From assembly GCA_043822385.1 (NCBI GenBank), contig JBDRBT010000014.1:164-64163 (forward strand): DNA of 64,000 nucleotides, given 5' to 3'. How positions within the stretch are numbered: the first letter of the stretch is position 1; every line of letters begins with the position of its first letter. The position numbers and the translations under genes are program-made. The notes under the pieces were generated by a model, which did no database searches, was not told the DNA's origin, and saw only the letters and a list, made by a program, of their open reading frames with translations. This stretch comes from Candidatus Micrarchaeota archaeon. GTDB lineage: Archaea; Micrarchaeota; Micrarchaeia; Norongarragalinales; Norongarragalinaceae. Below are positions 1 to 64,000 of this stretch, one piece after another.

Positions 1-1203
1 AGCCTTGTTAACAATCTTTGCGTGACCCCTAGCTGTACCTGGAGAAGCAGGCGAACCATGCAATTCCTTTACGTTAAAATCAGTTTCTTCAACAATAATT
101 TTGTCCTTGAGTTTTAAAGCCTCGTCACCAACATACGCGGCGTCGCCATTCTCGTTAATTAAAAAAGAAGAGAATTTAACGCGTTCTCTAGCTAAAGCAG
201 AATCAAAAAAACCATTCATTAAAGCTTGCTTCACTTCACTCAACGTCAAATGCCTAACTTGAATTTCATCCAACCCAATCCTCTTACTTATTTCAGTAAA
301 CAAACCACGCGTCCAACAAGACGCTTGAAAAACCACGTCTTTACGCAACAACTTCAAGAACGAGAAAACACGCGCAACCTCAAACCAGTACGAGTCTTTT
401 TCAGTTAAACCAAGTAATTCAGCGTATTCAACTTGCTTTCTTTGAGTTTCCCTAGTTTTTTCCCTTAATTCCAAAAGCTTTTTTTCAGCGTCTATGCCTT
501 GTTTTATCTCGCTATCAATAAGTTCAATGAAATACGCTTCATCCAAAACAACGGGTCCGTCATACTGAAATTGAAGCCAATCGTATTCTAAAGCATGCGA
601 CTTAATCGAGTTCGTTGCAGAAGAATCTTGTTGAATCAATCTAACTAACTTAAAGAAATCTTCCTCTTGCTTCATTAAAGGAGATTTTTCTAAAGGCATG
701 GTTAAAACCGCGAAAGCTTCAGCAACAGTTAAATCTACATTACGGTCATTAATGCGTTTTTCTAGCAATTCAGTTAATTGAGAAGAAAACAAGTAGTGAT
801 CAAAATCAACCACATTAGGCAAGTGACCCCAAGTATTCATTTCAACCCAACTCTCGTAAAGCTCTTCAAAAGCACTAGCTAACTCTTCATTAGAACATTT
901 AGACCAGTCTCTCTCGCGGTAATCAAGAATTTTCCGTTTCAATAAATCAATAAATTCCCTGCTTTTTTTGTTAACTAGACTGAAAAACTCCGGGTTTTCA
1001 AGGGAATCTAAAACTTTACGGCCGTGCTTCAAAAAAATTTCTTCTTCAATGCACCACTGCCAGTTCCTATTTTCAAAAACCAGTAACCAACGAGTTGGTT
1101 CTTCACTAATTAAATCCGCTATACCCGTGCAAGAAGCTCGACAGTAAGCAATAACGTGAATCATTGGACTACCATAGTCCTTAGCAATGCACTTAAACCT
1201 CAT
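1..1203 (-). CDS. PEP-utilising enzyme family protein (PpsA/PPDK-like), N-terminal part; continues beyond left edge
   Basis: Minus-strand frame is open from ATG (cat at 1201-1203) to position 1. It is absent from the ORF track because no stop lies in the window. Translation starts MRFKCIAKDYG and reaches ...ELHGSPASPGTARGHAKIV, which resembles the entry into the phosphohistidine swivel domain of PEP-utilising enzymes. Confidence 0.5.
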   Translation of the reverse strand, partial: MRFKCIAKDYGSPMIHVIAYCRASCTGIADLISEEPTRWLLVFENRNWQWCIEEEIFLKHGRKVLDSLENPEFFSLVNKKSREFIDLLKRKILDYRERDWSKCSNEELASAFEELYESWVEMNTWGHLPNVVDFDHYLFSSQLTELLEKRINDRNVDLTVAEAFAVLTMPLEKSPLMKQEEDFFKLVRLIQQDSSATNSIKSHALEYDWLQFQYDGPVVLDEAYFIELIDSEIKQGIDAEKKLLELREKTRETQRKQVEYAELLGLTEKDSYWFEVARVFSFLKLLRKDVVFQASCWTRGLFTEISKRIGLDEIQVRHLTLSEVKQALMNGFFDSALARERVKFSSFLINENGDAAYVGDEALKLKDKIIVEETDFNVKELHGSPASPGTARGHAKIVNKA

Positions 1204-1205
1204 TT

Positions 1206-1400
1206 CTACCCCAACCTGCCTAACGGCTTGGAAATAGAGTCACTCAAGTGCGTCAAGGAATTCCTTGAAAAGTAAACCACTACAACAAACAACGCTATCA
1301 ACGAAGCTTCATCCAAGCTATTCAATAGCAAAAAGAATGACTCGCGAACGTCCTCCAAGAATACTACTGCTAAAATCAACGCTGCTTCGTACCACTTCAT
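1206..1400 (-). CDS. small membrane protein, hypothetical
   Basis: 76-aa ORF in the track. The internal ATG at 1400 (MKWYEAALILAVVFL...) avoids overlap with the upstream gene. Hydrophobic segments are present; no recognisable family. Confidence 0.3.
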   Translation of the reverse strand: MKWYEAALILAVVFLEDVRESFFLLLNSLDEASLIALFVVVVYFSRNSLTHLSDSISKPLGRLG

Positions 1401-1407
1401 TTCAACA

Positions 1408-1821
1408 TCACGTTCCTTCCGCGCTAATGTCTTCAACAGGCATTAATACCGGCCTCATTTCGAATTCTTGCCAGTTAGAGTACGTAGCTCCAGCTTGCCA
1501 GTACCAAAAAACCGCCAAGCAAAGAGAACCAATGAAAGCTAAACTATTCAATTGACCAGTAGCCCCGTCAAGCAAGCCAGCTAAAAAGAACAAAGTAGCC
1601 ATGCCAGCTAGACCGCTCTTTATGAAATTAGCGTTAACTTTAAGCATTACTTGATGGTATTCACTAACAAGTTCAGCTTTAGTCTTGATTACTTCATGAT
1701 TCTTGCGTAACTCGTCAACCTTTACAGGGTAATTAAAGTGCTTTGGCTGGCTTAGTCTAGAGAAGCCAGGAGCGAAAGACCTCAAAAAGCCTTCAGGGTA
1801 ATACCTAGTGTAGTCAGTCAT
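1408..1821 (-). CDS. two-TM membrane protein, paralog A of tandem pair
   Basis: 137 aa. Soluble N-terminus with AELVSEYHQVM, then two hydrophobic helices, then a Trp/Tyr-rich tail (WYWQAGATYSNWQEFE). Same layout as the neighbouring 148-aa ORF. Confidence 0.5.
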   Translation of the reverse strand: MTDYTRYYPEGFLRSFAPGFSRLSQPKHFNYPVKVDELRKNHEVIKTKAELVSEYHQVMLKVNANFIKSGLAGMATLFFLAGLLDGATGQLNSLAFIGSLCLAVFWYWQAGATYSNWQEFEMRPVLMPVEDISAEGT

Positions 1822-2264
1822 ATCATTCCCCTCCCTTGGTTCAACACGTAAGCATTGTGCGGAAGCATTTTCACTGGATCGTGCTCGTAATCAGTCCAGT
1901 CTCCAGCATAGCCACCCCAAGCATTAATCCAGTAGTGAACAGCTAAAGCAGCAGTCAAGCCAGTAACTAAAATAAACTCTATAGCGCCGGTAGAAGAATA
2001 AAAATCGTACAAATAGAAAGACGCAAACAAGAAAACAATTGAAAAAGCAATCTTTTTGTAAGTCTTCTTCATTAAAGCGTTATAGTTGTTAACTAACTCT
2101 GCGCGAGTACCAACACGCCACAAGGAATCCATTGAAACCCTATTCAAGTTAGCAGTGTTGTTTTTCCTCTTGAATTCCTTAGCTGGAGGCATAAAACTCC
2201 ATACTCCAGCGCCTTGCTTCCTCAATACTTCATCTAAAAACGGAATAGTCATATCCTCAATCAC
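1818..2264 (-). CDS. two-TM membrane protein, paralog B of tandem pair
   Basis: 148 aa. AELVNNYNALM, two TM helices, tail HYWINAWGGYAGDWTDYE. ATGA overlap with the downstream paralog at 1818-1821. Confidence 0.5.
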   Translation of the reverse strand: MIEDMTIPFLDEVLRKQGAGVWSFMPPAKEFKRKNNTANLNRVSMDSLWRVGTRAELVNNYNALMKKTYKKIAFSIVFLFASFYLYDFYSSTGAIEFILVTGLTAALAVHYWINAWGGYAGDWTDYEHDPVKMLPHNAYVLNQGRGMI

Positions 2265-2266
2265 CC

Positions 2267-2292
2267 TTGTTACTATATTTCAGTTGTAACAA
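2267..2292. promoter_or_regulatory. inverted repeat TTGTTAC-N12-GTAACAA in divergent promoter region
   Basis: TTGTTAC at 2267-2273 and GTAACAA at 2286-2292. The reverse complement of 2267-2276 is ATAGTAACAA, identical to the decamer repeated at 51532 and 51562 next to the second TrmB gene. Confidence 0.35.
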
Positions 2293-2318
2293 TATTATTT
2301 AGCTAAGATATAAAGATT

Positions 2319-2340
2319 TGTTGTAAGCCAGCTTACGACA
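2319..2340. promoter_or_regulatory. near-perfect 10-2-10 palindrome upstream of TrmB gene (candidate operator)
   Basis: TGTTGTAAGC-ca-GCTTACGACA with one mismatch between arms. It sits just upstream of a TTAATATA TATA-like element (about 2344-2351) and ATG 2373. A further TGTTGT half-site lies at 2357-2362. Confidence 0.35.
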
Positions 2341-2372
2341 GATTAATATAGATCTTTGTTGTCAGGATTAAT

Positions 2373-3128
2373 ATGATGGAAGGACTAGCGCAATTACAGG
2401 GAATCGGCTTGACTAAGAATGAATCAATCATTTACTTGTCTTTATGCGGGCTAGGACCTGCTAACGCGTCGTCAATAGCAGAAAAAAGCGGAGTCAACCG
2501 CACGCTCGTTTACGACACTCTAAAACGCTTGATAGAGAAAGGTTTTGTCAGTGAAGTAGATATAGACAAGAAAAAATTGTTTAAAGCAGCCGAGCCAACT
2601 AAACTCAAAGCGTTAGTGGAAGAAAAACAAAAAACTATGCTCGAAAGCATTACCGCCCTTATTCCAACGCTTGAAGAAAAATACGCTAAAAACTCTAAAC
2701 CAAGCGTTCAAACCTTTACTGGCTTAGAGGGATTAAAAACGGTTTTTACTCAAGAAATAGAAGACTTGCCTGAAAACGGAGTTTTGAAGGTTTACCGCGT
2801 ACAGCCCGGCGTTGCTAGAAAATCCCCTATCTTCATGTCTTGGTGGCACAAGAAGAGAGCAGCAAAAAACATTGTTTTCAAGGGAATAATTGATCGTTCT
2901 CCGGACGCATTCAAGCGCGGGAAAGAACTAGAAAAAACGGTTTTGACTGAAATAAGATATTTAGAAGAAACCCTGCCTTCCCCAGTTACGTACCACGTTT
3001 TTGGTAATAAAGTATCAATAATGGCCATGGCTGAAGAAGAAAGCTTAGGCATTATAATAGATAGTAAAGTCGTTGCTAAATCACTTGAAGAAAACTTTGA
3101 CTTCATTTGGAAAAAACTAAAACCATAG
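2373..3128 (+). CDS. TrmB-family transcriptional regulator
   Basis: N-terminal winged HTH typical of TrmB: GLTKNESIIYLSLCGLGPANASSIAEKSGVNRTLVYDTLKRLIEKGFV. It is followed by a coiled linker and a C-terminal domain. Confidence 0.8.
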   Translation: MMEGLAQLQGIGLTKNESIIYLSLCGLGPANASSIAEKSGVNRTLVYDTLKRLIEKGFVSEVDIDKKKLFKAAEPTKLKALVEEKQKTMLESITALIPTLEEKYAKNSKPSVQTFTGLEGLKTVFTQEIEDLPENGVLKVYRVQPGVARKSPIFMSWWHKKRAAKNIVFKGIIDRSPDAFKRGKELEKTVLTEIRYLEETLPSPVTYHVFGNKVSIMAMAEEESLGIIIDSKVVAKSLEENFDFIWKKLKP

Positions 3129-3160
3129 TTTATTAATAATTAAGAAAAAAAGAAAGTATT

Positions 3161-5056
3161 ATGGCAAAACCACGCTCTTACCTACAAACAACCAGGTGGG
3201 TAAACGCCTTAGTAAAAGAAGGCAAACTACCCTGGATAAAGGCGCTTCCGTTAGCCACTCACCAAGAATTCAGCATTAAAAAAATAAACCCCTTAACTAC
3301 AGAAAAACTAGCGGTAAAAACAGATTCACACTTAAATGAATTCAAGGGGACACACGCAGACTATTTCAATACCATAACTACTGACGAATTCACAGCTTAC
3401 TTGATTCATGCAAAAAAACTACCTCTAGGAAAAGCACTTTATGAAGCAACCATCTCAAAAAAAATATCGAAATACTTCAAGCCAGAAGAAATAAAATCAT
3501 TCATTATAGGAAACTGGGCTAGTTGGAAAGCAAACCAGATAACTAACGATTTGTTTAAAAATAATTTGTGTAGAGACCGAGGAAATAAGGAAAAAAAGCA
3601 AGAAACAACCAAACACTTGAAGATGGAATTAATCAAAAGTATTTCAGCATATCACAAACCAATAATAAATCTTAATACGATTTGGGGTGGACACAAAGAC
3701 GGGGGCAATGCAGACCACCTAGATGAAATTGCTTTAAACAACTTGCATAAAATAACTGAAAAAATAAGGGAACACGGCATAAATGCTAACGTCAACTTGC
3801 TTTTCGCTGACTTTCATGCAGACAAAATAAACAAGAAAAACCCTGTAGAAATAAAAGAATACCACAAAGACATTCAAACTCTAGCTGCAAATAAGGGCTT
3901 TACTGTAACAAAACTAAGCGACTTCTGGCTAACACATAATCCTTACGCTAAGCAAGGGGAAAATCCTGAAGAAGCTAAAGACAGCCTAAACAAAGCAATA
4001 ACCGCAATGAAAATACTCGAAGACGAAGGAATAAGCGCTATTAAAACAAAAAAACATTACAGTGGAAGCAAACAACCGGAAGAAGCGTTCGCAGCTTACA
4101 CTACTATAAGAAATATGGAAAACAGTTTATTGGAAAAACACGCCGAACCAGGAACAATCTTTTTGTCATTCAGTAATCCAAGACAAAAAGAAACAAAGGA
4201 AAACGAACCTGAAAACACTATTCACTTCAGCCCCATCGGACACAAGGAAAACGACTTGCCGTGGTTTACTAAAGGAAAACCAATTGAGATAAAATCAAGA
4301 TTAGACGAAAAAGAAAAACGCAAACTAACTGAACTAGCTGAAGACCCTATTAAAGAAAAAGAAAAAATAGTTGATTCAAAACGAGTTGGATTCACAGACT
4401 GGCGGGTTCTAGGAACAAAAATAGGCTTGCTGTTGCTAGCGGGAACGCTTACTTTCGGCGGAAGTGCTTCAGCAATAAACCAGCACTACCAAAAACTCGT
4501 GAAACAAGAACAACAAAAACAAGAATTAATCATAGCGCAAGAAACAGCAAAAGACGCGAGAATTAAACACGAACTAGAAAAAGTCGGAATAACGCACCCG
4601 GACTGGATTAAAGCAATGAAAACAAACAAGAACGTAGTAAAAAATTATTCTTTCCTAGATCCACTAACTCCGAAAGACCTAGTTCAAATTAAAAAAGTAG
4701 GGAGCGCATTCGGCCAAGGCAGCCCAACTACAATTAACCTTGCAATGCCTTTACTAGTAATGTGGAATAACCACCTATCCGCATCCAGTGACCCCAAAAG
4801 TGCGTTAGACTGGGAAAAAACAGAAATAGACGCTGCAGCAAGAGTCTTAGCTAAGCAAGTCGGGTCAGATGGATTTATAGTAAACGATGTTTACCGCCTT
4901 GCAGAAGTCATAAAAGATAATAATAGGGATCCAGAATTCAGGAAAACCATGAACATACTTTCAGAATACGCTAAGTACGGAATATATCCCTTCGATGAAC
5001 CAGTAATTCCAGATTGGATGAAGGAAATGGAAAAACAAAAAGCAAAAAAGAAATAG
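3161..5056 (+). CDS. large orphan protein with one central TM helix
   Basis: 631-aa ORF, Lys-rich. Hydrophobic segment GTKIGLLLLAGTLTFGGSASAI near residue 425. No family recognised by eye. Confidence 0.6.
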   Translation: MAKPRSYLQTTRWVNALVKEGKLPWIKALPLATHQEFSIKKINPLTTEKLAVKTDSHLNEFKGTHADYFNTITTDEFTAYLIHAKKLPLGKALYEATISKKISKYFKPEEIKSFIIGNWASWKANQITNDLFKNNLCRDRGNKEKKQETTKHLKMELIKSISAYHKPIINLNTIWGGHKDGGNADHLDEIALNNLHKITEKIREHGINANVNLLFADFHADKINKKNPVEIKEYHKDIQTLAANKGFTVTKLSDFWLTHNPYAKQGENPEEAKDSLNKAITAMKILEDEGISAIKTKKHYSGSKQPEEAFAAYTTIRNMENSLLEKHAEPGTIFLSFSNPRQKETKENEPENTIHFSPIGHKENDLPWFTKGKPIEIKSRLDEKEKRKLTELAEDPIKEKEKIVDSKRVGFTDWRVLGTKIGLLLLAGTLTFGGSASAINQHYQKLVKQEQQKQELIIAQETAKDARIKHELEKVGITHPDWIKAMKTNKNVVKNYSFLDPLTPKDLVQIKKVGSAFGQGSPTTINLAMPLLVMWNNHLSASSDPKSALDWEKTEIDAAARVLAKQVGSDGFIVNDVYRLAEVIKDNNRDPEFRKTMNILSEYAKYGIYPFDEPVIPDWMKEMEKQKAKKK

Positions 5057-5095
5057 AACTTTCTTTGATTAATTTTTCTTTCTAAGAAAAATTAG

Positions 5096-5266
5096 TGGGG
5101 ACGCCGAGATTCGAACTCGGATCTTCAGGTATCTTCTTTGCTGCTCTTCACGAAATCAGAGCTCCAATAATCTTATCATTCTCCTTTCGGAGTCAAAATA
5201 CCTATTTTTTATTGTTTTTATTACAAAACTGGAGCCTAACATGCTGCCAGGTTATACCACATCCCC
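5096..5266 (-). tRNA. tRNA-Trp(CCA) candidate with 98-nt intron after position 37
   Basis: Read on the minus strand. The acceptor stem is GGGGATG/CGTCCCC (7 bp including one G-U) with discriminator A. The T arm is CCGAG-TTCGAAT-CTCGG. The anticodon stem is TTAGG (5' exon) paired with CCTGA (3' exon). The loop is CTCCAG|intron|A. Exons are 5266-5229 and 5130-5096, giving a 73-nt mature tRNA with no encoded CCA. The D stem is weak (GTAT/GCAT). Confidence 0.7.
5131..5228 (-). ncRNA. tRNA intron with box C/D-like architecture (C, D', C' boxes and guide to anticodon loop)
   Basis: Minus-strand elements: C-like ATGATAA (5179-5173), guide TTGGAGCT (5167-5160), D' CTGA (5159-5156), C'-like GTGAAGA (5151-5145), and a further CTGA at 5128-5125 that lies in the 3' exon. 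The guide pairs with GGCTCCAG of the 5' exon. A CTCC-GAAA-GGAG hairpin precedes the C box. Confidence 0.45.
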
Positions 5267-5330
5267 GTTATTAGAATAATATTCTGTGCAAGCAACTTAA
5301 AAATCATTCCAGCACTTACAGTAATACAGA

Positions 5331-5990
5331 ATGGCTACTTTAATTGGTGTTGACGAGGCAGGACGCGGATGCGTAATCGGGCCGTTAGTGATTTGCGCGT
5401 TTAAAATAAACGAAAAACACGAAATAGAATTAAAAAAAATGGGCGTGAAAGACTCTAAACTATTGGCACCAACAACCAGAAACAAGTTATACAAAGAATT
5501 AATCAAAAGCAAACACTGTTTGCGCATTATTCCAGCAACTGAATTAACTGAGTTAATGAACAAAAAAATTTCTTTAAACGAAATCGAGGCAATAAAAATA
5601 GCGGAGTGCCTGCAGGAACTAGACGACAACGAGACAACTGCGTTCATTGATTCTCCTGACGCGAACCCGAAAAAGTTTGCTGAAAGAATCAAACGGCTTG
5701 CGCCAAACCTCAAGATTAAGATAATTGCTGAAAACAAGGCGGATGTAAACCACTTGGTTGCGAGCGCAGCTTCAATAATAGCTAAAGAAACGCGCGAAAT
5801 GGAAGTAACAAGAATAAAAAAATTGGTTGGCGACTTTGGTTCAGGTTATACATCTGACGGGAAAACAATTGTTTTCTTGAAGAAACATTACGGTAAAAAT
5901 AAAGCGTTGAATGAATTTATTCGTGAAAAATGGAGTACTATAAAGAACTTGAAGACAACGCAAGTAAAACTAGGAAATTACTTTAAGTGA
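5331..5990 (+). CDS. rnhB: ribonuclease HII
   Basis: N-terminus MATLIGVDEAGRGCVIGPLVICAF is the classical RNase HII catalytic motif. Length is 219 aa. Confidence 0.9.
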   Translation: MATLIGVDEAGRGCVIGPLVICAFKINEKHEIELKKMGVKDSKLLAPTTRNKLYKELIKSKHCLRIIPATELTELMNKKISLNEIEAIKIAECLQELDDNETTAFIDSPDANPKKFAERIKRLAPNLKIKIIAENKADVNHLVASAASIIAKETREMEVTRIKKLVGDFGSGYTSDGKTIVFLKKHYGKNKALNEFIREKWSTIKNLKTTQVKLGNYFK

Positions 5991-6337
5991 GCTAACACTG
6001 CATGCACTAAGTCATCGTGCTTCAACTTAGAAAACCCGTTTACTTGTTCAACATGCTCTGGTTTAACGCGATTAGTTCTAATCAAAGTTTTTAACACTAA
6101 AGACTTTTCAGCTAGGTTCACGCTATGATCAACTAAAGGAGCATATTCCGAACTTTTTAGTTTTAATTCCTCTCTCAATTCAGAAGTATGTTCCGCGCCT
6201 AAAGAATTTACTTTTGCACTTAAAGCTTCAATTTTTTCTGTATTCAAGCCTTTAAGCTTAAAGGTAGTGGTGTGAAAATCCATTTTATGGCCTTCACTAA
6301 CATAACGCGTTTTTGAGTGTTCGCCTTTCAATGCCAT
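5978..6337 (-). CDS. hypothetical protein
   Basis: 119-aa ORF convergent with rnhB (13-nt overlap). No recognisable motif. Confidence 0.4.
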   Translation of the reverse strand: MALKGEHSKTRYVSEGHKMDFHTTTFKLKGLNTEKIEALSAKVNSLGAEHTSELREELKLKSSEYAPLVDHSVNLAEKSLVLKTLIRTNRVKPEHVEQVNGFSKLKHDDLVHAVLAHLK

Positions 6338-6416
6338 TCAAACCCCCCTTTAACAAAAGTAGTTCAAGCAACCTTAAAACTAATGGCATTAAACAAAAAA
6401 AGGGGAGGAAAGAAGC

Positions 6417-7112
6417 TTAGAAGAGTTTTTCCAAGTCTTTTTCTTTCTTTCTAGCTACTCTAGCTACTGAGTCCTTCAAGCCCAAGCCAATTGCTATTGC
6501 TAAACCCAAGCCAATAGCCAAGCCTAAAGCGCCTAACAGTATAGCGAAAGAATTCTCAAGAATCGACACGTTTGCTTTAGGAATCAATAAAGGTAGTGCA
6601 ATAACTATTCCAGAGTAAGCAATGAAGACTTCAATAACCCAACCAACTAGCTTGGCGAAAGGAATCTTTGACATTTTAATGTGGTCAGTAATATAGTCTC
6701 CAGCTACTAAAGCAAGCACGAGTATAGCTAATCCTTGCAGCAAGTTGCTGAACGTGTAAGCAAACAACCAACTAATCAAGGGATACAAAAAGAATTCAGG
6801 TCCAGCTAAGCGCATTGCGGCACTGCCACCAATGTGCAAGAAAATTATTAGTGTAGACCACTTCAAGAGTTTAGTAAAGAAGTCAGTGAAAGTAAAACCA
6901 AGTAAAGCATCATGAATATGCCTCTTGCGCAAGCCTTCCTCAAACTTTACGTGTTGGAAAAAGTGTTTTAGGATATCTACAAGCCAGTTAGCAACAATCC
7001 AGCCAATGCCAAAGGCAATTAACACCATCAGCAAGCCGCCTAAATCAAATAAAAAGTTTTTCGATGCAACTCCAAGCTGCAGCATTACTTCATTGTATAT
7101 AGATTCCAACAT
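6417..7112 (-). CDS. integral membrane protein (conserved-TM-helix / mechanosensitive-channel-like)
   Basis: 231 aa with about 5-6 hydrophobic helices, a Gly/Ala/Ile-rich C-terminal helix (GLAIGLGLAIAIGLGLKD) and a charged tail. Confidence 0.55.
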   Translation of the reverse strand: MLESIYNEVMLQLGVASKNFLFDLGGLLMVLIAFGIGWIVANWLVDILKHFFQHVKFEEGLRKRHIHDALLGFTFTDFFTKLLKWSTLIIFLHIGGSAAMRLAGPEFFLYPLISWLFAYTFSNLLQGLAILVLALVAGDYITDHIKMSKIPFAKLVGWVIEVFIAYSGIVIALPLLIPKANVSILENSFAILLGALGLAIGLGLAIAIGLGLKDSVARVARKKEKDLEKLF

Positions 7113-7212
7113 TATCCAATCACTCCTCTAAACTTAATCGAAGGTTTAAAAACATTACCCTTGAATCCTTTTTAAAACTACCCTTCACTATAGAGGAAAA
7201 ACAATCTTCCAC

Positions 7213-7533
7213 CTATACCTTTGTGTTTTCGTTCTTGCGGATAGTGTTTTGCAACAGGAAGCAAGAGTAATTAATCAAGTCAATCAACGCGTCAACGCGA
7301 TTTTCGTAGAGTTCTTCATTCCGATTGTGAATAATGAAGTACTCCATTCGGTTTAACTTGAGTTTCATAAACGCTAGCAACTCCCAGTCTTCCTGGTCCA
7401 TCCAGTTGTTGTCGTAAATCTTTTTCCTCTGCGCTCTAACGTCTAATACTCTCTGCAGAACATCTTGAGTTTCAGTGAAATTAATTAACTCCATTATTTT
7501 TTCAGTTTGTACTTGTTTTTCCACGCAAACCAC
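7213..7533 (-). CDS. hypothetical helical protein (possibly DUF1599-like)
   Basis: 106-aa ORF. The pattern KKIYDNNW...KLKLNRMEYF...DALIDLINYSCFLL is reminiscent of DUF1599. The assignment is tentative. Confidence 0.4.
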   Translation of the reverse strand: MVCVEKQVQTEKIMELINFTETQDVLQRVLDVRAQRKKIYDNNWMDQEDWELLAFMKLKLNRMEYFIIHNRNEELYENRVDALIDLINYSCFLLQNTIRKNENTKV

Positions 7534-7622
7534 CTTAAATAATTAAGCGAAAAAGCTTTTAAATTCAATAACACAAGTTTGTAATACTGTTTTTTAAAGT
7601 TTAATTTAGAGGTTTAGTTTAA

Positions 7623-8015
7623 ATGGTTCAATATCACAAGACAACTAAAAGCAAGCAATCTGGTTCGGGCGGAAAGAAAAGAAAAACTCGAAACAAAGTG
7701 TTAATTCACTATGGTGGCTTCTTTTCCAAGTCAAGAGTAGCTAAAGAAGGACAAAAACAAGAATTAACTTCCTTTAGAGTACTCGGCGGAAACAAGAAGA
7801 CTGCAGCTAAAACAATCACGTTCGCCAACATTTCAGACGGCAAAACAGTCAAAAAAGTAAAAGTATTAAACGTGGTTGAAAGCCCTGACAACAGGCATTA
7901 CGCTAGAGAAAAAGTGGTTACTAAAGGCTGTTTAATTGAAACAGAAGCTGGAAAAGCCCGAGTAACCTCAAGGCCAGGGCAACATGGCGTAGTAAACGCT
8001 ACACTCGTAAAGTAA
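7623..8015 (+). CDS. rps8e: 30S ribosomal protein S8e
   Basis: 130 aa. Basic N-terminus with KSKQSGSGGKKRKTRNK, and a C-terminal ARVTSRPGQHGVVNATLV typical of eS8. Confidence 0.85.
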   Translation: MVQYHKTTKSKQSGSGGKKRKTRNKVLIHYGGFFSKSRVAKEGQKQELTSFRVLGGNKKTAAKTITFANISDGKTVKKVKVLNVVESPDNRHYAREKVVTKGCLIETEAGKARVTSRPGQHGVVNATLVK

Positions 8016-8074
8016 CCAAAAGGCTTATAAAGCTAATCGTGTCCTTATAGTATTCCCCTAATGGTTTTTACGAA

Positions 8075-8293
8075 ATGGATTTTAAGGTGTTATTCAAGAC
8101 TAGAAAAGGAAATGTAGTTCTCGAATCCAGTGAAAAACAAGGAATCGAGAAGAAATTATTGAACCAAGCAAACCAAAAGAAAGCAATGATTTTCGATACA
8201 ATCGGGTCAATAAAAAAGCCATTTTACTTAGCTAAACCCTTAGATGAAAACGTCGCGGGAGTATTAACGAGTTTGAAGGTTGATAATAAATGA
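8075..8293 (+). CDS. H/ACA RNP component Gar1-like protein
   Basis: 72 aa. The core AMIFDTIGSIKKPFYLAKP matches the Gar1 pattern (v.dvFGPv..PY..vKP). ATGA overlap with the tfb start. Confidence 0.5.
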   Translation: MDFKVLFKTRKGNVVLESSEKQGIEKKLLNQANQKKAMIFDTIGSIKKPFYLAKPLDENVAGVLTSLKVDNK

Positions 8294-9189
8294 AGTGTTC
8301 TGAATGCGGTAGCAATAAAGTAAAGCGAGACTCAGAAAGAGGAGAAGTAGTTTGCAGTGATTGCGGACTAGTTCTTGAAGAAAATGTAGTCCAAGAAGGA
8401 CCTGAATGGAGGGCTTTCGACGCTGAACAAAGAGCTACTCGCGCTAGAACAGGCGCTCCATTAAAATACATGTCTCCAAACAAGGGCTTAGTAACTGAAA
8501 TCGACCAGTACAACAGGGATGTCCGCGGCGGGAAAATAGCTCCAAGCCAGCAAGCACAATTATACAGAATGCGAAAGTGGCACAAGCGCGCTTCAATTTC
8601 AAACAGCATTGAAAGAAACCTAGCTATTGCCTTAACTGAATTAAACCGAGTAGCTTCACACTTGGGTTTGCAGGAAGTTATTCGCGAGAGCTCTGCATTG
8701 CTTTACAGAAAGTGCGTTGAAAAAGGATTAATTCGCGGAAGACAAATCGAGTCAGTAGTAAGCGCAGTTATTTACGCGGTATGCAGGCAATACGGAGTGC
8801 CTCGCACTCTAGATGAAATTTCTGCAATAGCTGAAATACCAAAAAAAGAAATTGGTAGAACCTTCCGTTTAATAACCCAGGAATTACACTTAAAGATTCC
8901 TTTAACCAACCCTCAATTCTACATTACTCGCTTCGTTACTTCACTGAAACTAAGCGGTGAAACACAAAAGAAAGCACAAGAAATACTAAACCAAGCTTTA
9001 GACAAAGGCCTAGTTTCAGGTCGTGGCCCAATGGGTGTTGCTGCAGCCGCAGTATACATTGCTTCAGTTCTTGTTGGTGAGAGACGCACGCAAAAAGAAG
9101 TAGCAGACGTAGCAGGAGTAACAGAAGTAACAATTCGAAACCGCTACCGCGAACTAAAGAAGGCTTTAGCGCTGAAAGTAAGCATTTAA
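8290..9189 (+). CDS. tfb: transcription initiation factor TFB (TFIIB)
   Basis: N-terminal Zn ribbon CSECGSNKV...VCSDCGLVLEE, a B-finger/linker, and two cyclin-fold repeats ending in the HTH segment QKEVADVAGVTEVTIRNRYREL. Confidence 0.95.
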   Translation: MKCSECGSNKVKRDSERGEVVCSDCGLVLEENVVQEGPEWRAFDAEQRATRARTGAPLKYMSPNKGLVTEIDQYNRDVRGGKIAPSQQAQLYRMRKWHKRASISNSIERNLAIALTELNRVASHLGLQEVIRESSALLYRKCVEKGLIRGRQIESVVSAVIYAVCRQYGVPRTLDEISAIAEIPKKEIGRTFRLITQELHLKIPLTNPQFYITRFVTSLKLSGETQKKAQEILNQALDKGLVSGRGPMGVAAAAVYIASVLVGERRTQKEVADVAGVTEVTIRNRYRELKKALALKVSI

Positions 9190-9212
9190 TTTTTCTTCCT
9201 TCTTATTTTATT

Positions 9213-10430
9213 GTGGTAAAAATCAACGCGAAAAAAGCACTCTTGACGCTAGCGTTATTAAATGCATTAGCAATAACAGGGGTAATAGCTAACAAGCCAA
9301 CTGCATCAGTAAACAATCCTCTTTACAAGCCACCTGAAAAAATAGAGAAAACAATATACGCCTACCCGTTTCACGAAGAAATAAGTAAAAATCTAGCTGA
9401 AGCCAAGAAAAAATACAAAAACGTCAAAAATATTGATTTAGTTGATCCTTTCTTTATGCAAGCGCTAGCAGTAAAAGAAAGCGGGCAATTCCCTTGGGTA
9501 GTAAACCGGCCGAGTAAAAACGAAACTGATGTTGGCTTGTTTCAAATAACTCCACTAGCTTTAGAAGAAGCTAAACGCATAGGCGCAGTGCACAAAAACA
9601 CTACACTCAAAGACTTGTTTTACTACCATCCTGACGCGGGAAAACTAAAAGAGTTAGCTTCATGGCACAGGCAGTACGTTACGGATGAAGAGGGAGTGAA
9701 AAGAACTTTTCACGACTGGCTTAAAAACGAAGTAGAAAAAAACATTAAAGAACGCAAACAATTGACTAGAGACCCCACTCCTCAAGAAATACAAGAACAC
9801 AATAAACAAGCCCTAGAAAAAAACATTACGATCGCAGCGAATATAGTTTTAGAACACTTGAAACAACTTGAAAAATCCGGCACATACAAAGGAAACGAAT
9901 CGTTAACTGGTTGGGGCGCAAAATACTTCAACCAACTCGATGAAAAAACCAAACGAGAAATTCTTGCAATGAGTTACTTGACTGGCGTAAACCAAGCTAA
10001 AAACAAAACTAAACTAGCACAATCAAAAGAAAAAGTCGACCCCCTGAAAATACAGTACGGTAAAGACCATCACTATGTTTGGAACAAATTAAAAAACGGC
10101 GGAACTAAAGAAATATCGTTCAAAGACTACCCCCCAAGAAACAAAACGGAAGAAATAATACTCAATACGCTTGGAGAAGCTCGTTTCAAAAAACTCCGGA
10201 AAACCAAGGGAACAGAAATACCTTGGGGGCGGATAGCTGGCGCAACTCTTTTAGTAACGCAATTCTTGTTGCTTGAAAGAAAACGCAAGAAAATACTAAA
10301 AACAAGAAAAGAACAAGAATCATGGAAGGGCCCTATTAAAAAAACAATTGAGCCAGAAAGGGGAGAACGAAAGCCATTGTGGGACGGAAAAATCAAGCCA
10401 AGAGAAGGACCGTCTAGAACAAAGAAATAA
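9213..10430 (+). CDS. membrane-anchored lytic-transglycosylase (SLT/GH23)-like protein
   Basis: GTG start. N-terminal hydrophobic signal/anchor LLTLALLNALAITGVIA. SLT-like motif ALAVKESGQF...DVGLFQITPLALEEAKRIG. C-terminal TM segment (IAGATLLVTQFLLL) followed by a basic tail. Confidence 0.55.
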   Translation: MVKINAKKALLTLALLNALAITGVIANKPTASVNNPLYKPPEKIEKTIYAYPFHEEISKNLAEAKKKYKNVKNIDLVDPFFMQALAVKESGQFPWVVNRPSKNETDVGLFQITPLALEEAKRIGAVHKNTTLKDLFYYHPDAGKLKELASWHRQYVTDEEGVKRTFHDWLKNEVEKNIKERKQLTRDPTPQEIQEHNKQALEKNITIAANIVLEHLKQLEKSGTYKGNESLTGWGAKYFNQLDEKTKREILAMSYLTGVNQAKNKTKLAQSKEKVDPLKIQYGKDHHYVWNKLKNGGTKEISFKDYPPRNKTEEIILNTLGEARFKKLRKTKGTEIPWGRIAGATLLVTQFLLLERKRKKILKTRKEQESWKGPIKKTIEPERGERKPLWDGKIKPREGPSRTKK

Positions 10431-11460
10431 TTTTTTTAACCGAGTAATTAGTTTTCACTCCCATCGGCGAGTAATGCACCCTAATTCCCTTCACGCGTTG
10501 AACGAAATCAATAATCTTAAAGTTAACTGGCTTGTTGTAATGATCAGCTAACACTGAAACATCAAAAAAAGGCTTCTTGAATTCATCTTCAACTAAAAGC
10601 GACTCAAACAAAACACTAATTTTTTCTTTATCCGCATAAGTTCTTTCTTCATTCAATGAAATCATTTTTTTAACGAACTTTTCATCCTGCAAACCTCCAA
10701 CCCACAAAGGACCCGCAAACGTTTTCCCCTTTTTCTTCGAGAAAGAACGCTCTAACGTTTTTGGATTAAAATTAAGAAAACCAATATCCCTGTTTTTCTT
10801 CTTACTCTTTTTACACAAACAAATCGTTTTAACGTAATGATTCCGGTAAAACGAAAACAAAGGCTTGCACGAAAAACCTTTTTTTTCAGCTTCCAAAACA
10901 ACTTTCTTCACTAGAATGCGTAAAGCAATCTCGTGACAACAATCAATGCGAAGCGTCTTGCTCCCATAATACTTCAAAGTAGGTGCATTCTTAGCACACA
11001 AATTAGCCAAGTCAGTAGCAGTAACAGAAAAGAAAAAAGAATTCCCAACACAAGAAAAAACACTCTCTAAGAAAGGAGCAGGAGTACCAAAAGGATCCAA
11101 CTCAACAAAATCAAATCTCTCTTCACTATCAAAACAAAAACGATTAAAATCTTCCTCCAAAACACTGCCTTTTACTTTATTCGCTTTAACATTCTTACGA
11201 CAATACGCTAAAGCATCAGGATTAGCATCCACGAAAACAACCTTCTTTGTTTTATTTTCTAAAGAATAACGAATTCCCCGCGCTCCAGAAGCACACAAAC
11301 CATCCAACACGCTCTTGCTTTCGGAAGCGCCTAAAGCTAGTGAAGAAACACTCCGGCAAAAACGCATTACTGGATTAAAAAAAACGCAAGCGTGATGCGG
11401 ATCCTTTAAAGTTTCACCCGGCAAATACAGTTTCGCGTTTTCTTCCTTGATTAAAGGCAT
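10414..11460 (-). CDS. trm1: tRNA (guanine26-N2)-dimethyltransferase Trm1
   Basis: Motifs VLDGLCASGARGIRYSLE, VDANPDA, FDFVELDPFGTPAPFLES. The start is placed at the internal ATG 11460 (MPLIKEENAKLYLPGE). The 24 upstream codons in the track ORF look spurious. Confidence 0.85.
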   Translation of the reverse strand: MPLIKEENAKLYLPGETLKDPHHACVFFNPVMRFCRSVSSLALGASESKSVLDGLCASGARGIRYSLENKTKKVVFVDANPDALAYCRKNVKANKVKGSVLEEDFNRFCFDSEERFDFVELDPFGTPAPFLESVFSCVGNSFFFSVTATDLANLCAKNAPTLKYYGSKTLRIDCCHEIALRILVKKVVLEAEKKGFSCKPLFSFYRNHYVKTICLCKKSKKKNRDIGFLNFNPKTLERSFSKKKGKTFAGPLWVGGLQDEKFVKKMISLNEERTYADKEKISVLFESLLVEDEFKKPFFDVSVLADHYNKPVNFKIIDFVQRVKGIRVHYSPMGVKTNYSVKKIISLF

Positions 11461-11495
11461 TGAATTAATTAAATGAAAACAAGAATATAGTAGTA

Positions 11496-12824
11496 ATGAA
11501 GTGCTTAATTTTACGCAAAACGCTCTCAACAAACCCGGATTACTATTGCTATTGTGAAGACGACTTCGTTAAAGTAATTCAAGACTCTACGCAAAGCGAT
11601 TTCAATGAACTAGAAACAATCGAAGTTGAAGGAAGAAAAAAAGAAGGCTTGATTCTAGCTGAACAAATAAGCGTTTCAAAAGACGCTTCATTGAAAAAAA
11701 AGTTATTGAAAAAAGCTCAAGCACACGATTACGAGTTGTTGTTTGACGATGAGTGCAGTGAATTAATGAAGCACAAAACTAAAGCAACAGCGAAAATAAT
11801 CGCTGAAAAAGTATTGTTCTTAAAACCCGTCTTAATTCGATTTAATGACGATTGCGACGGGGTTTCTTCAGGGTTACTAGTAAAAAAAGCACTTCAAGAA
11901 TACTGCTTGAAACACAACATTCCGCTAGAACTACGAGAACAACAATTAAACTCCGCTATTTACTCTGTAAACGATTACTTGTGGGATTCAGACCGGCTTG
12001 AAGAAGAAGGAGTGTTGTTCTTGCTTGACTTAGGCGCTAATCACCAAAGCCAGCAAGCGATTCAAGAAGCAACGAAACACTACACGGTAGTAATCCTAGA
12101 CCACCACCCATTTAATGAAGAAACAGTAAAAAACACGGTTTTTTTGAGTCCAATGAATTCTGAAGGAACGTCATCACACACTACGGGACTACTTTCTTAC
12201 TACTTAGCAATGGCGCTCAATGGCAAAGCAAATGAAAAACTAGCTTGGTTTTCAATGCAGAGCGATAAAAGCATTTACAGAAAAAAAACGGATTACTTGG
12301 AACCAGTAGTAATAGATTACTTGACTCGTGACTACTCGAGTTTAAAAGAATACGAAAAAGTATTAGAGTCACAAGAAAAAATAAAGAGTCTTCACGACAA
12401 TGCCTTGCTTAAAATGAGGACTACGCTGGAAAAAACAGAACAAAAAATAAAAGAAGAAAAAATTAACAACGCTTTGCTGGTTACAGTTAACTTAAACGCG
12501 GTAAAGAAAAAAAGTTACCCCCCAAAAAGCCTTGTAATAAACAATATTCACAACAAACGCGAAGAAAAAGAAGAATTAGTAGCAACAGTCGGCCACTCGG
12601 ATGACGCTATTCAATTCAGGGTTTCTCAAGCATTATGGAAAAAAGGATTCAAGGCAACAGACATAATCAAAAAAATAGTTAAGGAATTCGAGGGAGTAAG
12701 CGGCGGCGGACACGAGCAAGCCGCTGCAATGCGTTATCCGCTTGAACTCAAAAACCTAGTTTTAGAAAAAACCCTTGAGGAAACAAGGAAAGTAATAAAA
12801 GAAACCACCGGAAAACACGCCTAG
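11496..12824 (+). CDS. DHH/DHHA1 phosphoesterase, RecJ/GAN-like
   Basis: DHH motifs RFNDDCDGVSSG, LLDLG, VVILDHHPF, and the DHHA1 motif GGGHEQAAAM. Length 442 aa is similar to archaeal RecJ/Cdc45-like nucleases. Confidence 0.75.
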   Translation: MKCLILRKTLSTNPDYYCYCEDDFVKVIQDSTQSDFNELETIEVEGRKKEGLILAEQISVSKDASLKKKLLKKAQAHDYELLFDDECSELMKHKTKATAKIIAEKVLFLKPVLIRFNDDCDGVSSGLLVKKALQEYCLKHNIPLELREQQLNSAIYSVNDYLWDSDRLEEEGVLFLLDLGANHQSQQAIQEATKHYTVVILDHHPFNEETVKNTVFLSPMNSEGTSSHTTGLLSYYLAMALNGKANEKLAWFSMQSDKSIYRKKTDYLEPVVIDYLTRDYSSLKEYEKVLESQEKIKSLHDNALLKMRTTLEKTEQKIKEEKINNALLVTVNLNAVKKKSYPPKSLVINNIHNKREEKEELVATVGHSDDAIQFRVSQALWKKGFKATDIIKKIVKEFEGVSGGGHEQAAAMRYPLELKNLVLEKTLEETRKVIKETTGKHA

Positions 12825-12861
12825 AAATCTTTTTTTAAACCAAAAAACTAAGGAGAGTATT

Positions 12862-13299
12862 ATGACTGAAAAATTTAATGTGTATAAACCAAGGAAAACC
12901 GGTAACGGCGCTGCAGTTCAATTTGATTTCAATGAAAGCGTTAAAGCAGTATTCGTTGAAACAACAATGCAGTCTGGAGAACAACAATTCGACTGGCAAA
13001 ACAAGATAGTATTCAAGCTCGCTTCCATGGACTCCGCTAAAATAATTACGGTTTTGGAAGGTAAGAGTAAGGGAATAGACTTGTTTCACGACATGAGTAA
13101 AAGCAAGTTTTCAAGCGATTCAAGCACTAAAAACACTACTTTAACGCTAAGCAAAGGGGATTACGGTTTCTTCTTTAAGTTAAGCAAGCAAAAAACAGAC
13201 GGCTCAGTGCAAACAGTTAATTGCTCGTTAAGCGAGGAGGAAGGAGTAATACTCCGCATTCTTCTTAGTAAAGCAATAGAAAAATCCTTCGGCTGGTAA
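12862..13299 (+). CDS. Whirly-like single-stranded nucleic-acid-binding protein (tentative)
   Basis: 145 aa. Block-wise resemblance to plant Whirly proteins: YKPRKTGNGAAVQF (cf. KGKAAL), FDWQNKIVFKLASMD (cf. YDWxxKQxFxLS), DLFHDMS (cf. EFFHDP), GDYGFFFKLS (cf. DGSGxFxxLSV), and a C-terminal ...AIEKSFGW (cf. ...LPxxxGW). Confidence 0.5.
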   Translation: MTEKFNVYKPRKTGNGAAVQFDFNESVKAVFVETTMQSGEQQFDWQNKIVFKLASMDSAKIITVLEGKSKGIDLFHDMSKSKFSSDSSTKNTTLTLSKGDYGFFFKLSKQKTDGSVQTVNCSLSEEEGVILRILLSKAIEKSFGW

Positions 13300-13301
13300 A
13301 A

Positions 13302-14648
13302 TTAAGGCAAGGTAGTTGCGTTTACGGTATTGCTTGCGTCACCCCCGTTTCCCGCAACATCAATTCCTTTAACGAAGTAATAAAACGCGGTAGCGTTAGT
13401 CAAACCAGCATCTTCATAAAACAAGTTAGTAGTGTTAACAACGTTAGTTCCATTCTTGAATACTGCGTACGTACTCAAGCCACTGTAAGAATCAGTTGAA
13501 GCACTCCAAACCAAGAAAACACTAGAGTTAGTAGCGTTAGCAACAGAAAGAACTGGTGCTGAAGGAACCGTCGCATCTACTTTCACGGTGTAATTACTAG
13601 AAGCGAAAGCCCTGTTTCCTGCAGAATCAAAACAACGCGCATTCCACAAGTAAACCCCATCACTCAAGGAAGCATTAATAGAATTAATTACGCCACTCAA
13701 AGGCGTGGTGTTTGTTGCTGCGGCAACCCAACTCGTTGCGTTGTGAAAAACAGAGCAATTAGCTAAACTAGCGTCACTAGGAATAAAAGAGAAAACAACG
13801 TTGTTACTCAAAAACCAAGCGTCGTTAGAAGGCGTAGACAAGGAAACAGTTGGGAGAGTAGAATCCGCGCCGGTTGATTGACTAAAATCACTTGTTTCAA
13901 CGCAAGTAGTAGTGCAACTAGTGAGTTTAAAGTGGTAAGTCGAATCAGCTTGCAAACCATTTATAGTGAAAGAGTGGGTAGTAACGTTAATTGTTGAAGA
14001 AACATTAGTGCCGTAAGACGAATTCAAGCCGTATTGAATCAAACTAGTTGCAGCTTGAGTAGTAATCCAAACAACAGTCATGGACGTAGCTCCAGGCGTT
14101 AAAGTAATGTTAGTGATGGTTAATGGCGCAACATTAATCGTAATTGTCGCGTAACAAGTAACTCCAGCTAAAGCAGTTACAATGTACTCCGCGCTAGTAG
14201 CAGCAGGCGGGTAAGAACACAACACAGTTCCCTTGAACGTGCTTGATGAAACAGGAACTACTTGAACCATAGAATTACCGCAATTAACAATTAATTGTTC
14301 AGACGGCATTTTGTTGAAAACCACGCTAACTACAGTGTTAACTTCAGCATCAACAGGATTCGGGTACGCTGAAACAGTGCACGACAAAGGCGCGTCAGGC
14401 GTTGGAGTTGGAGTAGCAGTGGGAGTTGGCGTGGCTGCAGTCTCGCATTTTCCATTATCCTGATTACACGCTGCTCCTTCACAGCAATCAACACCCAAAC
14501 CACAATATTCACCCGCAGGAACGCAAGAAGGCGCGTCAGGCGTTGGAGTTATTGACACTGAAGGAGTTGGAGTAACAGTCGGGTTTGTTTCTTCTTGAAC
14601 GCAACCAAGCAAAAGCACAGAAAAAACAAGTAAAACAATAAGTCTCAT
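13302..14648 (-). CDS. secreted/lipobox surface protein with Thr-Pro linkers, Cys-rich module and Ig/FN3-like repeats
   Basis: Signal peptide MRLIVLLVFSVLLLGC. Two TPTPDAP linkers flank CVPAGEYCGLGVDCCEGAACNQDNGKCE. The remainder is rich in N-x-S/T and beta-strand-like sequence. Confidence 0.65.
   Translation of the reverse strand: MRLIVLLVFSVLLLGCVQEETNPTVTPTPSVSITPTPDAPSCVPAGEYCGLGVDCCEGAACNQDNGKCETAATPTPTATPTPTPDAPLSCTVSAYPNPVDAEVNTVVSVVFNKMPSEQLIVNCGNSMVQVVPVSSSTFKGTVLCSYPPAATSAEYIVTALAGVTCYATITINVAPLTITNITLTPGATSMTVVWITTQAATSLIQYGLNSSYGTNVSSTINVTTHSFTINGLQADSTYHFKLTSCTTTCVETSDFSQSTGADSTLPTVSLSTPSNDAWFLSNNVVFSFIPSDASLANCSVFHNATSWVAAATNTTPLSGVINSINASLSDGVYLWNARCFDSAGNRAFASSNYTVKVDATVPSAPVLSVANATNSSVFLVWSASTDSYSGLSTYAVFKNGTNVVNTTNLFYEDAGLTNATAFYYFVKGIDVAGNGGDASNTVNATTLP
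14387..14550 (-). repeat. 23-nt perfect direct repeat inside surface-protein CDS
   Basis: AAGGCGCGTCAGGCGTTGGAGTT occurs at 14387-14409 and 14528-14550 on the plus strand. It encodes the duplicated TPTPDAP linker. Confidence 0.9.
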
Positions 14649-16168
14649 TATGAAAGTCTTAACACAGTTAAGTCATTTAAACTTTTTTCTGAGTAAAACT
14701 TTTCCTTAATATTAGAAGAAGAACAATGCAAAACAGCGTCAGCATCAAAAACAACTAACAACCCGAGAATAGTTTCAATGCTAGTTCCATTGTGTTTGCA
14801 TTCTTTTTCAAGCAAGCAATACAATTTCATTCCTTTTTTCTTCTTGAAGCGAAGCACTTTACTCTTCTTTTTTACGAGGAAAAACACAGCGAGAAACAAC
14901 GGCAAAACAAAAAGAAAAGAAAAATCAATTGTTTCTTCTTTTTCCTCCAAAATTTCTTTATTCTCCGGCAAAAACACTTTGGTTTTTTTAACGTTAGGCG
15001 AAGGAGAAACAACAATCAAGGGAGAAGGAATAATTTCTTCAATTGGAGTTGGCGTTTCTTTAACTGAAGGAAAAGGAGTGAAAACGGGGGTAACGCTTAT
15101 TTCACGCTCTATTAACGCAAACTCGAACAAAACTTCAATAACTGAAAAAGCAGGTAAATCGAAAGTTTTGGAAACACAACGAGAATCAAAACACTCGCTC
15201 CAAACTAATGAAGAGTAATTCAAAAAAGAAGGATTGGAAAAAGAAACCAGTAATTTAGAAAAATTGTGTTCAGTAAACCAATTTCCTTCACTAACTTCAA
15301 AACTAGAAGAAAAAGTTTTTTCTTGAGGGAAAAACAAATCGCACACCCAAAAATCAATGAAATCAAAAACGCACTCGCCTTCACCGTAGCCAGTAACAAT
15401 CAACAACCAATTCACTTGAACGCCAGTTTGACTTAACTGAGTTAAGGAATAAACAGGCTGAAAACTAGAGTTAACGTCAACTTCAAGCAAAGATTCTTCG
15501 CTATAATTTTTTGAATCAAAAGCACGCAGTTTCAAAACGCGCAAGCCGTCTTCAAGTAACGAAAAGTTTTTTTCAACGCGGCAACAAGAAACGCGCTCCC
15601 ACTCGCTTTGAAAAAACAAGTCATAAAACAACTCGTCTTCATCCGCATCAGTACTTGGAAGCCAAGAAATATTTTTAGCGCCGTACACTTTGCCTTGCAA
15701 CGAGTTGAAAACAGGTGCAGACGGGGGGGAATTTGGAAGCGGTTCGAAAACTAACTGTAGGAAACGCTGCCAGCCGCCCCAACCATTCTCGCAACCGTTC
15801 ACTCCAACTGAAAGAATTTTTAATGAAACGTTAGTTCCAGCAAAATCAGTTAAATCAACAGTTTGCCAATTCTCGTTAATGTTGCAAAACCTGCCTGGAT
15901 TAGGCTCGCAAACCATGAAACTAGCGTGCTGCAAGTCATTAACGAAAACGGTTTCGTTAACGCAGCGAAGGCTAGCGCAAACACTACCTGGACCGCCGCA
16001 ATTAGCTTCCTTAGTGTGAAAATCTGCTTTAAAGAAATATTGTCCAGCAGCACTAGGAATGAAAAAACTTATTTCAGAATAACCATTGTTTGGTTGAAAT
16101 AATTCGCTTGGCTCTAGAAAAACACCAGCAACAACAGAAGAAAAAAACAGTAATAAGTAAAACTTCAC
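14648..16168 (-). CDS. surface protein with N-terminal signal and C-terminal TM anchor
   Basis: 506 aa. Signal MKFYLLLFFSSVVAG, many Cys and N-x-S/T sites, a Pro/Thr/Ser linker, and a TM segment FSFLFVLPLFLAVFFLV followed by KKKSK. Its stop overlaps the start of the downstream gene (TAATG at 14648). Confidence 0.6.
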   Translation of the reverse strand: MKFYLLLFFSSVVAGVFLEPSELFQPNNGYSEISFFIPSAAGQYFFKADFHTKEANCGGPGSVCASLRCVNETVFVNDLQHASFMVCEPNPGRFCNINENWQTVDLTDFAGTNVSLKILSVGVNGCENGWGGWQRFLQLVFEPLPNSPPSAPVFNSLQGKVYGAKNISWLPSTDADEDELFYDLFFQSEWERVSCCRVEKNFSLLEDGLRVLKLRAFDSKNYSEESLLEVDVNSSFQPVYSLTQLSQTGVQVNWLLIVTGYGEGECVFDFIDFWVCDLFFPQEKTFSSSFEVSEGNWFTEHNFSKLLVSFSNPSFLNYSSLVWSECFDSRCVSKTFDLPAFSVIEVLFEFALIEREISVTPVFTPFPSVKETPTPIEEIIPSPLIVVSPSPNVKKTKVFLPENKEILEEKEETIDFSFLFVLPLFLAVFFLVKKKSKVLRFKKKKGMKLYCLLEKECKHNGTSIETILGLLVVFDADAVLHCSSSNIKEKFYSEKSLNDLTVLRLS

Positions 16169-16215
16169 GAAAACAAAGAGGAAAGAAAAAACTTAAGAGT
16201 TAGGTAGAAAAAAAA

Positions 16216-17256
16216 TCAACTAATAGTTTCTAACGCTTTTTTCCATAATGCTTGAGCGTTAAAAAAGGAATTGAAAGCAGAATCAAAATCACTTGAAATC
16301 AAGTCTTGAGGCGTTAAAACGCGTAATTCGTCTAAGTCTTTTAAAATATTTTCATTCAAATCTAAAGCATTAAATTTACTGATTTTTTCTTTGAAGTAAT
16401 CCAGCAAAAAACCGCGGTAAACTTGTTCAGCACAATCACTAGACTCAAGCTTCACGTCTTTTAGTTTAGCGTCAACGCATAAAGAAACAACCGAACCTTT
16501 TGCTTCGCTCAACAAATTGTTTACGAAAGCGCGTTCTACAGGTTGTTTTTCGTGTTTCACTACAGGCAATAAAGAAGCGTCAGATCCTTGAGGATTAAAA
16601 ACTTGAAAATCATAGTGAGGCGCTAGAAAACCAAATGAACCATCTTCAACTCGGTACTTTGACGGGAAAAAACAATAATTCTTAGCCACCTTCAAGGAAA
16701 CCCCCATATTCCCACCTACTAACCCGGATGAAGCGAAAACTTCTTTGGAATACTCTGGAATTCCTTTTAACAAAAGAAAAAGTTTTTTTTCAGTTTCTTG
16801 CTTGCTTGTTTTTTGTTTCAAATAATTTTCTAAAACACTCAATACTAGAAGAAGCAAGCCGGTACTGCCTGCAGAGTGGCCCAAGTACTTTCCGCAAATA
16901 ATTTCTTTTCCTTGCTTGAATAATTCGCGGTAACTAGCTAAACAATCATTTACAGGGAGCGTATCGTCATCAAAAAAAACGCAGTCTAATTCTTTTTTAA
17001 CTGCGTGAAGCAAGCCAATGTTGCGCAAGCCACCGAAGCCACTAAACAAGAAAGAAAATTCGTTAACAGAAGCAATAAAGTCTTCCTCGCAAACTAGTTC
17101 GCAGTCGCAATCAATTTCCTTGGTTAATCTAGTGTTTTCAGTAAAACAAGTTTTAGGGCTGATTACTAGAAAAGAATCGTTTTTGGATTGTTTTGAGTAA
17201 GCCGTCAAGCACTCTTTCAGCAAAAAGGGCTTGCTGGACAATATTACAACGAGCAT
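16216..17256 (-). CDS. hypothetical protein, possibly GT-A-fold glycosyltransferase-like
   Basis: 346 aa. N-terminal MLVVILSS beta-strand and CVFFDDDTLP (DxD-like). It starts 1 nt after the histone stop. The assignment is weak. Confidence 0.45.
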   Translation of the reverse strand: MLVVILSSKPFLLKECLTAYSKQSKNDSFLVISPKTCFTENTRLTKEIDCDCELVCEEDFIASVNEFSFLFSGFGGLRNIGLLHAVKKELDCVFFDDDTLPVNDCLASYRELFKQGKEIICGKYLGHSAGSTGLLLLVLSVLENYLKQKTSKQETEKKLFLLLKGIPEYSKEVFASSGLVGGNMGVSLKVAKNYCFFPSKYRVEDGSFGFLAPHYDFQVFNPQGSDASLLPVVKHEKQPVERAFVNNLLSEAKGSVVSLCVDAKLKDVKLESSDCAEQVYRGFLLDYFKEKISKFNALDLNENILKDLDELRVLTPQDLISSDFDSAFNSFFNAQALWKKALETIS

Positions 17257-17457
17257 TTAACGAGAGCCTAATTTAATATCTTCCTTAGTAACAGTCTTGC
17301 GTCCAGCGTGTTTAGCTAGTTTTACTGCTTTAGAAGAAATATCTAAACCAACTTCCTCTAGAACGTCGGTTAAAGCTTCAGCAGCATCTTGAGAAACACG
17401 GTCAGCACCTGCCTTCCTAATCAATCGCTCTACTGGAGCAATTGGGAGTATCGCCAT
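17257..17457 (-). CDS. archaeal histone (HMf family)
   Basis: 66 aa from the internal ATG 17457: [75 protein letters not shown] and TTTAAAGG TATA-like element lie upstream, inside the longer track ORF. Confidence 0.85.
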
Positions 17458-17637
17458 TAAACCACCCACCTGAAAATAAAATGCTTTACAATCCTTTAAA
17501 ACGCTTAGAAAAGCGTTCTCGCGCCTTGAACCACCACTTTCAAGCCACGGGATAGTAAAAAGGCTGGCGCGTTTTAAAAAACCCACACTTCCAGTAAAAA
17601 CCAAACAACAATTATTCTTCTTATTCATTATTGATTA

Positions 17638-19164
17638 GTGCTTGACTTAACTTTACTCAAGAGAGAAAAGGCGGAATTAAGAGATTACCAGTTAATAACT
17701 GCAGAAAACTGCTTGAAACACAAAGCTTGCTTGGTAGTAATGCCCACTGCTTTCGGCAAGACGTTCGTTGCAATACTAGCAATAGCTCACTTATTGAAAG
17801 AAAAAAAGAAAGTCTTGTTTCTAGCTCCAACAAAACCCTTAGCAATACAGCAAGCCAACCGAATAATCGACTCGCTAGACATTAATCCCGAAACAGTACT
17901 GGTAGTTACTGGAGAAACGCCGCCCGAAGAAAGAACAAAACAATACGCTGGTGCGTTCGTTGTTGTAGGCACTCCGCAAACAATTGAACACGACGTGTTA
18001 AGCAGCCGCATTATGCTGAAAGAATACAATTTGATTGTTTTCGATGAAGCGCACAGAGCAATAGGGGATTACGCTTACGTTTTCCTTGGGGAACAAGCGC
18101 AAAAACATAAGTTAATGGTTTTAGGCTTGACTGCGTCTCCTTCTTCAGACCCAGCTAAAATACTGCAAGTATGCAACAATCTAGGCGTGAAACACGTTGA
18201 AGTCAAGACAGAAAAAGACGACGACGCCAAACAATACGCTAACAAAGTAGACTTAGACTGGGAGTATATTGACTTGCCTCCCGAATTCAAGCAAGTCCGG
18301 GATGCGTTAGAAGAATTATTGAAAGAACCGTTAGGAATGCTTAAAGACAACGGCTTCCTGCAGACCTCTGCAATCACTACAAACAAGCGGCAATTACTTG
18401 AATTAAGAGGAAAAATAATGCAAGCAACGCGCACAGACCCGCGCGCTTACCAGTGCTTGAGTGCGTTAGCTAAAGCAATGAATTTAGTGCAAGCAATAGA
18501 CTTGCTTGAAAGTCAAGGCCTCCGGTCGTTAAGTGAATTCTTGAACGGGTTAAGCGAGAGGAAAACTAAAACCAAGGCAGTAACTCAATTACTAACTGAT
18601 TTCAGAGTCAAAAAAATCCAGACTGGAATTAACACTTTGTTGGAAAACGAAATAGAACACCCTAAAATGCAGCGGTTAAAAGACATAATTATTAATTCAG
18701 TAAGCAAGGGAGAAAGCGCGATTGTTTTCGCTCACTACCGTAATAGTGTTGACGCAATTTCAAGCGAGTTAAACAAAATACCTAAAGTAGACGCGCGAAT
18801 AATGGTTGGCCGCAGTAATGAGGGAATGACTCAAAAAAAACAAAAAGAACGCTTGGATGAATTCCGAAACAAGGAATTCAACGTGCTTGTATCAACGAGC
18901 ATCGGCGAGGAAGGAATAGACGTGCCAGCCGTGGATTTAGTTGTTTTTTATGAAGCAGTTCCGTCAGAAATTCGCTTGATTCAACGCAGGGGGAGAGCGG
19001 GGAGAACTAGGGTTGGCCGCGCAATTATTCTAGTTACTAAAGGAACTAAAGACGAAGCATTCTTGTGGATTTCACGCCGCAAGGAAGCTAAAATGCACGA
19101 GTCACTAAAAACAGTTAATGCTTTACTGAAAGAACCACCGCAACAAAAACTACTTGATTTTTAA
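17638..19164 (+). CDS. Hef-type (FANCM/ERCC4-related) SF2 helicase, helicase part only
   Basis: LRDYQL, walker A PTAFGKTF, FDEAHRA (DEAH), LGLTASP, and the C-terminal helicase motif QRRGRAGR. 508 aa with a GTG start. Confidence 0.85.
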   Translation: MLDLTLLKREKAELRDYQLITAENCLKHKACLVVMPTAFGKTFVAILAIAHLLKEKKKVLFLAPTKPLAIQQANRIIDSLDINPETVLVVTGETPPEERTKQYAGAFVVVGTPQTIEHDVLSSRIMLKEYNLIVFDEAHRAIGDYAYVFLGEQAQKHKLMVLGLTASPSSDPAKILQVCNNLGVKHVEVKTEKDDDAKQYANKVDLDWEYIDLPPEFKQVRDALEELLKEPLGMLKDNGFLQTSAITTNKRQLLELRGKIMQATRTDPRAYQCLSALAKAMNLVQAIDLLESQGLRSLSEFLNGLSERKTKTKAVTQLLTDFRVKKIQTGINTLLENEIEHPKMQRLKDIIINSVSKGESAIVFAHYRNSVDAISSELNKIPKVDARIMVGRSNEGMTQKKQKERLDEFRNKEFNVLVSTSIGEEGIDVPAVDLVVFYEAVPSEIRLIQRRGRAGRTRVGRAIILVTKGTKDEAFLWISRRKEAKMHESLKTVNALLKEPPQQKLLDF

Positions 19165-19205
19165 TCAAGCAAAAACGGAAAAACCAGTTGCTCCTAATAA
19201 GTAAA

Positions 19206-19850
19206 ATGGAAGAAAGAGTACAGGTTATTCTAGACGACCGCGAATTAAAGAGCGGTTGCGCTAAAGCACTTTACTCAATGGACGCCTTGCTTACTCCAAA
19301 ACGATTGGATGTAGGCGATTACGTGTTGAGTGACAGGGCTTGCGTTGAAAGAAAAAGCGCTGACGACTTCGAAGCCTCAATAATTGACGGCAGGTTGTTT
19401 GAGCAAGCAAAACAACTCAAAGCAACGTACGCTTCCCCAATAATAATTATAGTCGGAAAAGAATTCTATAGAGTTAATGAGAAAGCAAGGCGCGGCGCCT
19501 TTCTCTCGTTGATGATTGACTACCAAATTCCGTTGTTTTTTGTTGAAACAGAGAAAGAACTAGCTGAATTAATTCACGCTATAGCAGTGAAAGAACAACT
19601 GCAAGAAAAAAGAGAGTTAAAGCTACAGTACGGAAAGAAAAACACGTCCTTATCAGAACAACAACAATTAATCGTTGAGTCAATTCCGTTGATAGGGCCT
19701 AAGAACGCGAAAATGTTGTTGAAGCACTTTGGTTCTGTAGAGAAAGTGTATGAAGCAGACACTGAGGCGCTGCAGGAATGCGAGGGAATCGGCCCTACGC
19801 GAGCCAAGGAAATCAGGCGCATTATAACCAGCCAATACGAAACTCAATAA
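19206..19850 (+). CDS. ERCC4/XPF-type nuclease with (HhH)2 domain (Hef nuclease part)
   Basis: ILDDRELKSG..., LDVGDYVLSDRACVERKSADDFEASIIDGRLFEQ (the ERCC4 GDxnERKxxxD signature), then IPLIGPKNAKMLLKHFGS...GIGPTRAKEI (HhH2). ATG 19206 is preferred over TTG 19188. Confidence 0.85.
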   Translation: MEERVQVILDDRELKSGCAKALYSMDALLTPKRLDVGDYVLSDRACVERKSADDFEASIIDGRLFEQAKQLKATYASPIIIIVGKEFYRVNEKARRGAFLSLMIDYQIPLFFVETEKELAELIHAIAVKEQLQEKRELKLQYGKKNTSLSEQQQLIVESIPLIGPKNAKMLLKHFGSVEKVYEADTEALQECEGIGPTRAKEIRRIITSQYETQ

Positions 19851-19873
19851 AAAAGAAAAAACAAGGGATTTAT

Positions 19874-20755
19874 GTGGGCGAACTAAAACACAAGCATTTG
19901 GAAATAGGCTACAGCGTCAAGCAAATAAAAAACGGCGGTGGCGACGTTATTTTTAGTCACGGAAAGAATTTCGGGATTGGAGACTGGAGCGGCCACCATG
20001 GAAATACTAACAAACTCGCACGAATGGGTAATAAAATAATAAAAAAATCATTCAGTAACAGAAGCCTAAAAAACGCCGTAACAACCGCAAACAAAAATCT
20101 ATTTACTGCGTTAGAGAACTTACAAGACGCAGAAGTTTACCGGCTAGCATTAAAGGACCCTAAAATACTCGAAAACACAAACTTGTATTCAAGACAAGTA
20201 AAGGGTATAAACACTATAGAAGAATTAAAACTAAAAACAAAACAAAAAGCAATAGCTTTAGCAAAAAAAATAAGCGGAAAAAAACCAAACGCACAGTATG
20301 ACGAAAAGTCTATTACTGCTCACTTTTTTAATTTCAACCAAAAAAAAGGGTTAACCAACGTTAATGCGGGACATGAAGCGCCTATTCACCTTTATGAGAA
20401 TGCACAAGGAAAATACGACTACAAAATACTAGAAGGCGGAAAAGATTTTGCACCAGGAATACCGTTAGGAATATACAATGTTGAATATCAAGAAAAAAAA
20501 CTAGCTTTCCCAAAAAATAGTATTATTTTAGCATACACGGACGGGCTCTTGGACAGACAAGTTAACGGCAGAAATACATTATTGGGGGATCAAGGAAGAA
20601 AAGCCTTGGCTGAAATAGCAATCAAAATACTAAAACAAAAAAAAGGAATAAGCATGAAAAAACTAGCTAAAAAAATTCATAACGAGATTAGGGAAAAGTA
20701 CGGAAAAGCAACAGATGATGAAGCGCTCCTTGTTTTTAGAAGAAAAGCGGCTTAA
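19874..20755 (+). CDS. PPM/SpoIIE-like serine phosphatase domain protein (tentative)
   Basis: GGGDVIFSHGKNFGIGDWSGHHGN and ILAYTDGLLD...ATDDEALLVFRR resemble SpoIIE/PP2C motifs. The track ORF starts at 19778 inside the XPF gene. The in-frame GTG at 19874 is suggested, but the start is uncertain. Confidence 0.45.
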   Translation: MGELKHKHLEIGYSVKQIKNGGGDVIFSHGKNFGIGDWSGHHGNTNKLARMGNKIIKKSFSNRSLKNAVTTANKNLFTALENLQDAEVYRLALKDPKILENTNLYSRQVKGINTIEELKLKTKQKAIALAKKISGKKPNAQYDEKSITAHFFNFNQKKGLTNVNAGHEAPIHLYENAQGKYDYKILEGGKDFAPGIPLGIYNVEYQEKKLAFPKNSIILAYTDGLLDRQVNGRNTLLGDQGRKALAEIAIKILKQKKGISMKKLAKKIHNEIREKYGKATDDEALLVFRRKAA

Positions 20756-21309
20756 GTGAGTTGGAAGGTTTCGAAAAACTTTTTGGAAGGCGATAACAAC
20801 CGCGTGTTGCCTTGCTTCTTGGAGTCGATATAACCCAAGTCCTTCAATTCAGTAGTGTACAAATAAATTTCTCCCTTGAAGTAATGCTTCAAGTCTGACT
20901 GAAGCATTTGGCCTTTCTTACCGATTAAAGCAAGAATCTTTGTTGCCTTGCGCGACAACTCACTGCTTTTAGACAAGAACGCGACTTTATCAAGAAACAC
21001 TGGTTTTACTTCCAACGCTGCTTCTCCCTCGCGCATGGATAAAGTAATTGAAGACTCGCTTGAATCGTAATCCTTCTTTAATTCACTCAACAAAGCAGGA
21101 ATGAACCCTGTTTTCTCTCCTAAAACTTCAGATAATTCCTTGAAAGTCATTGGCCGGTTAGCTTGAAACAAAGCCGCTTCTAGAAGCCGTTTTGGCTCGA
21201 GTTTGGCATCAGGCTTTCGCTCTAAGGAAGAACCCTTCATTTCCGACTCGAATTCTGCTGAAGTTTCTTCCTCTTCAAGAGATTCCTGTACTTTCAAACC
21301 AATCTTCAT
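20752..21309 (-). CDS. scpB: segregation and condensation protein B (ScpB)-like
   Basis: LLEAALFQANRPMTFKELSEVLG plus a second winged-helix segment (LALIGKKGQMLQSDL). Internal ATG 21309 (MKIGLKV) is preferred. Confidence 0.65.
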   Translation of the reverse strand: MKIGLKVQESLEEEETSAEFESEMKGSSLERKPDAKLEPKRLLEAALFQANRPMTFKELSEVLGEKTGFIPALLSELKKDYDSSESSITLSMREGEAALEVKPVFLDKVAFLSKSSELSRKATKILALIGKKGQMLQSDLKHYFKGEIYLYTTELKDLGYIDSKKQGNTRLLSPSKKFFETFQLT

Positions 21310-21487
21310 TATAATAAAATAGGGAAAGAAAAAATTTAAACACAATGCAAGAAACAATAGTTTTTTTAAATGAGTTAAACCACTGTTTATACTAGCTGAA
21401 TAACCACTAATTACTAAAAAAAGGTTGTTTAGACTAAAAGTGGCCGTGAATTCTTTAAAAAAGATGGCTGCAGAAAGGTGTTGAAAA

Positions 21488-22081
21488 ATGCAGAATGAAT
21501 CATTATTGCCTCAAGAAAAATACTTGGAAGCAGGCGTACACATTGGAACCCGCAACAAGCACGGCGGAATGAAGGAATACATTTACAAAGCAAGGCCAGA
21601 TGGCTTGCACGTTATTGACTTAAAGAAACTAGATGAAAGACTTCTCGAAGCAGCTGAAAAACTAGCTTCATTCAATCCAATGAAAGTTTTTATTATTAGT
21701 TCGAAAGAAAACGCTAAGAAACCAATAACGGTTTTCTGCGAAAAAACGGGTTTTCAGTCAATAACCGGCAGGTTTACGCCAGGCAGGTTCACTAACCCAG
21801 CTAGGGATGATTTTTGTGAACCGGACGTAGTATTACTAGTTGACCCGAGTGTAGACAAGCAAGCTTTAAAGGAAGCTACTACAATGCGCATTTCAGTACT
21901 TAGCTTGTGCGACACTAACAACAATCCCGCTAAACTAGATTTAGTTATCCCGACAAACAACAAGGGAAGAAAAGCGTTAGCGCTAATATTCTGGTTGTTA
22001 ACTAGGGAAGTATTGAAAAAACAAGGCAAGATAGCAACAAACGAAGAATACGACGTTAAAACAGAAGAATACGAGTCTTAA
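21488..22081 (+). CDS. rps2: 30S ribosomal protein S2 (uS2)
   Basis: YLEAGVHIGTRNKHGGMKEYIYKARPDGLHVIDLKK and VDPSVDKQALKEA...IPTNNKG are typical of archaeal uS2. A GGTG RBS is present. Confidence 0.9.
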   Translation: MQNESLLPQEKYLEAGVHIGTRNKHGGMKEYIYKARPDGLHVIDLKKLDERLLEAAEKLASFNPMKVFIISSKENAKKPITVFCEKTGFQSITGRFTPGRFTNPARDDFCEPDVVLLVDPSVDKQALKEATTMRISVLSLCDTNNNPAKLDLVIPTNNKGRKALALIFWLLTREVLKKQGKIATNEEYDVKTEEYES

Positions 22082-22084
22082 GAC

Positions 22085-22357
22085 TCACTTTTCCCTAATT
22101 ATTATTTTAGTGTTACTAGCAGCGTTAGCAAAAGACGTTTCAAAACTAGTTCCGTACTTCCTATTGAATTGTTGAGTTGACTCGAAACAAAGCTTTTTAG
22201 CGTGCTCGTGAAACAAAGGGTGATTAGAATCAAAACTAAGCAAAGTAGAATCACTAACTCCTTTTTGGTTAACAGGATTTAAAACGAAAGGCAAGCTCTT
22301 ATTGAAGGAAGTGCCCTTAACTCCTTCAATTATTTTTGAACCAAGTAATTCGCGCAT
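22085..22357 (-). CDS. hypothetical protein
   Basis: 90-aa ORF immediately downstream of the polyprenyl synthase gene. No recognisable motif. Confidence 0.35.
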   Translation of the reverse strand: MRELLGSKIIEGVKGTSFNKSLPFVLNPVNQKGVSDSTLLSFDSNHPLFHEHAKKLCFESTQQFNRKYGTSFETSFANAASNTKIIIREK

Positions 22358-22376
22358 TTCTTCAAACCAAGATTAC

Positions 22377-23423
22377 TCAATACGTTCTAGTAATTAAATA
22401 ATCAGTAAGTGCTTTTAATTTTTGCGTTCCACTTCCTTCAGACAAAGTTTTTTCTACTTTCTCCCAAGTTTTCGTTGCTAGTTCTATAGCTTTCTTTTTA
22501 GCGTATTCAATTGAACCCGCGTCACTAATTATTTTTATTGCTTCCTCGATTAACACTTGATCTTTAGTGTGCAAATCAAGTATTTCACGCAAGCGCTTTG
22601 CTTTCGCGCTATGCTTCAAAGCATGAATAGTCATTAAAGTGCGTTTGCCTTCAGAAATGTCGCCGCCTATTTCCTTTCCATACTCAACATCAGCAATTAA
22701 ATTCAAAATATCATCCTGAATTTGAAACGCGATACCCAAGCTTTCCCCGTACTCGCCTAGTACTTTAATTGTTTCTTCTCCAGCGCCAGCTAAAACAGCA
22801 CTGAGTTTGCAAGCCATTCTACTCAAACAACCGGTTTTGAATGAAACCATTTGCAAGTATTCTTCCTCGCTTACTTCCTCCTTCAAACCCTTGTGCCAGT
22901 AAATATCCGTAGCTTGCCCTATTGACACGTTAATCATTTCAGTCAAGTAAACCTCGTAAAGCCTGGACTTCAAATTACTAGGTAAATCACTCTTCATTAT
23001 AGTGTTTAAGGGAATGAAATAAATCGCATTTCCAGCATTAACCGCAATATCCAACCCGTACAACAAGTGAATGCATTTTTTTCCTCTTCTTTCAAGAGAA
23101 TCATCCTCAATATCGTCTACAAGAAGTGTTCCGTTGTGAACTAGTTCTACTATTGCAGTGAAATCAAGTATTTCCTTGTAGTTTTTTCCTAATGCTTCGT
23201 AAACCATTAGCATTAACGCTGGCCTCCAGCGTTTTCCGCCGCGGTCAAGCAATTCCCAAACAGGTTCGTTTACGCCCCCATTTACTGCCTGCAAGTCTAC
23301 TTTGTAATTAATTTGGCCAACCGTTCTAGCAATAGCATCTTTATCGTATTTTTTAGGCAAGACTTTAAGCATTGCTTGCTCTATTTCAGGAACATACTTC
23401 TTGATTTCTAGTTTAATATCCAC
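22377..23423 (-). CDS. idsA: polyprenyl (geranylgeranyl) diphosphate synthase
   Basis: First Asp-rich motif LLVDDIEDDSLERRGK and second FQIQDDILNL. Length 348 aa. Confidence 0.9.
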   Translation of the reverse strand: MDIKLEIKKYVPEIEQAMLKVLPKKYDKDAIARTVGQINYKVDLQAVNGGVNEPVWELLDRGGKRWRPALMLMVYEALGKNYKEILDFTAIVELVHNGTLLVDDIEDDSLERRGKKCIHLLYGLDIAVNAGNAIYFIPLNTIMKSDLPSNLKSRLYEVYLTEMINVSIGQATDIYWHKGLKEEVSEEEYLQMVSFKTGCLSRMACKLSAVLAGAGEETIKVLGEYGESLGIAFQIQDDILNLIADVEYGKEIGGDISEGKRTLMTIHALKHSAKAKRLREILDLHTKDQVLIEEAIKIISDAGSIEYAKKKAIELATKTWEKVEKTLSEGSGTQKLKALTDYLITRTY

Positions 23424-23507
23424 GCTTGCTTCCCCCTAATAAATTCCACCCACAACAATTTATTAACTACACTTGAGTTGAGTAATTATAAAAAAAGATG
23501 ATTGAAA

Positions 23508-24386
23508 ATGGATTTTGTTAAAGCACTCACTGAAACACTCAGGTACTCAGTAATTTGGTTGAAAAAACCTTTTCCAACTGCGTATTACACTGCAGTAGCA
23601 GCAGTTCTAGTAGGCATAACCGTAATTGGAATAGGCGTAGTATTGTTTTTCGCTAGCATTCTAGCTAATATTTACGCTGGAGCTCCGACGCAAATAGCTG
23701 TTGAAACAGCTAAAGCCATTAGCTTGGGTTCACTTGGGTTAATTGCTTTCCTAGTTTTTTCTTTCATAGGCGGAATTCTTCTTTCAGCAGCTAACGTGTT
23801 TATTTACTCTGATGCTTTAGCAAGGCAAAAAATAAAAGTGCGCCCAATGAATTGGCGGGATTTCGTGAAATTCTTTTTCCTGCAAATATACGTTTCAATA
23901 GCCGCATTGTTTTCGTTATACTGGCCTTATCCTTTGTTTGCAGTACTCGGGTTGGGCTTATTGACGTACATTACGTGGATTAGCGTTCAGTGGATAGCGG
24001 TAGTGCCGGGATTCTTACTGGTTTTAAGCGTGTTGTTTTACTTCGCTAACATAGTATACCAATCAATGAGGCTAGTGTTCACGCCTTTTTACTTTATTAC
24101 TGAAACAAACAGCATTACTAACGCAGCTTCAAAATCCTTAGACTTAACTAAAGGAAAAACAATCAAAATATTCGGCTTGATTTTCTTAAGCAGTTTAATA
24201 ATTACTACCTTGATTCAAGTGGGAATTGAAGTAATCAAGTACCCGCTTGGTTTCTTAATACTCGTATTCCCGCCAGCAGCATTACTAGCATTATTACTTT
24301 TGGCTGCAATAGCGCTAGTAACTATATTCGCAGTTGGTTTTGCGTTAAGTAAAACGTTTTACTTGTTTAATAAAAAACTAGTTTAA
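23508..24386 (+). CDS. polytopic membrane protein, hypothetical
   Basis: About 6-7 hydrophobic helices. ATG 23508 (MDFVK) is preferred to TTG 23502. No prenyltransferase Asp-rich motif was seen. Confidence 0.55.
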   Translation: MDFVKALTETLRYSVIWLKKPFPTAYYTAVAAVLVGITVIGIGVVLFFASILANIYAGAPTQIAVETAKAISLGSLGLIAFLVFSFIGGILLSAANVFIYSDALARQKIKVRPMNWRDFVKFFFLQIYVSIAALFSLYWPYPLFAVLGLGLLTYITWISVQWIAVVPGFLLVLSVLFYFANIVYQSMRLVFTPFYFITETNSITNAASKSLDLTKGKTIKIFGLIFLSSLIITTLIQVGIEVIKYPLGFLILVFPPAALLALLLLAAIALVTIFAVGFALSKTFYLFNKKLV

Positions 24387-24781
24387 ACTACTTTGAATTT
24401 GAAGCCGTAAGCAATAATACCTTCGTCACCGTCTTCAAATATTTTCCTGAAAACCATTTTAACTCTAGCGTCAATAAGCACTTTTTCGTCAGGCGTTTCA
24501 ACTATTTGACTCAAAATTCGCACGCCGTTAGTTAACTCTATTATCGCTATGTAGTAAGGCGTTTCGTGCTGGAAACCAGAAGGCGCAGCGAAAACTCTAG
24601 TGAAGGAATAAATTTTTCCTTCGCGAGGCATTTGTTTTTTTATTAGCTTTCCTTTACTCCTGCAAACAGGGCAAATAGTTCTTTGCGGAAAGAAGTCGCC
24701 CTTGCAATTCACGCAGTGAGTGCCTACTAGTGAATACCGTTCCGGAATTTTCCTCCAAATTAATGGCAACGCGTTCCTCAT
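24383..24781 (-). CDS. DUF35 Zn-ribbon/OB-fold protein (thiolase-HMGCS complex subunit)
   Basis: 132 aa with CVNCKGDFFPQRTICPVCRS and an OB-fold tail. It is the last gene of the HMGCS-thiolase-DUF35 operon, with overlapping junctions. Confidence 0.85.
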   Translation of the reverse strand: MRNALPLIWRKIPERYSLVGTHCVNCKGDFFPQRTICPVCRSKGKLIKKQMPREGKIYSFTRVFAAPSGFQHETPYYIAIIELTNGVRILSQIVETPDEKVLIDARVKMVFRKIFEDGDEGIIAYGFKFKVV

Positions 24782-25944
24782 TCACCTAACCTCTTGTAAA
24801 CATGAATAACTGCGGTAGCACCACTACCGCCAACATTATGACTCAACGCATACTTTGCGTCATCAACTTGCCTCTCGCCGCATTTTCCTTGCAGTTGCCA
24901 CAAGCACTCTACTGCTTGTTTCACGCCAGTAGCACCAACAGGGTGACCGCAAGCCTTCAAGCCACCGGAAGTATTTACTGAAATAGTTGAATTCAATTGA
25001 GTCTCACCGTCTTCAACAGCCTTTCCACCGAATCCTTTTTCAAAGAAACCCAAGTCTTCGATAGCCATTATTTCAGCAATAGTAAAACAATCATGAACTT
25101 CAGCTAAATTAATGTCTTTAATCTTAATGCGAGCTTGCTCGAAAGCTTGTTTCGCAGCTACTTTAGTTGCATTAATGCTAGTTAAACTCTTTCTGTTAGC
25201 TAAAGCAAGAGTATCACTCGCTTGGCTTGAAGCAATTATTTCAACTGGAATCTCGCAATAATTTTTCGCTACATCACTGGAAGCTAGAATTAAGACCGCA
25301 GCACCGTCACTAATCGGTGAGCAATCAAATAATTTCAAGGGCGAAGCTACTTGAGGTGAATTCATTGCAATTTCTAAAGAAATCGCTTTCCTGAATTGAG
25401 CGTACTCGTTGTGAACAGCATTAGCATGATTTTTTACAGCGCATAAAGCCATTTGTTCTTCGGTAGTACCGTACTCTTGCATGTGTCGTTTAGCCATTAA
25501 TGCGTATAAAGCAGGAAACGTTGCTCCATTAAATAATTCCCACTCTTGGTCTCCAGCTCCACCTAATGCTAAAGAAGCTTCTTCAGCACTAACTTCAGTC
25601 ATTTTTTCTACTCCACCAACAGCAACCACGTCGTACATTCCTGAAGCAACAGCTTGGTAACCCTGGCGTAAAGCAACTCCACCTGAAGCGCAAGCTGCTT
25701 CACAACGCGTTGAAGGCAAGGGATTCAAACCCAACTGGTCTGCAATTAAAGCACCAATATGTTCTTGACCAAGCAAACGCCCGGAAGCCATACACCCGCC
25801 GTAAATAGCTTGCAATTGTTTTCCTTCAACTCGTGCTTCCTTCAATGCGCGCGCTCCAGCTTCAGCAACCATTTCCCTAAAACTAACGCTCCAGTGCTCG
25901 CCGAAGTGCGTTAATCCGCCACCAATAATAGAAACACTCCTCAT
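24778..25944 (-). CDS. acetyl-CoA acetyltransferase (archaeal thiolase)
   Basis: 388 aa. Active-site context CEAACASGGVAL and the C-terminal GHPVGATG...NVGGSGAT. Confidence 0.9.
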   Translation of the reverse strand: MRSVSIIGGGLTHFGEHWSVSFREMVAEAGARALKEARVEGKQLQAIYGGCMASGRLLGQEHIGALIADQLGLNPLPSTRCEAACASGGVALRQGYQAVASGMYDVVAVGGVEKMTEVSAEEASLALGGAGDQEWELFNGATFPALYALMAKRHMQEYGTTEEQMALCAVKNHANAVHNEYAQFRKAISLEIAMNSPQVASPLKLFDCSPISDGAAVLILASSDVAKNYCEIPVEIIASSQASDTLALANRKSLTSINATKVAAKQAFEQARIKIKDINLAEVHDCFTIAEIMAIEDLGFFEKGFGGKAVEDGETQLNSTISVNTSGGLKACGHPVGATGVKQAVECLWQLQGKCGERQVDDAKYALSHNVGGSGATAVIHVYKRLGE

Positions 25945-26984
25945 TACTCAACCGCCTTTAATTTCTTCATGTGTTTAATGTAAGAAGAATAATCGATATA
26001 CTCTTTGTTAGCAATTAATTCCTTAACTGAAGGAATAGTTCTTTGTTTCTCGAGTTCTTTAGTTGCTTTTAAAGCAAAAGCATCACTTCCAGCACCAGAA
26101 CCATAAGAAACCACTAGAATTTCGTCGCCAGCTTTTGCTTCATCTAACACTGCAGCCAAACCAAGCATTGAAGCACCGGAATACGTGTTCCCGATTAAAG
26201 GAGCAAGCAAGCCAGTCATTATTTTTTCTTTCTCAATACCAACTTTTTTAGCTAAAACTAAAGGAAACTTGCCGTTCGGCTGGTGCAAAACAACGAAATC
26301 AAAATCATTAACTTTCTTCTCGATTTTATTCAAAAGACCGTTTAAAGCAGCTGAAACGTGTTTAAAGTAACCAGGCTCTGCAGTAAAACGACCAGTATGC
26401 GTTGGATAGCGAGCGTGTTGCCTCCTCCAAAAATCAGGAGTATCAGTAGTAACCGAGTAAGTAGCTTCAATATTAGCTATAATCTTGTCTTTACCAATCA
26501 AGAACGCCGCGCCGCCAGAACCAGCTGAAAATTCTAAAGCATCATTAGGCCTGCCTTGAGCAGTATCAGCACCCACAGCAAGTCCAACATCAATCATTCC
26601 CGAATCAACCATACCCATGCAAGCTTGAATTCCGGCAGTACCTGCTTTGCAAGCAAACTCTAAGTCAGCTGCAGTTAATTCAGGGGAAGCGCCAATAGCT
26701 TCAGCAACAATAGTGGCAGTTGGTTTTACTGCGTAAGGCTTGCTTTCGCTCCCAACGTAAATAGCTTGAATTCTTTGCGCGTCAATGTTGAAGGAATTAA
26801 TTGCGTTTAACGAGGCTTCAACTGAAATAGTAGCTGAATCCTCATCAAAAGCAGACACGGCTTTTTCTTTAATTCCTAAGCCTTTAGAAGTTTGCTCTGC
26901 ATTCTTACCCCATACCCTAGCTATTTCCTCGACTTTAATCCTGAAACGCGGAATAAACGCGCCGTAACCAATAATACCAGCCAT
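25944..26984 (-). CDS. hydroxymethylglutaryl-CoA synthase (archaeal type)
   Basis: 346 aa. [47 protein letters not shown]. Confidence 0.9.
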
Positions 26985-27069
26985 AAAAATAACCCTTTAA
27001 AAAAACGAACTTAACTAACACTACCAACAATCGTTAAAAAACTTAACTAACATCGTTGTTTGACGGACG

Positions 27070-28029
27070 TTACAATCGCGCGGAGAGTTTTTCAATCATG
27101 TCTTTAGTCATTGACTGCAAGTCGTAGTCAGGCTTCCAACCCCATTCTTCTCGAGCAGCGCGGTCGTCAATAGAACTCGGCCACGAGTCAGCTATTGCTT
27201 GCCTGAAGTCAGGCTCGAAAGAAACTTTGAATTCCGGAATTTCTTTCTGAATAGCAGCAGTTATCTCAGTAGGAGAAAAACTCATTGCAGCTAAATTAAA
27301 GTCAGTCCTGTGTTTTAGTTTAGAAGAATCAGCTTCAGCTAAATCAATAATAGCCTTCAACGCATCAGGCATGTACATCATTGGCAACGTTGAATCTGAA
27401 CGCAAAAAACACTTGTACGGCTCTTTTTTTACGGCGTAATAATAAATTTCTACAGCGTAATCCGTAGTACCGCCGCCTGGAGGCGCAACGTTACTAATAA
27501 TACCTGGAAAACGCACTCCACGCACGTCAACACCGAATTTCTTGTAATAGTAATTACCGAGTAATTCGCCGTGCACTTTAGAAATACCGTACATAGTGCT
27601 TGGCTTGAGAATGGTTTCGTTAGGAGTATTGTTTCTCGGAGTTTCAGGACCGAATACAGCTATTGAACTCGGAACCATTAATCTCTCTAATTTTTTTTCG
27701 CGAGCAACTTCGAGAACGTTGTAAAGAGAAGTGTTATTCACGAAGTAAGCTAACTGCGGGTTTTTTTCTCCAACAGCAGACAAAATAGACGCTAAATGGT
27801 AAATAGTGTCAACCCCGTTTTCAGCAACGGATTTTTCAATTAATTCTTTTTTAGTAGTATCGATTACTTCACACGGTCCTGCAGCACTCCACTCGTTACT
27901 CACTTGCAAGCCTGAAGCAATCACGTTTTCCTTGCCGTACTTTTTTCGTAATTCGGGAACTAATTCAGAACCAATTTGACCAAAAGCGCCAGTAACTAAA
28001 ATTTTCTTCACTTGCAAAATGCACCCCAA
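27070..28029 (-). CDS. tdh: L-threonine 3-dehydrogenase, SDR/epimerase-like type
   Basis: KKILVTGAFGQIGSELVPELRKKYGKENVIAS, YGISKVHGELL, GGGTTDYAVEIYYYAVK, LPMMYMPDALKA. These strongly resemble the UDP-glucose-4-epimerase-like TDH family. The start is ambiguous (TTG 28029, TTG 28017 or GTG 28011, with GGGGTG nearby). Confidence 0.75.
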   Translation of the reverse strand: MGCILQVKKILVTGAFGQIGSELVPELRKKYGKENVIASGLQVSNEWSAAGPCEVIDTTKKELIEKSVAENGVDTIYHLASILSAVGEKNPQLAYFVNNTSLYNVLEVAREKKLERLMVPSSIAVFGPETPRNNTPNETILKPSTMYGISKVHGELLGNYYYKKFGVDVRGVRFPGIISNVAPPGGGTTDYAVEIYYYAVKKEPYKCFLRSDSTLPMMYMPDALKAIIDLAEADSSKLKHRTDFNLAAMSFSPTEITAAIQKEIPEFKVSFEPDFRQAIADSWPSSIDDRAAREEWGWKPDYDLQSMTKDMIEKLSARL

Positions 28030-28150
28030 GAATTTCTTAACGCATAATTCGAATAATTAAGGATAAAAAACCAATTCCATTCGCCGATTGTCGTTGTTAG
28101 TGCGTTTAATAAATTTTTGAAACACAAATACAAAGCAAGGTGATTTTATT

Positions 28151-29341
28151 TTGAGAAACTCCGCGTCTTTCCTTAAAGAAGAATACGATTCACTAGTAGC
28201 ACAAAGCTTGGATTGGAAAATAAAAAAACTCCAAGGCGCGTCTCAACCTCACTCTATAGTTGACGGAAAAAACGTGTTAATGCTTTGTTCAAATAATTAC
28301 TTGAATTTATCTAACCACCCTAAATTAAAGGAAGCTGCAATCAAGGCAGTTGAAACTCACGGTGCAGGAAGCGGGAGTGTTCGAGCAATAGCTGGAACAA
28401 TGGACTTGCACTTGCAACTAGAAAAAAAAATAGCTGAATTCAAGCACGTTGAAGCCGCTCTTTATTATCAAACTGGTTTCGCAGCTAACGCAGGATTAAT
28501 TCCGCAACTAATTGGTAAAGAAGACTTAGTAATAAGCGATTCATTGAATCACGGCTCTATTATTGACGGAGTACGGTTAACGAAGGCAGAGAGAGCGATT
28601 TACCAGCACTTGGACGTAGCTGATTTAGAAAGAGTTTTGAATGAGGCAGAAAAAAAACCAACTCCACCGCGAAGAATACTAATTATTACTGACGGAGTAT
28701 TCTCAATGGATGGCGACATCGCGCCCTTAGACAAGATTACTGCGTTAGCTGAAGAACACGGAGCAATGGTTTACGTTGATGACGCGCACGGCGACGGCGT
28801 TTTAGGAGAAAAAGGCCGCGGAATAGTTAACCACTTTCGTTTGGAAGGTAGAGTGCACGTGGAAATGGGTACTTTCTCTAAAGCGTTCGGAGTAGTTGGA
28901 GGAAGCATTGCGGGATCAAGTGACTTAGTTAATTTCGCGTTAAACAAATCCAGAACTTGGTTGTTGAGTGGTAGCGCGCCTTCAGCAACAACCGCAGCTT
29001 GCATTGCTGCTCTAGATGTTTTAGAAACAGAACCGGAACACGTTCAAAAATTGTGGGAAAACACTCGTTACTTCAAGGAACAATTAAAGCAACTTGGTTT
29101 CGATACGGGAATTTCCGAGACGCCGATTACGCCTGTAATGGTTGGCGAGAGCGCTAAAGCCAAGGAATTAAGCAACATGTTGTTCGAACTCGGTGTTTTT
29201 GCGTTACCAATCATTTTCCCAATGGTTGCTAAAGACAAAGCACGCATTCGCACAATGATGAATGCGGGACTCTCAAAGGAAGATTTGGATTTAGCGCTTA
29301 ATGCTTTCGAAAAAGCCGGAAAACAACTAGAAATAATCTAG
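28151..29341 (+). CDS. kbl: 2-amino-3-ketobutyrate CoA ligase (glycine C-acetyltransferase)
   Basis: SNNYLNLSNHP, GAGSGSVRAIAGT, DDAHGDG, GTFSKAFG (PLP lysine). 396 aa, TTG start with a GGTGA RBS. Confidence 0.85.
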   Translation: MRNSASFLKEEYDSLVAQSLDWKIKKLQGASQPHSIVDGKNVLMLCSNNYLNLSNHPKLKEAAIKAVETHGAGSGSVRAIAGTMDLHLQLEKKIAEFKHVEAALYYQTGFAANAGLIPQLIGKEDLVISDSLNHGSIIDGVRLTKAERAIYQHLDVADLERVLNEAEKKPTPPRRILIITDGVFSMDGDIAPLDKITALAEEHGAMVYVDDAHGDGVLGEKGRGIVNHFRLEGRVHVEMGTFSKAFGVVGGSIAGSSDLVNFALNKSRTWLLSGSAPSATTAACIAALDVLETEPEHVQKLWENTRYFKEQLKQLGFDTGISETPITPVMVGESAKAKELSNMLFELGVFALPIIFPMVAKDKARIRTMMNAGLSKEDLDLALNAFEKAGKQLEII

Positions 29342-29419
29342 CTAACCACTTTAACGGATGCAACAAAAAAGATAAATAACTAGAAAAAACACTTAAATCA
29401 AAGGCAAGGAGAGAAAAAA

Positions 29420-30541
29420 ATGTTGTTACCTAAAGCAAAACTAATGAACGCACAAAAAACTAAAACAATTAGAGAACAACACGAAAGCGGTGAAAAACTC
29501 ATAAGCAGTTTGTCGTTAGGAACACAACTAAAGTATTATCACTCAGTTAGGTTTCACGCGAAAAAGTGGGGTAAAGAGAACGGGATAAACATAAACAACT
29601 CAGAAGACCTGATAAGACTAAAAAGTAAAGACCCAGAATTAGGCGAAAACGCAGAATTAATCCGGCTCAGACAATTCCGCGCGAATGAAGCGCTAGGAAA
29701 ACTCGAGAAACAATTAACAGTACCACTAAAAAAAGCAAATATTATATACGAAGCTAATTTAGTCGCTCAACATGAAGATAAAGATAACGCGTTCCACGCT
29801 CAAGTTAATCATTTAAGCACGGAAGCTAGGGACTATAACTGGGAACATAATGAAAAAGACGTGAGAAATTACGCATTGAAATTGCTTGCTAAAATACAAC
29901 CAGAAAATGAAGAGCAGACTAGAGCACACGCTAACGCAATAAATGATTCGTTCTTACACAAAACTAATGCAGACGCAGCGTATACACCTACTTCGCGACT
30001 AATAGCTACTCAAGCAATCAACATACTGCTAAAACAAATAAACACTAAACACGGAAAACAATATGCGGATCCACTGCTCACACGCATTTTTGAAGGGTAT
30101 AAATCAAGCGTAAACAACGAAGACAAAGCAAAAGTAAAAAGCACGCAAACTAAAACAACCGTTTTAATGAAGAACTTCGTTAAAAACGCTAACTCTACGG
30201 AAATTAACAACATTCTGACTGCAATCAAAGAAAACGATTATCGCTTCGGCGAATCAGAAAACTACGGTAAACCCTCGCATGAAAAAGTAGATTCTTTTCT
30301 TAAAGCACTAGGCGAAGCCAGTGGAAAACACGGCTTAAAAGAAGAGTTCAAACACTCCTTGTTTGCGTTATGGAGCAAAGGCGCGTTAGGCCACCCTAAA
30401 GAAATAGAAAGCGAACTAAGGTACATGAAATACCCTTCAGGAATTAAAGAAGAAATAACCGACGAAGAAGACAAAAAAATAGCTAAGGCTTTAATGCAAA
30501 AATACGGACCTAAAAAAACAATGAAAGGCCTAGAATTCTAA
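29420..30541 (+). CDS. orphan helical Lys-rich protein
   Basis: 373-aa ORF between kbl and the HMG-CoA reductase gene. GGAG RBS. No motif recognised. Confidence 0.5.
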   Translation: MLLPKAKLMNAQKTKTIREQHESGEKLISSLSLGTQLKYYHSVRFHAKKWGKENGININNSEDLIRLKSKDPELGENAELIRLRQFRANEALGKLEKQLTVPLKKANIIYEANLVAQHEDKDNAFHAQVNHLSTEARDYNWEHNEKDVRNYALKLLAKIQPENEEQTRAHANAINDSFLHKTNADAAYTPTSRLIATQAINILLKQINTKHGKQYADPLLTRIFEGYKSSVNNEDKAKVKSTQTKTTVLMKNFVKNANSTEINNILTAIKENDYRFGESENYGKPSHEKVDSFLKALGEASGKHGLKEEFKHSLFALWSKGALGHPKEIESELRYMKYPSGIKEEITDEEDKKIAKALMQKYGPKKTMKGLEF

Positions 30542-30599
30542 CGTTCGTCAATCGACTATTTAGAAATCGCTTTAAATCCCGCGATTAAAGAAGGTTTTA

Positions 30600-31880
30600 A
30601 TGACTAGCAAAATAAAGTGGAGCGAATTCTACAAAAAGACCTTGAGCGAACGCCTCGATTACTTGAAGGAAAACACTTCACTAGACAAAGAAGACTACAC
30701 CGTTCTCGAGAAGTACGGGTCACTTGATTTTGATACTGCTAATAGAATGATTGAAAACGTAGTCGGCGTGCACGCATTGCCGTTAGGAATAGCAACTAAC
30801 TTCAAGATTAATGGCAAAGAAATGCTTGTTCCAATGGTTATTGAGGAACCGTCAGTAGTAGCTGCAGCATCTAAAATAGCTGAATTAACTCTACCGGAAG
30901 GATTCACTGCTTCAAGCACTGAACCAATAATGATTGGGCAAATTCAATTAACTCACGCAAGCGAGGATGTAGTAAAAAAAATTCTTTCAGCTAAAGAAGA
31001 ATTAATTACTCTAGCTAACTCTAAAGGCGACGTTATAATCAAGCTAGGCGGCGGAGTCAAAGACTTGGAAGCTAAAACGTTCTCAACTAGCAGGGGGGAA
31101 ATGGTTTGCATTTACTTGCACGTGGACGTTCGAGACGCAATGGGCGCTAATTTTGTTAATATGGCTTGCGAGACTCTAGCGCCTAAAATAGAAGAATTAA
31201 CAGGCGGCACTGCAGTTTTACGAATCATTTCCAATTTAGCAACGAAACGCTTAGTAAAAGCAAAAGCAACGTTCTCTAAGAAAGCATTGGAAGAATCATT
31301 CAAAGGAAAACCATTCACTGGAGAAGAAATAATAGAAAAAATTCTTGATGCTCACGCGTTTGCTGAAGTAGATCCTTACCGCGCAGTAACCAGCAACAAG
31401 GGAATAATGAACGGCATTGACGCAGTAGTTATTGCTACAGGTAATGATTGGAGAGCAGTTGAAGCTGGAGCGCATTCTTTCGCTTCCTTTTCAGGCCAGT
31501 ACAAGCCCTTAACTAAATACTACAAAAACAAGGAAAGTAATTTGGTTGGGGAAATCGAATTACCAATGCAAGTTGGTTTGGTTGGGGGAGCAACGCGCAC
31601 TCACCCTTTAGCTAAGATTGCTTTAAAAATGCTTGGCGTGAAAACAGCTAACGAATTAGGGGAAGTAATTGCTTGCGTTGGACTAGCGCAAAACGTGGCT
31701 GCGCTACGCGCTTTGAGTACTGAAGGAATTAGCCGCGGGCACATGCGTTTGCACGCTAACAACATTGCGGTTCTCGCAGGAGCAACCGGAGAACAAATTC
31801 AAATCATAGCGAAAAAACTGTATGAAGAAAAAAACGTTTCACTAAACCGCGCTAAAGAATTAATGAAGGAATTAAAGTAG
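30600..31880 (+). CDS. hmgA: HMG-CoA reductase, class II
   Basis: 426 aa. VIEEPSVVAAASK, DAMGANFVNMACE, GNDWRAVEAGAH, VGLVGGATRTHP. The size and EEPSVVAA motif point to class II. Confidence 0.9.
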   Translation: MTSKIKWSEFYKKTLSERLDYLKENTSLDKEDYTVLEKYGSLDFDTANRMIENVVGVHALPLGIATNFKINGKEMLVPMVIEEPSVVAAASKIAELTLPEGFTASSTEPIMIGQIQLTHASEDVVKKILSAKEELITLANSKGDVIIKLGGGVKDLEAKTFSTSRGEMVCIYLHVDVRDAMGANFVNMACETLAPKIEELTGGTAVLRIISNLATKRLVKAKATFSKKALEESFKGKPFTGEEIIEKILDAHAFAEVDPYRAVTSNKGIMNGIDAVVIATGNDWRAVEAGAHSFASFSGQYKPLTKYYKNKESNLVGEIELPMQVGLVGGATRTHPLAKIALKMLGVKTANELGEVIACVGLAQNVAALRALSTEGISRGHMRLHANNIAVLAGATGEQIQIIAKKLYEEKNVSLNRAKELMKELK

Positions 31881-31987
31881 CGTTCGCACATATTTTTAAT
31901 ATCTTGAGTTTGCTTCATCACTTACAGAAAAAAACACAGGCTCATATCTCGAATAAAAAATATTTTAAAAAAAACAGGGGGTAAAAA

Positions 31988-32947
31988 ATGAAGAAAAAAG
32001 TTGTTTCAGTCGGGTTTCCCACCATCCCAATTATTTTCGTTGCTTCAGTTGACGACAAACGCGTTCCTTTGCACGACACAATGGGACTGGCAGTAACAGA
32101 CTTAAATGAAGAAACGCGAAGCGAAACCACAATCACGGTACAACCCAAAGAAGAAGGCATAATTTTTCTTTTAGAAGGAAAACAAGTAGACCCCCGCAGA
32201 ACAACCGACATAGAAAAAATAGCTAGATTATTCATGCAAACCGCGGGAAAAGACGTGGGCTTGAAAATGGAGTCAAACAACTACAAAATTTACTCTGGCT
32301 CAAGCGATTCAGGCGCTGCAGCGCTAGTAGTAGGCTTAAATGAGTTGTTTGAAACTAATTTCGACAAGCAAAAACTAGCTGAACTAGGAAACCAAATTTC
32401 AGAAAGCGCTATTCGAAGCGTTTACGGCGGGCTGAACATGTATGAAGTATCTACAGGCACGCCGCACGGTTTACAACTAGCTTCAGAAAAAGAGTTAAAG
32501 GACATAAGAATCTTCGCTATGGGTTTTGATTACGAAACGCGCGTTTCAGCGCAGGAAATATTCGATATTTGCAAAGCCAGTCCTTACTGGCAAATGCGTT
32601 TAGAACGAGTGCCTTACTGGGTTAGCGAAGTTAAACAAGCTCTAGAAAAAAACGATTGGAAGCGGTTGTTCACTAAAGCTGAAGAAAACTGCGCCAACGC
32701 GCACTACTTAATAGAAAACGGGGGAAAACGCTGCAGGCGGAAAGAAATGATGAACGCAGTAATAGACGTGGAAGAAATTCGGTCAGCAGGATTGCCGGTT
32801 TACTGGACTGCTGGCGGGGGCCGCGTCATAAATTCGTTCAGCTGGGGGCCTCAAGCAGAACAAGTTTTAGCTGAATTAAAGAAACGCGGGCAAAAACCAA
32901 CTGAATACAAAGTAGCTAGTGGTGCCAAAGTAATAGAGGTAAGTTAA
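31988..32947 (+). CDS. MDD-fold GHMP-family kinase-like protein, candidate mevalonate 3-kinase
   Basis: 319 aa. VGFPTIPIIFV...RVPLHDTMGLAV...RSETTI, YSGSSDSGAAALVVGL, ISESAIRSVYGGL, WTAGGG. It shows diphosphomevalonate-decarboxylase-family motifs but is short and lacks the NIAxIKYWGK-type N-terminus, as I recall for Thermoplasma mevalonate 3-kinase. Confidence 0.55.
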   Translation: MKKKVVSVGFPTIPIIFVASVDDKRVPLHDTMGLAVTDLNEETRSETTITVQPKEEGIIFLLEGKQVDPRRTTDIEKIARLFMQTAGKDVGLKMESNNYKIYSGSSDSGAAALVVGLNELFETNFDKQKLAELGNQISESAIRSVYGGLNMYEVSTGTPHGLQLASEKELKDIRIFAMGFDYETRVSAQEIFDICKASPYWQMRLERVPYWVSEVKQALEKNDWKRLFTKAEENCANAHYLIENGGKRCRRKEMMNAVIDVEEIRSAGLPVYWTAGGGRVINSFSWGPQAEQVLAELKKRGQKPTEYKVASGAKVIEVS

Positions 32948-33876
32948 TGAGGGAAATAAAAATTCACAGCGTATTATGGGATTTCGGAGGACCAATACGA
33001 GATTCACGAATAGCTTTAAACGATGCGCACAACGCGTCGGTAGAAAAACTATTAGGCCGCAAACTCGATGAAAAAGAAAAATTCAAAGCAGACGACACGT
33101 GGAAAGTAATGGGGCTACCCAATTTTTCTCACGAAAGTGAAATGATTCCAGCGCTTTGGGCAATTAAAATAAAAGAAATAAAAGAAGGCGTAAAAGTACC
33201 GCCACTAACTCAAATACTTAAAATGGAAGACTCCGCCGGATTCATTAGAGAAATAATGAAGCGGTATAGTTTACTAGTAAAAGAAAAAAACGGCGAATAC
33301 GAGAAAACTAAAAAATTAAAAAGAGAAATAGACCGGTGGGGCAAGGTATTCAAAGCCGCATTGCAAGACAAAGAAAAAGCGCCGGTAACAAATGGGACCA
33401 GGGAAGCTATGGAAATATTAACTAAATTAGGAATAAAACAAGCAATAGTAACTAACGCTAGAGAAGACAGCGGAAAAGAATACATACAGACACACGTATT
33501 GCCTGCTGGCAACTGGCCGATAGTAGGCAGTGAAACATTCAAAGAACTAAAAAAACCACACCCCTACCCGTTATTAGCGGGTTTACATCTTTTACACAAG
33601 AGAACCACGCCTCCAACACCCCGGGACGTTAAAGAAAATGGAATAAACCTATTTAAAGAAATAAAAGAATTAACCGAAGGATCTGTTTACATTGGTGACA
33701 CTCCTGACGACGTTAGAGCAGCAAACGAAGCAGGGTTTATTTCAGTCGTTATGACTGAAGGCATGGGCAACTTACGGCTCTTAAAAGCCGCCAAACCAGA
33801 CTTAATAGTTAAGAATCCTGAGGAACTAGCAGAAATACTAAAAAAAAATAACGGGAAACTAAGAATAAACAGGTGA
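32947..33876 (+). CDS. HAD-superfamily protein 1 (motif I degenerate: DFGG)
   Basis: Motif I VLWDFGGPI, motif II AIVTNA, motif III KKPHPYP, motif IV VYIGDTPDDVRAANEAG. There is a large cap insert between motifs I and II. TAATG overlap with the upstream gene. Confidence 0.7.
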   Translation: MREIKIHSVLWDFGGPIRDSRIALNDAHNASVEKLLGRKLDEKEKFKADDTWKVMGLPNFSHESEMIPALWAIKIKEIKEGVKVPPLTQILKMEDSAGFIREIMKRYSLLVKEKNGEYEKTKKLKREIDRWGKVFKAALQDKEKAPVTNGTREAMEILTKLGIKQAIVTNAREDSGKEYIQTHVLPAGNWPIVGSETFKELKKPHPYPLLAGLHLLHKRTTPPTPRDVKENGINLFKEIKELTEGSVYIGDTPDDVRAANEAGFISVVMTEGMGNLRLLKAAKPDLIVKNPEELAEILKKNNGKLRINR

Positions 33877-33881
33877 CGAAA

Positions 33882-34718
33882 ATGTTTTACGCAGAAAAAG
33901 AATCTCTCTTACTTGCTACGGGATTAAGTTTGACACAAATAGCGGAAATAATTTGTGATTCACCAAAAGAAAAAACAATTGAAGAAAGATTGCAAACAAA
34001 ATCTAAAAAATACTTAGACCGGTACTTAATCATTAAAGAGTACAAGGAATTAACTAAAAACGAAAAAGTAGTTGAAGCTATAGTCCCCGTAATAGGCGGC
34101 TTGCCGTGCACTGGCAAAACAACTATTGCACGAGAACTAGGCGTACGCCTTGGTTTCGGCACGATAATCAGCGGAGATACAGTACGCGAATCACTCAGGG
34201 AACTAGTTTCTGAAGCAGAACACCCCGAATTCTTTACCAGCGTCTACGACTCGTGGAAATTCTTCGGAAACGAGCCGACAAAAGAAAACGTAATCGCAGG
34301 CTACCGCAAGCAAGCGGAAATTATTTCTCGCGTAATGCAGAAAATAATGTGGCGGGCGGCAATAAAAGACGGGGAAAACATGGCGATTGAGTACTTACAC
34401 TTTCTCCCTGAACTAATAGATAAGGAAATACTAGAACACCCGAGCATAATTCCCATAGTACTCGCAGTGCCAGACGTGGAATTACACAAAACTAACGTGA
34501 GAAAAAGAACGTACTTCCACATGAAAGGCGGGTGGCAAAGACTCTTGGATAACCTACCCCAGTACAGAATAATGCACGATTACCAAACAGCACAAGCAAA
34601 AAAATACGGAATCCCTGTAATCGAGTATTTAGGAAACACAGACGAAGTAATTGAACAAGTTCTCGATATTGTTTTCGAACGAATAAAAAAACTAAACAAA
34701 ACCAGTGGAAAAAAATGA
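33882..34718 (+). CDS. P-loop kinase of the 2-phosphoglycerate-kinase (COG2074) family, candidate mevalonate-3-phosphate 5-kinase
   Basis: VIGGLPCTGKTTIARELGVRLGFGTIISGDTVRESLRELV matches the COG2074 pattern. ATG 33882 is preceded by AGGTGA (33871-33876). The track start, GTG 33873, is the alternative. Confidence 0.55.
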   Translation: MFYAEKESLLLATGLSLTQIAEIICDSPKEKTIEERLQTKSKKYLDRYLIIKEYKELTKNEKVVEAIVPVIGGLPCTGKTTIARELGVRLGFGTIISGDTVRESLRELVSEAEHPEFFTSVYDSWKFFGNEPTKENVIAGYRKQAEIISRVMQKIMWRAAIKDGENMAIEYLHFLPELIDKEILEHPSIIPIVLAVPDVELHKTNVRKRTYFHMKGGWQRLLDNLPQYRIMHDYQTAQAKKYGIPVIEYLGNTDEVIEQVLDIVFERIKKLNKTSGKK

Positions 34719-35650
34719 CTCTATTAATACTAGACATTGATGAAGTTTTTCGCCACATGACTAAAGCAAACGCAACAAACAACGCTTTAAAGGAATACGG
34801 CGTCGAAATAAAGAATTTTGATGACAAAACCAGGGATGAAATACTTAATTTTGGGCGGGAAAAAAACAAGTTTTTCACTGAACGCGGACAAACTATGGGC
34901 ACGCTTTACGCGCTAGCTAAAAACAAAACAAACATTAAAGAATTACAGGAAATGGCTAAAAACAGCCCGAGTAAAGCAGAAGAAATAATAGAAACCGCTC
35001 GAAAAAACGTAAAGAACGAATTAACGCCGGAATTCGAAAAAGAACTAGGACAACGCTTCAAGGAACACAACTACCCCATGGAAGAAAAAATCCTAAAAAG
35101 CATAGACTTCGAGCACAAAAACGCTCTACAACGGTTGTTAAAAACGCATGACGCAATTTTTGTTACTAGCTCAGATTCAGCGTCAACGCGCGCCTGGCTC
35201 AACACGCACGGTTTCGAACAAATACCGTTAATCGGCAGGGAAGACGTTCCTCTTGACACTGAAGGAAAACCTAAAACAAAACCCGCACCCCATGCTTACT
35301 GGAAAGCACTAACTAAAAAGAGTTCGACCGGCTTGCTTATTGACGCGCCTAAAGAAGTGATTATAGTAGGCGACGCGAAAGGCGATATGGATGCGGCAGT
35401 AAACACTGTAAACGCGTTGAAAAAAAGGTTTAAACAAAACAAAATCAAACTAACAAAATGCCTGGTGTTAAGTGGAAAAACAGAATCAGAATTAAAGAGT
35501 ATTGCAACTGCAAAACCAACTCATGTTTTCAAGGATTTTACTGATTTTGCTGAACACACAGATAATCTAGAAAAACTGAAAACAATGCAAGCAGAAGGAG
35601 CTTCATTCAAAATAAGCTCAAAAGCAGTGGAAAGAATAATAGAAAGGTGA
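34715..35650 (+). CDS. HAD-superfamily protein 2
   Basis: Motif I LILDIDEVF, motif II AIFVTSSD, motif III GKPKTKPAP, motif IV IIVGDAKGDMDAAVN. ATGA overlap with the upstream gene. Confidence 0.7.
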   Translation: MTLLILDIDEVFRHMTKANATNNALKEYGVEIKNFDDKTRDEILNFGREKNKFFTERGQTMGTLYALAKNKTNIKELQEMAKNSPSKAEEIIETARKNVKNELTPEFEKELGQRFKEHNYPMEEKILKSIDFEHKNALQRLLKTHDAIFVTSSDSASTRAWLNTHGFEQIPLIGREDVPLDTEGKPKTKPAPHAYWKALTKKSSTGLLIDAPKEVIIVGDAKGDMDAAVNTVNALKKRFKQNKIKLTKCLVLSGKTESELKSIATAKPTHVFKDFTDFAEHTDNLEKLKTMQAEGASFKISSKAVERIIER

Positions 35651-35654
35651 GAAA

Positions 35655-36797
35655 ATGATGTTGCAACCAGAATTAGAAAAACAAACAGAAGAAACTACTC
35701 GCGCGATAATAAGCCGATTAAAAGAAATTGGTTGGACTGAACCAACTAAAACAACACCTAGCGCAACAGTAGACGGCGAAGCGTTAGTGGAAGCAAACTC
35801 TATTCTAGGAATAGAAAAATACTTGGGAATGGTTGACAAGAAACTGAGAATAGCTTACTTTTCTTCAATAAAATTAACAAATAACTCGACGGTTACTAGA
35901 ACGTACGTAAAGTTTGACGCTTCATTACAAGAAGACCTAGTATACATCGCTGGAAAAGAAGCTGGAGAAAAAGAAAGGAACAGAATACTAACCGCAGTAA
36001 ACGCTTACCGCGAATTAACCGGAATCAACAGCAAAATTTTATACGCATCTCAAAACACCTTCAAAGGCGGAAACGAAGGAAAAGGCTTAGGCACTAGTGC
36101 GGCGGCGGGCGCAGCCCTAGGCGCAGCACTAGTTCAAGCATCAATGCCTAAGCTTTTCAAGGAAACTTACTTTGTTGAATCAATAGCCCGGCTAGTAGCT
36201 GGCTCTGCCCCTCAATCAATAGCAGGCGGATTTTCAGTATGGCTATCAGATGCATCATACTTAAAAAAACCAAACGAATCTTACAGCGTTCGAATAGACA
36301 AGGGCGATTTCGACGTAAAACTAGTCGTCATCCCTATTCCTCAAGTTGCTAAAACTGAAGACGCGCACGAAGCAGCAGTCAAATCACCTCATTACTTAGA
36401 GTGGGTTAAGAAAAAGTGTTTCACAGTACCTCACTTGATGGAAGCAATAATCAACAAGGACTTGCAAGCAATAGGCGAACACGCTGAAGAAGACTCTCAG
36501 TGGCTAAACAAAATTATTACTACGGGCGGCGGAATAAACAACTGGGTTGAAGACACGGAATCTCTAAGACAAGCAGTAATAAACTTAAGGAAAAAACAAG
36601 GCTTGTTAGCTTACTACTCAATGGATACCGGGCCGTCAATAGCGGTTTTAACGAACGCGCATGACGCGGAAGCAGTGAAAAACGGTTTGGAAGAAGCACT
36701 AGACCGGAAATACGCGGGAAAAGCATTTATTGCTGAAATGGGTGGCGGACCAAAAATCCTAGATCCCAGCAAAAAAACTGAATTAATACGTACGTGA
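35655..36797 (+). CDS. diphosphomevalonate-decarboxylase-family protein, candidate mevalonate-3,5-bisphosphate (or phosphomevalonate) decarboxylase
   Basis: 380 aa. ANSILGIEKYLGMVDKKLRIAYFSSIKLT (cf. NIAxIKYWGKxD...SxSxTL), GKGLGTSAAAGAALGAAL, ARLVAGSAPQSIAGGFSVW, YYSMDTGPSIAVL. AGGTGA RBS. Confidence 0.65.
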   Translation: MMLQPELEKQTEETTRAIISRLKEIGWTEPTKTTPSATVDGEALVEANSILGIEKYLGMVDKKLRIAYFSSIKLTNNSTVTRTYVKFDASLQEDLVYIAGKEAGEKERNRILTAVNAYRELTGINSKILYASQNTFKGGNEGKGLGTSAAAGAALGAALVQASMPKLFKETYFVESIARLVAGSAPQSIAGGFSVWLSDASYLKKPNESYSVRIDKGDFDVKLVVIPIPQVAKTEDAHEAAVKSPHYLEWVKKKCFTVPHLMEAIINKDLQAIGEHAEEDSQWLNKIITTGGGINNWVEDTESLRQAVINLRKKQGLLAYYSMDTGPSIAVLTNAHDAEAVKNGLEEALDRKYAGKAFIAEMGGGPKILDPSKKTELIRT

Positions 36798-37561
36798 GCA
36801 CATTGATCACTACCCTTGTTTTTGACGTGGACGGCATTTTACGAAATTCAGGACCAGCAATACACTATTTCCTCAACGAAACACTCAAAAAAGAAGTTGG
36901 GTGGGAAATTCCTTTCGGAGAAAAAGAGCACTTAGCAATTAGGGGTAACTGGAAAGAATTCTCCAACATAAAAACTACGCTTCCAGTAGTATTTGCTGTA
37001 AAAAAAACAGGTTTAAATGTAAAAAAAATTCTTGAGGCCAAGAATGCTAAAGAAACGTTAATGCAAATATACAAAGAAAACCCAACAGACGAAAAAACTA
37101 TTGAAACCCTTTACCAGGTTTTCATGAAACAATATACTAGCTTAGATAACGCATCGCTAAAAGCAGTAAACCCAATTCCAGACTGTTTTAAAGCGGTGCA
37201 ACAATTAGCAAAAAAATACAAACTAGCTTGTTTTTCAGACAGCAGTTCCAAACTCCATGAAGCTTGGCTAACTTATTGGAACGCCAAGCACTTTTTTCAA
37301 GCGAACATAGGGATCGAAGAAAGCAAAGCTAAAAAACCAGACCCAAAAGGGCTTGAACTAGTTAGCGCCGAGCTGAAAACTAAACCTGGAGAAATGGCTT
37401 ATATCGGCGATAGCACGATAGATATTGAAACTGCACGAGCGTTTGGTTGTAAAAGCATCGCGATCAGTACGGGTTTTGCAAAAAAAAGCGAATTATTAAA
37501 AAACAAGCCAAATTTCTTTTACGAAAACTTGCAAGAATTAGTTAACGCTAATCTCGGGTAA
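36794..37561 (+). CDS. HAD-superfamily protein 3 (canonical DxDG)
   Basis: Motif I LVFDVDGIL, motif II LACFSDSS, motif III KAKKPDP, motif IV AYIGDSTIDIETARAFG. GTGA overlap with the upstream gene. Confidence 0.75.
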   Translation: MSTLITTLVFDVDGILRNSGPAIHYFLNETLKKEVGWEIPFGEKEHLAIRGNWKEFSNIKTTLPVVFAVKKTGLNVKKILEAKNAKETLMQIYKENPTDEKTIETLYQVFMKQYTSLDNASLKAVNPIPDCFKAVQQLAKKYKLACFSDSSSKLHEAWLTYWNAKHFFQANIGIEESKAKKPDPKGLELVSAELKTKPGEMAYIGDSTIDIETARAFGCKSIAISTGFAKKSELLKNKPNFFYENLQELVNANLG

Positions 37562-38363
37562 TAGTCGTTCCCATCACTTTTTTACCAAGCAAGGCGTCTT
37601 CAAAACGGCCTGGCGCGTCGCCGTTAATTATTTGCACTTCAACACCCATTTGCGCTACGTCAATCAAGCGCTCGAGCTTGTGAAGCATTCCGCCAGTAAC
37701 GTCTTTGCCTGCAGCGCCCTTTACGTTGTATTTCATTTCCTGAAAACGAGCGCGGTTCAATACAGCGATAGGCGCCTCGCCTTTAGCTGGAGGAAAGTTT
37801 TCGAACACGCCGTCAACATTACCAACCATTATTACGCGAGCAGGCTTCAATTCCTTGCTTAAGTAAAACAAGATTTCGTCAGCAGAAATAATCGAGCAAC
37901 CCTGTTTCTCGTCGAGAACAGCGTCGCCGAAAGGAACAGGCACGAAACCCTCCTTCAAAAAGAGTTTTAACGCACTCAAATCCCAGTTCACAATCCTGCT
38001 GTCGCGAGCAATTACGCCCGCAGAAGTTTGTAACGAAACCGCGTGCAAGCCAGCTTTCAACAAATTATCAATAACAATCCGGTTTATTGTGCTCGCGGCA
38101 TCCTGCACTTTAGCAAAACCAAGCTTGCTGTCCGGCTGAATAAACCCTTTATGTGTTTCAAACTCGTGAGCATGTTGGTGAGGAAAAGAACCACCGCCAT
38201 GCGCTAAAACTAATTGCCCGGGATTTTTCTTGGTGAATGCAAGCGCTTCCTTGCCTAAACGCGCTATAGTTCCGGGTTTTGCAGTAAACGCCATAGCCTT
38301 GTCGGTAATAACGCTTCCACCAAATTTAACCAAAACCAAGTTCTTCAAAAAATACACACTCAA
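37548..38363 (-). CDS. ipk: isopentenyl phosphate kinase
   Basis: Amino-acid-kinase fold. LVKFGGSVITDK, LAHGGGSFPHQHA, VTGGMLHKL. 271 aa. Convergent 14-nt overlap with HAD-3. Confidence 0.85.
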   Translation of the reverse strand: MSVYFLKNLVLVKFGGSVITDKAMAFTAKPGTIARLGKEALAFTKKNPGQLVLAHGGGSFPHQHAHEFETHKGFIQPDSKLGFAKVQDAASTINRIVIDNLLKAGLHAVSLQTSAGVIARDSRIVNWDLSALKLFLKEGFVPVPFGDAVLDEKQGCSIISADEILFYLSKELKPARVIMVGNVDGVFENFPPAKGEAPIAVLNRARFQEMKYNVKGAAGKDVTGGMLHKLERLIDVAQMGVEVQIINGDAPGRFEDALLGKKVMGTTITRD

Positions 38364-38437
38364 TAGTCAATATGTTCCTCACTACTTAAAAATACAAAGG
38401 CGTACATTATTATTATTAGAAAACCTGTGACAAAAAA

Positions 38438-39850
38438 ATGAAAACGCCTTTTCTCAAAATTAAACCAAATTCTCTCGAAAGCGTTGTTTTCAAAGTAATG
38501 GGCACAACTGATTTCGAAACGCCCTTAGACCACACTACAGTTCACCCTAAGGTTTGGCGCGTAATCAACAACAACCGGCCCGAAGGAATACACAAACACG
38601 GCGCTAATCCACCAGGTAGAATGAATCACAATATTCTAAAACTACCTGTAGACGTTTTTGAAGGAAAAAGAAAAAACGAGTTAGATTTAATAAAAAAAAC
38701 AATCAAAAAAACTAAAGAAGTTAAAGAATACTTGGAAATAAACCCCGAAGAAAAAAAGAGCTTAAACCGAGTTATTAACCACGCTATTTTCCTTCACACA
38801 CTAAAATCACCTTATTACTGGAGGACGTCACTTACCGCTGACCCCAAGTACCATAAATCGATTTACACTGAAGCTCAAAACATTCCGGCGGAAATGAACC
38901 GACACAATGCCCGCGAGCTAGCGAAGTTCGCTCACGAAAAACTAAGTGCGGGGCAAAAAGAATTCATATTTATGGATACGGGAACTGGTTTGGGCACTAC
39001 AACTCGTTTTGTTCTGGAAGAAATTCAAAAAATAAATCCAGACCACTTGAAGAAAATCACAGTAGTACTTAACGACATTGATAAAAAAACCTTAACGCAA
39101 GTAGGGGACAAATTAAAACAAGATTTCGGAGTCAAATTAGAACTACTTCCTTCAACTTTCTATGTTGCAATTCAAGCATTAAAAACAAAAGGAATGAAAG
39201 AAGCGTGGAGAATGGCGGATGAAGAAGTTTACGAAAAAATGCAGAAACTAAAAGGAAGACTAGATGCGTATACGTCCTTTGCTTCCTGGAACAACTTACC
39301 TCACTCGGAAATAGCTTTCAAAACAGTTAAAGCACTATTGAAAAAAGGGGGTAAAGCGTTTTTGGGTGATTGGGGGGGCTATGACATTACTCAAAAAGAA
39401 TTCACTCAAAACGAACTAGACCGAAAAATAAACGCAGAAGGAAACGTTACAGTACGAAAAAATATCAAGGGCTTCTGGTGGTTTTGGCTTCACCACCACG
39501 GCTGCATTGATTTGAATACGAACCAACAAAAATGGTGGCGCAAACTAGAACGCCACATAGACACTGCAGACAAAGTAAATGTTTTAAACTGGTTCAACTC
39601 AAACTACAAAAAAATGGAGGCAGAACGAAAAAAACGCGGGAGAAAATACACTTTCTTTGGTTACGCTAACCGAGCTTACCGCACTCCAGAAATGGTTCGA
39701 AACGCAGCAGTAAAAGCAGGTTTGAAAGTAAAGTATGTTGGTTATCCGCTAGCAAACAAGAAAACAACTGAAAACGGCAGCATCACGTACGAACCGCACA
39801 ATCCTCGCTTTGTCACTTGGCACGCGATACTTGAAAAAAGGTCAGGTTAA
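38438..39850 (+). CDS. orphan protein with class I SAM-methyltransferase-like core
   Basis: 470 aa. FIFMDTGTGLGTTTRFVLEEI resembles SAM-binding motif I, and VVLNDID resembles motif II. Long unique N- and C-terminal regions. Confidence 0.45.
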   Translation: MKTPFLKIKPNSLESVVFKVMGTTDFETPLDHTTVHPKVWRVINNNRPEGIHKHGANPPGRMNHNILKLPVDVFEGKRKNELDLIKKTIKKTKEVKEYLEINPEEKKSLNRVINHAIFLHTLKSPYYWRTSLTADPKYHKSIYTEAQNIPAEMNRHNARELAKFAHEKLSAGQKEFIFMDTGTGLGTTTRFVLEEIQKINPDHLKKITVVLNDIDKKTLTQVGDKLKQDFGVKLELLPSTFYVAIQALKTKGMKEAWRMADEEVYEKMQKLKGRLDAYTSFASWNNLPHSEIAFKTVKALLKKGGKAFLGDWGGYDITQKEFTQNELDRKINAEGNVTVRKNIKGFWWFWLHHHGCIDLNTNQQKWWRKLERHIDTADKVNVLNWFNSNYKKMEAERKKRGRKYTFFGYANRAYRTPEMVRNAAVKAGLKVKYVGYPLANKKTTENGSITYEPHNPRFVTWHAILEKRSG

Positions 39851-39888
39851 CCACAATCATAATAAACAAAAAAGAAATAAAACACGTA

Positions 39889-40446
39889 ATGAAATTAGGC
39901 TTGGTTTTGGCGGCAGACACTATTGTTGCAGACAAAAAACGAAAGGAAGTCGCTGACGTCGAAACAGCGCTATCAAACAAACTACAAGAAATACGAAACA
40001 ACAACTCAGTGACAAAACGCTTAGCGCTCGAACGAGTAGCTAAAATGAAGGCAAACAACGAAATCACGAAAATAAAGAAAAAGAAAATACAGAACCCTGA
40101 AAAAGGATTCATTCAAGCTGCTTATGCCCGGCTGGAAAAAGCACTTGAATTATACGAAAACAAAAAAATAGACAAGATAATAGTTACTTGCGACCACCCC
40201 ATAGGCTTCCCTCACGAGGGGCCCAGAATGCATGAAATCAGTGCTGCGTGGTTAAGGAAAAACGGCGTGCCTGAAAAAGACGTTCTGCGCGTAACTAACT
40301 CGCGGTGGACACTTGAAGAAATAGCCGGAATGAAACAACACATAAACGAACAAAAACCGGAAGAAGTGCACGTGATTACTTCTGATTTTCACGTTGAGCG
40401 AGCGCTAGAGTCATTCAAGCAAGCATTCCGCGAGTCAAAACAATAG
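39889..40446 (+). CDS. DUF218 (YdcF/SanA-like) domain protein, possibly 3'-truncated by frameshift
   Basis: KIIVTCDHP..., EISAAWLRKNGVPEKDVL, SRWTLEEIAGM, VHVITSDFHVERA fit DUF218. An alternative frame continues for 31 more codons after an A-run. Confidence 0.55.
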   Translation: MKLGLVLAADTIVADKKRKEVADVETALSNKLQEIRNNNSVTKRLALERVAKMKANNEITKIKKKKIQNPEKGFIQAAYARLEKALELYENKKIDKIIVTCDHPIGFPHEGPRMHEISAAWLRKNGVPEKDVLRVTNSRWTLEEIAGMKQHINEQKPEEVHVITSDFHVERALESFKQAFRESKQ

Positions 40447-40534
40447 GACATGCAGTAAAAACAATAGAAGACAAAGGTTTGCCGGGAGAAGAAAAACGAG
40501 TACTCAGAGATACAAGAAACGCCAGAAAAATACG

Positions 40535-40984
40535 CTAGTCTTCAAAGCCTTTTTCGCGCAAGTGGTTAACGTAATTCCTCCAGCTGGACTCAATTAGTTT
40601 CTTGTCGTCTTGAGTGCAATCGCGAAGTTTTTTCGCAGGCACGCCAGCCCACAAACCCTCAACCACACTACCAGGGATTACAACAGAACCAGCAGCAATA
40701 ATACTCCAATCCTTCACTACCGCCCCGTCAAGAACGGTTGCATTAAGTCCTATCAAAACATTAGAACCAATCTTGCAACCATGCAATACTGCCGCATGGC
40801 CAACAGTCACGTTATTACCAACGCTAACCTCCGCATGCAAAACGCAGAACTCTTGCACATTAACGTTATTGCCAATACTAATAGAGCCCTCGTCGTCATT
40901 CAAAACACAGAAAGGAGCAGCATAAAAATTCTTTCCAAAGGAAACAGACTCACCTAAAACTGCTTTATCGCTAACGAAACTCAT
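40535..40984 (-). CDS. gamma-carbonic-anhydrase-like / hexapeptide-repeat (LbH) protein
   Basis: Hexapeptide repeats: IGNNVNVQEFCVLHAEVSVGNNVTVGHAAVLHGCKIGSNVLIGLNATVLDGAVV, followed by GVPAKKLR. The start is set at internal ATG 40984 (MSFVSDK). Confidence 0.8.
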   Translation of the reverse strand: MSFVSDKAVLGESVSFGKNFYAAPFCVLNDDEGSISIGNNVNVQEFCVLHAEVSVGNNVTVGHAAVLHGCKIGSNVLIGLNATVLDGAVVKDWSIIAAGSVVIPGSVVEGLWAGVPAKKLRDCTQDDKKLIESSWRNYVNHLREKGFED

Positions 40985-41085
40985 AACTAAAAAAATACAA
41001 TAAAGAAATATTAAACCCAACCAGCTCCTTAAAAAAGCCATTAAATTAATATACATTAAAAATAAATGAATTTAATGGTGAAAGA

Positions 41086-41346
41086 ATGAACATAAGCATG
41101 CATTTCGAGGGGTATTCAGAAAAAATAATTGCGGAAGCATTAAAACAAGGCATTGTAAAAACCAAAGCAGAAGCACTTAGGTTAGGCTTACTAGAATTAA
41201 ACCAAAAATACGGCTTAGTCGCCACTAATTTAGAAGAGTTAGAACTTCAACAAGACTTAAAAGAAATCGACAGAATCGAAAAAGCAATTAAAACCGGCAA
41301 AACTAAGCTTTACAAAGCAAAGAGCCTTGATGAAATATTCAGGTAA
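41086..41346 (+). CDS. putative antitoxin
   Basis: 86-aa ORF ending 5 nt before the RelE/ParE-like toxin gene. The size and position are typical of a type II antitoxin. Confidence 0.5.
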   Translation: MNISMHFEGYSEKIIAEALKQGIVKTKAEALRLGLLELNQKYGLVATNLEELELQQDLKEIDRIEKAIKTGKTKLYKAKSLDEIFR

Positions 41347-41351
41347 AAGCA

Positions 41352-41600
41352 ATGGAATACCAACTAGCTTACACCGATGAATTTAAAAAAGACGTGAAAA
41401 AACTAGACGCGTCAATGAAACCACGCGTAAAAAAAGCAATAGAAAAAATAATTCAAGAACCAACTCGATTTAAACCCTTAGAACACAAGGCAAATACTTT
41501 TAGAGTAAGATTCAGCGTATACCGTTTAATTTACAAAGTAGAAAAAAACACAATACTATTATTACGTTTGGGAAAAAGAGATGACGTCTACGACGACTAA
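41352..41600 (+). CDS. RelE/ParE-family type II toxin
   Basis: 82 aa. FKKDVKKLDASMKPRVKKAIEKI...FRVRFSVYRLIYKVEKNTILLLRLGKRDDVY is the typical RelE/ParE pattern. Confidence 0.7.
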   Translation: MEYQLAYTDEFKKDVKKLDASMKPRVKKAIEKIIQEPTRFKPLEHKANTFRVRFSVYRLIYKVEKNTILLLRLGKRDDVYDD

Positions 41601-41637
41601 CATTAGTTTTTAATCACTAAAGTAATATTTATTTAAC

Positions 41638-42645
41638 ATGAGTCAGATAAAAAAGCGGAAAGAAGAACACGTTGAAATAACACTCAAGAAAGACGTGGAC
41701 TACAAACTAAAACGCACTGGCTTTAATGACGTAGAATTATTGTATTACGCGTTGCCTGAAATTAATTACAAGGAAGTAAGCACGCAAACCAACTTTTTAG
41801 GATTCAAGCTGAAAGCACCACTATTAATTTCTTCAATGACTGGAGGCTATGAAAAAGCAACGAAAATAAATCGCGATTTAGTTACTGCAGCGCAAGAAGA
41901 AGGAGTAATGGTTGGTTTGGGAAGCATGCGCGCAATGCTCAAGCACCCTGAGCTCTGGAAAACGTATTATTTCAAGAAGGAAGCGCCTAAAGCAATTGTT
42001 TTCGCTAACTTCGGCGCAGTGCAATTACTAGAGTATTCGCCAAAGCAAGTTAGTGACGCAGTCAAGAAAATCGAGGCAGATGGTTGCTTTATTCACTTGA
42101 ATGCGTTGCAGGAAGTAATCCAGCCAGAAGGAGACAAAAACTGGCGCAACGTCCTTCAGAAAATAAGCAAGTTGTGCGACCATTCCGACTTCCCGATAAT
42201 AATTAAAGAAGTAGGAGCAGGAATAAACGGGGAAATAGCGCGAGAACTCCAAGAAGCGGGAGTAAAAGCAATTGACGTTGCTGGAGCAGGAGGCACTAGT
42301 TGGACTGGCATTGAAGTACACAGGAACGGTGCTCCGGAAGGAAGTTATTACTGGGACTTCGGCATTCCAACTCTAAGTGCGTTAAGACAATGCAAGAAAA
42401 CATGCTCGCTTCCATTAATAGCATCAGGCGGAATTCGAAGCGGACTAGATTGCGCTAAAGCAATTCGATTCGGCGCTGAATTATGCGGTGCAGCTAAACC
42501 CTTCTTGAAAGCGCAAGCCAAAAAAGGAAAAAAAGGAGTAGTGGAAGAAATTCAGTCATTCAAACGCGGTTTGGAAATAGCAATGTTCTTAACTAGAAGC
42601 AAAAACCTAGACCAATTACAAAGAGCTAAACTATTAACAGACTAA
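41638..42645 (+). CDS. fni: isopentenyl-diphosphate delta-isomerase, type 2 (FMN-dependent)
   Basis: KRKEEHVEI, LLISSMTGG, IIKEVGAGI, DVAGAGGTSW, ASGGIRSGLD. 335 aa. Confidence 0.9.
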   Translation: MSQIKKRKEEHVEITLKKDVDYKLKRTGFNDVELLYYALPEINYKEVSTQTNFLGFKLKAPLLISSMTGGYEKATKINRDLVTAAQEEGVMVGLGSMRAMLKHPELWKTYYFKKEAPKAIVFANFGAVQLLEYSPKQVSDAVKKIEADGCFIHLNALQEVIQPEGDKNWRNVLQKISKLCDHSDFPIIIKEVGAGINGEIARELQEAGVKAIDVAGAGGTSWTGIEVHRNGAPEGSYYWDFGIPTLSALRQCKKTCSLPLIASGGIRSGLDCAKAIRFGAELCGAAKPFLKAQAKKGKKGVVEEIQSFKRGLEIAMFLTRSKNLDQLQRAKLLTD

Positions 42646-42687
42646 AGAAAAACAATTAAACTATTCGCAAGCATTACAATACTACTT

Positions 42688-44379
42688 ATGAATCTGGAAG
42701 AAACAATACGAAAACACGTTTTAAAAAACGCGTTCGATTACGGTAAAGCGAGCGCGAGCAATGTTGCGGGTAAAGTAATTGCTGAAAACCCTGAAGCCAA
42801 GAAAGACTTGAAGGAAACAATGCGTTTGATTCAAAAAGAAATAAAACGCGTTTCAACTCTAAGCAAGCAAGAAATAGAAAAAGAACTAGAAACTCATTCT
42901 TTTGAAGAAAAAAAAGTAGTGGAAAAAAAACTCAAGTTAGACGATTGTATTGAAGGAAAAGTAGTTACTCGTTTCCTGCCTGAACCAAATGGTTACTTGC
43001 ACTTGGGTCACGCTAAAGCCTTTTTCTTAAACAACCAGCTCGCGAAAGACTGGAACGGCAGAATACTATTGCGTTTTGATGACACTAACCCTGAAGCTGA
43101 ATCGCAAGAATTCGTTGAAGCTATTCGCGAAGGCTTAGAGTGGTTGGGTGCTGAATTTCAAGGCGAGAGTTTTGCTTCAGACTCCATGCCCGAGTTATAC
43201 GCTTACGCGGGAAAACTAATTGAAAAAGAAAGCGCTTTCATTTGCAATTGCTCGAAGGAAACAATGAGCGAGAAAAGAAGAAAACAAGAAACTTGCGCAT
43301 GCAGGAAAAAAACAAAACAAGAAAACCAAGCAGAATGGAAAAAAATGGTTGAAGGCGAGTTAGAGGAAGGCGAAGCAACACTTCGTTTGAAAGGCGACTT
43401 GACTTCGTTGAATACAGTAATGCGTGACCCCGTGTTATTCAGAATAATAAAAAAGAAGCATTACCGACAAGGAGAAAAATATTCTTGCTGGCCTACTTAC
43501 GATTTTGAAGCATGCATTCTAGACTCATTGACGGGAGTAACGCACGCTTTACGCAGCAAGGAATACGAACTCCGAGACGAATTATACTACAAAATTTTAG
43601 AAGAATTAGGGTTACGCAAACCAGTTTTATACGATTTTTCACGATTAAACCTTAAGGGAACTGTTTTGAGTAAAAGGCTAATCAAACCGTTAATTGAGGA
43701 AAAGAAAGTATGGGGCTGGGACGACCCTCGCTTACCCACGTTATTCGGCTTGCGAAGGCGCGGCATTCAGCCTGAAGCTATTCGCAAGTTTGTTTTGAGC
43801 TTTGGGTTAAGTAAAGTAGAAAGCGAGCCAGATTGGGAAGCATTACTAGTTGAAAACAGACGGCTTCTTGAAGGGGAAGCAGAACACTATTTCGCGGTTG
43901 AAAACCCGGTTAGAGTAACAATCAAAAACACGCCAGCATCAAGCGGTTTACGCTTGAAGAAACACCCTTTGCTAGACAAGGGAACTAGATTCATTAAAGT
44001 AAAAAGCGAGGTATTCATAGCTAAAAAAGATTTCGACGAATTAAAAGAAGGCAGTGAATTCAGGTTGAAAGACTACTTGAACTGCATAATTCAAGAAAAA
44101 AAGAAGGATTCAGCTTTACTAAAATACTCGGGAAAAGAAGCAAACCCAGGAATAAAAAAAATACAATGGGTTTCAACAGAAGGCGCTATTTCATGCGAAT
44201 TAATTGAATTAAATAACTTGTTTGAAAACAACGAATTCAATACGCGTAGTTTAACGTCAAGGAAAGCATTCTGCGAAAAAGAATGCGTTAACTTGCAGGA
44301 AAACGCAGTAATTCAATTCGAGAGAATTGGCTTCTGCAAGCTAGACGACAAAAACAAAATGCGGTTTATAATAATCTAG
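42688..44379 (+). CDS. gltX: glutamyl-tRNA synthetase (GlxRS family)
   Basis: Class I HIGH region RFLPEPNGYLHLGHAKA, LRFDDTNPE, and a KMSKS-like VLSKRL. The 563-aa size and the roughly 95-aa N-terminal helical domain fit archaeal GluRS architecture. Confidence 0.85.
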   Translation: MNLEETIRKHVLKNAFDYGKASASNVAGKVIAENPEAKKDLKETMRLIQKEIKRVSTLSKQEIEKELETHSFEEKKVVEKKLKLDDCIEGKVVTRFLPEPNGYLHLGHAKAFFLNNQLAKDWNGRILLRFDDTNPEAESQEFVEAIREGLEWLGAEFQGESFASDSMPELYAYAGKLIEKESAFICNCSKETMSEKRRKQETCACRKKTKQENQAEWKKMVEGELEEGEATLRLKGDLTSLNTVMRDPVLFRIIKKKHYRQGEKYSCWPTYDFEACILDSLTGVTHALRSKEYELRDELYYKILEELGLRKPVLYDFSRLNLKGTVLSKRLIKPLIEEKKVWGWDDPRLPTLFGLRRRGIQPEAIRKFVLSFGLSKVESEPDWEALLVENRRLLEGEAEHYFAVENPVRVTIKNTPASSGLRLKKHPLLDKGTRFIKVKSEVFIAKKDFDELKEGSEFRLKDYLNCIIQEKKKDSALLKYSGKEANPGIKKIQWVSTEGAISCELIELNNLFENNEFNTRSLTSRKAFCEKECVNLQENAVIQFERIGFCKLDDKNKMRFIII

Positions 44380-44615
44380 CGTCTTTTTTTCCTAGCCGGG
44401 CGAGCAACTGGCTTAGCGCTCAAAGCACGATTTACAGCTGGACTCTGCAGCAACAAAGCACCCATTAAGAAAATAGTCCACCACAAGCCCATTTCATACA
44501 AATTCATTGTGGGTTGAATACCGTTAACGAAATTAATTAGATTCACTAACTGCGTTCCCACTAAAAACGCGCCCATAGTGAACACCATTACCTTAGCAAA
44601 AATTTCTCCTCTCAA
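44376..44615 (-). CDS. small two-TM membrane protein with basic tail
   Basis: 79-aa ORF with hydrophobic helices and a C-terminal ARPARKKRR. Confidence 0.4.
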   Translation of the reverse strand: MRGEIFAKVMVFTMGAFLVGTQLVNLINFVNGIQPTMNLYEMGLWWTIFLMGALLLQSPAVNRALSAKPVARPARKKRR

Positions 44616-44778
44616 AAAAATCTCCTCCCAACTATTGAAAAATCAAAAAACATTACTCACTTGGTTTTTAAATTAATGCGCTTGCAAACTCTTTTAAACG
44701 CTTTCTCGCATTAACTATTCTTACTCTTTTTTTAAGAATTCAATGAACTATTGGGATAAAACCCGGAATGGTGAGAAA

Positions 44779-45222
44779 ATGAAAGCATATATTGAAAAGG
44801 AAACGCCTAAAGACGTGCAACAAAAAGCACTAGAATTACTCGAGAAAGCAAGACAAAGCGGCGGAAGGCTTCGCAAGGGAACTAATGAAGCAACTAAAGC
44901 AATAGAAAGAAGCGAAGCACGCGTAGTAGTAATAGCAGGAGACGTAGATCCTGAAGAAATAGTAATGCACTTACCTATACTAAGCAAAGAAAAAGGAATT
45001 TCTTTTTGTTTTGTTGACACTAAAATAGAATTAGGGAAAGCTGCAGGGTTAGGTGTTGGAACTTCAGCAGTAGCTTTAGGTTCACCTGGTTCTGCTGAAA
45101 ACGAGTTGAAGGAATTAATTGAAAAACTAGGTGGACAAAAATTAATGCCTGCAGCAAAACCTGCTGTAAAAGCAATTAAACCCAAGAAAACTACTACTAA
45201 AAAGAAAAAGGAAGAAGAGTGA
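44779..45222 (+). CDS. rpl7ae: 50S ribosomal protein L7Ae with Lys-rich C-terminal extension
   Basis: LRKGTNEATKAIERSEARVVVIAGDVDPEEIVMHLP. ATG 44779 is preceded by GGTGA. Extra tail ...KPAVKAIKPKKTTTKKKKEEE. Confidence 0.9.
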   Translation: MKAYIEKETPKDVQQKALELLEKARQSGGRLRKGTNEATKAIERSEARVVVIAGDVDPEEIVMHLPILSKEKGISFCFVDTKIELGKAAGLGVGTSAVALGSPGSAENELKELIEKLGGQKLMPAAKPAVKAIKPKKTTTKKKKEEE

Positions 45223-45227
45223 ATTAA

Positions 45228-45488
45228 ATGGCTGACGAAAAAAAAGAGCAACCAAAAGAAGCAGAACCAGTTTACGCTGGACTCGGTTATCCTGCAGAAG
45301 TAGTTGAAATAATTGGTAAAACGGGTGTTTTCGGTGAAATAAACCAAGTAATGTGTAAAGTCTTAGATGGAAGAGACCGAGGCAGAGTAATTCGAAGAAA
45401 CATTAAGGGACCAATTAAAAAAGGCGATTTCTTAATGCTGATTGAAACAGAACGAGAATCCAAGCCATTGAAAAACAAGAGGAAATGA
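45228..45488 (+). CDS. rps28e: 30S ribosomal protein S28e
   Basis: AEVVEIIGKTGVFGEINQVMCKVLDGRDRGRVIRRNIKGPIKKGDFLMLIETERE. Confidence 0.9.
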   Translation: MADEKKEQPKEAEPVYAGLGYPAEVVEIIGKTGVFGEINQVMCKVLDGRDRGRVIRRNIKGPIKKGDFLMLIETERESKPLKNKRK

Positions 45489-45492
45489 AAAT

Positions 45493-45651
45493 ATGAAGTG
45501 TTCTTATTGCAACCAAGAATATCCTACTGGAACTGGCTTCACGATTTACAAGAAAGCAGGCACTGCAGCTAATTACTGTGGCAAGAAATGCTTTACTAAC
45601 TCCAACAAGAGAAAAACAACAAAATGGATTAAGAAAACCAAAAAGAAATAA
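45493..45651 (+). CDS. rpl24e: 50S ribosomal protein L24e
   Basis: 52-aa ORF below the track threshold, translated by hand: MKCSYCNQEYPTGTGFTIYKKAGTAANYCGKKCFTNSNKRKTTKWIKKTKKK. It completes the conserved archaeal L7Ae-S28e-L24e string. Confidence 0.85.
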   Translation: MKCSYCNQEYPTGTGFTIYKKAGTAANYCGKKCFTNSNKRKTTKWIKKTKKK

Positions 45652-45670
45652 GTCTTTAGGGTAAAAACTA

Positions 45671-48010
45671 ATGTTAGCGGGAAAACTAGATTTCAAAGCT
45701 ATTCAAGACAAGTGGGTTAAAGAATGGCCTGACGAATTATACAAATTCAAAGGCGACTTGAAGAAAGAACCATTCATTATTGATTCACCGCCACCTTTTC
45801 CAACTGGAGAATTTCACGCTGGACACGTTTTGAACTGGTGTTACATTGATTTTACCGCCAGGTTCAAGAGAATGAACGGCTTCGACGTGTTGTTTCCTCA
45901 AGGATGGGACTGCCACGGCTTTCCAACTGAAGTAAAAGTAGAAAAAAAATACGGGAAAAAACTATCTAGACAAGAATTTTACGCTAAATGCATTGAATGG
46001 AGTCACGAAGTAATTGCTTCAATGAAAAGCCAAATGCACGAATTAGGCTTATCCATAGACTGGAGCAAGGAATACAAAACTATTGACGACGAATACAAAG
46101 CAAAAGTACAGTTGTCAGTACTAAAAATGTTCGGTAAAGGCCTAGTGTACAAAGGAAACGCGCCAGTATTATGGTGCACGCACTGCAAGAGCGCAATAGC
46201 TAAAGCAGAAACTGAAGAATTAGATAAAGAAACCCTCCTTAACTACTTGAATTTTAAAACGCCGTTAGGACAATTACCAATAGCAACCACTCGACCAGAA
46301 CTACTGCACGCTTGCGTTGCAGTAGCAATACACCCCGGTGACGAGCGTTACAAAAACTTGAATGGTGAAAAAGCAACAACGCCGTTAGGAAAAGAAGTAC
46401 CAATAATAATTGATGCAGACGTAGACAAAGACTTTGGTTCAGGAGCAGTAATGATATGCAGCTTCGGAGACAAACAAGACGTAATATGGATTAATAGACA
46501 CAATTTGCCAGTAATTCAAGGAATGAGTGAAGACGGTAAAATAATTAATTCAGAATTAACCGGAGGACTAAAAGCAAAAGACGCTCGAGAAAAACTCCTT
46601 GAGTTATTTAAAGAAAAAAAAGTGCTTACTAAACAAGAAAAAATAAAACAAACAGTGAAAATACACGACCGGTGCAAACACGAAATAGAATTACTAGAAT
46701 CAATCCAGTGGTTCATTAAACTAAAGGACAAGAAAGAATACTTCATTGATATTGGAAACAAAATGTACTGGTACCCATCTTACTATCATCAGACGTACAA
46801 CGATTGGGTTAATGGCTTGGAATGGGATTGGTGTATTTCCAGGCAAAGAATATTCGGAATACCCTTGCCTTTCTGGACTTGCGATTCATGCGGGAAAATA
46901 ATTCCAGCTAGCGAAAAAGAACTACCAATAGACCCAACTCAAACAAAGAAAAAATGCAGGTGCGGAGAAAACGCTACTGGAGTTGAAAGTGTTTTCGACG
47001 GCTGGATAGACTCAAGCATTACTCCACTAATAGTAACCGGCTGGCCTAAAGACTCGTTTAAAGATTATTACCCGACAACAATGAGGCCTCAAGGAAGCGA
47101 TATTATTCGCACTTGGGCGTTCTACACTGCATTCAGGTGTTTTGAATTAACCGGGCAACCTCCCTTTAAAGACATTGTAATAAACGGAATGGTTACGGGT
47201 CAAGACGGCAAAAAAATGAGCAAGAGTCTAGGTAACTACATTGAAGCAAAAGACGTACTCAAAAAATACGGGGCTGACGCATTAAGACAATGGGCCGCGT
47301 TAGCAGGAGCTACAGGTAAAGATAACGCATTCAGACTGCAAGACTTGCAATACGCTCAAGCATTCATTACTAAATTATGGAATGCAAGCAAATTCGTTTC
47401 AATTGCAACTAGCGACTACGAACACAAAAAAGCAGAAAAAACAATGGTTGACAAGTGGATTCTAGCAAAATTAAATGAAGCCAACAAGAAAGCCACAGCT
47501 TGCTTGAAGGAATACGATTATTACGGTGCATTAACTGCGATTCAAGCCTTTTTCTGGCACGATTATTGCGATTATTACTTAGAAGACGTTAAATACCGCA
47601 TTTACGACGACAAAAACAAGCAAGCAGCACAAGCAACATTGAAAGAAGTATTAGACACAAGCTTGAAATTATTAGCGCCTTTTGCGCCATTCATAACTGA
47701 AGAAGTATACTCGCAAACTAACAAAAAAAGCATTCACTCAACAGAATGGCCTGCAGCAAATAATGAAGATGCAGACAAAGAAACAATGCAGACAATAGAG
47801 GATTTTCACAAAATAGTTTCAATAATAAGACAATTTAAAACTAAAAACAACGTTTCGTTATCAACTCAAATAGAAACAATAAGCATTACCGGACCAGAAA
47901 CACAAATAAAAAGATTAGCAGACGTTATCGAAGACTTAAAAGGCGTGCTTAAAGCAAGCAATGTAAACTTCAAGGAGGGAGAAGAGTTAACTGCTGAAGC
48001 AAGCAGGTAG
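45671..48010 (+). CDS. valS: valyl-tRNA synthetase
   Basis: DSPPPFPTGEFHAGHVLNW, FPQGWDCHGFPTE, WCISRQRIFGIPLPFW, GKKMSKSLGN. The 779-aa length fits archaeal ValRS better than IleRS or LeuRS. Confidence 0.8.
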   Translation: MLAGKLDFKAIQDKWVKEWPDELYKFKGDLKKEPFIIDSPPPFPTGEFHAGHVLNWCYIDFTARFKRMNGFDVLFPQGWDCHGFPTEVKVEKKYGKKLSRQEFYAKCIEWSHEVIASMKSQMHELGLSIDWSKEYKTIDDEYKAKVQLSVLKMFGKGLVYKGNAPVLWCTHCKSAIAKAETEELDKETLLNYLNFKTPLGQLPIATTRPELLHACVAVAIHPGDERYKNLNGEKATTPLGKEVPIIIDADVDKDFGSGAVMICSFGDKQDVIWINRHNLPVIQGMSEDGKIINSELTGGLKAKDAREKLLELFKEKKVLTKQEKIKQTVKIHDRCKHEIELLESIQWFIKLKDKKEYFIDIGNKMYWYPSYYHQTYNDWVNGLEWDWCISRQRIFGIPLPFWTCDSCGKIIPASEKELPIDPTQTKKKCRCGENATGVESVFDGWIDSSITPLIVTGWPKDSFKDYYPTTMRPQGSDIIRTWAFYTAFRCFELTGQPPFKDIVINGMVTGQDGKKMSKSLGNYIEAKDVLKKYGADALRQWAALAGATGKDNAFRLQDLQYAQAFITKLWNASKFVSIATSDYEHKKAEKTMVDKWILAKLNEANKKATACLKEYDYYGALTAIQAFFWHDYCDYYLEDVKYRIYDDKNKQAAQATLKEVLDTSLKLLAPFAPFITEEVYSQTNKKSIHSTEWPAANNEDADKETMQTIEDFHKIVSIIRQFKTKNNVSLSTQIETISITGPETQIKRLADVIEDLKGVLKASNVNFKEGEELTAEASR

Positions 48011-48084
48011 TAAACGTTTTTAAACAAATCAAGGCATTATTAATTGCCTTATTATTTGAATTTTGAGAGGGCTAGTGTTATTAA

Positions 48085-48537
48085 ATGGCTAGATTACATT
48101 CACGCAAAAAAGGAAAAAGCGGTTCTAAAAAACCAGCTTCCAGCAATCTTACTAAAGTATTAAAGATCAAAAAGGAAGAAGTAGAAGAACTAATTGAAAA
48201 ACTAGCAAAAGAAGGACGAAAACCAGAAGAAATGGGCCAAATACTAAGAGACCAACACGGCATTCCTTCAGTTAAAGAAATAACTGGAAAAACAATGCAA
48301 CAAGTACTCAAAGAAAAAAAACTAGAACCTAAATACCCAAGTGACTTGCTTAATTTGATTACCAGAGCAGTAAAAATGAGAAAACACTTGAAAGACAACC
48401 GTACAGATACGTCAAATAAAGTAAAGTTAGTTCACGTTGAATCGAAAATAAAAAGACTCGTTCGTTATTACAGGGGCAACAAGCTTCCAAAAGACTGGGT
48501 ATACAATCCTGAAGAAGCTGCGTTGATAGTAAAGTGA
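48085..48537 (+). CDS. rps15: 30S ribosomal protein S15 (uS15)
   Basis: MARLHSRKKGKSGSKKP..., DLLNLITRAVKMRKHLKDNRTDTSNK. 150 aa. Confidence 0.9.
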   Translation: MARLHSRKKGKSGSKKPASSNLTKVLKIKKEEVEELIEKLAKEGRKPEEMGQILRDQHGIPSVKEITGKTMQQVLKEKKLEPKYPSDLLNLITRAVKMRKHLKDNRTDTSNKVKLVHVESKIKRLVRYYRGNKLPKDWVYNPEEAALIVK

Positions 48538-48541
48538 TTTA

Positions 48542-49216
48542 ATGGCTAATACTGAATTCAAGAAAAAAAACATTGACACGTGGAAAACCAAAAACTGGTA
48601 TACAACCATAGCGCCAAAATTCTTAGGCGAAGTGCAAACCACAAACATGGTGCCAGCAGGTGAAGAATCAACACTAATGAACCGCGTTTTAAAACTACCG
48701 CTAAAAGAAATAACGCACGACATTAAACACATTTACACTACAATAAAACTACGAGTTTACGAAACTAGAGACAAGAAAGCATTCACTAAATACATTGGAC
48801 ATTTTATGGCGAACGAATACATAAGCACGCTAATACGCAGAGGTAGAGATGCATTAGACATAGTGATACCAACCAAGTCAAAAGACGGCGTTGAATTCGT
48901 AATAAAAGCAGTAATAATAACTAATTCAAGATGCAGCGGAAAACAAAAGAAATCATTGAGAAACGCATTCAAACAAGAAGTATTGAATATAGCAAAAGAA
49001 TCTGAATTCGCTGAATTCGTCAGGCAAGTATTATTCAATCAATTTATTCAAACCATTCACAAGAAAATAAACAAGATAGCGCCAATAAGAAGAATAGAAA
49101 TAACTAAAGTTGAATTAACCGAAGTATTCGATGTAGAAGAAACAATGGACGTACCCACTCTTAAAAAAGAAGTAAAAGAAGAAAAGCCAGTTGAAACTGA
49201 AGAATCACCTAATTAA
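48542..49216 (+). CDS. rps3ae: 30S ribosomal protein S3Ae (eS1)
   Basis: KKKNIDTWKTKNWYTTIAPKFLGE... and the 224-aa length are typical of S3Ae. Confidence 0.9.
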   Translation: MANTEFKKKNIDTWKTKNWYTTIAPKFLGEVQTTNMVPAGEESTLMNRVLKLPLKEITHDIKHIYTTIKLRVYETRDKKAFTKYIGHFMANEYISTLIRRGRDALDIVIPTKSKDGVEFVIKAVIITNSRCSGKQKKSLRNAFKQEVLNIAKESEFAEFVRQVLFNQFIQTIHKKINKIAPIRRIEITKVELTEVFDVEETMDVPTLKKEVKEEKPVETEESPN

Positions 49217-50365
49217 GCTAGTTTCAGGGTAAAGCATACTCCAAGTAAACCAGTACGAAACCATTGACGAGATTTCAAGTAATTCAACTCCCTTGAACGA
49301 AGTTGATTTAATTGCTTTACCGTCAAAATTCCATGAACTCTTGCTTTTAGAATCAAACAAAGAAGAATTTTGAACAAAAAACAACAATTCAGTGCCATTA
49401 ACCACTCGATCAAATACTCGCGTCTCGTTAGTAACCGGGTTCCTTAAAACAAGAAGCTTTTCTCCATTAAACTCGTCATTCAAAACCACAGGAATAACCG
49501 ATACTTTGTAAGCGCGGTAATAATCTCCAGAATTAATTCCAAGCACAACTTCCTTAGCTCTCAAACGCAAATCCCGATTTGATGGCTCAAAGAAAATTCG
49601 CTCGTTAGACTCGTAATCACCATAAGGATACTGGTTATAAGGCAAATCCGTGTTTTCAGGCGCAAGTAATACTTTAGAATCATTATGTAAAACAAGCCAG
49701 TCACTCATTTTCATTAACTGCAAAGGAACGCGATCTAGCTTGCTTCCAGACAACTCGCCTTTAATTGCTAAACCAGTAAACTGGTGCCATAAAGACAAAG
49801 ACGCTGAATCAACTAACAACAAGTTGTTCTTGAAAACGTAGTCAGAAACCTCGAAAACAACGGTTTTCCCGTTCAAAACGCGTTTGAACGCAACGCGAGT
49901 AAAACAAGCAGGAGAAAATGAAACAACTATCGGCACGCCGTTAGCTTCATCATTAACTACTTGATGCCAATTCATTATACTCAAAGGATACGCTTTAGCT
50001 ACTCCGCTGAAATTCAAACCCAAAATAAGGGCTTCACCATTTAAATTCAAATTACTTGCTTTAGCAAACTTAGGCCACGTAATTGCGTTAGTACTACTGA
50101 AAGGAATAAAAGTATTCAAAGGAACTAAGTGTTTTACTCCACTAGATTCTTTAAAAACAAACTCGTTTTCGTGCGGAATTAATTCCTGAGGTTCGGCAAC
50201 CTTGATGTCAGGAGTTGGTTGTGGCGTGAAAACAGGCGTAACACTAAACGAAGGAATAGGTAAAGTCCGGTTTTGGTTGTCTATTGACTGGTTAGAATCA
50301 GAAGGAGCGTATTCAACGCAGCCAAGCAACAAAACAAAGCAAGCGAAGAAAAAAAAGTATTTCAT
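49205..50365 (-). CDS. DUF3179-domain lipoprotein-like secreted protein
   Basis: Signal with lipobox CFVLLLGC. AKAYPLSIMNWHQVVNDEANGVPIVVSFSPACFT...SLWHQFTGLAIKGELSG matches the DUF3179 pattern. Confidence 0.65.
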   Translation of the reverse strand: MKYFFFFACFVLLLGCVEYAPSDSNQSIDNQNRTLPIPSFSVTPVFTPQPTPDIKVAEPQELIPHENEFVFKESSGVKHLVPLNTFIPFSSTNAITWPKFAKASNLNLNGEALILGLNFSGVAKAYPLSIMNWHQVVNDEANGVPIVVSFSPACFTRVAFKRVLNGKTVVFEVSDYVFKNNLLLVDSASLSLWHQFTGLAIKGELSGSKLDRVPLQLMKMSDWLVLHNDSKVLLAPENTDLPYNQYPYGDYESNERIFFEPSNRDLRLRAKEVVLGINSGDYYRAYKVSVIPVVLNDEFNGEKLLVLRNPVTNETRVFDRVVNGTELLFFVQNSSLFDSKSKSSWNFDGKAIKSTSFKGVELLEISSMVSYWFTWSMLYPETSLIR

Positions 50366-50403
50366 TGCAAGAAATAACTACACGCAAGTAGTTTAAGTTT
50401 ATT

Positions 50404-50574
50404 CTATGGCTCTATGAAAAGCAAAACGTAAAGCAAAAACAAGAGTACTATAACCAAACCAGGATTTCCAGCGAAATCCCCGAAAAACCAAAGCACTTGT
50501 TGTTTTATTGACGCAAAGAACGCAATGAAAAACAATAATAAAACCAAGTTTAGTAGAGTAAGCGTAAAAAGCAT
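50404..50574 (-). CDS. unannotated small two-TM protein (56 aa), hypothetical
   Basis: Hand translation: MLFTLTLLNLVLLLFFIAFFASIKQQVLWFFGDFAGNPGLVIVLLFLLYVLLFIEP. It is below the track threshold and no homology is recognised. Confidence 0.3.
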   Translation of the reverse strand: MLFTLTLLNLVLLLFFIAFFASIKQQVLWFFGDFAGNPGLVIVLLFLLYVLLFIEP

Positions 50575-50757
50575 ATGCTAAAATAATGCATAAAAATAGT
50601 TTTTAAGTTATTCGGGTTCAGAGTTAATTAAATACTCTAACCGTTTGAAACTGTCTTTCCTGCACTTGAAAAACAAGTAAACCCCGAAAACAACGACTAA
50701 AGATAAGAAAAAGTAAAACCAACTCAAAAAGTCTAGGAAATCCAAAAACAAGCTCAC

Positions 50758-51486
50758 CTATTTCAAAGCATGCTTGACGGTATCAACAAAATGCTTGCTT
50801 TTAATCCACAAACCAATTTCTTCTTCTGGCGGTACACTATTATTCAAGAACAATAATGCTTGGTCATCAGCTAAAACAAGGCGTGAAGGCAATTCCTTGA
50901 CTTTCACATCGTGTTCTACATCTAGTTTTAATGGCGAAACTAAAGAAACATTAACTCCCCTTGAACGAGCTTTCTTCAAGTCCTTGGAATAAGCAGCTAA
51001 TTTTCGTTTCAATCCTTCAGAATCGCTTGCTAAAATAACGCTTTCTTTAGAACCAGTAATCATTGAACCGATTTTAGAGTAAATAGAATCCCTTCCCTTA
51101 AGCGTCCATACTACTTCTGGCGAAACAGGAGAATTAAGAGTAGATACTTTTAGTTTCTTTTGTAATTCCAAACCCACGTTTTCAACTAAAGCTAATTCTT
51201 CAATTAACTCGCCTTCTCTTTGTTTACTTATAGTCTTGATAGCTTCTTGCAAAGGCAAGGCGGCAAAACGAACTGGCCGGCCTTGTTGAATTGAAACAAA
51301 CCCTTTTTCCTGCAATTTAGTTAATACGTCGTAAATTCTTGGCCTAGGTAAACTAGCTCGTTCTGATAATTCACCAGCAGTGTGAGTCCCAAAAGTAGCC
51401 AAAGCATGATAAGCTTTGGATTCATACTCATTCAATCCTAATTGTTTTAATTGATTCAACGTCTCAAAATCAGGCACGTCATTCAT
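50758..51486 (-). CDS. TrmB-family transcriptional regulator (second copy)
   Basis: LKQLGLNEYESKAYHALATFGTHTAGELSERASLPRPRIYDVLTKLQEKGFV. Confidence 0.8.
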   Translation of the reverse strand: MNDVPDFETLNQLKQLGLNEYESKAYHALATFGTHTAGELSERASLPRPRIYDVLTKLQEKGFVSIQQGRPVRFAALPLQEAIKTISKQREGELIEELALVENVGLELQKKLKVSTLNSPVSPEVVWTLKGRDSIYSKIGSMITGSKESVILASDSEGLKRKLAAYSKDLKKARSRGVNVSLVSPLKLDVEHDVKVKELPSRLVLADDQALLFLNNSVPPEEEIGLWIKSKHFVDTVKHALK

Positions 51487-51531
51487 TACTTAGAACACCT
51501 TAATAAAAACTTCATTTTTTGTCATTAACCC

Positions 51532-51571
51532 ATAGTAACAATACTTTGTATTTACTATACAATAGTAACAA
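51532..51571. promoter_or_regulatory. two copies of ATAGTAACAA 30 bp apart flanking an inverted repeat, in a divergent promoter region
   Basis: ATAGTAACAA at 51532-51541 and 51562-51571. TTGTAT-N5-ATACAA at 51546-51562. TTTATATAT TATA-like at 51581-51589. The same decamer occurs (reverse complement) at 2267-2276 beside the other TrmB gene. Confidence 0.35.
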
Positions 51572-51629
51572 ACAAATACGTTTATATATGTTGTTATTCA
51601 GTAGTAATAACAGCTCTCATAGGAGCTGG

Positions 51630-53153
51630 GTGAAGAATAATTTGAAAAAAATACTATTATTGCTCATAGCGTTACTTCCATTAGTAACCTCGTTGAGCGT
51701 GTACGCTTCAGATGACTCAATAACACTAAGTGGAACAGAAGCCAGCGTATTCGTGTGGATAGGCACTAAAGGATTTGATTCAGCTAGTTTTAGTGCAGAA
51801 TTAGGGCCCTTAAACGGCTTTTTTGAAAATTCATTTATTGACGCAAACCGGGAAAAAGGAACTTACTTGCACATTAGCGCGCCAGACTGCGCTAAAGGGA
51901 GTTACGACGTAATAGTAAAAAGCAGGGCTTGCGCCGGAACAACTTGCATTCAAGCAAGCAAAACAATTAGAGTAAGCGTTTACCCAAGGCGCGAGTGCAT
52001 GTATACTTACGATTTAGGTAACGCGTTTGATTATTTTGATTACAACCCGTATTATGGAGACGGAGCAATAGTTTACAGTTCAATACGCAAGCACGAGTAC
52101 TTTGATCCTACTAACTACCAAGTGAGAATAAACACTCCTTCAGACTGCATTGAATTAACTGCAGGAAGCAGGGCTTCAATAAAAGCCAGAGTTTACAATG
52201 AAGGAAGCGCTACTACTCTTAACTACCGCTTGCTGGGAAACCAACACGAATTAAACGCAATTACGTCTAAAGAGTACTCTAACTTAGGTAGAAACGAAGC
52301 AGAAACAATACTAATTGACGTGAATCCATCTAACGTTAGAGATGGAACTTACTCATTAACTCTTCAAGCAAGCACTAGCAACACAGTAATAGGTGATTCT
52401 TCAATATGCGTGAAAGTAAAAAACATTAGGGATGCGGAACTAGAAATGCCTAGTTTGCTTAAAGGAAACACTTGCGAGCCAATATTTTTCAGCGCTACAG
52501 TACAAAACAAGGGAAGCGGTTATGATTCTTTTGAAGTAATCACGCCAGATTTTGTTTCAGTAAACCCAAACGTGTTTTCACTAGGACCAAGCGAATTTGC
52601 AGACCTTGAATTAATGATTGACACGAGTGTTTTGCAAGAAGGAAAAAGTAGCTTGCCAATAACCTTAAGCGAAAAAACAGAAGGAAAAACAGCAACAGGC
52701 ATAGCTACGCTAGAAATAACTAACTGCAATGAAAAACAAGCAAGTCAAGCAAGCGTTTCAAACATTACAAACAACCTATTCAAGTACACGGTATTAATTG
52801 AAAACACGGGTTCAAGTGACTTAACTAACGTGAAAATAAGAATTGAAGGCGTACCCGAATCCTGGAAACAAGAAAGTGATTCAATCACTATTCCAGCAGG
52901 CTCAAGCCAAAGCATTTCACTACTACTAACAAAAAATAGTGACGAAAAAGCAGAACCAGTATTAATCGTGGAATCAAACGGAAAAATAATCGACACGATT
53001 CCAATGCAAACAATTGAAGCAAACGCAAGCGGTTTAAGCGGCTTCTTTACTGCCTTAAACCAAAACAGCGTGTTCATAGGCGGGCTAGTGCTAGTAGCAA
53101 TAATCATAGTGCTTGCATTCTACGGTAGAAAAAGCAAAACAGAAAGCGAGTAA
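51630..53153 (+). CDS. large secreted protein with CARDB/S-layer-like beta domains and C-terminal TM anchor
   Basis: The in-frame GTG at 51630 follows a GGAG RBS (51622-51625) and gives the signal peptide VKNNLKKILLLLIALLPLVTSLSVYA. C-terminal TM segment VFIGGLVLVAIIIVLAF. The track start at 51519 adds an unlikely N-terminus. Confidence 0.6.
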   Translation: MKNNLKKILLLLIALLPLVTSLSVYASDDSITLSGTEASVFVWIGTKGFDSASFSAELGPLNGFFENSFIDANREKGTYLHISAPDCAKGSYDVIVKSRACAGTTCIQASKTIRVSVYPRRECMYTYDLGNAFDYFDYNPYYGDGAIVYSSIRKHEYFDPTNYQVRINTPSDCIELTAGSRASIKARVYNEGSATTLNYRLLGNQHELNAITSKEYSNLGRNEAETILIDVNPSNVRDGTYSLTLQASTSNTVIGDSSICVKVKNIRDAELEMPSLLKGNTCEPIFFSATVQNKGSGYDSFEVITPDFVSVNPNVFSLGPSEFADLELMIDTSVLQEGKSSLPITLSEKTEGKTATGIATLEITNCNEKQASQASVSNITNNLFKYTVLIENTGSSDLTNVKIRIEGVPESWKQESDSITIPAGSSQSISLLLTKNSDEKAEPVLIVESNGKIIDTIPMQTIEANASGLSGFFTALNQNSVFIGGLVLVAIIIVLAFYGRKSKTESE

Positions 53154-53191
53154 CTCGTTTTTATTACTCTTTCTTCTTTTTTTAATAAGCA

Positions 53192-53953
53192 ATGCTATCC
53201 ATAATTCAATTAACAGCAATCATTCTGCTCTTAGCAAGTAGCTTCTACTTCGTTTACTACGCAATAGACAAAAAAGAACGAAAAAAACACGCTAAAAGAA
53301 TTTTTTTAAGCATAATCGGCTTTGCCCTAGGCTTACTGCTCTTGTTAAACTTGTTAAATCCTTTCTTGCTAATGCAAGATACTACCGCAGCACCTCAAGA
53401 CTCGTCTTTAGTGAAATACCTCAAGCAAGCATACACTCAAAAAACCGAGCCCTTAATCTGCGAACAAAACGGTTTAGTTTACTGGCGCGAACTACGCGTA
53501 TACGAAATAGATACAGCTGAAGGTCATAAAAAAATAAGCACTATAACCCTGAATATTAAAAACAACGGGAATAAAGCAGTAACTAACATTATTGTTAAAG
53601 AAAAATTACCGTCAGCAGTAGCAACCGTGCCTGAAGAACTAATTGACTTTTCAATAAAACCCTTAAGATTCGAACAAGGCTCAGTAGTAGTAGACTGGCT
53701 ATTTGAAAACATTGAGCCTGAAGAAACAAAAAGCGTTTCATACACTGTAGAAAAAGAACTAGACGAAGAAGTATTAAACGAGTACGAAGCACCTAAAGTA
53801 GTTTCACAACAACTAGGGGATGAAACGCACTATCCCGCTGAGGAAAGAGACGTTGCAGCACAAGCCGGTTCAGTAGATTACAGCTTACTCGGATTAGTGG
53901 CAGTAATAGTAGTGTTAGGCGGAGTAATAGCGATTCTAGCTAGAAGACAATAA
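53192..53953 (+). CDS. bitopic membrane protein with extracellular beta domain
   Basis: 253 aa. N-terminal TM helices, a central segment ITLNIKNNGNKAVTNIIVKEKLP (CARDB-like), and a C-terminal TM LLGLVAVIVVLGGVIAIL. Confidence 0.5.
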   Translation: MLSIIQLTAIILLLASSFYFVYYAIDKKERKKHAKRIFLSIIGFALGLLLLLNLLNPFLLMQDTTAAPQDSSLVKYLKQAYTQKTEPLICEQNGLVYWRELRVYEIDTAEGHKKISTITLNIKNNGNKAVTNIIVKEKLPSAVATVPEELIDFSIKPLRFEQGSVVVDWLFENIEPEETKSVSYTVEKELDEEVLNEYEAPKVVSQQLGDETHYPAEERDVAAQAGSVDYSLLGLVAVIVVLGGVIAILARRQ

Positions 53954-54655
53954 CTCTAAATCCCTTAAATTCAAGTTGCGCACTCGCTTGTTTTCAATCA
54001 ATCCAGCTAAAGCATCAGCCTTGCTCTTAGAAAAGCCAGAATTAATCAAAGCCTTGCGTGCATTCTGATTTTTATGCGAAAACAACGCTCTAACTAAATC
54101 TTCATCAAGCTTAACTGGCTTGGTTTTCTTAGTAATTAAAACAACTATAGAATCAACTTTAGGAACAGGATCAAACGAATACCTACTCACGTCAAACAAC
54201 TTTTTTACGTCAGCTTTAGCTTGAGTAGTAACCGAAAGCCGCCCGTAATCTCTAGACCCGGGTTCTGCAATCAAGCGTTCAGCAAACTCCTTCTGCAGCA
54301 TTAACACTGCTTTCTTGAAATTACTGTCAAGCAACTTAAATAATAATTCAGAAGACAAGTGATAAGGAATATTACCAAAAACTAATTCAAAATCAAAACT
54401 AGATTTACGCGCATCAACAAAATTAACTTCAACATTAGTCAAACCCGTTAAATTCTCGTTAATTTTAGGCCTTAATTTAGAATCTATTTCCAAAGAAATT
54501 ACTCTAGCTGCACGCAAACCTAAAGCACGCGTAAGCAAGCCCTCACCAGCACCAATTTCAAGCACTACTTTATTCTTTAAAGGCACTGCGCCAGCAATAT
54601 CGCTAATAATGCTCCGGTCGCATAAAAAAACTTGGCTTAATTTTTTACTGCGCAT
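53936..54655 (-). CDS. ksgA: 16S rRNA (adenine1518/1519-N6)-dimethyltransferase KsgA/Dim1
   Basis: KKLSQVFLCDRSII, VLEIGAGEGLLTRAL, GNIPYHLSS. Confidence 0.9.
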   Translation of the reverse strand: MRSKKLSQVFLCDRSIISDIAGAVPLKNKVVLEIGAGEGLLTRALGLRAARVISLEIDSKLRPKINENLTGLTNVEVNFVDARKSSFDFELVFGNIPYHLSSELLFKLLDSNFKKAVLMLQKEFAERLIAEPGSRDYGRLSVTTQAKADVKKLFDVSRYSFDPVPKVDSIVVLITKKTKPVKLDEDLVRALFSHKNQNARKALINSGFSKSKADALAGLIENKRVRNLNLRDLELLSSS

Positions 54656-54657
54656 AA

Positions 54658-55215
54658 TTAGTACTGCTCTCTCCTAGGAGGCTTCACAAACAAGTAATAC
54701 TTTTCAATTCCTTTGAGTTCAGCGAGTATTCGTTGAATAAACAATTCTTGAACACTAACTAAATGCGGAATCCTCTTCTGCACGTCAGCAAAACTCTCGA
54801 AAGGCGTTTTCTCTCGTTCAGAAAGCAAAGCACTCAAATGTTTCTTTCCAACTGAAGGTAATTGTTCTAAAGTATGAGACCGAACACTAATCGATCCAGC
54901 CTTATTCAAGAAAGCAACTAACTCTTTCTCGCGAGAAACAACAATAAGCCTAATTGCTTGCTCTAACTCTTGTTGAGCACGAACAGTTAATTGATCAAAA
55001 GAAATTCTTTGCTTAATGTGATCAACCTTGTCTCGTTCTTCAGCGCCAATATATACTTTTTCAAACAAGTCGAACTTTACATCCGGCTTTACAACTACTT
55101 CCAATAAAGTAAATTGCACGTCGCCCACTACTTGCGCTAGAGACTCTTTAACCGCCTCGCCAGACTTTCCATGCGGCAAGTGGTCCAACAATAAGGCAAA
55201 ATCTTCTCTATTCAC
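54658..55215 (-). CDS. DUF655 archaeal HhH/OB protein
   Basis: LLLDHLPHGKS..., HTLEQLPSVGKKHLSALLSEREKTPFESFADVQKRI. It occupies the conserved position between rpoF and ksgA. Confidence 0.8.
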   Translation of the reverse strand: MNREDFALLLDHLPHGKSGEAVKESLAQVVGDVQFTLLEVVVKPDVKFDLFEKVYIGAEERDKVDHIKQRISFDQLTVRAQQELEQAIRLIVVSREKELVAFLNKAGSISVRSHTLEQLPSVGKKHLSALLSEREKTPFESFADVQKRIPHLVSVQELFIQRILAELKGIEKYYLFVKPPRREQY

Positions 55216-55223
55216 GAATTAAA

Positions 55224-55550
55224 TCACTTCTCGTGTTCTTTTAAAATACTCATCGTCTTCTTAACGTCTTCATCAGTTAATTCAACGGAATAACTAGCTA
55301 AAAATAAACGCAAGTCATCTTCTTTAGTAGGCAAGACGTTAACTAATTGTACTACAACGCGGTCTTCAAACAAACTCAAGCCAGAAAGCGCTTTTTGTAA
55401 AGCATTAGCTTCCTTTAGCGATAAAGAAACGTTTTTCTCTAAGTATTCGAAAGTCAATTGTTGTTCGTAACCCAACTCTCCTTCCTTCTTTCGCTTCTTC
55501 AACAAATCAAGCGCTTCCGCGTTAGTAATTGGTTTTTCAGTCAATAACAT
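55224..55550 (-). CDS. rpoF: DNA-directed RNA polymerase subunit Rpo4/F
   Basis: MLLTEKPITNAEALDLLKKRKKEGELGYEQQLTFEYL... Internal ATG 55550 lies directly after the L21e stop. Conserved L21e-RpoF-DUF655-KsgA order. Confidence 0.8.
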   Translation of the reverse strand: MLLTEKPITNAEALDLLKKRKKEGELGYEQQLTFEYLEKNVSLSLKEANALQKALSGLSLFEDRVVVQLVNVLPTKEDDLRLFLASYSVELTDEDVKKTMSILKEHEK

Positions 55551-55551
55551 T

Positions 55552-55827
55552 TCAAAACCTCTCAACGTGAACACTGGAAACAATTATAGTTTTAGGTTTC
55601 CTGCCGTCCATTACTTTCAAAACCAAAGCCCTGCCTTGCTTGCCTTCAACAACGCCAATCCGATGGTTAAACCTAAGCGCTTCTAGCCTGCCGCGCAAAA
55701 ATCTCTGGTTAACATTAATTCTTACGTTCTCTCCCGGCTTGAAAACCGAAAGAATTCTTGAAACGGTAGTATTCCTAGCAGTCAAATTTCGACTGTGTTT
55801 GGAAAAACCACCATGAGACCTCTTCAC
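55552..55827 (-). CDS. rpl21e: 50S ribosomal protein L21e
   Basis: MKRSHGGFSKHSRNL...FKPGENVRINVN...RFNHRIGVVEGKQGRALVLKV. Confidence 0.9.
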   Translation of the reverse strand: MKRSHGGFSKHSRNLTARNTTVSRILSVFKPGENVRINVNQRFLRGRLEALRFNHRIGVVEGKQGRALVLKVMDGRKPKTIIVSSVHVERF

Positions 55828-55972
55828 AAATAACCACCTTGAAAAGCAATAAAAACAGGCTACCTCGGAAAGTATTTTGCCTTAGTTAGAATATAAATCT
55901 TTTTAAACAGGCAAAACAAAACATTTAAATATATAAAATTTAGAAAGCGGTTTAAAAACGGGTGAAAAAGAC

Positions 55973-56296
55973 ATGGTCAAGGTAAAGTCTAAGAAAAAAA
56001 CTTACAACAAAAGAATTGACACTAGTTTTAAAGTAGAAAACATAGTTGCTTCAGCTAACTTAAAAGTTGAATTAGATTTATTCAACATTGCTATGGAAAT
56101 AGACAACGTTGAATACGAGCCAGAACAATTCCCGGGCGCAATAATGCGTTTGAAAGACATTGGCACAACCTTGTTGTTATTCAAGAACGGGAAAGTAATT
56201 TGCTCGGGCGCTAAGAGCGAAGCTCAAATCGGCAGGTCAATCAAGAGAGCAGTTGAATTACTAAGAGGCTTCATGAAAGACCCAGCGGTAGTTTAA
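55973..56296 (+). CDS. single-repeat TATA-box-binding-protein-like protein (half TBP)
   Basis: 107 aa. Lys-rich N-terminus, then one complete TBP repeat: VENIVASANLKVELDLFNIAMEIDNVEYEPEQFPGAIMRLKDIGTTLLLFKNGKVICSGAKSEAQIGRSIKRAVELL. The stop at 56294-56296 is followed by the 5S rRNA gene. GGGTGA RBS and TTTAAATATATAAAA TATA upstream. Confidence 0.8.
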   Translation: MVKVKSKKKTYNKRIDTSFKVENIVASANLKVELDLFNIAMEIDNVEYEPEQFPGAIMRLKDIGTTLLLFKNGKVICSGAKSEAQIGRSIKRAVELLRGFMKDPAVV

Positions 56297-56338
56297 AAAC
56301 GCTAGGTTTTTAAACTCGGTTCGGCACGATAATTACGT

Positions 56339-56447
56339 TAGCGGCCATAGGAGAGGTGGCACACCCGTTCTCATTCCGAACACGGAAGTTAAGACCTCTT
56401 ACGACGTTGCCAGTACTGTCTTTCGACGGGAACGCGCGTTGCTGCTA
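56339..56447 (+). rRNA. rrf: 5S ribosomal RNA (short, about 109 nt), not linked to 16S/23S in this window
   Basis: TAGCGGCCATAGGAGAGGTGGCACACCCGTTCTCATTCCGAACACGGAAGTTAAGACCTCTTACG...GGGAACGCGCGTTGCTGCTA. Conserved CCGAAC and GAAGTTAAG blocks are present. Helix I pairs TAGCGGC with GCTGCTA. TTTTTAAA lies about 25 nt upstream. End positions are +/- a few nt. Confidence 0.85.
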
Positions 56448-56488
56448 CATCTTTCTCATTATTAAAGTTTTTAAGCACTCTAGCGCTA

Positions 56489-56791
56489 ATGCTTGCGATG
56501 GATTTAAACACCCTAGTCTTCCTGTTATTCACGCCAGTCAGCGCAGTAAATGCTTTCGCTATTTTTTACTCAAACCACAAAAACAAGAAAACCGGAATTT
56601 ACTTGAAGCAATTGAAAGACCGGTTGAATGAAATAAGCGAAGGAATTAAAGACACTCAAAACAAAATTACGGAAGTAAAAAAAAGCCACGTTAAACAAGC
56701 TAATATTAGCGAGCTAGAAAAAAAATTAAACGAAGCTACTGCAGAATTGCTTTACTCTAAAAAGAAAATGAGGTCGAAACAAATTGTCTGA
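56489..56791 (+). CDS. small N-terminal-TM coiled-coil protein
   Basis: 100 aa. TM LNTLVFLLFTPVSAVNAFAIF, then a heptad-like Lys/Glu-rich helix. Confidence 0.4.
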   Translation: MLAMDLNTLVFLLFTPVSAVNAFAIFYSNHKNKKTGIYLKQLKDRLNEISEGIKDTQNKITEVKKSHVKQANISELEKKLNEATAELLYSKKKMRSKQIV

Positions 56792-57056
56792 CTTTCTCAC
56801 TCCAGAAGCAACCGCATTAATAGGCGTTGCAGCAGTTTTAACAGTAATCACTCTAATTACCGTAAGAAACGCTAATACTGAAACTAACTTAATTCGACGC
56901 AAGTTGCGGAACCAAATAAGCGACTTGGAACAAGAAATCGTAGTTGTTCAAAGCGACATACTTAAAATAAAAAAAGAAACAGAAAAGAAAATAGACGCGG
57001 AATACATGAACAGGCGGGTTGAAGGCTTAATCAACTTGATTAAAGGCAAGCACTAA
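56784..57056 (+). CDS. small N-terminal-TM coiled-coil protein (similar architecture)
   Basis: 90 aa with a TTG start overlapping the previous stop by 8 nt. TM ALIGVAAVLTVITLITV, then a coiled-coil-like region. Confidence 0.4.
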   Translation: MSDFLTPEATALIGVAAVLTVITLITVRNANTETNLIRRKLRNQISDLEQEIVVVQSDILKIKKETEKKIDAEYMNRRVEGLINLIKGKH

Positions 57057-58090
57057 AACACTTTAAAATCAATCACTACCTGGCTTTGTTTCGGCGAATA
57101 CGGCCTAACAATCCGCTTATTCAAAACCCGGTACTTGCGCTTCCTCTTCTTGCACGCAGTTCTAACAAAAACCAGCGCTTCATTAAAAGGCTTTTTCTTG
57201 TTTTCTTCAATGGAATTAAAACAATAAAAGTGAATAACGCAATTCTTTTTCGCAGCAATTAACGCAGAATCTAAAAAATCAAAGCCAGTATGCGGTAAAG
57301 GCATTACTATCCGGTCAGCCAAATTCTTGAGTTTTGGAACAATTTTATTCACGTCACCCTGAACTACCTTAATTGCATGCTCTGCTTTATTCAAAACAAC
57401 ATTTTCTCGCATTAAAGATACCGCAATTGGATTCAATTCAACAGCAATTATCTCTACATTCTTTTGCTTCTTGAAAAAAACTAAAGGAAACGGGCCAACA
57501 CCAGCAAATAACGCTAGAATTTTTTCTCCCGGCCTTATTTTCTTTGCTATGCGCATTCTCTCGAAAGCCAAGCGCACAGAAAAATAAACCTTACTCAAAT
57601 CAACACGCATTACTGCGCCAGCTTCCTTGTACAACGCGAGAGTAGTTTTTTCTCCAGCTAGCCACTCTAAATCACGAACTCTGTATTCGCCAAGCATTGC
57701 AGATTTTTTCATTAACACCGTTTTAACGTGCTTGTTTGCTTCCAGAATTTTTTTTGCAATTAACTTCTTTTTTTTCAGTAAAGAATCGTGAACTTCAATA
57801 ATGCAAATACTCCCGATTACGTCAAAAGATTTTACTAAATCGCTTAATTCAGTCTTGCTTAAAACACTTGAAAGTAATTCTTTTAATTCCCCAGAACGCT
57901 GAACTTCTTTGAATTTTCGTTGAGTAAAAACACTCTTGAAAGGTAAAGAAATTTTTCTAGTCACTGGAAAAAAAACAAAGCCGTTTTCATTGAACGCCGG
58001 AACTCCTGTGACCAAAGCGTTTTTTTCTTTAAGCAAAAACTTCGCTTTTTCAGCATTTTTTGGTTCTACCTTAACAGCTTTCATTTTCAC
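57053..58090 (-). CDS. trm5: tRNA methyltransferase Trm5/Taw22 family (Met-10+ like)
   Basis: ILALFAGVGPFPLVFF, IAVELNPIAV, ADRIVMPLP. 345 aa. Confidence 0.8.
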   Translation of the reverse strand: MKMKAVKVEPKNAEKAKFLLKEKNALVTGVPAFNENGFVFFPVTRKISLPFKSVFTQRKFKEVQRSGELKELLSSVLSKTELSDLVKSFDVIGSICIIEVHDSLLKKKKLIAKKILEANKHVKTVLMKKSAMLGEYRVRDLEWLAGEKTTLALYKEAGAVMRVDLSKVYFSVRLAFERMRIAKKIRPGEKILALFAGVGPFPLVFFKKQKNVEIIAVELNPIAVSLMRENVVLNKAEHAIKVVQGDVNKIVPKLKNLADRIVMPLPHTGFDFLDSALIAAKKNCVIHFYCFNSIEENKKKPFNEALVFVRTACKKRKRKYRVLNKRIVRPYSPKQSQVVIDFKVF

Positions 58091-58112
58091 AACCTATAAG
58101 AATAATTAACTA

Positions 58113-58937
58113 ATGAGAAATAAAACAATGGACTTTATACAAGAATTTTTATTAAACCCCCTGCAGCAACCCAATGACTACGCGCCTTACAATTTGGTTA
58201 ACACACTGGTTTTCGCTGCAATAGCGTTAGCCGCAGCCTGGATTTTGTATAAACTCCTGCCTAAACTAGGAATCAAATACGATGAAGAGTTTTTTTACAG
58301 CGTACTTCCGTTCGTTATCCTGGGTGCAATTTTACGCGTGGTAGTTGACGCTGAAATCCTGCCGCGTTCAATAAGCGTTTTCGGCATTGACTTGTTTATT
58401 TTAGTCACGCCGGGAATTTACATTTTCACGTTCGTTGTTTTAATGGCGTGCTTGCTAGTTTGCTTGAAAACCAAGAACCCAATGAAAAACTTCCGAAACG
58501 CAGGAATAATTCTTTCAGTAATAGCGTTCCTTCCCTTGCTTTCACTTTACTCTCAAATTCAACTAGACGTACTATTAATTCCAGTAATTGCGTTAGCCTT
58601 CCTCGCAGTATTTGACTTTGTTTGGAAGAAAACAACGAAAACAGAATTAACTAATATAGAAAAAACACTGTTTTTTGCTCAAGTGTTTGACGGCAGCGCT
58701 ACTTTTTACGGCGTTGCCTTTAAAGGATATTTCGAGCAACACGTTGTTGGGGGCGCAATAATCAATTCAGGCTCGCCCCTAGCGTTCTTGTTAATTAAAG
58801 CCTTATTTGCGGTAGGAGTAATTTATTTCTTAAGGAAAGAAAACAAGCAAGACGCGGTATTCATTACCTTGCTCATAACAATAGTTGGTTTAGGACCAGG
58901 AACAAGAGACGTTTTGCGGACTTTATTCGGGGTTTAA
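58113..58937 (+). CDS. polytopic membrane protein (DUF63-like, tentative)
   Basis: 274 aa with about 7 TM helices and FAQVFDGSATFYGV. The start may instead be ATG 58128 (MDFIQ). Confidence 0.5.
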   Translation: MRNKTMDFIQEFLLNPLQQPNDYAPYNLVNTLVFAAIALAAAWILYKLLPKLGIKYDEEFFYSVLPFVILGAILRVVVDAEILPRSISVFGIDLFILVTPGIYIFTFVVLMACLLVCLKTKNPMKNFRNAGIILSVIAFLPLLSLYSQIQLDVLLIPVIALAFLAVFDFVWKKTTKTELTNIEKTLFFAQVFDGSATFYGVAFKGYFEQHVVGGAIINSGSPLAFLLIKALFAVGVIYFLRKENKQDAVFITLLITIVGLGPGTRDVLRTLFGV

Positions 58938-58938
58938 T

Positions 58939-59208
58939 TTATTCGCCGCTGCCAGTTAATTCTTGAGCTACTTGTTGTTCTCCTTGCTGGCCAACTGGAA
59001 TCTCAATGAAACGAACTTGCTCGCCTTCACCAGTGTAAATAATGCGAATTACGCCTGAAACCATTTTAGACGCGTTTAACGTATCCATGAATTCCAGCGT
59101 AGTATCTTCTTTCACACCTAAAGCGCCCTCGAATACAGCGTCAACTGGCTTGAAACCAGATTTTTGCAGCAAATCAATCATTTTCATTACTTCATCCTTA
59201 ATCTTCAT
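58939..59208 (-). CDS. hypothetical protein
   Basis: 89-aa acidic ORF. No motif recognised. Confidence 0.4.
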   Translation of the reverse strand: MKIKDEVMKMIDLLQKSGFKPVDAVFEGALGVKEDTTLEFMDTLNASKMVSGVIRIIYTGEGEQVRFIEIPVGQQGEQQVAQELTGSGE

Positions 59209-59292
59209 TTAAACATCACCAGTGCAAAGCATTAAACAACAAGCGTTTTTTAGGGTTTTTGTCCGGGTTGTTGCTTTCTTCGACTTAAGGCT

Positions 59293-59475
59293 TCACTCAA
59301 AATCGCGCACTAAAGAATAATATTCATTCTGCTTTCCTTTAAATGCTACTTTAATAACAAAATGCCTATCCGTTTCTTGAGAGTGCTCAGCTAAAGGAAA
59401 ATAATACCGTGGATTAAACCCCAAATGTTTTGTGAGGAGTGAAGTAATCTTTCGTTCAGTTAAATTCAAAGCCAT
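59293..59475 (-). CDS. hypothetical small protein
   Basis: 60 aa. LLTKHLGFNPRYYFPLAEH resembles a segment of the upstream 141-aa ORF. Confidence 0.3.
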   Translation of the reverse strand: MALNLTERKITSLLTKHLGFNPRYYFPLAEHSQETDRHFVIKVAFKGKQNEYYSLVRDFE

Positions 59476-59476
59476 A

Positions 59477-59902
59477 TTAAGTCCTCATTCTGCCAGTACC
59501 AAACTTTTCCTTCAAAATAGAATACAAGGGGGAATGCTCAAAAACAGTCAAGCTAACCTCCACTAATCGCTTGTTTTTAGTTACGCTCGCTAGAACTTTA
59601 TCTTTGTCTAATAACTCCCAAAAATGCGGGTTTGCGGGCCTAGCTACAAAACCGTTTTTTTTAACTGAGGAAAACAAAACAGCATTTTTTTCTTCACTAT
59701 CACCCCTTTCACCAAGAGGCATTAACAAAAAAACGTACTTGGCCGGCTCACCAGGAGAATTTCGAGTAAAATGCTTTATTCCGGGCAGAGGCACTGCATG
59801 CGTTTCCAAATCAAGACCCAAATGTTGTTTTATTAACTGCTTAAGTTCCCTAGAGTTTCCAGTATGAGAATACGCTCTAAAGACTTTAACCAAGTTAAAC
59901 AC
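59477..59902 (-). CDS. hypothetical protein
   Basis: 141-aa ORF whose stop lies 1 nt before the next ORF's start. LIKQHLGLDLETHAVPLPG segment. Confidence 0.4.
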   Translation of the reverse strand: MFNLVKVFRAYSHTGNSRELKQLIKQHLGLDLETHAVPLPGIKHFTRNSPGEPAKYVFLLMPLGERGDSEEKNAVLFSSVKKNGFVARPANPHFWELLDKDKVLASVTKNKRLVEVSLTVFEHSPLYSILKEKFGTGRMRT

Positions 59903-60026
59903 CCAAAAAAACAGTAAAAACTGTTTTTATTAACGTAATTATAAGACGAAAAAGGTTATTAATCTAGAATATGCTTTTATTAATAAAGTAAAACTTTGTG
60001 TTTAATGAGAGTGGAGTTGGTTTTCA

Positions 60027-60320
60027 ATGGTTAAATACGCTATAGCAAAACAATTAGCCGGAAAGAGAGTAATTACTACTGACGGGGAAGAACTCGGCAG
60101 AGTTATTGACTTGTATTTCAATGAAGTAAACGGCAAGCTAGAAAGCGTGTTAATTGAACCAAACCCTGATTCAGGCTGGGCAGCTAAAACAAAGCAAGCA
60201 GGTGGCGGATTCTTGACGGTACCGTACTCGTCAGTACTGGATGTTAAAGACGTAATGGTAGTAGACAGACGCGGATTGTCTTCAGACGCAATGCTTCAAG
60301 ACCACGGCGGATTACTCTAA
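60027..60320 (+). CDS. PRC-barrel domain protein
   Basis: LAGKRVITTDGEELGRVIDLYFNEVNGKLESVLIEP is typical of archaeal PRC-barrel proteins. Confidence 0.7.
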   Translation: MVKYAIAKQLAGKRVITTDGEELGRVIDLYFNEVNGKLESVLIEPNPDSGWAAKTKQAGGGFLTVPYSSVLDVKDVMVVDRRGLSSDAMLQDHGGLL

Positions 60321-61400
60321 AGTTAAATAAACTGAAGCGTGGTCCTTGACTTCAATAAACAATTTCTTTTTCGCTAGCAAAGCATTCAACTTTGCTTCGA
60401 TTTCTTGATTCTTTAAGCCCTTAGCTTGCATTGAACGCAATTCCTCAAACAATTTTTCTACAAACAAACAATTCTCAAAAACCCAGTTTCCAGCTTTCTT
60501 GAGTTCAACGCGTTGTTCATCAAACTCTTGCAGTAAAGCCAGCTGGCTAGTTAATTGTGCTTCCACCTTTTCAACGCCCTTATTTTTAGGAGTTTCATGA
60601 ACGTAATTAAAGTAATACTCGTCCAGAGCTTCAGAAAAAGAATCAAATTGTTTTTCGGTTACGCCTCTATATTTCTCTAGTTTAGTGAAGGAAAAGGCCA
60701 CCGGTTTTTCGTCCGCGTAATAAACGCGGGGCGCTCTTTCAGAAACTAGTTTTTTTACTTCCTTGATTACTTTAGAAAAATCAACCGCACTAGCTTCATC
60801 ATCCAGAGAAAAACCAGCTCTGACAACTGCTTCCTCTAAGTAAAAAGGCGCTAAGTTAAATTTTTTTGACAAGAAAGAAACAATTTTTCCTTGCACTTCG
60901 TTCGAATCAGGAGTAATTAAAGAAAAAACGCTTTGTTTTTCTTGCGGAGGCAAGACGTACTTTAAACCCCGTTTTAAAGAACGAACAGAATAATGCGCCC
61001 TAGTTAATACTTGCAGGATAGTGTAAACAGCATCACACAAAATCACGTTCCCTTTACCGAACAATTCTAAAACCAGAATAAATGATTCTTTTTTATCTAG
61101 TTCGAAAACTATAACGCGGTCTTCATTCAATTGCTTAATTGCACGCACGCGAGCATTCTCAAGCAACGAACGCATTCTCGCAACAAGCGGGTCTTTTTCA
61201 ATTGTTTCTTCAACAAACTTAGTTAAGTTAGCCCTCACACCTAATTCAACTAACAAGAAAACGCTTCCTTTAGTTTTCGAGTTGAATTTAAAGCGGTAAA
61301 CGCCTTCGCTAACTAAGTACGGCCGAACTAAAAAACTGCCTTCCAATAAAGCTAGTTCTTCAGTTAAAACAGCGTAATCAATTGAACTCATTTTCTGCAT
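60312..61400 (-). CDS. NFACT-N (Rqc2/FbpA-like) domain protein, short form
   Basis: MQKMSSIDYAVLTEELALLEGSFLVRPYLVSEGVYRFKF...LLVELGVRANLT... followed by a coiled coil. It lacks the C-terminal NFACT-R/DUF814 part expected in full-length archaeal homologs. ATG 61400 or 61391 is preferred over 61457. Confidence 0.6.
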   Translation of the reverse strand: MQKMSSIDYAVLTEELALLEGSFLVRPYLVSEGVYRFKFNSKTKGSVFLLVELGVRANLTKFVEETIEKDPLVARMRSLLENARVRAIKQLNEDRVIVFELDKKESFILVLELFGKGNVILCDAVYTILQVLTRAHYSVRSLKRGLKYVLPPQEKQSVFSLITPDSNEVQGKIVSFLSKKFNLAPFYLEEAVVRAGFSLDDEASAVDFSKVIKEVKKLVSERAPRVYYADEKPVAFSFTKLEKYRGVTEKQFDSFSEALDEYYFNYVHETPKNKGVEKVEAQLTSQLALLQEFDEQRVELKKAGNWVFENCLFVEKLFEELRSMQAKGLKNQEIEAKLNALLAKKKLFIEVKDHASVYLTLE

Positions 61401-61480
61401 GATAAGAAATAGCGAAAACAAAATTAAAAGCACTAGCGTTGAAAATAAATAAAACAAAACCCTTAAAATAACTAGGGTTC

Positions 61481-61496
61481 ATATCGTATTCGATAT
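61481..61496. promoter_or_regulatory. palindrome ATATCG-TATT-CGATAT overlapping TATA-like element upstream of PadR gene
   Basis: Perfect 6-4-6 inverted repeat. ATATAAAT (61493-61500) lies about 16 nt before ATG 61516. Confidence 0.3.
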
Positions 61497-61515
61497 AAAT
61501 CGGGTCCGATACTAA

Positions 61516-61986
61516 ATGCCTAAAATAGAAATAAAGGGATTACTGCGAATATTCATACTTACTTCTTTGTCTAAAAAAGAAAAAACCGGCAAGGAACTAG
61601 CAGACCAAATACACACAATATCCAAAGACTGGCGACCAAGCTGTGGAACGATATACCCGTTGCTGCAAGGCTTGAAAAAAAACAAGCTAGTTAAACCCAA
61701 AAAAACCAGTAAAAGAGGAGAAATAACTTACGAAATAACTAGAAAAGGCAAGGAAACAATAAAAACGCAGAAAACGAAATTATTAAACTCGTTCGGGGAA
61801 GCAATTAAAAAAACATTCCCGCTATTAATGATGGTTTTTCACGATTGCACTGAAGAAGAAGCTAAGGAAATAAGCAGGGAATACGAAGAATTTCTCGAAA
61901 TACGTGAAAAAATATTTATTTTACCTCCAGAAAGACGAAAGGCAATAATAAAAAGTTTTCTTAAAAAAATGAAGGAAATAAAATGA
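61516..61986 (+). CDS. PadR-family transcriptional regulator
   Basis: LLRIFILTSLSKKEKTGKELADQIHTISKDWRPSCGTIYPLLQGLKKNKLV is the PadR winged-helix pattern. Confidence 0.8.
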   Translation: MPKIEIKGLLRIFILTSLSKKEKTGKELADQIHTISKDWRPSCGTIYPLLQGLKKNKLVKPKKTSKRGEITYEITRKGKETIKTQKTKLLNSFGEAIKKTFPLLMMVFHDCTEEEAKEISREYEEFLEIREKIFILPPERRKAIIKSFLKKMKEIK

Positions 61987-62675
61987 AAAATGAAGTAATT
62001 ATTGAGTTAGAAAACGTGGAAAAAACGTACTTAATGGGAATCGTGCCAGTTCACGCTTTAGGGGGAGTTAATTTAAAAATAAGGAAAGGCGAGTTCGTAG
62101 CAATAATGGGGCCGTCAGGCAGCGGTAAAAGCACGTTAATGAACATGGTTGGCAGTTTAGACTTGCCTACGAAAGGCAAAGTCCTCCTAGATGGACAAGA
62201 TATTTCTAAATTCAGTGAAAGCCATTTAGCGCAAATACGTGGAAAAAAAATAGGATTCATTTTCCAGCAATTCAACTTAGTTCCTTCATTAAGCGCTATG
62301 GAAAACGCGGAATTACCCTTGATTTTTCACCACTTGCCTGAACAAAAAAGGCGCGAGCGATTAATGAAGATATTCACTCAAGTCAACATGGAAGACAGAA
62401 TATTTCACAAGCCGCGTGAATTATCAGGGGGAGAACAACAAAGAGTAGCTATAGTACGGGCTTTAGCAGTAGACCCTGAAGTAGTTCTGGCAGACGAACC
62501 TACTGGTAATTTGGATTCTAAAACAGGGAAGGAATTAATGGTGTTGTTAAAAGACTTAAACAAGAAAGGCAAGACAATCATAATGGTTACGCACGATGAA
62601 GAAATCGGCAAGCAAGCGCAAAGAATAGTGCGCATAAGAGATGGTTTATTAGAAAAGGAGGTTTCGAAAAAATGA
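61983..62675 (+). CDS. ABC transporter ATP-binding protein (MacB/LolD-like)
   Basis: GPSGSGKSTL, LSGGEQQRVAIVRAL, VLADEPTGNLD. ATGA overlap with the PadR gene. Confidence 0.9.
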   Translation: MKNEVIIELENVEKTYLMGIVPVHALGGVNLKIRKGEFVAIMGPSGSGKSTLMNMVGSLDLPTKGKVLLDGQDISKFSESHLAQIRGKKIGFIFQQFNLVPSLSAMENAELPLIFHHLPEQKRRERLMKIFTQVNMEDRIFHKPRELSGGEQQRVAIVRALAVDPEVVLADEPTGNLDSKTGKELMVLLKDLNKKGKTIIMVTHDEEIGKQAQRIVRIRDGLLEKEVSKK

Positions 62676-63874
62676 TGAAAAAATTGTTTTTACTATTAGT
62701 CTTAGTAACTATGGTGCAAGCAGCTGAAACCGCGTTAGGCGGCACGCTTACAATAAGCCAACTGCAATACACGCCTTACCCTGCAGAACCAGGGCAGTAC
62801 ATAGATGTGTGGATTAACGTTCAAACCTCTAGCTACATTGATAAGGTCGAATGCAAATTAATTCCTCAATACCCGTTTTCTCTAGACGCTAGTGAAAACG
62901 CTCAAAGAACAATAGGCACGCTAGGCCCGGGGCAAGGATTTGTTTTAAAATACAAGATTAGAGTGGATTCAGCAGCAATTAATGGAAACAACGACTTGCC
63001 AATAAGCTGTAGATCAGAAGGAAGAGATTGGATTACTGCAAAAACAGTTATTGCAATTCAAGGAAAAGCAGCGAGCTTGGAAATATCGGAAGTAGAATTA
63101 AACCCGAAGTGGATTGCACCCGGCTCTACAGGCATAGTAAGAATTAGTTTAAAAAACACAGCTAATTCAGCAGTTCGAAACGTAAACGTAAAACTATCTT
63201 TAACAGACACGCCTTTCACACCAATAAGCGGTGGAATCGAAAAAAATCTTGACGTTATTCTCGGTGAAGAAACTAAAACCATTGAATATCAATTAGCGCC
63301 ATTAGCAACAGCTGAATCAAAATCCTATCGAATACCACTCGCACTAACTTATCAAGACGAGTTAGGAAATAGTTATTCAAGCAGTGAAACTATTGGAATA
63401 ATTGTTGGGGAAACACCTAGTTTGCTAGTTGAAGTAAGCCAAAGCGATATAGTGCAAGCATTCACGTCCGGAACAGTTGAATTTAAAATAATCAACAACG
63501 GCTTAAGTGACGTAAAATTCTTGAATGTGGCAGCTGAAAACGGACTCAACCACGAAATCGCGGACACTGCCCCTAAATACATTGGGACCCTAGCTGGAGA
63601 TGACTCTGAAACAATTGAATACCAAATTTACGTTGGTGACGCGCAAGGAAAGATCGAGGTTCCACTCAAACTAACTTACCGTGACTCAAACAATCAAGAA
63701 TACACTCAAACAATAAGCGCTGAACTACGCATTTACTCAAGCGAGGAACTAACAAAATTTGGGTTAGTTAAAGATGCAGGAATCAACTGGCTATTAATCG
63801 GCGGAATAGTAATCGCGGGTTACTTAGCGTACACGTACTGGTGGAAAAAGAGAGGCGCTAAACAACAAAAATGA
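62672..63874 (+). CDS. secreted S-layer-domain-like (COG1361-type) protein with C-terminal TM anchor
   Basis: Signal MMKKLFLLLVLVTMVQA. Repeated beta modules (VRISLKNTANSAVRNVNVKLS, VEFKIINNGLSDVKFLNV). C-terminal TM LLIGGIVIAGYLAYTYWW. Confidence 0.6.
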   Translation: MMKKLFLLLVLVTMVQAAETALGGTLTISQLQYTPYPAEPGQYIDVWINVQTSSYIDKVECKLIPQYPFSLDASENAQRTIGTLGPGQGFVLKYKIRVDSAAINGNNDLPISCRSEGRDWITAKTVIAIQGKAASLEISEVELNPKWIAPGSTGIVRISLKNTANSAVRNVNVKLSLTDTPFTPISGGIEKNLDVILGEETKTIEYQLAPLATAESKSYRIPLALTYQDELGNSYSSSETIGIIVGETPSLLVEVSQSDIVQAFTSGTVEFKIINNGLSDVKFLNVAAENGLNHEIADTAPKYIGTLAGDDSETIEYQIYVGDAQGKIEVPLKLTYRDSNNQEYTQTISAELRIYSSEELTKFGLVKDAGINWLLIGGIVIAGYLAYTYWWKKRGAKQQK

Positions 63875-64000
63875 ACTTGAGAGCGTTTTGGGATTACTTC
63901 CTGCTAGCATTCAATAACCTGCGGCACAGAGGCTTGCGAAGCTTGCTGACTATAATCGGCATCTTCATAGGAATAGCGGCAGTAGTAGCGCTAGTAGCGC
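63870..64000 (+). CDS. ABC transporter permease (MacB/FtsX family), N-terminal fragment; continues beyond right edge
   Basis: Hand translation from ATG 63870 (ATGA overlap): MNLRAFWDYFLLAFNNLRHRGLRSLLTIIGIFIGIAAVVALVA, the typical FtsX-type permease N-terminus. Confidence 0.8.

What the first reader, a model, noticed from the sequence alone, without database searches (positions are those of the whole stretch)
5096..5266. tRNA-Trp(CCA) candidate whose 98-nt intron looks like a box C/D guide aimed at its own wobble C34
On the minus strand the exons fold into a 73-nt tRNA with anticodon loop CTCCAGA and an intron after position 37. The intron contains, in order, a GNRA hairpin (CTCC-GAAA-GGAG), a C-like box ATGATAA, a 13-nt spacer, CTGA (D'), a 4-nt loop, a C'-like GTGAAGA, a 16-nt spacer and a second CTGA. 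The spacer before D' (TTGGAGCT) pairs with GGCTCCAG of the 5' exon as six Watson-Crick pairs flanked by two G-U pairs. The nucleotide paired to the fifth position upstream of D' is C34. This is the arrangement established for the Haloferax volcanii pre-tRNA-Trp intron, which guides Cm34 and Um39. There are two differences here. The second CTGA (5128-5125) falls inside the 3' half of the anticodon stem rather than in the intron. The second guide (AAAGAAGATAC) has no complement in this tRNA, so it may be vestigial or may target another RNA.
Basis: partly seen in the sequence, partly recalled or inferred. Interest (0 to 1): 0.6.

Follow-up and report, generated by a model that had tools for sequence, protein, structure and literature searches.

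The report
Rearranged methylation guide in tRNA-Trp intron

Summary
Window 5266..5096 (minus strand) is tRNA-Trp(CCA) with a 98-nt intron at 37/38 (ARAGORN with introns; Rfam tRNA 35.3 bits).

The box assignment is wrong. The 'second D box' in the 3' exon is only the anticodon stem: CTGA sits there in 3 of 51 related genes. The second guide is not vestigial. It is TAGGTATT (5204-5197), 5' of the GNRA hairpin and followed by TTGA. It pairs with the last three intron bases plus A38-G42 and puts C39 at the fifth position, the site known from Haloferax. In 13 relatives this guide covaries with its target (A-U x7, G-C x6 at one pair).

The order is guide39 - D'(TTGA) - hairpin - C'(AATGATAA) - guide34 - D(CTGA) - tttc - C(GTGAAGA). 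That is a circular permutation of C - g39 - D' - C' - g34 - D, the order of all 26 guides in a 2008 compilation. L7Ae, fibrillarin, Nop5, EndA and RtcB are encoded, but Nop5 lacks its N-terminal domain.

It is a new variant of a known kind. Methylation itself is untested.

The parts
5096..5266 (-). pre-tRNA-Trp(CCA), 171 nt
   Evidence: ARAGORN -i; Rfam RF00005 35.3 bits
5229..5266 (-). 5' exon, nt 1-37. Holds target 1 (G30-G37, GGCTCCAG) with C34 at 5232.
5131..5228 (-). 98-nt intron at 37/38
5205..5228 (-). A/U-rich leader. Its first bases (tttgt) can form the outer helix h' of the splice motif with caaa(g) at 5138-5142. No box C is present here.
   Evidence: sequence. Leader length varies from 6 to over 60 nt in relatives.
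5197..5204 (-). guide 39: TAGGTATT. Pairs with gat|ACCTG (last 3 intron nt plus A38-G42) as G-U, six Watson-Crick pairs, G-U. Its fifth position lies opposite C39.
   Evidence: Covariation in 13 relatives. The pairing is part of the minimum-free-energy fold.
5193..5196 (-). box D' (TTGA); its GA forms the sheared pairs of K-turn 1
   Evidence: NTGA/NCGA directly before a hairpin is conserved in relatives. AUGA and CCGA variants occur in published guides.
5181..5192 (-). hairpin CTCC-GAAA-GGAG, the capped canonical stem of K-turn 1
   Evidence: Stem present in all 13 relatives with different sequences; 3 of 3 stem pairs show double-sided changes. The same-genus relative has CTCT/AGAG.
5173..5180 (-). 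box C' (AATGATAA): 3-nt bulge AAT, then G-A, then U and A facing U and U of TTGA
   Evidence: (R)ATGA invariant in relatives
5160..5172 (-). 13-nt C'-to-D spacer containing guide 34 (ATTGGAGCT). Its fifth position lies opposite C34.
   Evidence: Same core UUGGAGCU-CUGA as the Archaeoglobus and Thermococcus guides.
5156..5159 (-). box D (CTGA)
5152..5155 (-). 4-nt loop TTTC that closes the C/D pair as a K-loop
   Evidence: 3-4 nt loop in family relatives, a longer hairpin in others
5143..5151 (-). box C (GTGAAGA) plus GC. AGAGC pairs with GCUCU (guide positions 3-1 plus C and U of box D) as a 5-bp non-canonical stem.
   Evidence: RTGAnGAG(C/T) conserved. The helix is in the minimum-free-energy fold. 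UGAAGA is an attested box C variant.
5131..5142 (-). tail AGCAAA, then GAAG (partner of C32-C35 in the central 4-bp splice helix, with a C34-A mismatch), then AT (3' bulge together with A38)
   Evidence: GAAG at n-5..n-2 in 21 of 51 introns, including guide-less ones. The BHB reading is by inspection.
5096..5130 (-). 3' exon, nt 38-73. Holds target 2 with C39 at 5129. The CTGA at 5128-5125 is anticodon-stem nt 40-43, not a box.
44743..45222 (+). L7Ae gene (K-turn binding protein), in the same window
   Evidence: PF01248 83.6 bits; TIGR03677 138 bits against a cut-off of 134.6

Best explanation
Window 5266..5096 (minus strand) encodes pre-tRNA-Trp(CCA). Its 98-nt intron is a dual box C/D methylation guide homologous to the pre-tRNA-Trp intron guide of Euryarchaeota, but circularly permuted. 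The order is leader - guide39 (TAGGTATT) - D' (TTGA) - GNRA hairpin - C' (AATGATAA) - guide34 (ATTGGAGCT) - D (CTGA) - tttc - C (GTGAAGAGC) - tail with the splice helix.

Both box pairs are therefore local 'D - loop - C' hairpins: one K-turn with a capped stem and one K-loop. Each folds on its own and would be bound by L7Ae. Nop5 and fibrillarin would then methylate the ribose of the nucleotide paired to the fifth guide position. That nucleotide is C34 for guide34 and C39 for guide39.

The two guide duplexes use the anticodon stem-loop and the splice junction, so they exclude the bulge-helix-bulge fold. That fold has the anticodon stem, CUCC/GAAG as its central helix, and the bulges AG|u and au|A. 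Methylation must therefore come before splicing of the substrate molecule, either in cis or in trans from another precursor or an excised intron. EndA then cuts and RtcB joins the exons. If RtcB also circularises the intron, the canonical order C - g39 - D' - C' - g34 - D is restored.

Shown here: the gene, the intron position, the motifs, both complementarities and their registers, their conservation and covariation, and the presence of the protein genes. Inferred: L7Ae binding, methylation, order of events, circularisation.
For: tRNA and intron.

Published reference set: all 26 tRNA-Trp guides in Additional file 4 of PMC2584109 read C - guide39 - D' - loop - C' - guide34 - D. Their guide34 cores are (U)UGGAGCU-CUGA, and the Haloferax guide39 pairs with 'gau' of the intron plus AU39CAGU. 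The window has the same two guides in the same order and the same registers.

Registers: guide34 gives 9 pairs with position 5 opposite C34. Guide39 gives 8 pairs with position 5 opposite C39. Each is the best register along the whole pre-tRNA.

Guide39 covariation in 13 relatives from 4 or more families: position 3 against the last intron base is A-U x7 and G-C x6 with no mismatch. Position 5 is always G-C39. 93.6% of cells are paired, against 80.4% in shuffles (0 of 500 reach it) and 33-45% when partners are slid. The covariation score is 0.454 against 0.197. Shuffling guide-target partners between species reaches the observed total once in 10,000.

Architecture: the hairpin stem changes on both sides in 3 of 3 pairs. 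Every one of about 33 introns with a GGAGC guide, one degenerate case (L145) apart, has NNGA, then a loop or hairpin, then xTGA behind it, and none has the canonical open end. The C'-to-D spacer is 13 nt. The minimum-free-energy fold (z = -4.07) contains the guide39 duplex, the GNRA hairpin and the 5-bp GCUCU/AGAGC helix around the G-A loop.

Protein genes: fibrillarin and Nop5 adjacent, L7Ae in the window, EndA and RtcB.
Against: The duplexes are short (8-9 bp with two G-U each) compared with the usual 10-12 bp. Boxes C' (AUGAUAA) and D' (UUGA) depart from consensus, and no Rfam C/D model matches the intron.

The 13 guide39 sequences were selected by complementarity of at least 7 of 8 positions, so the percentage paired is partly built in. 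About 10 other two-K-turn introns (for example L006, L035, L048, L051, L053) show no in-register guide39.

Guide39 has no box C upstream of it in the linear RNA, and after circularisation the C-to-D' distance would be about 54 nt rather than 12.

This genome's Nop5 is 279 aa and aligns only with residues 122-384 of S. solfataricus Nop5. It lacks the N-terminal domain that normally holds fibrillarin. The same holds in 30 relatives, so the RNP cannot be fully classical.
Confidence: 0.75

Rival explanations
1. This is a canonical-order guide: C = ATGATAA, D' = CTGA, C' = GTGAAGA, and D = the CTGA inside the 3' exon. Only the D' guide (to C34) is functional, and the second guide (AAAGAAGATAC) is vestigial or aimed at another RNA.
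For: All four motifs exist at these places with plausible spacings of 13 and 16 nt. Box order would then look conventional.
Against: CTGA at exon nt 40-43 occurs in only 3 of 51 related genes; the rest have CTGC, CTGT, CCGC and so on, following the anticodon stem. The 16-nt 'guide' is not conserved except for GAAG+2, which is also present in guide-less short introns and is the splice-helix strand. Its complement has one non-rRNA hit in the genome, about what chance gives. The model leaves the conserved TTGA-hairpin contact and the covarying TAGGTATT unexplained. ATGATAA and the exon CTGA have no flanking stem.
Confidence: 0.04
2. The two K-turns and the antisense stretches are a folding or splicing device and not a methylation guide. 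L7Ae binding and the intron-exon pairings would hold the precursor in a non-BHB form, as a timing or quality-control step for splicing or a chaperone for an A/U-rich tRNA, without any ribose methylation.
For: Nop5 lacks the fibrillarin-binding N-terminal domain throughout the order. The duplexes are short. Guide-less short introns in sister families show that the tRNA can do without the device. In Haloferax the intron and its methylations are dispensable (Joardar 2008, as cited in PMC11408192).
Against: Both antisense elements sit at exactly the distance from an NUGA box that puts nt 34 and nt 39 at the fifth position. These are the two sites shown to be methylated in Haloferax, and a pure folding device would not need that register. 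Fibrillarin is retained next to Nop5 in a 0.77-Mb genome.
Confidence: 0.13
3. Only guide34 works in this organism. The guide39 module is a decaying remnant kept because the K-turn 1 hairpin is needed as the second L7Ae/Nop5 site.
For: Many relatives have a single guide34 module. About 10 two-K-turn introns have lost guide39 complementarity. Guide39 lacks an upstream box C in the linear RNA.
Against: In the window and its same-genus relative guide39 is intact (8 and 9 pairs). Across 13 genomes it tracks changes in the last intron base and in nt 41-42, which indicates selection on the pairing.
Confidence: 0.08

Closest known systems
Box C/D guide in the pre-tRNA-Trp intron of Euryarchaeota (Haloferax volcanii, Pyrococcus, Archaeoglobus, Methanosarcina and others; Clouet d'Orval 2001; Singh 2004; sequences in Additional file 4 of PMC2584109)
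   Same: Same host gene and intron position (37/38). Same two targets (nt 34 and nt 39) and the same fifth-position register. Same guide34 core UUGGAGCU-CUGA. Guide39 also pairs with the last three intron bases. Guide39 lies 5' of guide34. The guide duplexes and the splice fold exclude each other.
   Different: Box C is not at the 5' end. It follows box D after a 4-nt loop, so the terminal C/D stem is replaced by a K-loop and the RNA ends lie between box C and guide39 (a circular permutation). Position 39 is C, not U. The boxes are more degenerate (UUGA, AUGAUAA). The host is a DPANN archaeon, probably Micrarchaeota, whose Nop5 lacks the N-terminal domain.
Permuted C/D box sRNA24 of Nanoarchaeum equitans (Randau 2012, PMC3491384)
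   Same: A box C/D RNA whose gene order is circularly permuted. In that case only the circular RNA has the conserved box order, and circular molecules were detected. It is also a DPANN organism.
   Different: sRNA24 is a free-standing gene next to a split reverse gyrase gene, not a tRNA intron. Here both box pairs are already closed hairpins in the linear form, so circularisation may not be required. Here an established route to circles, EndA plus RtcB, comes with the intron.
K-loop C'/D' motifs of Pyrococcus sRNAs (Nolivos 2005, known from the literature) and engineered half-mer C/D RNAs used for sRNP structures (e.g. PDB 3ID5, from memory)
   Same: The unit D box - short loop - C box with a guide 5' of D. 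Compare CUGA-UUGG-GGAUGA (T. kodakarensis) and CUGA-GCGG-UGAUGA (A. fulgidus) with CUGA-UUUC-GUGAAGA here.
   Different: In known sRNAs only the internal C'/D' pair is a K-loop. Here the pair serving guide34, the terminal C/D of the published guides, is one too. Single-module relatives (L030, L043, L059, L071, L138) look like natural half-mers.
C/D-like RNA in the 66-nt intron of N. equitans elongator tRNA-Met (Randau 2012)
   Same: A second example of a tRNA intron proposed to hold a C/D guide in a DPANN archaeon.
   Different: Different tRNA. The target and box order were not analysed here.

Membership tests
Archaeal box C/D methylation guide sRNA | Two box pairs (C RUGAUGA / D CUGA and C'/D') able to form K-turns with tandem sheared G-A pairs | tested here: met
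   GUGAAGA/CUGA (6/7 and 4/4) and AUGAUAA/UUGA (6/7 and 3/4). GA...(N)AUGA geometry with a 3-nt bulge and a capped stem. The cores are invariant in relatives. Variants UGAAGA, UGAUUA and AUGA occur in published guides. L7Ae binding was not tested.
Archaeal box C/D methylation guide sRNA | Linear order 5'-C - guide - D' - C' - guide - D-3' with the ends paired in a terminal stem | tested here: not met
   The order is guide - D' - hairpin - C' - guide - D - loop - C. There is no UGA-type box in the 24-nt leader. The same holds in about 33 related introns.
Archaeal box C/D methylation guide sRNA | Antisense element directly 5' of D/D', with the target nucleotide paired to the fifth position | tested here: met
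   Guide34 gives 9 bp to G30-i1 with position 5 at C34. Guide39 gives 8 bp to i96-G42 with position 5 at C39. Each is the best register on the pre-tRNA. Both are shorter than the usual 10-12 bp.
Archaeal box C/D methylation guide sRNA | About 12-nt spacing between a C-type box and the next D-type box | tested here: inconclusive
   C' to D is 13 nt (met). Guide39 has no upstream box C in the linear RNA. Through a circular junction the distance would be about 54 nt.
Archaeal box C/D methylation guide sRNA | Core proteins L7Ae, Nop5 and fibrillarin encoded | tested here: met
   Caveat: Nop5 covers only residues 122-384 of 3ID5_A and has no N-terminal domain.
Archaeal box C/D methylation guide sRNA | Match to a curated C/D covariance model | tested here: not met
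   Rfam E-value search of 4900-5500 gives no C/D family on the intron strand. Archaeal C/D models are lineage-specific, so this is weak evidence.
Archaeal box C/D methylation guide sRNA | 2'-O-methylation at the predicted sites | not testable with these tools
Pre-tRNA-Trp intron guide (Cm34/Nm39) | Lies in the 37/38 intron of tRNA-Trp and carries guides to nt 34 and nt 39 of its own exons | tested here: met
Pre-tRNA-Trp intron guide (Cm34/Nm39) | Box order as in the 26 published sequences | tested here: not met
Archaeal BHB-spliced tRNA intron | Helix - 3-nt bulge - 4-bp helix - 3-nt bulge - helix across both splice sites; EndA and RtcB present | tested here: met
   By inspection: stem 27-31/39-43; bulge a97 u98 A38; central helix C32-C35 / g93-g96 with a C34-A mismatch; bulge A36 G37 u1; h' u2-u6 / g88-a92. 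GAAG conserved in 21 of 51. EndA, RtcB. No dedicated BHB predictor was run.
Permuted C/D sRNA matured by circularisation (N. equitans sRNA24 type) | Permuted gene order | tested here: met
Permuted C/D sRNA matured by circularisation (N. equitans sRNA24 type) | Circular RNA detected | not testable with these tools
   No transcript data

The most novel reading that the evidence does not exclude
In this DPANN lineage the tRNA-Trp guide has been rebuilt from autonomous 'guide - D - hairpin - C' units, that is, natural half-mers: one unit in some genera and two in tandem here. They would work with an L7Ae / N-terminally truncated Nop5 / fibrillarin set that cannot assemble like the classical sRNP. 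The dual guide would have the canonical C - g39 - D' - C' - g34 - D topology only after EndA and RtcB excise and circularise the intron. If so, intron circularisation would be a maturation step for a trans-acting guide, and the modular units would show how C/D guides can be gained, lost and permuted.
Probability: 0.3. Interest if true: 0.75.

Novelty: new variant of a known kind. Interest (0 to 1): 0.55.

Why it matters
Self-methylating tRNA-Trp introns are the textbook case of a cis- or trans-acting archaeal C/D guide, so far described in Euryarchaeota with one fixed box order. A conserved, covarying, circularly permuted version in DPANN archaea shows that the terminal C/D stem is dispensable and that both K-turns can be local hairpins.

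It also gives a natural test of whether a guide needs an upstream box C, the 12-nt spacing, or circularisation. It pairs this RNA with a Nop5 that lacks its fibrillarin-binding domain, which raises the question of how the methyltransferase is recruited.

Tried and rejected
- Default ARAGORN and the Rfam gathering scan found no tRNA. Only intron-aware ARAGORN and the E-value run did.
- The Rfam E-value run gave no C/D family on the intron.
GTATCTTCTTT occurs once elsewhere (C14:59265, window 59102, not rRNA), about the chance expectation, so it was rejected as a target.
- The exon CTGA was rejected as box D on conservation: 3 of 51.
- Possible 5' box C remnants 11-12 nt upstream of D' (GTGATCA in L007, GTGAGCA in L009, TTGAAAT in L019) occur in only 3 of 10 guide39 introns and not in the window. 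They were not pursued.
- The primary papers PMC92551, PMC275556 and PMC2580716 are not held. The published box order was taken from Additional file 4 of PMC2584109 instead.
- Pfam NOP5NT is uninformative, because it fails its cut-off even in the control archaea. Comparison with PDB chains and the NCBIfam profile was used instead.
- The fibrillarin-based genome-contig scan gave only relatives of about 50% identity (Burarchaeum, Micrarchaeum, Aenigmatarchaeota). Taxonomy therefore stays at 'DPANN, probably Micrarchaeota'.
- Other long tRNA introns of this genome were scanned for K-turn modules. None was convincing.

Full report
**1. The gene.** On the minus strand, 5266..5096 reads GGGGATGTGGTATAACCTGGCAGCATGTTAGGCTCCAG | 98-nt intron | ACCTGAAGATCCGAGTTCGAATCTCGGCGTCCCCA. 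Rfam's tRNA model gives 35.3 bits (gathering score 29) with a 102-nt insertion in the anticodon loop. Default ARAGORN and the Rfam gathering run both missed it. The window is contig 14 of a 765-kb, 26-contig, 82%-complete, 39% G+C genome. The closest named fibrillarin relatives are Ca. Burarchaeum and Ca. I treat it as DPANN, probably Micrarchaeota.

The guide TTGGAGCT directly 5' of CTGA pairs with G30-G37 as G-U, six Watson-Crick pairs, G-U, plus an extra A-U to the first intron base. The fifth position upstream of CTGA lies opposite C34. Along the whole pre-tRNA this is the best register for that guide. The only equal is its own palindromic GAGCTC core.

**3. What relatives show.** BLAST and pattern searches in 68 genomes of the same order and 401 of the phylum, with fetched flanks, gave 51 distinct tRNA-Trp genes.
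- About 33 introns carry a (Y)TGGAGCN guide. With one degenerate exception (L145), it is followed by NNGA, then a 3-9 nt loop or a hairpin, then (R)TGA, that is, D - loop - C. None ends in an open D box with a terminal stem.
- Seventeen genes, in other families, have 14-37 nt introns with no guide. They keep GAAG + 2 nt before A38.
- In the window's family the block is GGAGCT-CTGA-(3-4 nt)-RTGAnGAG(C/T).
- Upstream lies a second unit: NTGA or NCGA, a hairpin of 3-9 bp with unrelated sequence in each genome, then (R)ATGA. GA directly before the stem, and a 3-nt bulge followed by GA directly after it, is the K-turn consensus (established knowledge of K-turn geometry).

**4. The second guide.** In the window the 8 nt before TTGA, TAGGTATT, pair with gat|ACCTG, the last three intron bases plus A38-G42. 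The pairing is G-U, six Watson-Crick pairs, G-U, and the fifth position lies opposite C39. This is the best register on the pre-tRNA.
- Thirteen genomes from at least four families have such a guide in the same register.
- Guide position 3 against the last intron base is A-U in 7 and G-C in 6, with no mismatch.
- Position 7 against nt 41 is A-U x12 and G-C x1. Position 8 against nt 42 is C-G x10 and U-G x2. Position 5 is always G-C39.
- On a stitched, ungapped alignment, 93.6% of cells pair, against 80.4% in shuffles (0 of 500 reach it) and 33-45% for slid partners. The covariation score is 0.454 against 0.197 (0 of 500). All three hairpin pairs counted change on both sides.
- Shuffling guide-target partners between species reaches the observed total in 1 of 10,000 trials.
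- Caveat: these 13 were picked for at least 7 of 8 pairs, so the percentage paired is partly built in. About 10 other two-K-turn introns have no in-register guide39.

**5. Comparison with published guides.** Additional file 4 of Grosjean et al. 2008 (PMC2584109) lists 26 tRNA-Trp guides from Halobacteria, Methanosarcinales, Methanomicrobiales, Thermococcales, Archaeoglobus, Thermoplasmata, Methanobacteriales and Pyrobaculum.
- All read C - guide39 - D' - loop or hairpin - C' - guide34 - D - stem. [quoted passage not shown]
- The Haloferax guide39 pairs with 'gau' of the intron plus AU39CAGU.
- The window has the same guide34 core (UUGGAGCU-CUGA), the same kind of guide39 duplex and the same guide order. 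But box C follows box D (CUGA-uuuc-GUGAAGA) instead of preceding guide39.
- The 24-nt leader (ttttgtaataaaaacaataaaaaa) contains no UGA box.
- By homology I therefore name TTGA/AATGATAA as D'/C' and CTGA/GTGAAGA as D/C. The arrangement is a circular permutation in which the terminal stem is closed by a tetraloop and the ends lie between C and guide39.
- The box variants seen here (UGAAGA, UGAUnA, NUGA) all occur in the published set.

CTGA at exon nt 40-43 is present in 3 of 51 genes. The others have CTGC (19), CTGT (13), CCGC and so on, following the anticodon stem. The supposed second guide is the tail carrying GAAG+AU. Its complement has one other genomic hit, outside rRNA.

**7. Folding.**
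- The minimum-free-energy structure of the 171-nt precursor is -51.8 kcal/mol (shuffles -35.9 +/- 3.9; z = -4.07; 0 of 200 shuffles as good). It contains the guide39/target duplex, the CUCC-GAAA-GGAG hairpin, and a 5-bp helix GCUCU/AGAGC closing the 10-nt loop GAUUUCGUGA that holds the two GA dinucleotides.
- That helix means box C plus 'GC' pairs with box D's C and U and with guide positions 1-3. It is an extended non-canonical stem that must open partly when the target binds (inference).
- The alternative splice-competent fold, by inspection, has anticodon stem 27-31/39-43, 3' bulge a97-u98-A38, central helix C32-C35 with g93-g96 (C34 faces A), 5' bulge A36-G37-u1, and outer helix u2-u6 with g88-a92.
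- GAAG at that place is the commonest tetramer (21 of 51) and occurs in guide-less introns too. It therefore belongs to splicing, not to a guide.
- Both guide duplexes consume parts of this fold. As reported for Euryarchaeota (Bortolin 2003 abstract, from memory), guiding and splicing are mutually exclusive.

**8. Proteins.**
- Fibrillarin: PF01269 251 bits; NF003276 233 bits. Nop5: PF01798 160 bits. The two are adjacent on contig 18.
- L7Ae lies in this window at 44743-45222 (TIGR03677 138 bits).
- EndA is a 396-aa frame with two endonuclease-domain hits.
- RtcB is a 989-aa frame whose domain is interrupted by about 1.4 kb, which looks like an intein.
- Unexpected: Nop5 is 279 aa and aligns only to residues 122-384 of S. 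solfataricus Nop5 (3ID5_A) and to positions 126-392 of the 417-position NCBIfam profile.
- In 30 relatives the profile also matches only from about position 120, and no separate N-terminal piece is found.
- The N-terminal domain is the part that binds fibrillarin in solved sRNPs (established knowledge), so how fibrillarin is recruited here is open.

**9. Mechanism proposed.**
1. L7Ae binds the two hairpin K-motifs.
2. Nop5 (coiled-coil dimer) bridges them across the 13-nt C'-D spacer.
3. Fibrillarin methylates C34 (guide34) and C39 (guide39), in cis or on another precursor.
4. The RNA refolds to the BHB form, EndA cuts, and RtcB ligates the exons and possibly circularises the intron. Circularisation would restore the canonical order, with a C-to-D' distance of about 54 nt.

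Only the sequence-level facts are shown here. Binding, methylation and circularisation are inferred from the Haloferax and Pyrococcus systems.

**10. Novelty.**
- I found no description of a permuted tRNA-Trp intron guide in the searchable literature.
- The nearest precedent for permutation is N. equitans sRNA24, a free-standing gene for which only the circular RNA has the proper box order.
- Two earlier notes of this scan (e1-1066554, e1-5045775) report permuted or 'rotated' tRNA-Trp intron guides in other DPANN genomes. I read them only after reaching this interpretation. They are AI notes, not independent evidence.
- Verdict: a real feature, and a new variant of a known kind.

Noticed in passing
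window 5058-5093 (-), directly 3' of tRNA-Trp; about 20 further copies in the genome (e.g. C2:43254, C8:4383, C13:50537, C15:64475, C20:11256 and 11293): A conserved element: a 9-11 bp A/T-rich hairpin (AAACTTTT-loop-AAAAGTTT) followed by (G/A/C)ATCAAA(A). It occurs almost only inside predicted tRNA introns or immediately after tRNA 3' ends. Some introns (tRNA-Arg UCU, tRNA-SeC-like) hold two copies in inverted orientation. A tRNA-Trp intron of another family (L145) also carries it. Function unknown; it could be a processing signal, a terminator or a mobile element.
   Followed up: partly
G000 C18:19474-20271 (-) (L003 1426-2265); 30 relatives: Nop5 is only 279 aa and lacks the N-terminal fibrillarin-binding domain. 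It aligns to residues 122-384 of PDB 3ID5_A. The same truncation of the recognisable part is seen throughout the order. A 76-aa coiled-coil-like ORF with no family match sits between Nop5 and fibrillarin.
   Followed up: partly
G000 C2:1881-4691 (-): The RtcB ligase domain is split (profile 1-56 and 48-426) by about 1.4 kb inside one 989-aa open frame, which looks like an intein insertion.
   Followed up: no
G000 C1:27396-27872 (+): The splicing endonuclease is a 396-aa frame with two tRNA_int_endo domain hits. It is possibly the multi-unit type described for ARMAN/Micrarchaeota, which accepts relaxed BHB motifs.
   Followed up: no
related loci L030, L043, L044, L059-L061, L071, L072, L084, L138: In several genera the tRNA-Trp intron (38-70 nt) holds a single unit, guide34 - NNGA - hairpin - (R)ATGA, starting 3-12 nt after the splice site. 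These look like natural half-mer guides with one K-turn.
   Followed up: partly
related loci L111-L134 (families f12, f16, f19, f21 of the phylum): tRNA-Trp introns of only 14-37 nt without any guide, still ending in GAAG(A)A before A38. The guide has been lost or was never gained in these families.
   Followed up: partly
window 5133-5136 against 5231-5234; 21 of 51 related introns: The central 4-bp helix of the splice motif (CUCC/GAAG) carries a conserved C34-A mismatch, although GGAG would pair perfectly.
   Followed up: no
related loci L007, L009, L019: UGA-containing heptamers (GTGATCA, GTGAGCA, TTGAAAT) lie 11-12 nt upstream of box D', where canonical guides have box C. They may be remnants of an ancestral 5' box C, or chance.
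   Followed up: no
whole genome: ARAGORN with introns predicts 23 of 42 tRNA genes as intron-containing, several at non-canonical positions. Some are probably over-calls, but the intron load is high for a 0.77-Mb genome.
   Followed up: no

What the first reader, a model, noticed from the sequence alone, without database searches (positions are those of the whole stretch)
11496..13299. Whirly-like ssDNA-binding protein encoded next to a RecJ/GAN-like DHH nuclease
The 145-aa ORF (12862-13299) shows block-by-block resemblance to the plant Whirly family. The blocks are a KGKAAL-like strand, FDWxxKxxFxLS, FHD, a GxxGFFxxLS block and a C-terminal ...FGW. Whirly proteins are best known from plant organelles and form tetrameric ssDNA binders. 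The related PUR and DUF3276 folds occur in bacteria. I am not aware of characterised archaeal members. Here the gene lies 37 bp downstream of, and on the same strand as, a DHH/DHHA1 RecJ/Cdc45-like nuclease. That suggests a functional ssDNA-binding plus exonuclease pair in replication or repair, possibly replacing or supplementing RPA/SSB in a reduced genome.
Basis: partly seen in the sequence, partly recalled or inferred. Interest (0 to 1): 0.6.

Follow-up and report, generated by a model that had tools for sequence, protein, structure and literature searches.

The report
Archaeal Whirly protein beside HAN-like nuclease

Summary
ORF 12862-13299 (145 aa) passes Pfam's Whirly threshold (44.5 bits against a cut-off of 23). 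Its AlphaFold model (pLDDT 92.7) matches plant WHY1/2/3, PBF-2 p24 and trypanosome MRP1/2 (TM 0.7-0.79).

The upstream ORF 11496-12824 is a catalytically intact DHH/DHHA1 enzyme, but it is not the GAN/Cdc45-type RecJ. That orthologue lies on another contig. The neighbour's model matches the nuclease domain of the Hef-associated nuclease HAN (5yh1, E 2.8e-23, TM 0.74), so I call it a "mini-HAN".

Within this order, 40 of 68 genomes carry Whirly. A DHH gene lies just upstream on the same strand in 19 of them: the mini-HAN clade in 15 and a different, NrnA-like clade in 4. In that second group the neighbourhood also holds an HhH-GPD glycosylase, RadA and an AlkD-like gene.

Presence of Whirly and mini-HAN across genomes is not correlated (p = 0.23). 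The genome also has a canonical SSB and an RPA-like protein, so Whirly supplements them and does not replace them.

Relatives occur in uncultivated phages and in protists (Thecamonas, Arcella, Amoeba). I found no paper on archaeal Whirlies.

Verdict: a new member of a known family, of moderate interest. The functional pairing is plausible but unproven.

The parts
12862..13299 (+). Compact Whirly-family protein (145 aa; beta4-alpha-beta4-alpha), a predicted single-stranded nucleic-acid binder
   Evidence: Pfam PF08536, 44.5 bits against a cut-off of 23. AF2 pLDDT 92.7. Foldseek PDB top hits are MRP1/2, AtWHY1, StWhy2 and PBF-2, E about 3e-9, TM 0.7-0.79. It is conserved in 40 of 68 genomes of the order.
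11496..12824 (+). 'Mini-HAN': a DHH/DHHA1 phosphoesterase with a small N-terminal beta-barrel (residues 1-60), a helical linker and an intact catalytic core (D119, D121, D178, D202-H203-H204, D257, GGGH 403-406)
   Evidence: Pfam DHH plus DHHA1. The best NCBIfam hit is HAN_nuclease, 66.8 bits, far below its cut-off of 840. AF2 pLDDT 93.9. Foldseek gives 5yh1 (PfuHAN nuclease domain) at E 2.8e-23, TM 0.74, against GAN/RecJ at E about 1e-13. Invariant catalytic residues are seen in alignment A4. In the tree it sits in clade C, distinct from the archaeal RecJ and NrnA-like clades.
12825..12861 (+). 37-bp spacer: a T-run with a TTTAAA element, followed by a GGAG ribosome-binding site 6 nt before the Whirly ATG
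   Evidence: Read directly from the sequence. In other genera the spacer between the two genes ranges from -32 to +38 bp, which fits co-transcription.
17638..19850 (+). Context only: a split Hef, made of an SF2 helicase (17638-19164) and an ERCC4-(HhH)2 nuclease (19188-19850), 4.3 kb downstream
   Evidence: Pfam DEAD, Helicase_C and helical bundle for the first; ERCC4 and HHH for the second. This proximity is seen only in the same genus (L039), so it may be coincidental.
10414..11532 (-). Context only: the tRNA methyltransferase Trm1, a divergent neighbour. It belongs to a conserved block RNase HII - S8e - TFB - Trm1 - (DHH) - Whirly
   Evidence: Pfam TRM, 222 bits. Synteny is seen in 12-14 of 20 enlarged loci.

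Best explanation
ORF 12862-13299 encodes a genuine, minimal Whirly-family protein. It is most likely a homo-oligomeric, sequence-unspecific binder of single-stranded DNA, and possibly RNA. It has been inherited vertically within one order of Micrarchaeota.

In this genome it is probably co-transcribed with a 'mini-HAN'. This is a DHH/DHHA1 enzyme whose core resembles the 3'-to-5' ssDNA/ssRNA exonuclease domain of the euryarchaeal Hef-associated nuclease, but which lacks HAN's Zn-finger and S1 domains.

Proposed working model: at stalled forks, breaks or excision gaps, Whirly coats and protects exposed ssDNA, or presents it to the nuclease, while the DHH enzyme trims the 3' tail. The pair would act as an accessory genome-maintenance module alongside the canonical SSB and RPA, not in their place.

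Shown: family and fold membership, intact catalytic residues, tight same-strand spacing, recurrence of the pairing, and DNA-repair neighbours in two independent contexts.

Inferred: nucleic-acid binding, oligomeric state, exonuclease polarity, any physical or functional interaction, and the pathway.
For: - Whirly identity.
- HAN-like identity of the neighbour. Catalytic residues are invariant.
- Tight coupling: spacers of -32 to +38 bp in at least 9 loci from several genera.
- Linkage: a DHH-domain gene lies upstream on the same strand, with under 2 kb between the Pfam domain hits, in 18 of 40 Whirly genomes. With the clade-C protein search this becomes 15 clade-C plus 4 clade-A, or 19 of 40. 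Several unlinked cases sit at contig ends and cannot be judged.
- Independent re-association: in family f2 Whirly has left the TFB-Trm1 block and sits behind a different DHH paralogue (clade A). There the local context is AlkD-like gene, DHH, HhH-GPD glycosylase, Whirly, RadA.
- In this genus a split Hef lies 4.3 kb away. HAN is a Hef partner in Thermococcales and its loss sensitises Haloferax to MMS (PMC6158738).
- Plant Whirlies bind ssDNA as tetramers and act in organelle double-strand-break repair (PMC3245945, PMC7549692).
Against: - There is no phyletic dependence. Counts are Whirly+/mini-HAN+ 34, +/- 6, -/+ 20, -/- 8; Fisher p = 0.23. A whole sister genus (g3) keeps mini-HAN without Whirly.
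- In about half of the Whirly genomes no DHH gene is adjacent. TFB or genes without Pfam matches (one with only weak, sub-threshold P-loop hits) sit upstream instead.
- In other orders of the class the neighbours are unrelated: a histidine phosphatase, a GTPase, PAC2.
- Much of the linkage within f1, f3, f4 and f8 could be inherited synteny of the TFB-Trm1-DHH-Whirly block.
- The hallmark KGKAAL motif, and the lysine needed for 24-mer assembly, are not literally present.
- The oligomeric state could not be modelled.
- The top structural hits include the RNA binders MRP1/2, so RNA remains a possible ligand.
Confidence: 0.55

Rival explanations
1. Whirly is a general nucleoid-associated or ssDNA-binding housekeeping protein with no specific partnership with the DHH enzyme. 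The adjacency is inherited gene order in a slowly rearranging core block (RNase HII - S8e - TFB - Trm1 - DHH - Whirly).
For: The whole block, not only the pair, is conserved across families. In genus g8 TFB is the direct upstream neighbour. There is no phyletic correlation. Plant WHIRLY1 is described as an architectural nucleoid protein (PMC9070903).
Against: In family f2 Whirly lies away from the TFB block, yet again directly behind a DHH/DHHA1 gene of another clade and among repair genes. With 2-3 DHH genes per roughly 1 Mb, my rough estimate is under 1% for such a placement arising by chance. Spacers are operon-like.
Confidence: 0.27
2. The pair works on RNA. Whirly acts as an RNA chaperone or binder, as MRP1/2 and the phage protein ChmC do, and the DHH enzyme degrades short RNA (nanoRNase or 3' RNA exonuclease). 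The pair would serve RNA turnover or tRNA metabolism.
For: MRP1/2 are among the best structural matches. The Whirly-fold phage protein ChmC prefers RNA (10.1101/2023.09.22.559000). PfuHAN also digests ssRNA (PMC6158738). The f2 partner is NrnA-like. Trm1 is a neighbour.
Against: Sequence-level membership is with the DNA-binding plant Whirly family, whereas the Pfam MRP model scores only 15 bits, below its cut-off. The f2 neighbourhood is DNA repair: HhH-GPD, RadA, AlkD-like. Hef is nearby.
Confidence: 0.13
3. The gene is a recently acquired viral or mobile-element gene, or part of a defence system, and not a cellular core function.
For: More distant small Whirly homologues sit on phage-like contigs and in BFVD. 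sPC4/Whirly-fold domains serve as sensors in Shedu (10.1101/2023.08.10.552793).
Against: The gene lies in a conserved chromosomal core block. Its divergence follows taxonomy: 66% identity within the genus, 45-54% within the family and order, about 40% within the class. It is single-copy. There are no PADLOC or PHROG hits, no matches in cultured phages and no compositional anomaly.
Confidence: 0.03

Closest known systems
Plant Whirly proteins (StWHY1/PBF-2 p24 1L3A; StWHY2 3N1H; AtWHY1/2/3 4KOO/4KOP/4KOQ; Pfam PF08536)
   Same: Same Pfam family, above threshold. Same beta4-alpha-beta4-alpha fold (TM 0.73-0.79). Shared FDW/YDW, FHD and G-FF-LS blocks and a C-terminal GW.
   Different: Only about 145 aa with no transit peptide. 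About 20% identity. The KGKAAL hairpin is replaced by a longer YKPxKxGxGxA loop, and the 24-mer lysine is not evident. The protein ends at the GW, where plant proteins continue. It is encoded in an archaeal operon-like pair. Tetramer formation and ssDNA binding are untested.
Hef-associated nuclease HAN (P. furiosus PF0399, 5YH1; T. kodakarensis TK0155)
   Same: The upstream gene's model superposes on the HAN DHH-DHHA1 nuclease domain (E 2.8e-23, TM 0.74, rmsd 3.4 A). All metal-binding motifs and GGGH are present. A Hef homologue is encoded 4.3 kb away.
   Different: It lacks the DnaJ-type Zn-finger and S1-like domains and has only a small N-terminal beta-barrel. It scores 66.8 bits against the 840-bit cut-off of the NCBIfam HAN equivalog. 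HAN was reported as confined to Euryarchaeota (PMC6158738). The trimer and the Hef interaction are untested.
Bacterial RecJ-SSB partnership (e.g. D. radiodurans RecJ with SSB C-terminus, 5F56)
   Same: The same logic: a DHH-family ssDNA exonuclease working with a separate ssDNA-binding protein.
   Different: The binder here has a Whirly fold, not an OB fold. The nuclease probably has the opposite polarity (HAN is 3'-to-5'). No interaction has been shown.
Trypanosome MRP1/MRP2 and jumbo-phage ChmC (Whirly-fold RNA binders)
   Same: Same fold (TM 0.70-0.75). Small proteins that form tetramers.
   Different: No significant sequence similarity at family level (Pfam MRP scores 15 bits against a cut-off of 25.3). 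Those proteins bind RNA in editing or mRNA handling.
Tetrahymena TIF1 and uncharacterised protist homologues (Thecamonas trahens XP_013753633, Arcella, Amoeba proteus)
   Same: Non-plant Whirly relatives. The protist proteins match the archaeal protein at E about 1e-7 to 1e-10, with 30-33% identity. They share the archaeal-type N-terminal YK/YR-P...G-A-QF pattern and not KGKAAL.
   Different: Eukaryotic, with N-terminal presequences or low-complexity extensions and an internal insertion. TIF1 itself was not compared here; it is known to me only from the literature (PMC2377264).

Membership tests
Whirly (Pfam PF08536) | Score above Pfam's gathering threshold | tested here: met
   44.5 bits against 23, E 1.8e-11. 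The same result comes from the six-frame genome search.
Whirly (Pfam PF08536) | Whirly fold: two beta-beta-beta-beta-alpha repeats | tested here: met
   The AF2 model (pLDDT 92.7) has E4-9, E17-24, E29-38, E49-53, H55-65, E71-77, E89-98, E102-111, E116-124, H125-142. Foldseek TM is 0.7-0.79 to 1l3a, 4koo, 4koq and 2gia.
Whirly (Pfam PF08536) | KGKAAL hallmark motif, including the second lysine needed for 24-mer assembly (PMC3245945) | tested here: not met
   The sequence reads YKPRKTGNGAAVQF and the family consensus is YKPxKxGxGxAxQF. The Pfam and PDB alignments start after this region. Only the GAA(V/L) part resembles the motif.
Whirly (Pfam PF08536) | Homotetramer ('whirligig') | not testable with these tools
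Whirly (Pfam PF08536) | Sequence-unspecific ssDNA binding | not testable with these tools
   This needs EMSA or fluorescence polarisation with purified protein.
HAN (Hef-associated nuclease, NCBIfam NF053577) | Equivalog score cut-off | tested here: not met
   66.8 bits against 840.
HAN (Hef-associated nuclease, NCBIfam NF053577) | DHH-DHHA1 nuclease domain of HAN type, with motifs I-VII | tested here: met
   5yh1 is the best PDB hit by sequence (E 1.1e-7) and by structure (E 2.8e-23, TM 0.74). D119, D121, D178, DHH 202-204, D257 and GGGH 403-406 are invariant.
HAN (Hef-associated nuclease, NCBIfam NF053577) | N-terminal DnaJ Zn-finger, S1-like and OB domains (PMC6158738) | tested here: not met
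   The protein is 442 aa. Only a roughly 60-residue beta-barrel precedes the linker helix. Pfam finds no Zn-finger or S1 domain.
HAN (Hef-associated nuclease, NCBIfam NF053577) | Interaction with Hef; trimer | not testable with these tools
   There is only genomic proximity to a split Hef, in this genus alone.
GAN / archaeal RecJ / Cdc45-like (NF053575, NF053576) | Equivalog score, and being the genome's RecJ orthologue | tested here: not met
   The window protein scores 35.5 bits (GAN cut-off 850) and 61.3 bits (RecJ_archaeal cut-off 360). A different gene, G000:C8:17875-19350, scores 392.6 against 360. The two fall in separate, well-supported clades.
OB-fold SSB/RPA (as a replacement target) | Absence of canonical SSB/RPA from the genome | tested here: not met
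   A 94-aa SSB (PF21473; 1o7i, E 2.9e-9) and a 372-aa three-OB RPA-like protein (8aaj, E 1.7e-5) are present.

The most novel reading that the evidence does not exclude
Whirly is not a plant invention. It is an ancient ssDNA-binding module of archaea and of viruses. In Micrarchaeota it forms, with DHH-family exonucleases (mini-HAN or an NrnA-like enzyme), a dedicated ssDNA end-processing and protection module. That would be a non-OB counterpart of the bacterial SSB-RecJ pair. The eukaryotic Whirlies (plant organellar, ciliate, amoebozoan, apusomonad) would then descend from such a prokaryotic or viral ancestor.
Probability: 0.25. Interest if true: 0.72.

Novelty: new member of a known kind. 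Interest (0 to 1): 0.5.

Why it matters
Reviews call Whirly proteins plant-specific (PMC9070903, PMC11359715). Here a compact version is a conserved chromosomal gene in a DPANN order, with further relatives in uncultivated phages and in non-plant protists. This reopens the question of where the family came from.

It also offers a minimal 145-aa Whirly as a model for biochemistry.

The neighbour extends HAN-type nucleases beyond Euryarchaeota, where they were thought to be confined (PMC6158738).

If the pairing is functional, it would show how a reduced archaeal genome combines a non-OB ssDNA binder with a domain-stripped exonuclease for fork or break repair.

Tried and rejected
- The search for related loci with alignments A1 and A2 failed because no stretch was conserved enough. 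The single-protein scan returned only one locus, Ca. Micrarchaeota CG1_02_51_15.
- tblastn against cultured phages gave no match for the window protein or for P0098.
- PADLOC and PHROGs gave nothing for Whirly, so I rejected the defence and prophage readings.
- Cluster look-ups gave few names.
- The 150-representative tree is poorly resolved, so I make no claim about rooting or the direction of transfer.
- The phyletic co-occurrence test was not significant, so I rejected the idea that the two are obligate partners.
- 'GAN/Cdc45-like' was rejected after I found the true RecJ on C8 and built the three-clade tree.
- 'Replaces SSB/RPA' was rejected.
- The proximity of Hef is genus-specific, so I do not use it as strong evidence.
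- The paper with the Whirly-DNA crystal structures (PMC2910959) is not held, so DNA-contact residues could not be mapped.
- A tetramer prediction is not possible with the monomer-only tool.
Full report
**What is there**

The window is archaeal. It encodes TFB, ribosomal protein S8e, Trm1, a histone and Hef. Its closest relatives are named Candidatus Micrarchaeota. The assembly is 765 kb in 26 contigs and 82% complete.

The two ORFs of the finding lie exactly where stated, 37 bp apart on the + strand.

The spacer holds a T-run with a TTTAAA element and a GGAG ribosome-binding site 6 nt before the ATG. It could therefore carry read-through translation, a small internal promoter, or both.

**The Whirly protein**

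Pfam's Whirly model matches residues 30-132 at 44.5 bits, about twice the gathering score. The only significant PDB sequence matches are plant WHY1, p24, WHY2 and WHY3. Their alignments run through the FDW, FHD, G-FF-LS and terminal GW blocks.

I built an AlphaFold2 model on 15 homologues. It is confident (pLDDT 92.7, pTM 0.86) and has the beta4-alpha-beta4-alpha topology.

Foldseek places it with trypanosome MRP1/2, AtWHY1/2/3, StWhy2 and PBF-2 p24 (E 3e-9 to 1e-6, TM 0.68-0.79). PUR-alpha lies far behind at TM about 0.4. Family and fold membership are therefore established.

The plant hallmark KGKAAL is not there. The equivalent hairpin reads YKPRKTGNGAAV, with family consensus YKPxKxGxGxAxQF, and it lies outside the profile-aligned region. 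[quoted passage not shown] Higher-order assembly of that kind cannot be assumed here.

Oligomeric state and ligand could not be tested.

**The neighbour is a HAN-like nuclease, not GAN/Cdc45**

The 442-aa protein has DHH and DHHA1 domains and all catalytic residues: D119, D121, D178, D202-H203-H204, D257 and GGGH 403-406. These are invariant across 19 homologues.

The genome has a second DHH gene on contig C8. That gene passes NCBI's archaeal RecJ equivalog (392.6 bits against a cut-off of 360).

A maximum-likelihood tree of 49 DHH proteins from the order resolves three well-supported clades:
- Clade A: NrnA-like, 309-365 aa.
- Clade B: archaeal RecJ/GAN. It is never next to Whirly.
- Clade C: the window protein's clade.

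The window protein's best PDB match by sequence is 5yh1, the nuclease domain of P. furiosus HAN. Its AF2 model (pLDDT 93.9) superposes on 5yh1 at E 2.8e-23, TM 0.74, rmsd 3.4 A. That is nine orders of magnitude better than any GAN, RecJ or NrnA structure.

It lacks HAN's Zn-finger and S1 domains. It falls far below the HAN equivalog cut-off (66.8 bits against 840). I therefore call it HAN-like, or 'mini-HAN', and not HAN.

HAN is a Mn2+-dependent 3'-to-5' ssDNA/ssRNA exonuclease that binds Hef. Its loss sensitises Haloferax to MMS. It was reported only from Euryarchaeota (PMC6158738).

**Is the pairing conserved?**

- Whirly occurs in 39 of 401 sampled genomes of the phylum, all within the window's own class.
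- It occurs in 40 of 68 genomes of its order.
- A clade-C gene lies directly upstream, on the same strand, in 15 genomes from four families: f1, f3, f4 and f8.
- At nine loci with a directly adjacent DHH gene (eight clade C, one clade A) the spacers range from -32 to +38 bp.
- The pair sits at the end of a conserved block, RNase HII - S8e - TFB - Trm1 - (DHH) - Whirly. Part of the conservation is therefore plain synteny.
- In some genera Trm1 or TFB abuts Whirly and the DHH gene is elsewhere.

Family f2 is the more telling case. There Whirly is no longer near TFB. It lies directly behind a clade-A (NrnA-like) DHH/DHHA1 gene. In some genomes an HhH-GPD DNA glycosylase sits in between, overlapping the DHH stop codon. 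RadA lies about 0.9 kb downstream in one genome, and an AlkD-like alkylation-repair gene about 1.2 kb upstream in another. These genomes keep their clade-C gene at another site.

So Whirly has ended up behind a DHH-family phosphoesterase in two different ways. In both settings DNA-repair genes are nearby. In the window's own genus a split Hef lies 4.3 kb away.

Against an obligate partnership:
- Presence and absence are uncorrelated. The counts are 34, 6, 20 and 8; Fisher p = 0.23.
- Genus g3 keeps mini-HAN without Whirly.
- In other orders of the class the neighbours are unrelated.

**SSB and RPA**

The genome encodes a 94-aa OB-fold SSB (PF21473; Sulfolobus SSB 1o7i, E 2.9e-9). It also encodes a 372-aa protein with three OB folds that matches archaeal RPA (8aaj, E 1.7e-5). 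Whirly therefore supplements the canonical ssDNA binders and does not replace them.

**Wider family**

An exhaustive phmmer search found 305 cluster representatives, clustered at 50% identity, with E below 1e-3. Most are 140-175 aa.

- One supported clade of about 20 representatives holds the Micrarchaeota proteins.
- Three more distant members lie on phage-like contigs with many orphan ORFs, Mom, an intein, or a sigma-70-like factor. Two of these have an HD-domain gene next to the Whirly gene.
- BFVD holds a 141-aa 'Whirly transcription factor' from an uncultured caudovirus.
- Others are eukaryotic: Thecamonas trahens, Arcella intermedia and Amoeba proteus, all with N-terminal extensions.
- By this measure the protist proteins are closer to the archaeal protein than plant Whirlies are. 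The protist matches fall between about E 1e-10 and 1e-7 in a library of 1.8 billion sequences. The plant PDB chains reach only E about 2e-3 in a library of 177,635 sequences.

The tree is too poorly resolved to root.

**Literature**

Searches combining Whirly with archaea, DPANN or Micrarchaeota found no paper on archaeal Whirlies.
- Plant reviews call the family plant-specific (PMC9070903).
- Tetrahymena TIF1 is cited as a distant homologue (PMC2377264).
- Whirly-fold domains are described in the jumbo-phage protein ChmC and in Shedu sensors (10.1101/2023.09.22.559000; 10.1101/2023.08.10.552793).
- Databases already tag these archaeal proteins with PF08536 automatically.

Earlier notes of this scan reached the same reading on other genomes. 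I treat them as leads, not as independent evidence.

**Verdict**

It is wrong about GAN/Cdc45 and about replacing SSB/RPA.

My estimates:
- About 0.55: a compact Whirly ssDNA binder acting as an accessory genome-maintenance factor, probably co-transcribed with and assisting a HAN-like 3' exonuclease.
- About 0.27: inherited synteny without a specific partnership.
- About 0.13: an RNA-directed role.

This is a new member of a known family in an unexpected lineage, with an untested but suggestive gene pairing.

Noticed in passing
L053 (G132:C6) 7729-11957; L045 (G018:C58) 6931-10297: In family f2 the Whirly gene sits in a DNA-repair cluster: an AlkD-like DNA_alkylation repair gene, an NrnA-like DHH/DHHA1 gene, an HhH-GPD glycosylase whose start overlaps the DHH stop, Whirly, and a convergent RadA.
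   Followed up: partly
window 17638-19850: Hef is split into a separate SF2 helicase gene (508 aa) and an ERCC4-(HhH)2 nuclease gene (220 aa), 23 nt apart in different frames.
   Followed up: partly
G000:C13 (94-aa ORF, minus strand, about 25.6-25.9 kb) and G000:C15:4505-5629: The genome holds a crenarchaeal-type single-OB SSB and a three-OB RPA-like protein side by side. Counting Whirly, this roughly 0.8-Mb genome has three kinds of ssDNA binder.
   Followed up: partly
L101 7001-8370; L102 1310-2877: On two phage-like contigs a small Whirly homologue is followed, directly or after one small ORF, by an HD-domain phosphohydrolase gene. This is another Whirly-plus-phosphoesterase adjacency.
   Followed up: no
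P0070, P0089, P0113 (not in the window): Uncharacterised proteins of Thecamonas trahens, Arcella intermedia and Amoeba proteus are Whirly homologues with N-terminal presequence-like extensions. By E-value they are closer to the archaeal type than plant Whirlies are.
   Followed up: partly
P0013; L004 1462-2511; L043 9346-10161: Some Micrarchaeota Whirly ORFs carry 100-200-residue N-terminal extensions, rich in P, Q and S in P0013. These resemble a disordered region fused to the Whirly domain, unless the starts are miscalled.
   Followed up: no
window 11460-11532: The listed TTG start of Trm1 (11532) overlaps the DHH start by 37 bp. The ATG at 11460 (MPLIKEEN...) is the more likely start, which leaves a 35-bp divergent spacer.
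   Followed up: no
window 9213-10430: A membrane-anchored SLT/lytic-transglycosylase-like protein in an archaeon (Pfam SLT, 25 bits).
   Followed up: no
L005 2076-2993; L019 365-1306: In genus g8, TFB is the gene directly upstream of Whirly, with a spacer of -4 to 38 bp. So the TFB-Whirly association survives the loss of Trm1 and DHH from the block.
   Followed up: no

Follow-up and report, generated by a model that had tools for sequence, protein, structure and literature searches.

The window analysed is a stretch of 64,000 nucleotides from a Candidatus Micrarchaeota archaeon. ORF listing and profile searches located all of the genes named in the original prediction at the positions it gave for them between 22377 and 42645, and this 20-kb stretch contains a gene for each step by which acetyl-CoA is turned into a short-chain prenyl diphosphate, bearing out the claim that the whole route lies in one neighbourhood. 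The clustering is not due to chance, as synteny of this gene set recurs in independent contigs of Iainarchaeum, Micrarchaeota and Aenigmatarchaeota; the gene order is kept in loci L009, L010, L021, L025 and L029 of the related loci used for comparison.

Three genes of the upper pathway lie on the minus strand (24383-26984) and overlap one another by 1-4 nt. A DUF35/OB-fold zinc-ribbon protein, the thiolase/HMG-CoA synthase (HMGCS) partner (24383..24781; PF01796, 66 bits; PF12172), overlaps by 4 nt with an archaeal-type acetoacetyl-CoA thiolase (24778..25944; NF004720, 563 bits, cut-off 420; AcCoTHIOL_METTL, 556 bits), which is followed by an archaeal HMGCS (25944..26984; TIGR00748, 531 bits, cut-off 353; NF003274, 536 bits). 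The DUF35 protein has syntenic orthologues of 59-61% identity in L009, L010, L022 and L028. The HMG-CoA reductase (HMGR) on the plus strand (30600..31880; PF00368, 360 bits) scored 423 bits on the class II model (TIGR00532, cut-off 260) versus 43 bits on that of class I, in agreement with its earlier designation as class II. At the other end of the pathway, isopentenyl phosphate kinase (IPK; 37548..38363, minus strand; NF040647, 219 bits, cut-off 120) is encoded convergently with the end of the lower-pathway operon, and a type 2 isopentenyl diphosphate isomerase (IDI2; 41638..42645, plus strand; TIGR02151, 390 bits, cut-off 281) is also found, syntenic, after IPK in L009, L010, L025 and L029. 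A short-chain trans-prenyl diphosphate synthase (22377..23423, minus strand; PF00348, 227 bits) has IdsA (217 bits) and GGPP_syn (184 bits) as its best NCBIfam matches, both below the equivalog cut-offs. Its first Asp-rich motif is DDIED and its second motif DDILN. It is probably a GGPP synthase, with a predicted C20 product.

Several other genes are embedded in the cluster. Two that had been described as an SDR and an aminotransferase can now be assigned more precisely. The first is a GalE-like (SDR) L-threonine 3-dehydrogenase (27070..28029, minus strand; phmmer against PDB sequences, E=5.7e-125 to L-threonine 3-dehydrogenases), which matches chain 3a1n_A with 361 bits; this chain was deposited under the name of an NDP-sugar epimerase, and we take it to be the T. 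volcanium enzyme. Its divergent neighbour encodes glycine C-acetyltransferase (Kbl, 2-amino-3-ketobutyrate CoA ligase; 28151..29341, plus strand; NF005394, 473 bits, cut-off 460). Together these enzymes may supply acetyl-CoA. The dehydrogenase showed no synteny with mevalonate genes in related loci.

Accessory roles had also been suggested for five further genes. A 294-aa protein predicted to span the membrane about 8 times (8 segments by hydropathy scan) is encoded on the plus strand at 23502..24386, its start having previously been placed at 23508; it matched no Pfam or NCBIfam family and had no homologue in 83 related loci (L001-L083). A hydrophilic 373-aa orphan rich in Lys, Glu and Asn (29420..30541, plus strand) likewise matched no Pfam or NCBIfam family. 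It was considered as a cryptic GHMP kinase and rejected, as it lacks the GHMP glycine-rich loop and gave no phmmer match with mevalonate kinase (MVK) or mevalonate diphosphate decarboxylase (MDD) queries. A hexapeptide-repeat, gamma-carbonic-anhydrase-like protein (40535..41056, minus strand; PF00132, PaaY and gamma-CA models, below cut-off) shows no synteny in related loci and is probably unrelated to the pathway. For none of these three did we find conservation in related loci that would support the suggested role. For the DUF218 protein (39889..40446, plus strand; PF02698, 56 bits), tblastn against the related loci found no similarity, and the sole hint in favour of such a role comes from Mancarchaeum, where a gene matching Pfam DUF218 follows the cluster about 3.6 kb downstream. 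The suggestion fared better for a class I SAM-methyltransferase-like protein of 470 aa (MT470; 38438..39850, plus strand; weak PF13489 match). A homologue search found only 10 members of its family, which adjoins mevalonate genes in 7/7 contexts examined (among them L009, L010 and four that were looked up for its homologues), whatever the type of lower pathway. The AF2 model of MT470 (pLDDT 86.9) matched generic small-molecule methyltransferases only in Foldseek (TM up to 0.36 on the query).

The lower-pathway operon (31988-37561) consists of six genes in the order M3K-like kinase, HAD1, COG2074-family P-loop kinase, HAD2, MBD/PMD-like decarboxylase and HAD3, with intergenic gaps of -1, -4, -4, +4 and -4 nt, and is translationally coupled. 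Its earlier description as a lower-pathway operon thus applies to the two kinases and the decarboxylase; the other three of the six genes encode HAD-superfamily proteins.

The first gene (31988..32947, plus strand) encodes an MDD-fold kinase whose best NCBIfam match is mevalonate 3-kinase (M3K; NF040848, 130 bits, cut-off 440), versus 67 bits on the DMD and PMD models. Its best PDB sequence match is Ta1305, and its AF2 model (pLDDT 95) has M3K of T. acidophilum (4rkz, TM 0.89) as the best structural match. Like Ta1305, the protein lacks the Asp and Lys that are catalytic in the decarboxylases; it retains the SESAIRS Arg and the essential loop Arg185. As the best profile, PDB sequence and structural matches are all M3K, we infer that the protein is of M3K type. 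The P-loop kinase (33873..34718, plus strand) belongs to the 2-phosphoglycerate kinase/mevalonate-3-phosphate 5-kinase (M3P5K) family, possesses a Walker A motif (GGLPCTGKT) and scored 139 bits on NF003259 (2PGK) and 130 bits on NF008996 (M3P5K), both below cut-off (250 for M3P5K). It adjoins the M3K-like gene in 37/43 loci of the DPANN/Asgard type.

The decarboxylase (MDD380; 380 aa, 35655..36797, plus strand; PF22700, 91 bits) scored 144 bits on the NCBIfam model for PMD, 136 for MBD and 106 for DMD, all below cut-off (560 for MBD). It retains the Asp (MDTGP), which is essential in MBD of P. torridus, and the Lys (EKYLG), but the position of the triad Arg in SeMDD (SASRS) is occupied by Gln. 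The literature describes the Arg in the Asp/Lys/Arg triad as invariant and as a requirement for decarboxylation. MDD380 and MBD of P. torridus have in common an N-terminal extension and an insertion of 3 residues. The phosphate-binding loop of GHMP type (GLGTSAA) is intact in MDD380, which may therefore depend on ATP. The Arg-less decarboxylases form a small monophyletic clade (96-98% bootstrap), and MDD380 falls inside a 100%-supported group which also contains the Thermoplasma-type MBD clade.

The presence of M3K-like, M3P5K-like, MBD-like and IPK genes upholds the earlier view that this lower pathway resembles that of Thermoplasma. We consider it probable (roughly 0.6, taken jointly with the cluster being intact and vertically inherited, with no sign of recent transfer) that the organism uses a Thermoplasma-type M3K route by means of enzymes that form a distinct and deeply diverged DPANN version, and for these we infer the following chemistry from their sequences. 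The M3K-like kinase would phosphorylate mevalonate at O3 and the P-loop kinase at O5; the decarboxylase would release the 3-phosphate together with CO2, forming isopentenyl phosphate (IP). IPK would then form IPP, IDI2 DMAPP and the prenyl synthase GGPP. Since an IPK is present, the product of the decarboxylase should be IP rather than IPP. The slightly higher score of MDD380 on the PMD model than on that of MBD, the absence of the triad Arg and the scores of all three signature enzymes below their equivalog cut-offs count against this route, and an MVK could be encoded elsewhere in the genome.

The same scores bear on a rather unlikely alternative, a route of the haloarchaeal type, in which MDD380 would be an ATP-dependent phosphomevalonate decarboxylase, an MVK encoded outside the window would provide mevalonate 5-phosphate, and the M3K-like/P-loop pair would have a different role, for instance in regulation or in making a side product. 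The nearest relative of MDD380 (P0122) also scores higher for PMD than MBD (138 versus 135 bits), and the whole group of decarboxylases of about 390 aa is intermediate between the two models; the intact phosphate-binding loop would suit this alternative as well. Moreover, the kinase pair occurs beside a bona fide DMD (TIGR01240, 269 bits) and MVK in many related genomes (complete sets in L001, L003, L011, L013 and others) and is therefore not strictly tied to MBD. Against it, the orthologues of MDD380 in L010 and L025 score higher on MBD than on PMD (169 versus 145 and 178 versus 149 bits), EKYLG fits the MBD form EK[YF]LG and not the KYHG of PMD-like proteins, and the MDD380 gene is coupled to those of both kinases. 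The missing Arg is equally a problem for PMD and MBD. As originally predicted, Pfam scans of sizeable ORFs (except a few overlapping or short ones) and phmmer revealed no GHMP-type MVK in the 64-kb window, although all other steps are clustered; when phmmer was run on all stop-to-stop frames from 60 aa upwards with queries for MVK, PMK-like proteins and MDD, the two MDD-fold genes were the only matches. Pfam and phmmer likewise found no PMK in the window, despite this clustering.

The three HAD genes of the operon were not singled out originally. HAD1 (32947..33876, plus strand; PF13419, 44 bits), which is HAD-IA-like, overlaps the stop of the M3K-like gene by 1 nt and has a degenerate motif I (WDFGGP) in which the Asp+2 residue is Gly; it is similar over its full length to DxG-type HADs in L025 and L029, two clusters from Aenigmatarchaeota (E about 1e-14). 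HAD2 (34715..35650, plus strand) is a highly divergent paralogue with weak Pfam matches and intact motifs (LDIDEV and GDAKGD), recognised by hhalign against a profile of the cluster HADs (97.9% probability, E=4.5e-13, 238 columns). A word-indexed search of 5.8 billion proteins found no homologue of it; with no detectable orthologue for HAD2, the trio is not conserved as such. HAD3 (36794..37561, plus strand; PF13419, 91 bits; FDVDGI and GDSTID) is a canonical HAD-IA hydrolase whose nearest solved structures are HADs of the phosphoglycolate-phosphatase type, at only about 38 bits, and its orthologues lie downstream of the decarboxylase gene in L021, L025 and L029.

The family recurs in related clusters: 19/20 of its matches in the 83 loci lie within 6 kb of an M3K-like gene, and loci with an Arg-less decarboxylase contain 1-3 cluster HADs in 6/6 complete cases and in two truncated Iainarchaeum contigs, a count drawn from loci that are not phylogenetically independent. 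The three HADs are most likely small-molecule phosphohydrolases or phosphotransferases acting on phosphorylated intermediates of the pathway, where they may serve in flux control, proofreading or salvage. Possibly, though with a low likelihood, they instead catalyse steps of a modified lower pathway (3-/5-phosphoryl shuffling or phosphate removal), with the Arg-less decarboxylase acting on an intermediate other than that of Thermoplasma MBD. The coupling of three paralogues among the kinases and decarboxylase, their association with Arg-less decarboxylases, the monophyly of these and the conserved DxG variant without the general acid/base residue (window, L024, L025 and L029) would all fit such a pathway. 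However, HADs are common accessory phosphatases and membership of an operon does not make a protein a pathway step; besides the kinship of the loci and the lack of HAD2 orthologues, family members also occur beside clusters of the DMD/MVK type (L024, L086) and in Altiarchaeota.

It had been proposed that the block was acquired laterally, for which we found no support. Codon usage (RSCU distance, p=0.79) and GC3 (p=0.07) of the cluster are indistinguishable from those of 35 flanking housekeeping genes. The M3K-like protein belongs to a clade of Micrarchaeota, Iainarchaeum and Aenigmatarchaeota (100% NJ bootstrap) that stands apart from the M3K clade of Thermoplasmata (also 100%), and is 25-33% identical to Thermoplasmata-type M3K loci. 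In contigs of the Iainarchaeum type, syntenic orthologues of HMGR, HMGCS, thiolase and DUF35 show 50-72% identity, placing these upper-pathway genes with their own lineage. Recent transfer from Thermoplasmatales, which typically host the acidophilic Micrarchaeota, is already contradicted by these results and by the syntenic orthologues in three DPANN phyla, and we regard it as highly improbable. Such transfers have been inferred in print for some Micrarchaeota, and in L002, L016 and L056 M3P5K and MBD score 247 and 407 bits on Thermoplasma equivalog models or branch inside Thermoplasmata clades. Several proteins of the present cluster have their nearest relatives in Micrarchaeota MAGs, and this DPANN archaeon does not seem to belong to one of the acidophilic lineages. 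The alternative that had been offered, a broader distribution of this route, is correct and already published, as Thermoplasma-type M3K, M3P5K and MBD genes have been described in DPANN (PMC6107057, 2018; PMC8975820, 2022; PMC11052028, 2024).

The same four protein families make up the route of T. acidophilum and P. torridus (Ta1305 M3K, Ta0762 M3P5K, Ta0893/PtoMBD and IPK), and the implied logic is also shared, with two kinases and an IP-yielding decarboxylase followed by IPK. The resemblance extends to the residues lacking from the M3K-like protein and its structural match, the essential Asp and N-terminal extension of the decarboxylase, the class II HMGR and the absence of a nearby MVK. Differences lie in the low identity, the scores of all three signature enzymes far below their cut-offs, the missing triad Arg and the three interleaved HAD genes. 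Furthermore, the genes of the window are clustered and coupled, whereas only 1/26 of the Thermoplasmata-type M3K loci compared (a Micrarchaeota MAG) has an adjoining P-loop kinase or decarboxylase. With the route of Haloarchaea and Chloroflexota (MVK, PMD, IPK) the window shares a decarboxylase predicted to produce IP, followed by IPK, and the score of MDD380 on the PMD (MvaD) model is no lower than on MBD; the window differs in lacking MVK, in the coupling of the decarboxylase to the two kinases, and in a decarboxylase with an N-terminus about 60 residues longer, EKYLG in place of KYHG and no Arg.

The M3K/M3P5K/MBD operons of acidophilic Micrarchaeota (Ca. Mancarchaeum acidiphilum, Ca. Micrarchaeum A_DKE/harzensis) have been reported as transfers from Thermoplasmatales (PMC8975820). 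They have the window's order of M3K-like kinase, P-loop kinase and decarboxylase, and their M3K-like proteins are 55-56% identical to that of the window and in the same DPANN clade. Unlike in the window, their P-loop kinase (206 aa, M3P5K 247 bits) and MBD (407 bits, Arg kept) are of Thermoplasma type and HAD genes are absent; HMGR is missing from the genome published for Ca. M. harzensis, whereas in the window the upper pathway is complete. True orthologues of the cluster are those of Iainarchaeum (L009, L010, L022, L028), Aenigmatarchaeota (L025, L029) and Micrarchaeota L021 (identities 40-72%), with HMGR, HMGCS, thiolase, DUF35, MT470-like, HAD, M3K-like, P-loop kinase, HAD and Arg-less decarboxylase genes, then IPK and IDI2; the decarboxylase has Ser or Gln for Arg. 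In the Iainarchaeum loci the genes are on one strand and the block is more compact than in the window. The orthologous clusters differ from the window in the number, position and motif I variants of their HADs (DxE, DxN, DxG, DxD), have no threonine dehydrogenase/Kbl pair, and have a GGPP synthase gene nearby only in L028.

The Arg-less decarboxylase clade, the three coupled paralogous HAD genes among lower-pathway genes and the MT470 family appear to be undescribed in the literature searched.

Every isoprenoid gene named in the original prediction was recovered at its position by the ORF list together with Pfam and NCBIfam scans, and the cluster is real, complete and well conserved. A polyprenyl synthase gene is located at 22377-23423 on the reverse strand; its NCBIfam matches lie below equivalog cut-offs, and its Asp-rich motifs (DDIED and DDILN) are ones that we take to be type III-like. 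The putative product of this enzyme is a C20-type diphosphate. The DUF35-thiolase-HMG-CoA synthase (HMGCS) operon (24383-26984, reverse strand) consists of three adjacent genes overlapping by 1-4 nt, with a DUF35 member of the OB-fold/zinc-ribbon kind and an HMGCS scoring 531 bits with the archaeal equivalog model. By published work on the corresponding proteins of Methanothermococcus, the three would form a complex. The HMG-CoA reductase (HMGR; 30600-31880, forward strand) passes the class II model (TIGR00532, 423 bits, cut-off 260) and fails that of class I (TIGR00533, 43 bits, cut-off 442). Isopentenyl phosphate kinase (IPK; 37548-38363, reverse strand) and type 2 IDI (IDI2; 41638-42645, forward strand) were both identified using NCBIfam. 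A cluster membrane protein considered as a UbiA-type prenyltransferase gave no match in Pfam.

The flanks of the cluster are ordinary archaeal housekeeping genes, namely those for S8e, TFB, a histone, S2, GluRS, L7Ae, ValRS, S15, S3Ae, TBP, Rpb4 and 5S rRNA. The histone-fold protein (17257-17628) carries an N-terminal extension of 60 residues, the fold itself occupying residues 61-120 of 123. The 5S rRNA gene stands alone (56337-56450, 67 bits), directly downstream of a 107-aa ORF with a single TBP repeat (the two spanning 55973-56450); it was the sole RNA match of the tRNA and Rfam scans, which found no tRNA gene across the whole 64 kb. Between the HMGCS operon and the HMGR gene (27070-29341) are genes for a GalE-like L-threonine 3-dehydrogenase (PDB match, E=5.7e-125) and, in divergent orientation, for Kbl (glycine C-acetyltransferase, 473 bits). 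Together these would turn threonine into glycine and acetyl-CoA, from which the pathway starts. Since related loci show no synteny of this pair with mevalonate genes, the connection could be a coincidence. Directly upstream of IDI2 (41086-41600), a gene for a ParE-like toxin (82 aa, PF05016) follows an 86-aa ORF without family assignment that is probably the antitoxin.

The lower-pathway operon (31988-37561, forward strand) comprises six genes with overlapping or near-touching ends (gaps of -1, -4, -4, +4 and -4 nt). In order, these encode a 319-aa MDD-fold protein (31988-32947), the HAD protein HAD1 (32947-33876), a 281-aa P-loop kinase of COG2074 (33873-34718), HAD2 (34715-35650), a 380-aa MDD-fold protein (35655-36797) and HAD3 (36794-37561). 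The 319-aa protein is M3K-like by four tests: profile, PDB sequence, predicted structure and active-site residues. Its top profile is that of M3K, at 130 bits (equivalog cut-off of NF040848, 440), with the DMD and PMD models reaching 67 bits. Its top PDB sequence match is Ta1305, and its AlphaFold (AF2) model (pLDDT 95) finds the M3K of T. acidophilum (4rkz, TM 0.89) as the top structural match. It is without the decarboxylase Asp and Lys, with TAGGG replacing MDAGP and IIFVAS replacing KYWGK, and it retains the GHMP loop (GSSDSGA), the Arg of SESAIRS and the loop Arg R185 (Ta1305 numbering), which is essential in Ta1305 (PMC9254496). The putative activity of this protein is the conversion of mevalonate to mevalonate 3-phosphate. 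The P-loop kinase is a member of the 2-phosphoglycerate-kinase/mevalonate-3-phosphate-5-kinase family and possesses a Walker A motif; the 2PGK model (NF003259, 139 bits) is slightly ahead of the M3P5K model (NF008996), with which it scores 130 bits, under the equivalog cut-off of 250. PDB sequence searches with this kinase gave no match.

The 380-aa protein resembles the decarboxylases of the family, with one departure at the active site. The catalytic Asp is kept (YYSMDTGPS aligned to YFTSDTGTS of PtoMBD, where D309 is essential; PMC9254496), as is the Lys, within EKYLG. The Asp/Lys/Arg triad, which the literature (PMC5177888) calls invariant and a requirement for decarboxylation, is nevertheless incomplete, the position of the Arg (SASRS in SeMDD, SGTRS in PtoMBD) being occupied by Gln. 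Gln is also found in the nearest relative (P0122) and Ser in six others, while a further homologue (P0125) has a one-residue alignment gap at this position. These Arg-less decarboxylases, from loci organised like the window (type A), form one clade with 96-98% bootstrap support. The triad Arg is retained in the next relatives, a group of about 390 aa with equal scores on the PMD and MBD models, and in the Thermoplasma-type MBD clade, which nests among that group. The family is a small one: among 1.84 billion proteins, 22 representative clusters reach E<=1e-30.

Outside the triad, PtoMBD and the 380-aa protein share an extended N-terminus, an insertion of three residues ahead of the GHMP loop and the motif EK[YF]LG. 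The extension, which in MBD carries an extra helix alpha1 relative to DMD and PMD, amounts to about 40 residues here; residue 49 of the protein pairs with chain residue 63 of 7t71 and with residue 9-15 of SeMDD. Profile scores are 136 bits for MBD (equivalog cut-off of NF040847, 560) versus 144 bits for PMD, and those of its orthologues 169-178 versus 145-149 bits. The GHMP loop is conserved in both PtoMBD and this protein, and the sequence is thus compatible with an ATP-independent elimination and decarboxylation of mevalonate 3,5-bisphosphate as well as with an ATP-dependent activity.

These near-equal scores on the PMD and MBD models are among the points for the main rival reading, a haloarchaea-type PMD route fed by a mevalonate kinase (MVK) encoded elsewhere. 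Against it, the 64 kb hold no MVK, nor any GHMP kinase beyond the MDD-fold genes of the operon, and we consider this route rather improbable. The lack of a classical MVK, noted in the original prediction, was confirmed in that no ORF of the window matched MVK or PMK queries; nor were PMK, DMD or AcnX/UbiD enzymes found within it. A 373-aa orphan protein was rejected as a hidden MVK, having no GHMP loop, and a weak match of the MVK/PMK queries at 44698-45219 (E=6e-4) was dismissed as the L7Ae gene. We favour, with a probability of roughly 60%, an M3K route operating from this cluster, a reading built on the protein families, active-site patterns, gene coupling and synteny observed here, with all substrates and products predicted from sequence. 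Mevalonate would be phosphorylated to the 3-phosphate by the M3K-like protein and to the 3,5-bisphosphate by the P-loop kinase, and the decarboxylase would then yield IP. IPK would convert IP to IPP and IDI2 would isomerise this to DMAPP, leading to the C20-type diphosphate.

Homologues of the M3K-like protein occur in Micrarchaeota, Iainarchaeota/Diapherotrites and Aenigmatarchaeota with up to 80% identity and in Heimdallarchaeota with about 36%; scanning species-representative genomes gave 80 loci. In the trees, all of them neighbour-joining with 100 bootstraps and with PDB fragments as references, the window's protein falls in a clade of the first three groups with 100% support, separate from a Thermoplasmata M3K clade that is likewise supported at 100%; identity to Thermoplasmata-type M3K loci is 25-33%. 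By codon usage, the 20 cluster genes could not be told apart from 35 genes of the flanks (RSCU distance, p=0.79; GC3, p=0.07). The cluster has a slightly higher total GC (0.410 vs 0.387) without a matching shift in GC3 or RSCU, a rise attributed to amino-acid composition. Syntenic orthologues of the cluster (HMGR, HMGCS, thiolase, DUF35, M3K-like protein, P-loop kinase, decarboxylase, IPK and IDI2) were identified in Iainarchaeum-type loci (L009, L010, L022 and L028) and in Aenigmatarchaeota/Micrarchaeota (L025, L029 and L021). In one of these Iainarchaeum loci (L022), the operon is conserved except that a 423-aa ORF with a LAGLIDADG domain (6528-7799) separates the thiolase gene from that for DUF35.

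The DPANN clade, the low identity to Thermoplasmata, the matching codon usage and the synteny together mark the supercluster as a trait of this lineage that has been passed on within DPANN. The lateral acquisition of a pathway block that the original prediction had raised finds no compositional signal and is contradicted by the placement of the M3K-like protein and the syntenic DPANN orthologues; recent transfer from Thermoplasmatales is essentially excluded. The other reading offered there, a broader distribution of the route, is correct but has been published. In 2018, Hoshino and Gaucher reported that homologues of M3K and MBD exist in a few Micrarchaeota, and that class II HMGR occurs in DPANN (PMC6107057); the three key genes of Ca. 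Micrarchaeum harzensis were described by Krause et al. in 2022 (PMC8975820), and a 2024 survey listed homologues of M3K, M3P5K and MBD in Micrarchaeota, Altiarchaeota, Aenigmatarchaeota and Heimdallarchaeia (PMC11052028). The main message, that reduced-genome archaea possess Thermoplasma-type mevalonate genes, is thus already in the literature of 2018-2024, to which the window adds another example in the form of a clean and complete cluster.

What seems to be undescribed are three cluster variants, the Arg-less decarboxylase clade, the HAD paralogues and a methyltransferase-like family. Besides type A, type B loci have the M3K-like/P-loop pair followed by a bona fide DMD (TIGR01240, 269 bits, above cut-off) and an MVK (TIGR00549, 200 bits); such loci, seen in many DPANN genomes, include L001 (8866-14591), L003/L032, L011, L013-L015, L024, L030 and L031. 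Acidophilic Micrarchaeota have type C, in which a Thermoplasma-type MBD (407 bits) comes after the pair. Constant across the types is the adjacency of the M3K-like and P-loop genes, found in 37 of the 43 DPANN/Asgard-type loci that have enough sequence to either side, versus 1 of 26 Thermoplasmata-type loci.

Among the type C genomes, the M3K-like gene of Ca. Mancarchaeum acidiphilum (L002, 10001-12723) and that of Ca. Micrarchaeum A_DKE (L016) are DPANN-type, their proteins being 55-56% identical to that of the window and members of the same 100%-supported clade. The former locus also encodes a P-loop kinase and an MBD of the Thermoplasma type (247 and 407 bits, respectively), and the MBD of the latter shares a clade with that MBD. 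By its neighbour-joining placement, the operon of acidophilic Micrarchaeota looks chimeric, whereas in the published view all three genes came from Thermoplasmatales. In Iainarchaeum AUK171 (L043, 9977-12752), the P-loop kinase is flanked by two M3K-like paralogues, one of 335 aa with 34% identity to the window's protein and one of 313 aa with 31%; this locus has no decarboxylase-type gene with the Asp.

HAD phosphatases are recognised by four motifs: DxDx[TV] (motif I, containing the nucleophile and the Asp+2 general acid/base), S/T (II), K (III) and GDxxxD (IV). HAD1, HAD2 and HAD3 are paralogues of a single HAD-IA-like family, HAD2 matching the profile of the cluster HADs with 97.9% probability (hhalign, E=4.5e-13). 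All four motifs are present in HAD2 (DIDEV) and HAD3 (DVDGI), while motif I of HAD1 reads D-F-G and lacks the Asp+2 general acid/base. This DxG form is seen again in three further loci (L024, L025 and L029). Each type A locus has one to three family HADs inside the cluster, and one (L021) has two further Pfam-HAD genes. Across 83 loci, the M3K-like gene is no more than 6 kb away from 19 of 20 family matches (binomial p 0.006, with loci that are not phylogenetically independent). A search of 5.8 billion proteins for homologues of HAD2 returned only the query, and PDB sequence searches gave no match for HAD2 and only remote ones of the phosphoglycolate-phosphatase type for HAD1 and HAD3. Literature searches linking a HAD or phosphatase to the M3K route or to mevalonate clusters of DPANN yielded nothing relevant. 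In the HADs, the stretch from motif I to motif II, the site of C1-type caps in established HAD biology, contains large inserts, which points to small-molecule substrates.

Family HADs also adjoin the M3K-like gene, mostly divergently, in seven loci that are Altiarchaeota-type by title or similarity (L044, 2099-2764; L050, 9312-9965; L045, L049, L051, L052 and L059). Wherever the N-terminus is readable, these HADs have the canonical DxDGT motif. In none of these loci is the P-loop kinase an immediate neighbour, and GGPPS, IDI2, IPK and an MVK-like GHMP kinase are encoded nearby.

A 470-aa methyltransferase-like protein (MT470; 38438-39850) has only ten detectable homologues, and each of the seven contexts examined places its family next to mevalonate genes, be the lower pathway of the M3K, DMD or AcnX/UbiD type. 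Besides the window, these are L084 (6766-8217), with an 'archaeal-type' AcnX/UbiD/UbiX set; L086 (4796-6211) and L087 (1701-3146), with DMD-type sets; L085 (2124-3557); and the Iainarchaeum superclusters L009 (6691-8031) and L010 (7630-9033). Invariant motifs of the family include RMNHN, DxGxGxG, NNLPHS, WDWGGxD, ANRAYRTPE and NPRFVTW. No specific function is assignable to MT470, as Foldseek comparison of its AF2 model (pLDDT 86.9) with the PDB gave only generic class I small-molecule SAM methyltransferases (TM <=0.36 on the query). In L085, a 445-aa HAD-NUDIX fusion (753-2090) adjoins the MT470 homologue and genes for a GHMP kinase, HMGR, HMGCS, thiolase and DUF35. Nudix hydrolases dephosphorylate IPP and DMAPP in other organisms, so that this fusion points to control of the pathway by phosphohydrolases.

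The HADs and the Arg-less decarboxylase also allow a more novel reading than the plain M3K route, in which they would alter the intermediates or the control of the pathway; we consider this rather unlikely. One possibility is that the HADs would transfer or remove phosphoryl groups among mevalonate 3-phosphate, 5-phosphate and 3,5-bisphosphate; alternatively, they might take part in an IP/IPP phosphatase cycle. That DPANN run a distinct lower mevalonate pathway, with a decarboxylase that has lost the carboxylate-binding Arg, dedicated HADs (including the conserved DxG form) and the MT470 family, is likewise doubtful; if true, its intermediates or control logic would be unlike all four described mevalonate routes.

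Three compact, testable leads follow from this work: a clade of decarboxylases at odds with the 'invariant triad' rule, a HAD family recurrent in DPANN mevalonate clusters, and a small methyltransferase-like family that tracks mevalonate genes through three lower-pathway types. A puzzle is posed by the M3K-like/P-loop pair beside complete MVK/DMD sets in related genomes; the presence of an M3K-type kinase pair and a eukaryote-type set within one genome bears on evolution among the mevalonate variants. Should any of the leads prove to be a real pathway component, it would supply extra parts for engineering ATP-sparing isoprenoid routes. It would also change how the autonomy of DPANN genomes in lipid precursors is scored, which bears on whether these archaea are called host-dependent or free-living.
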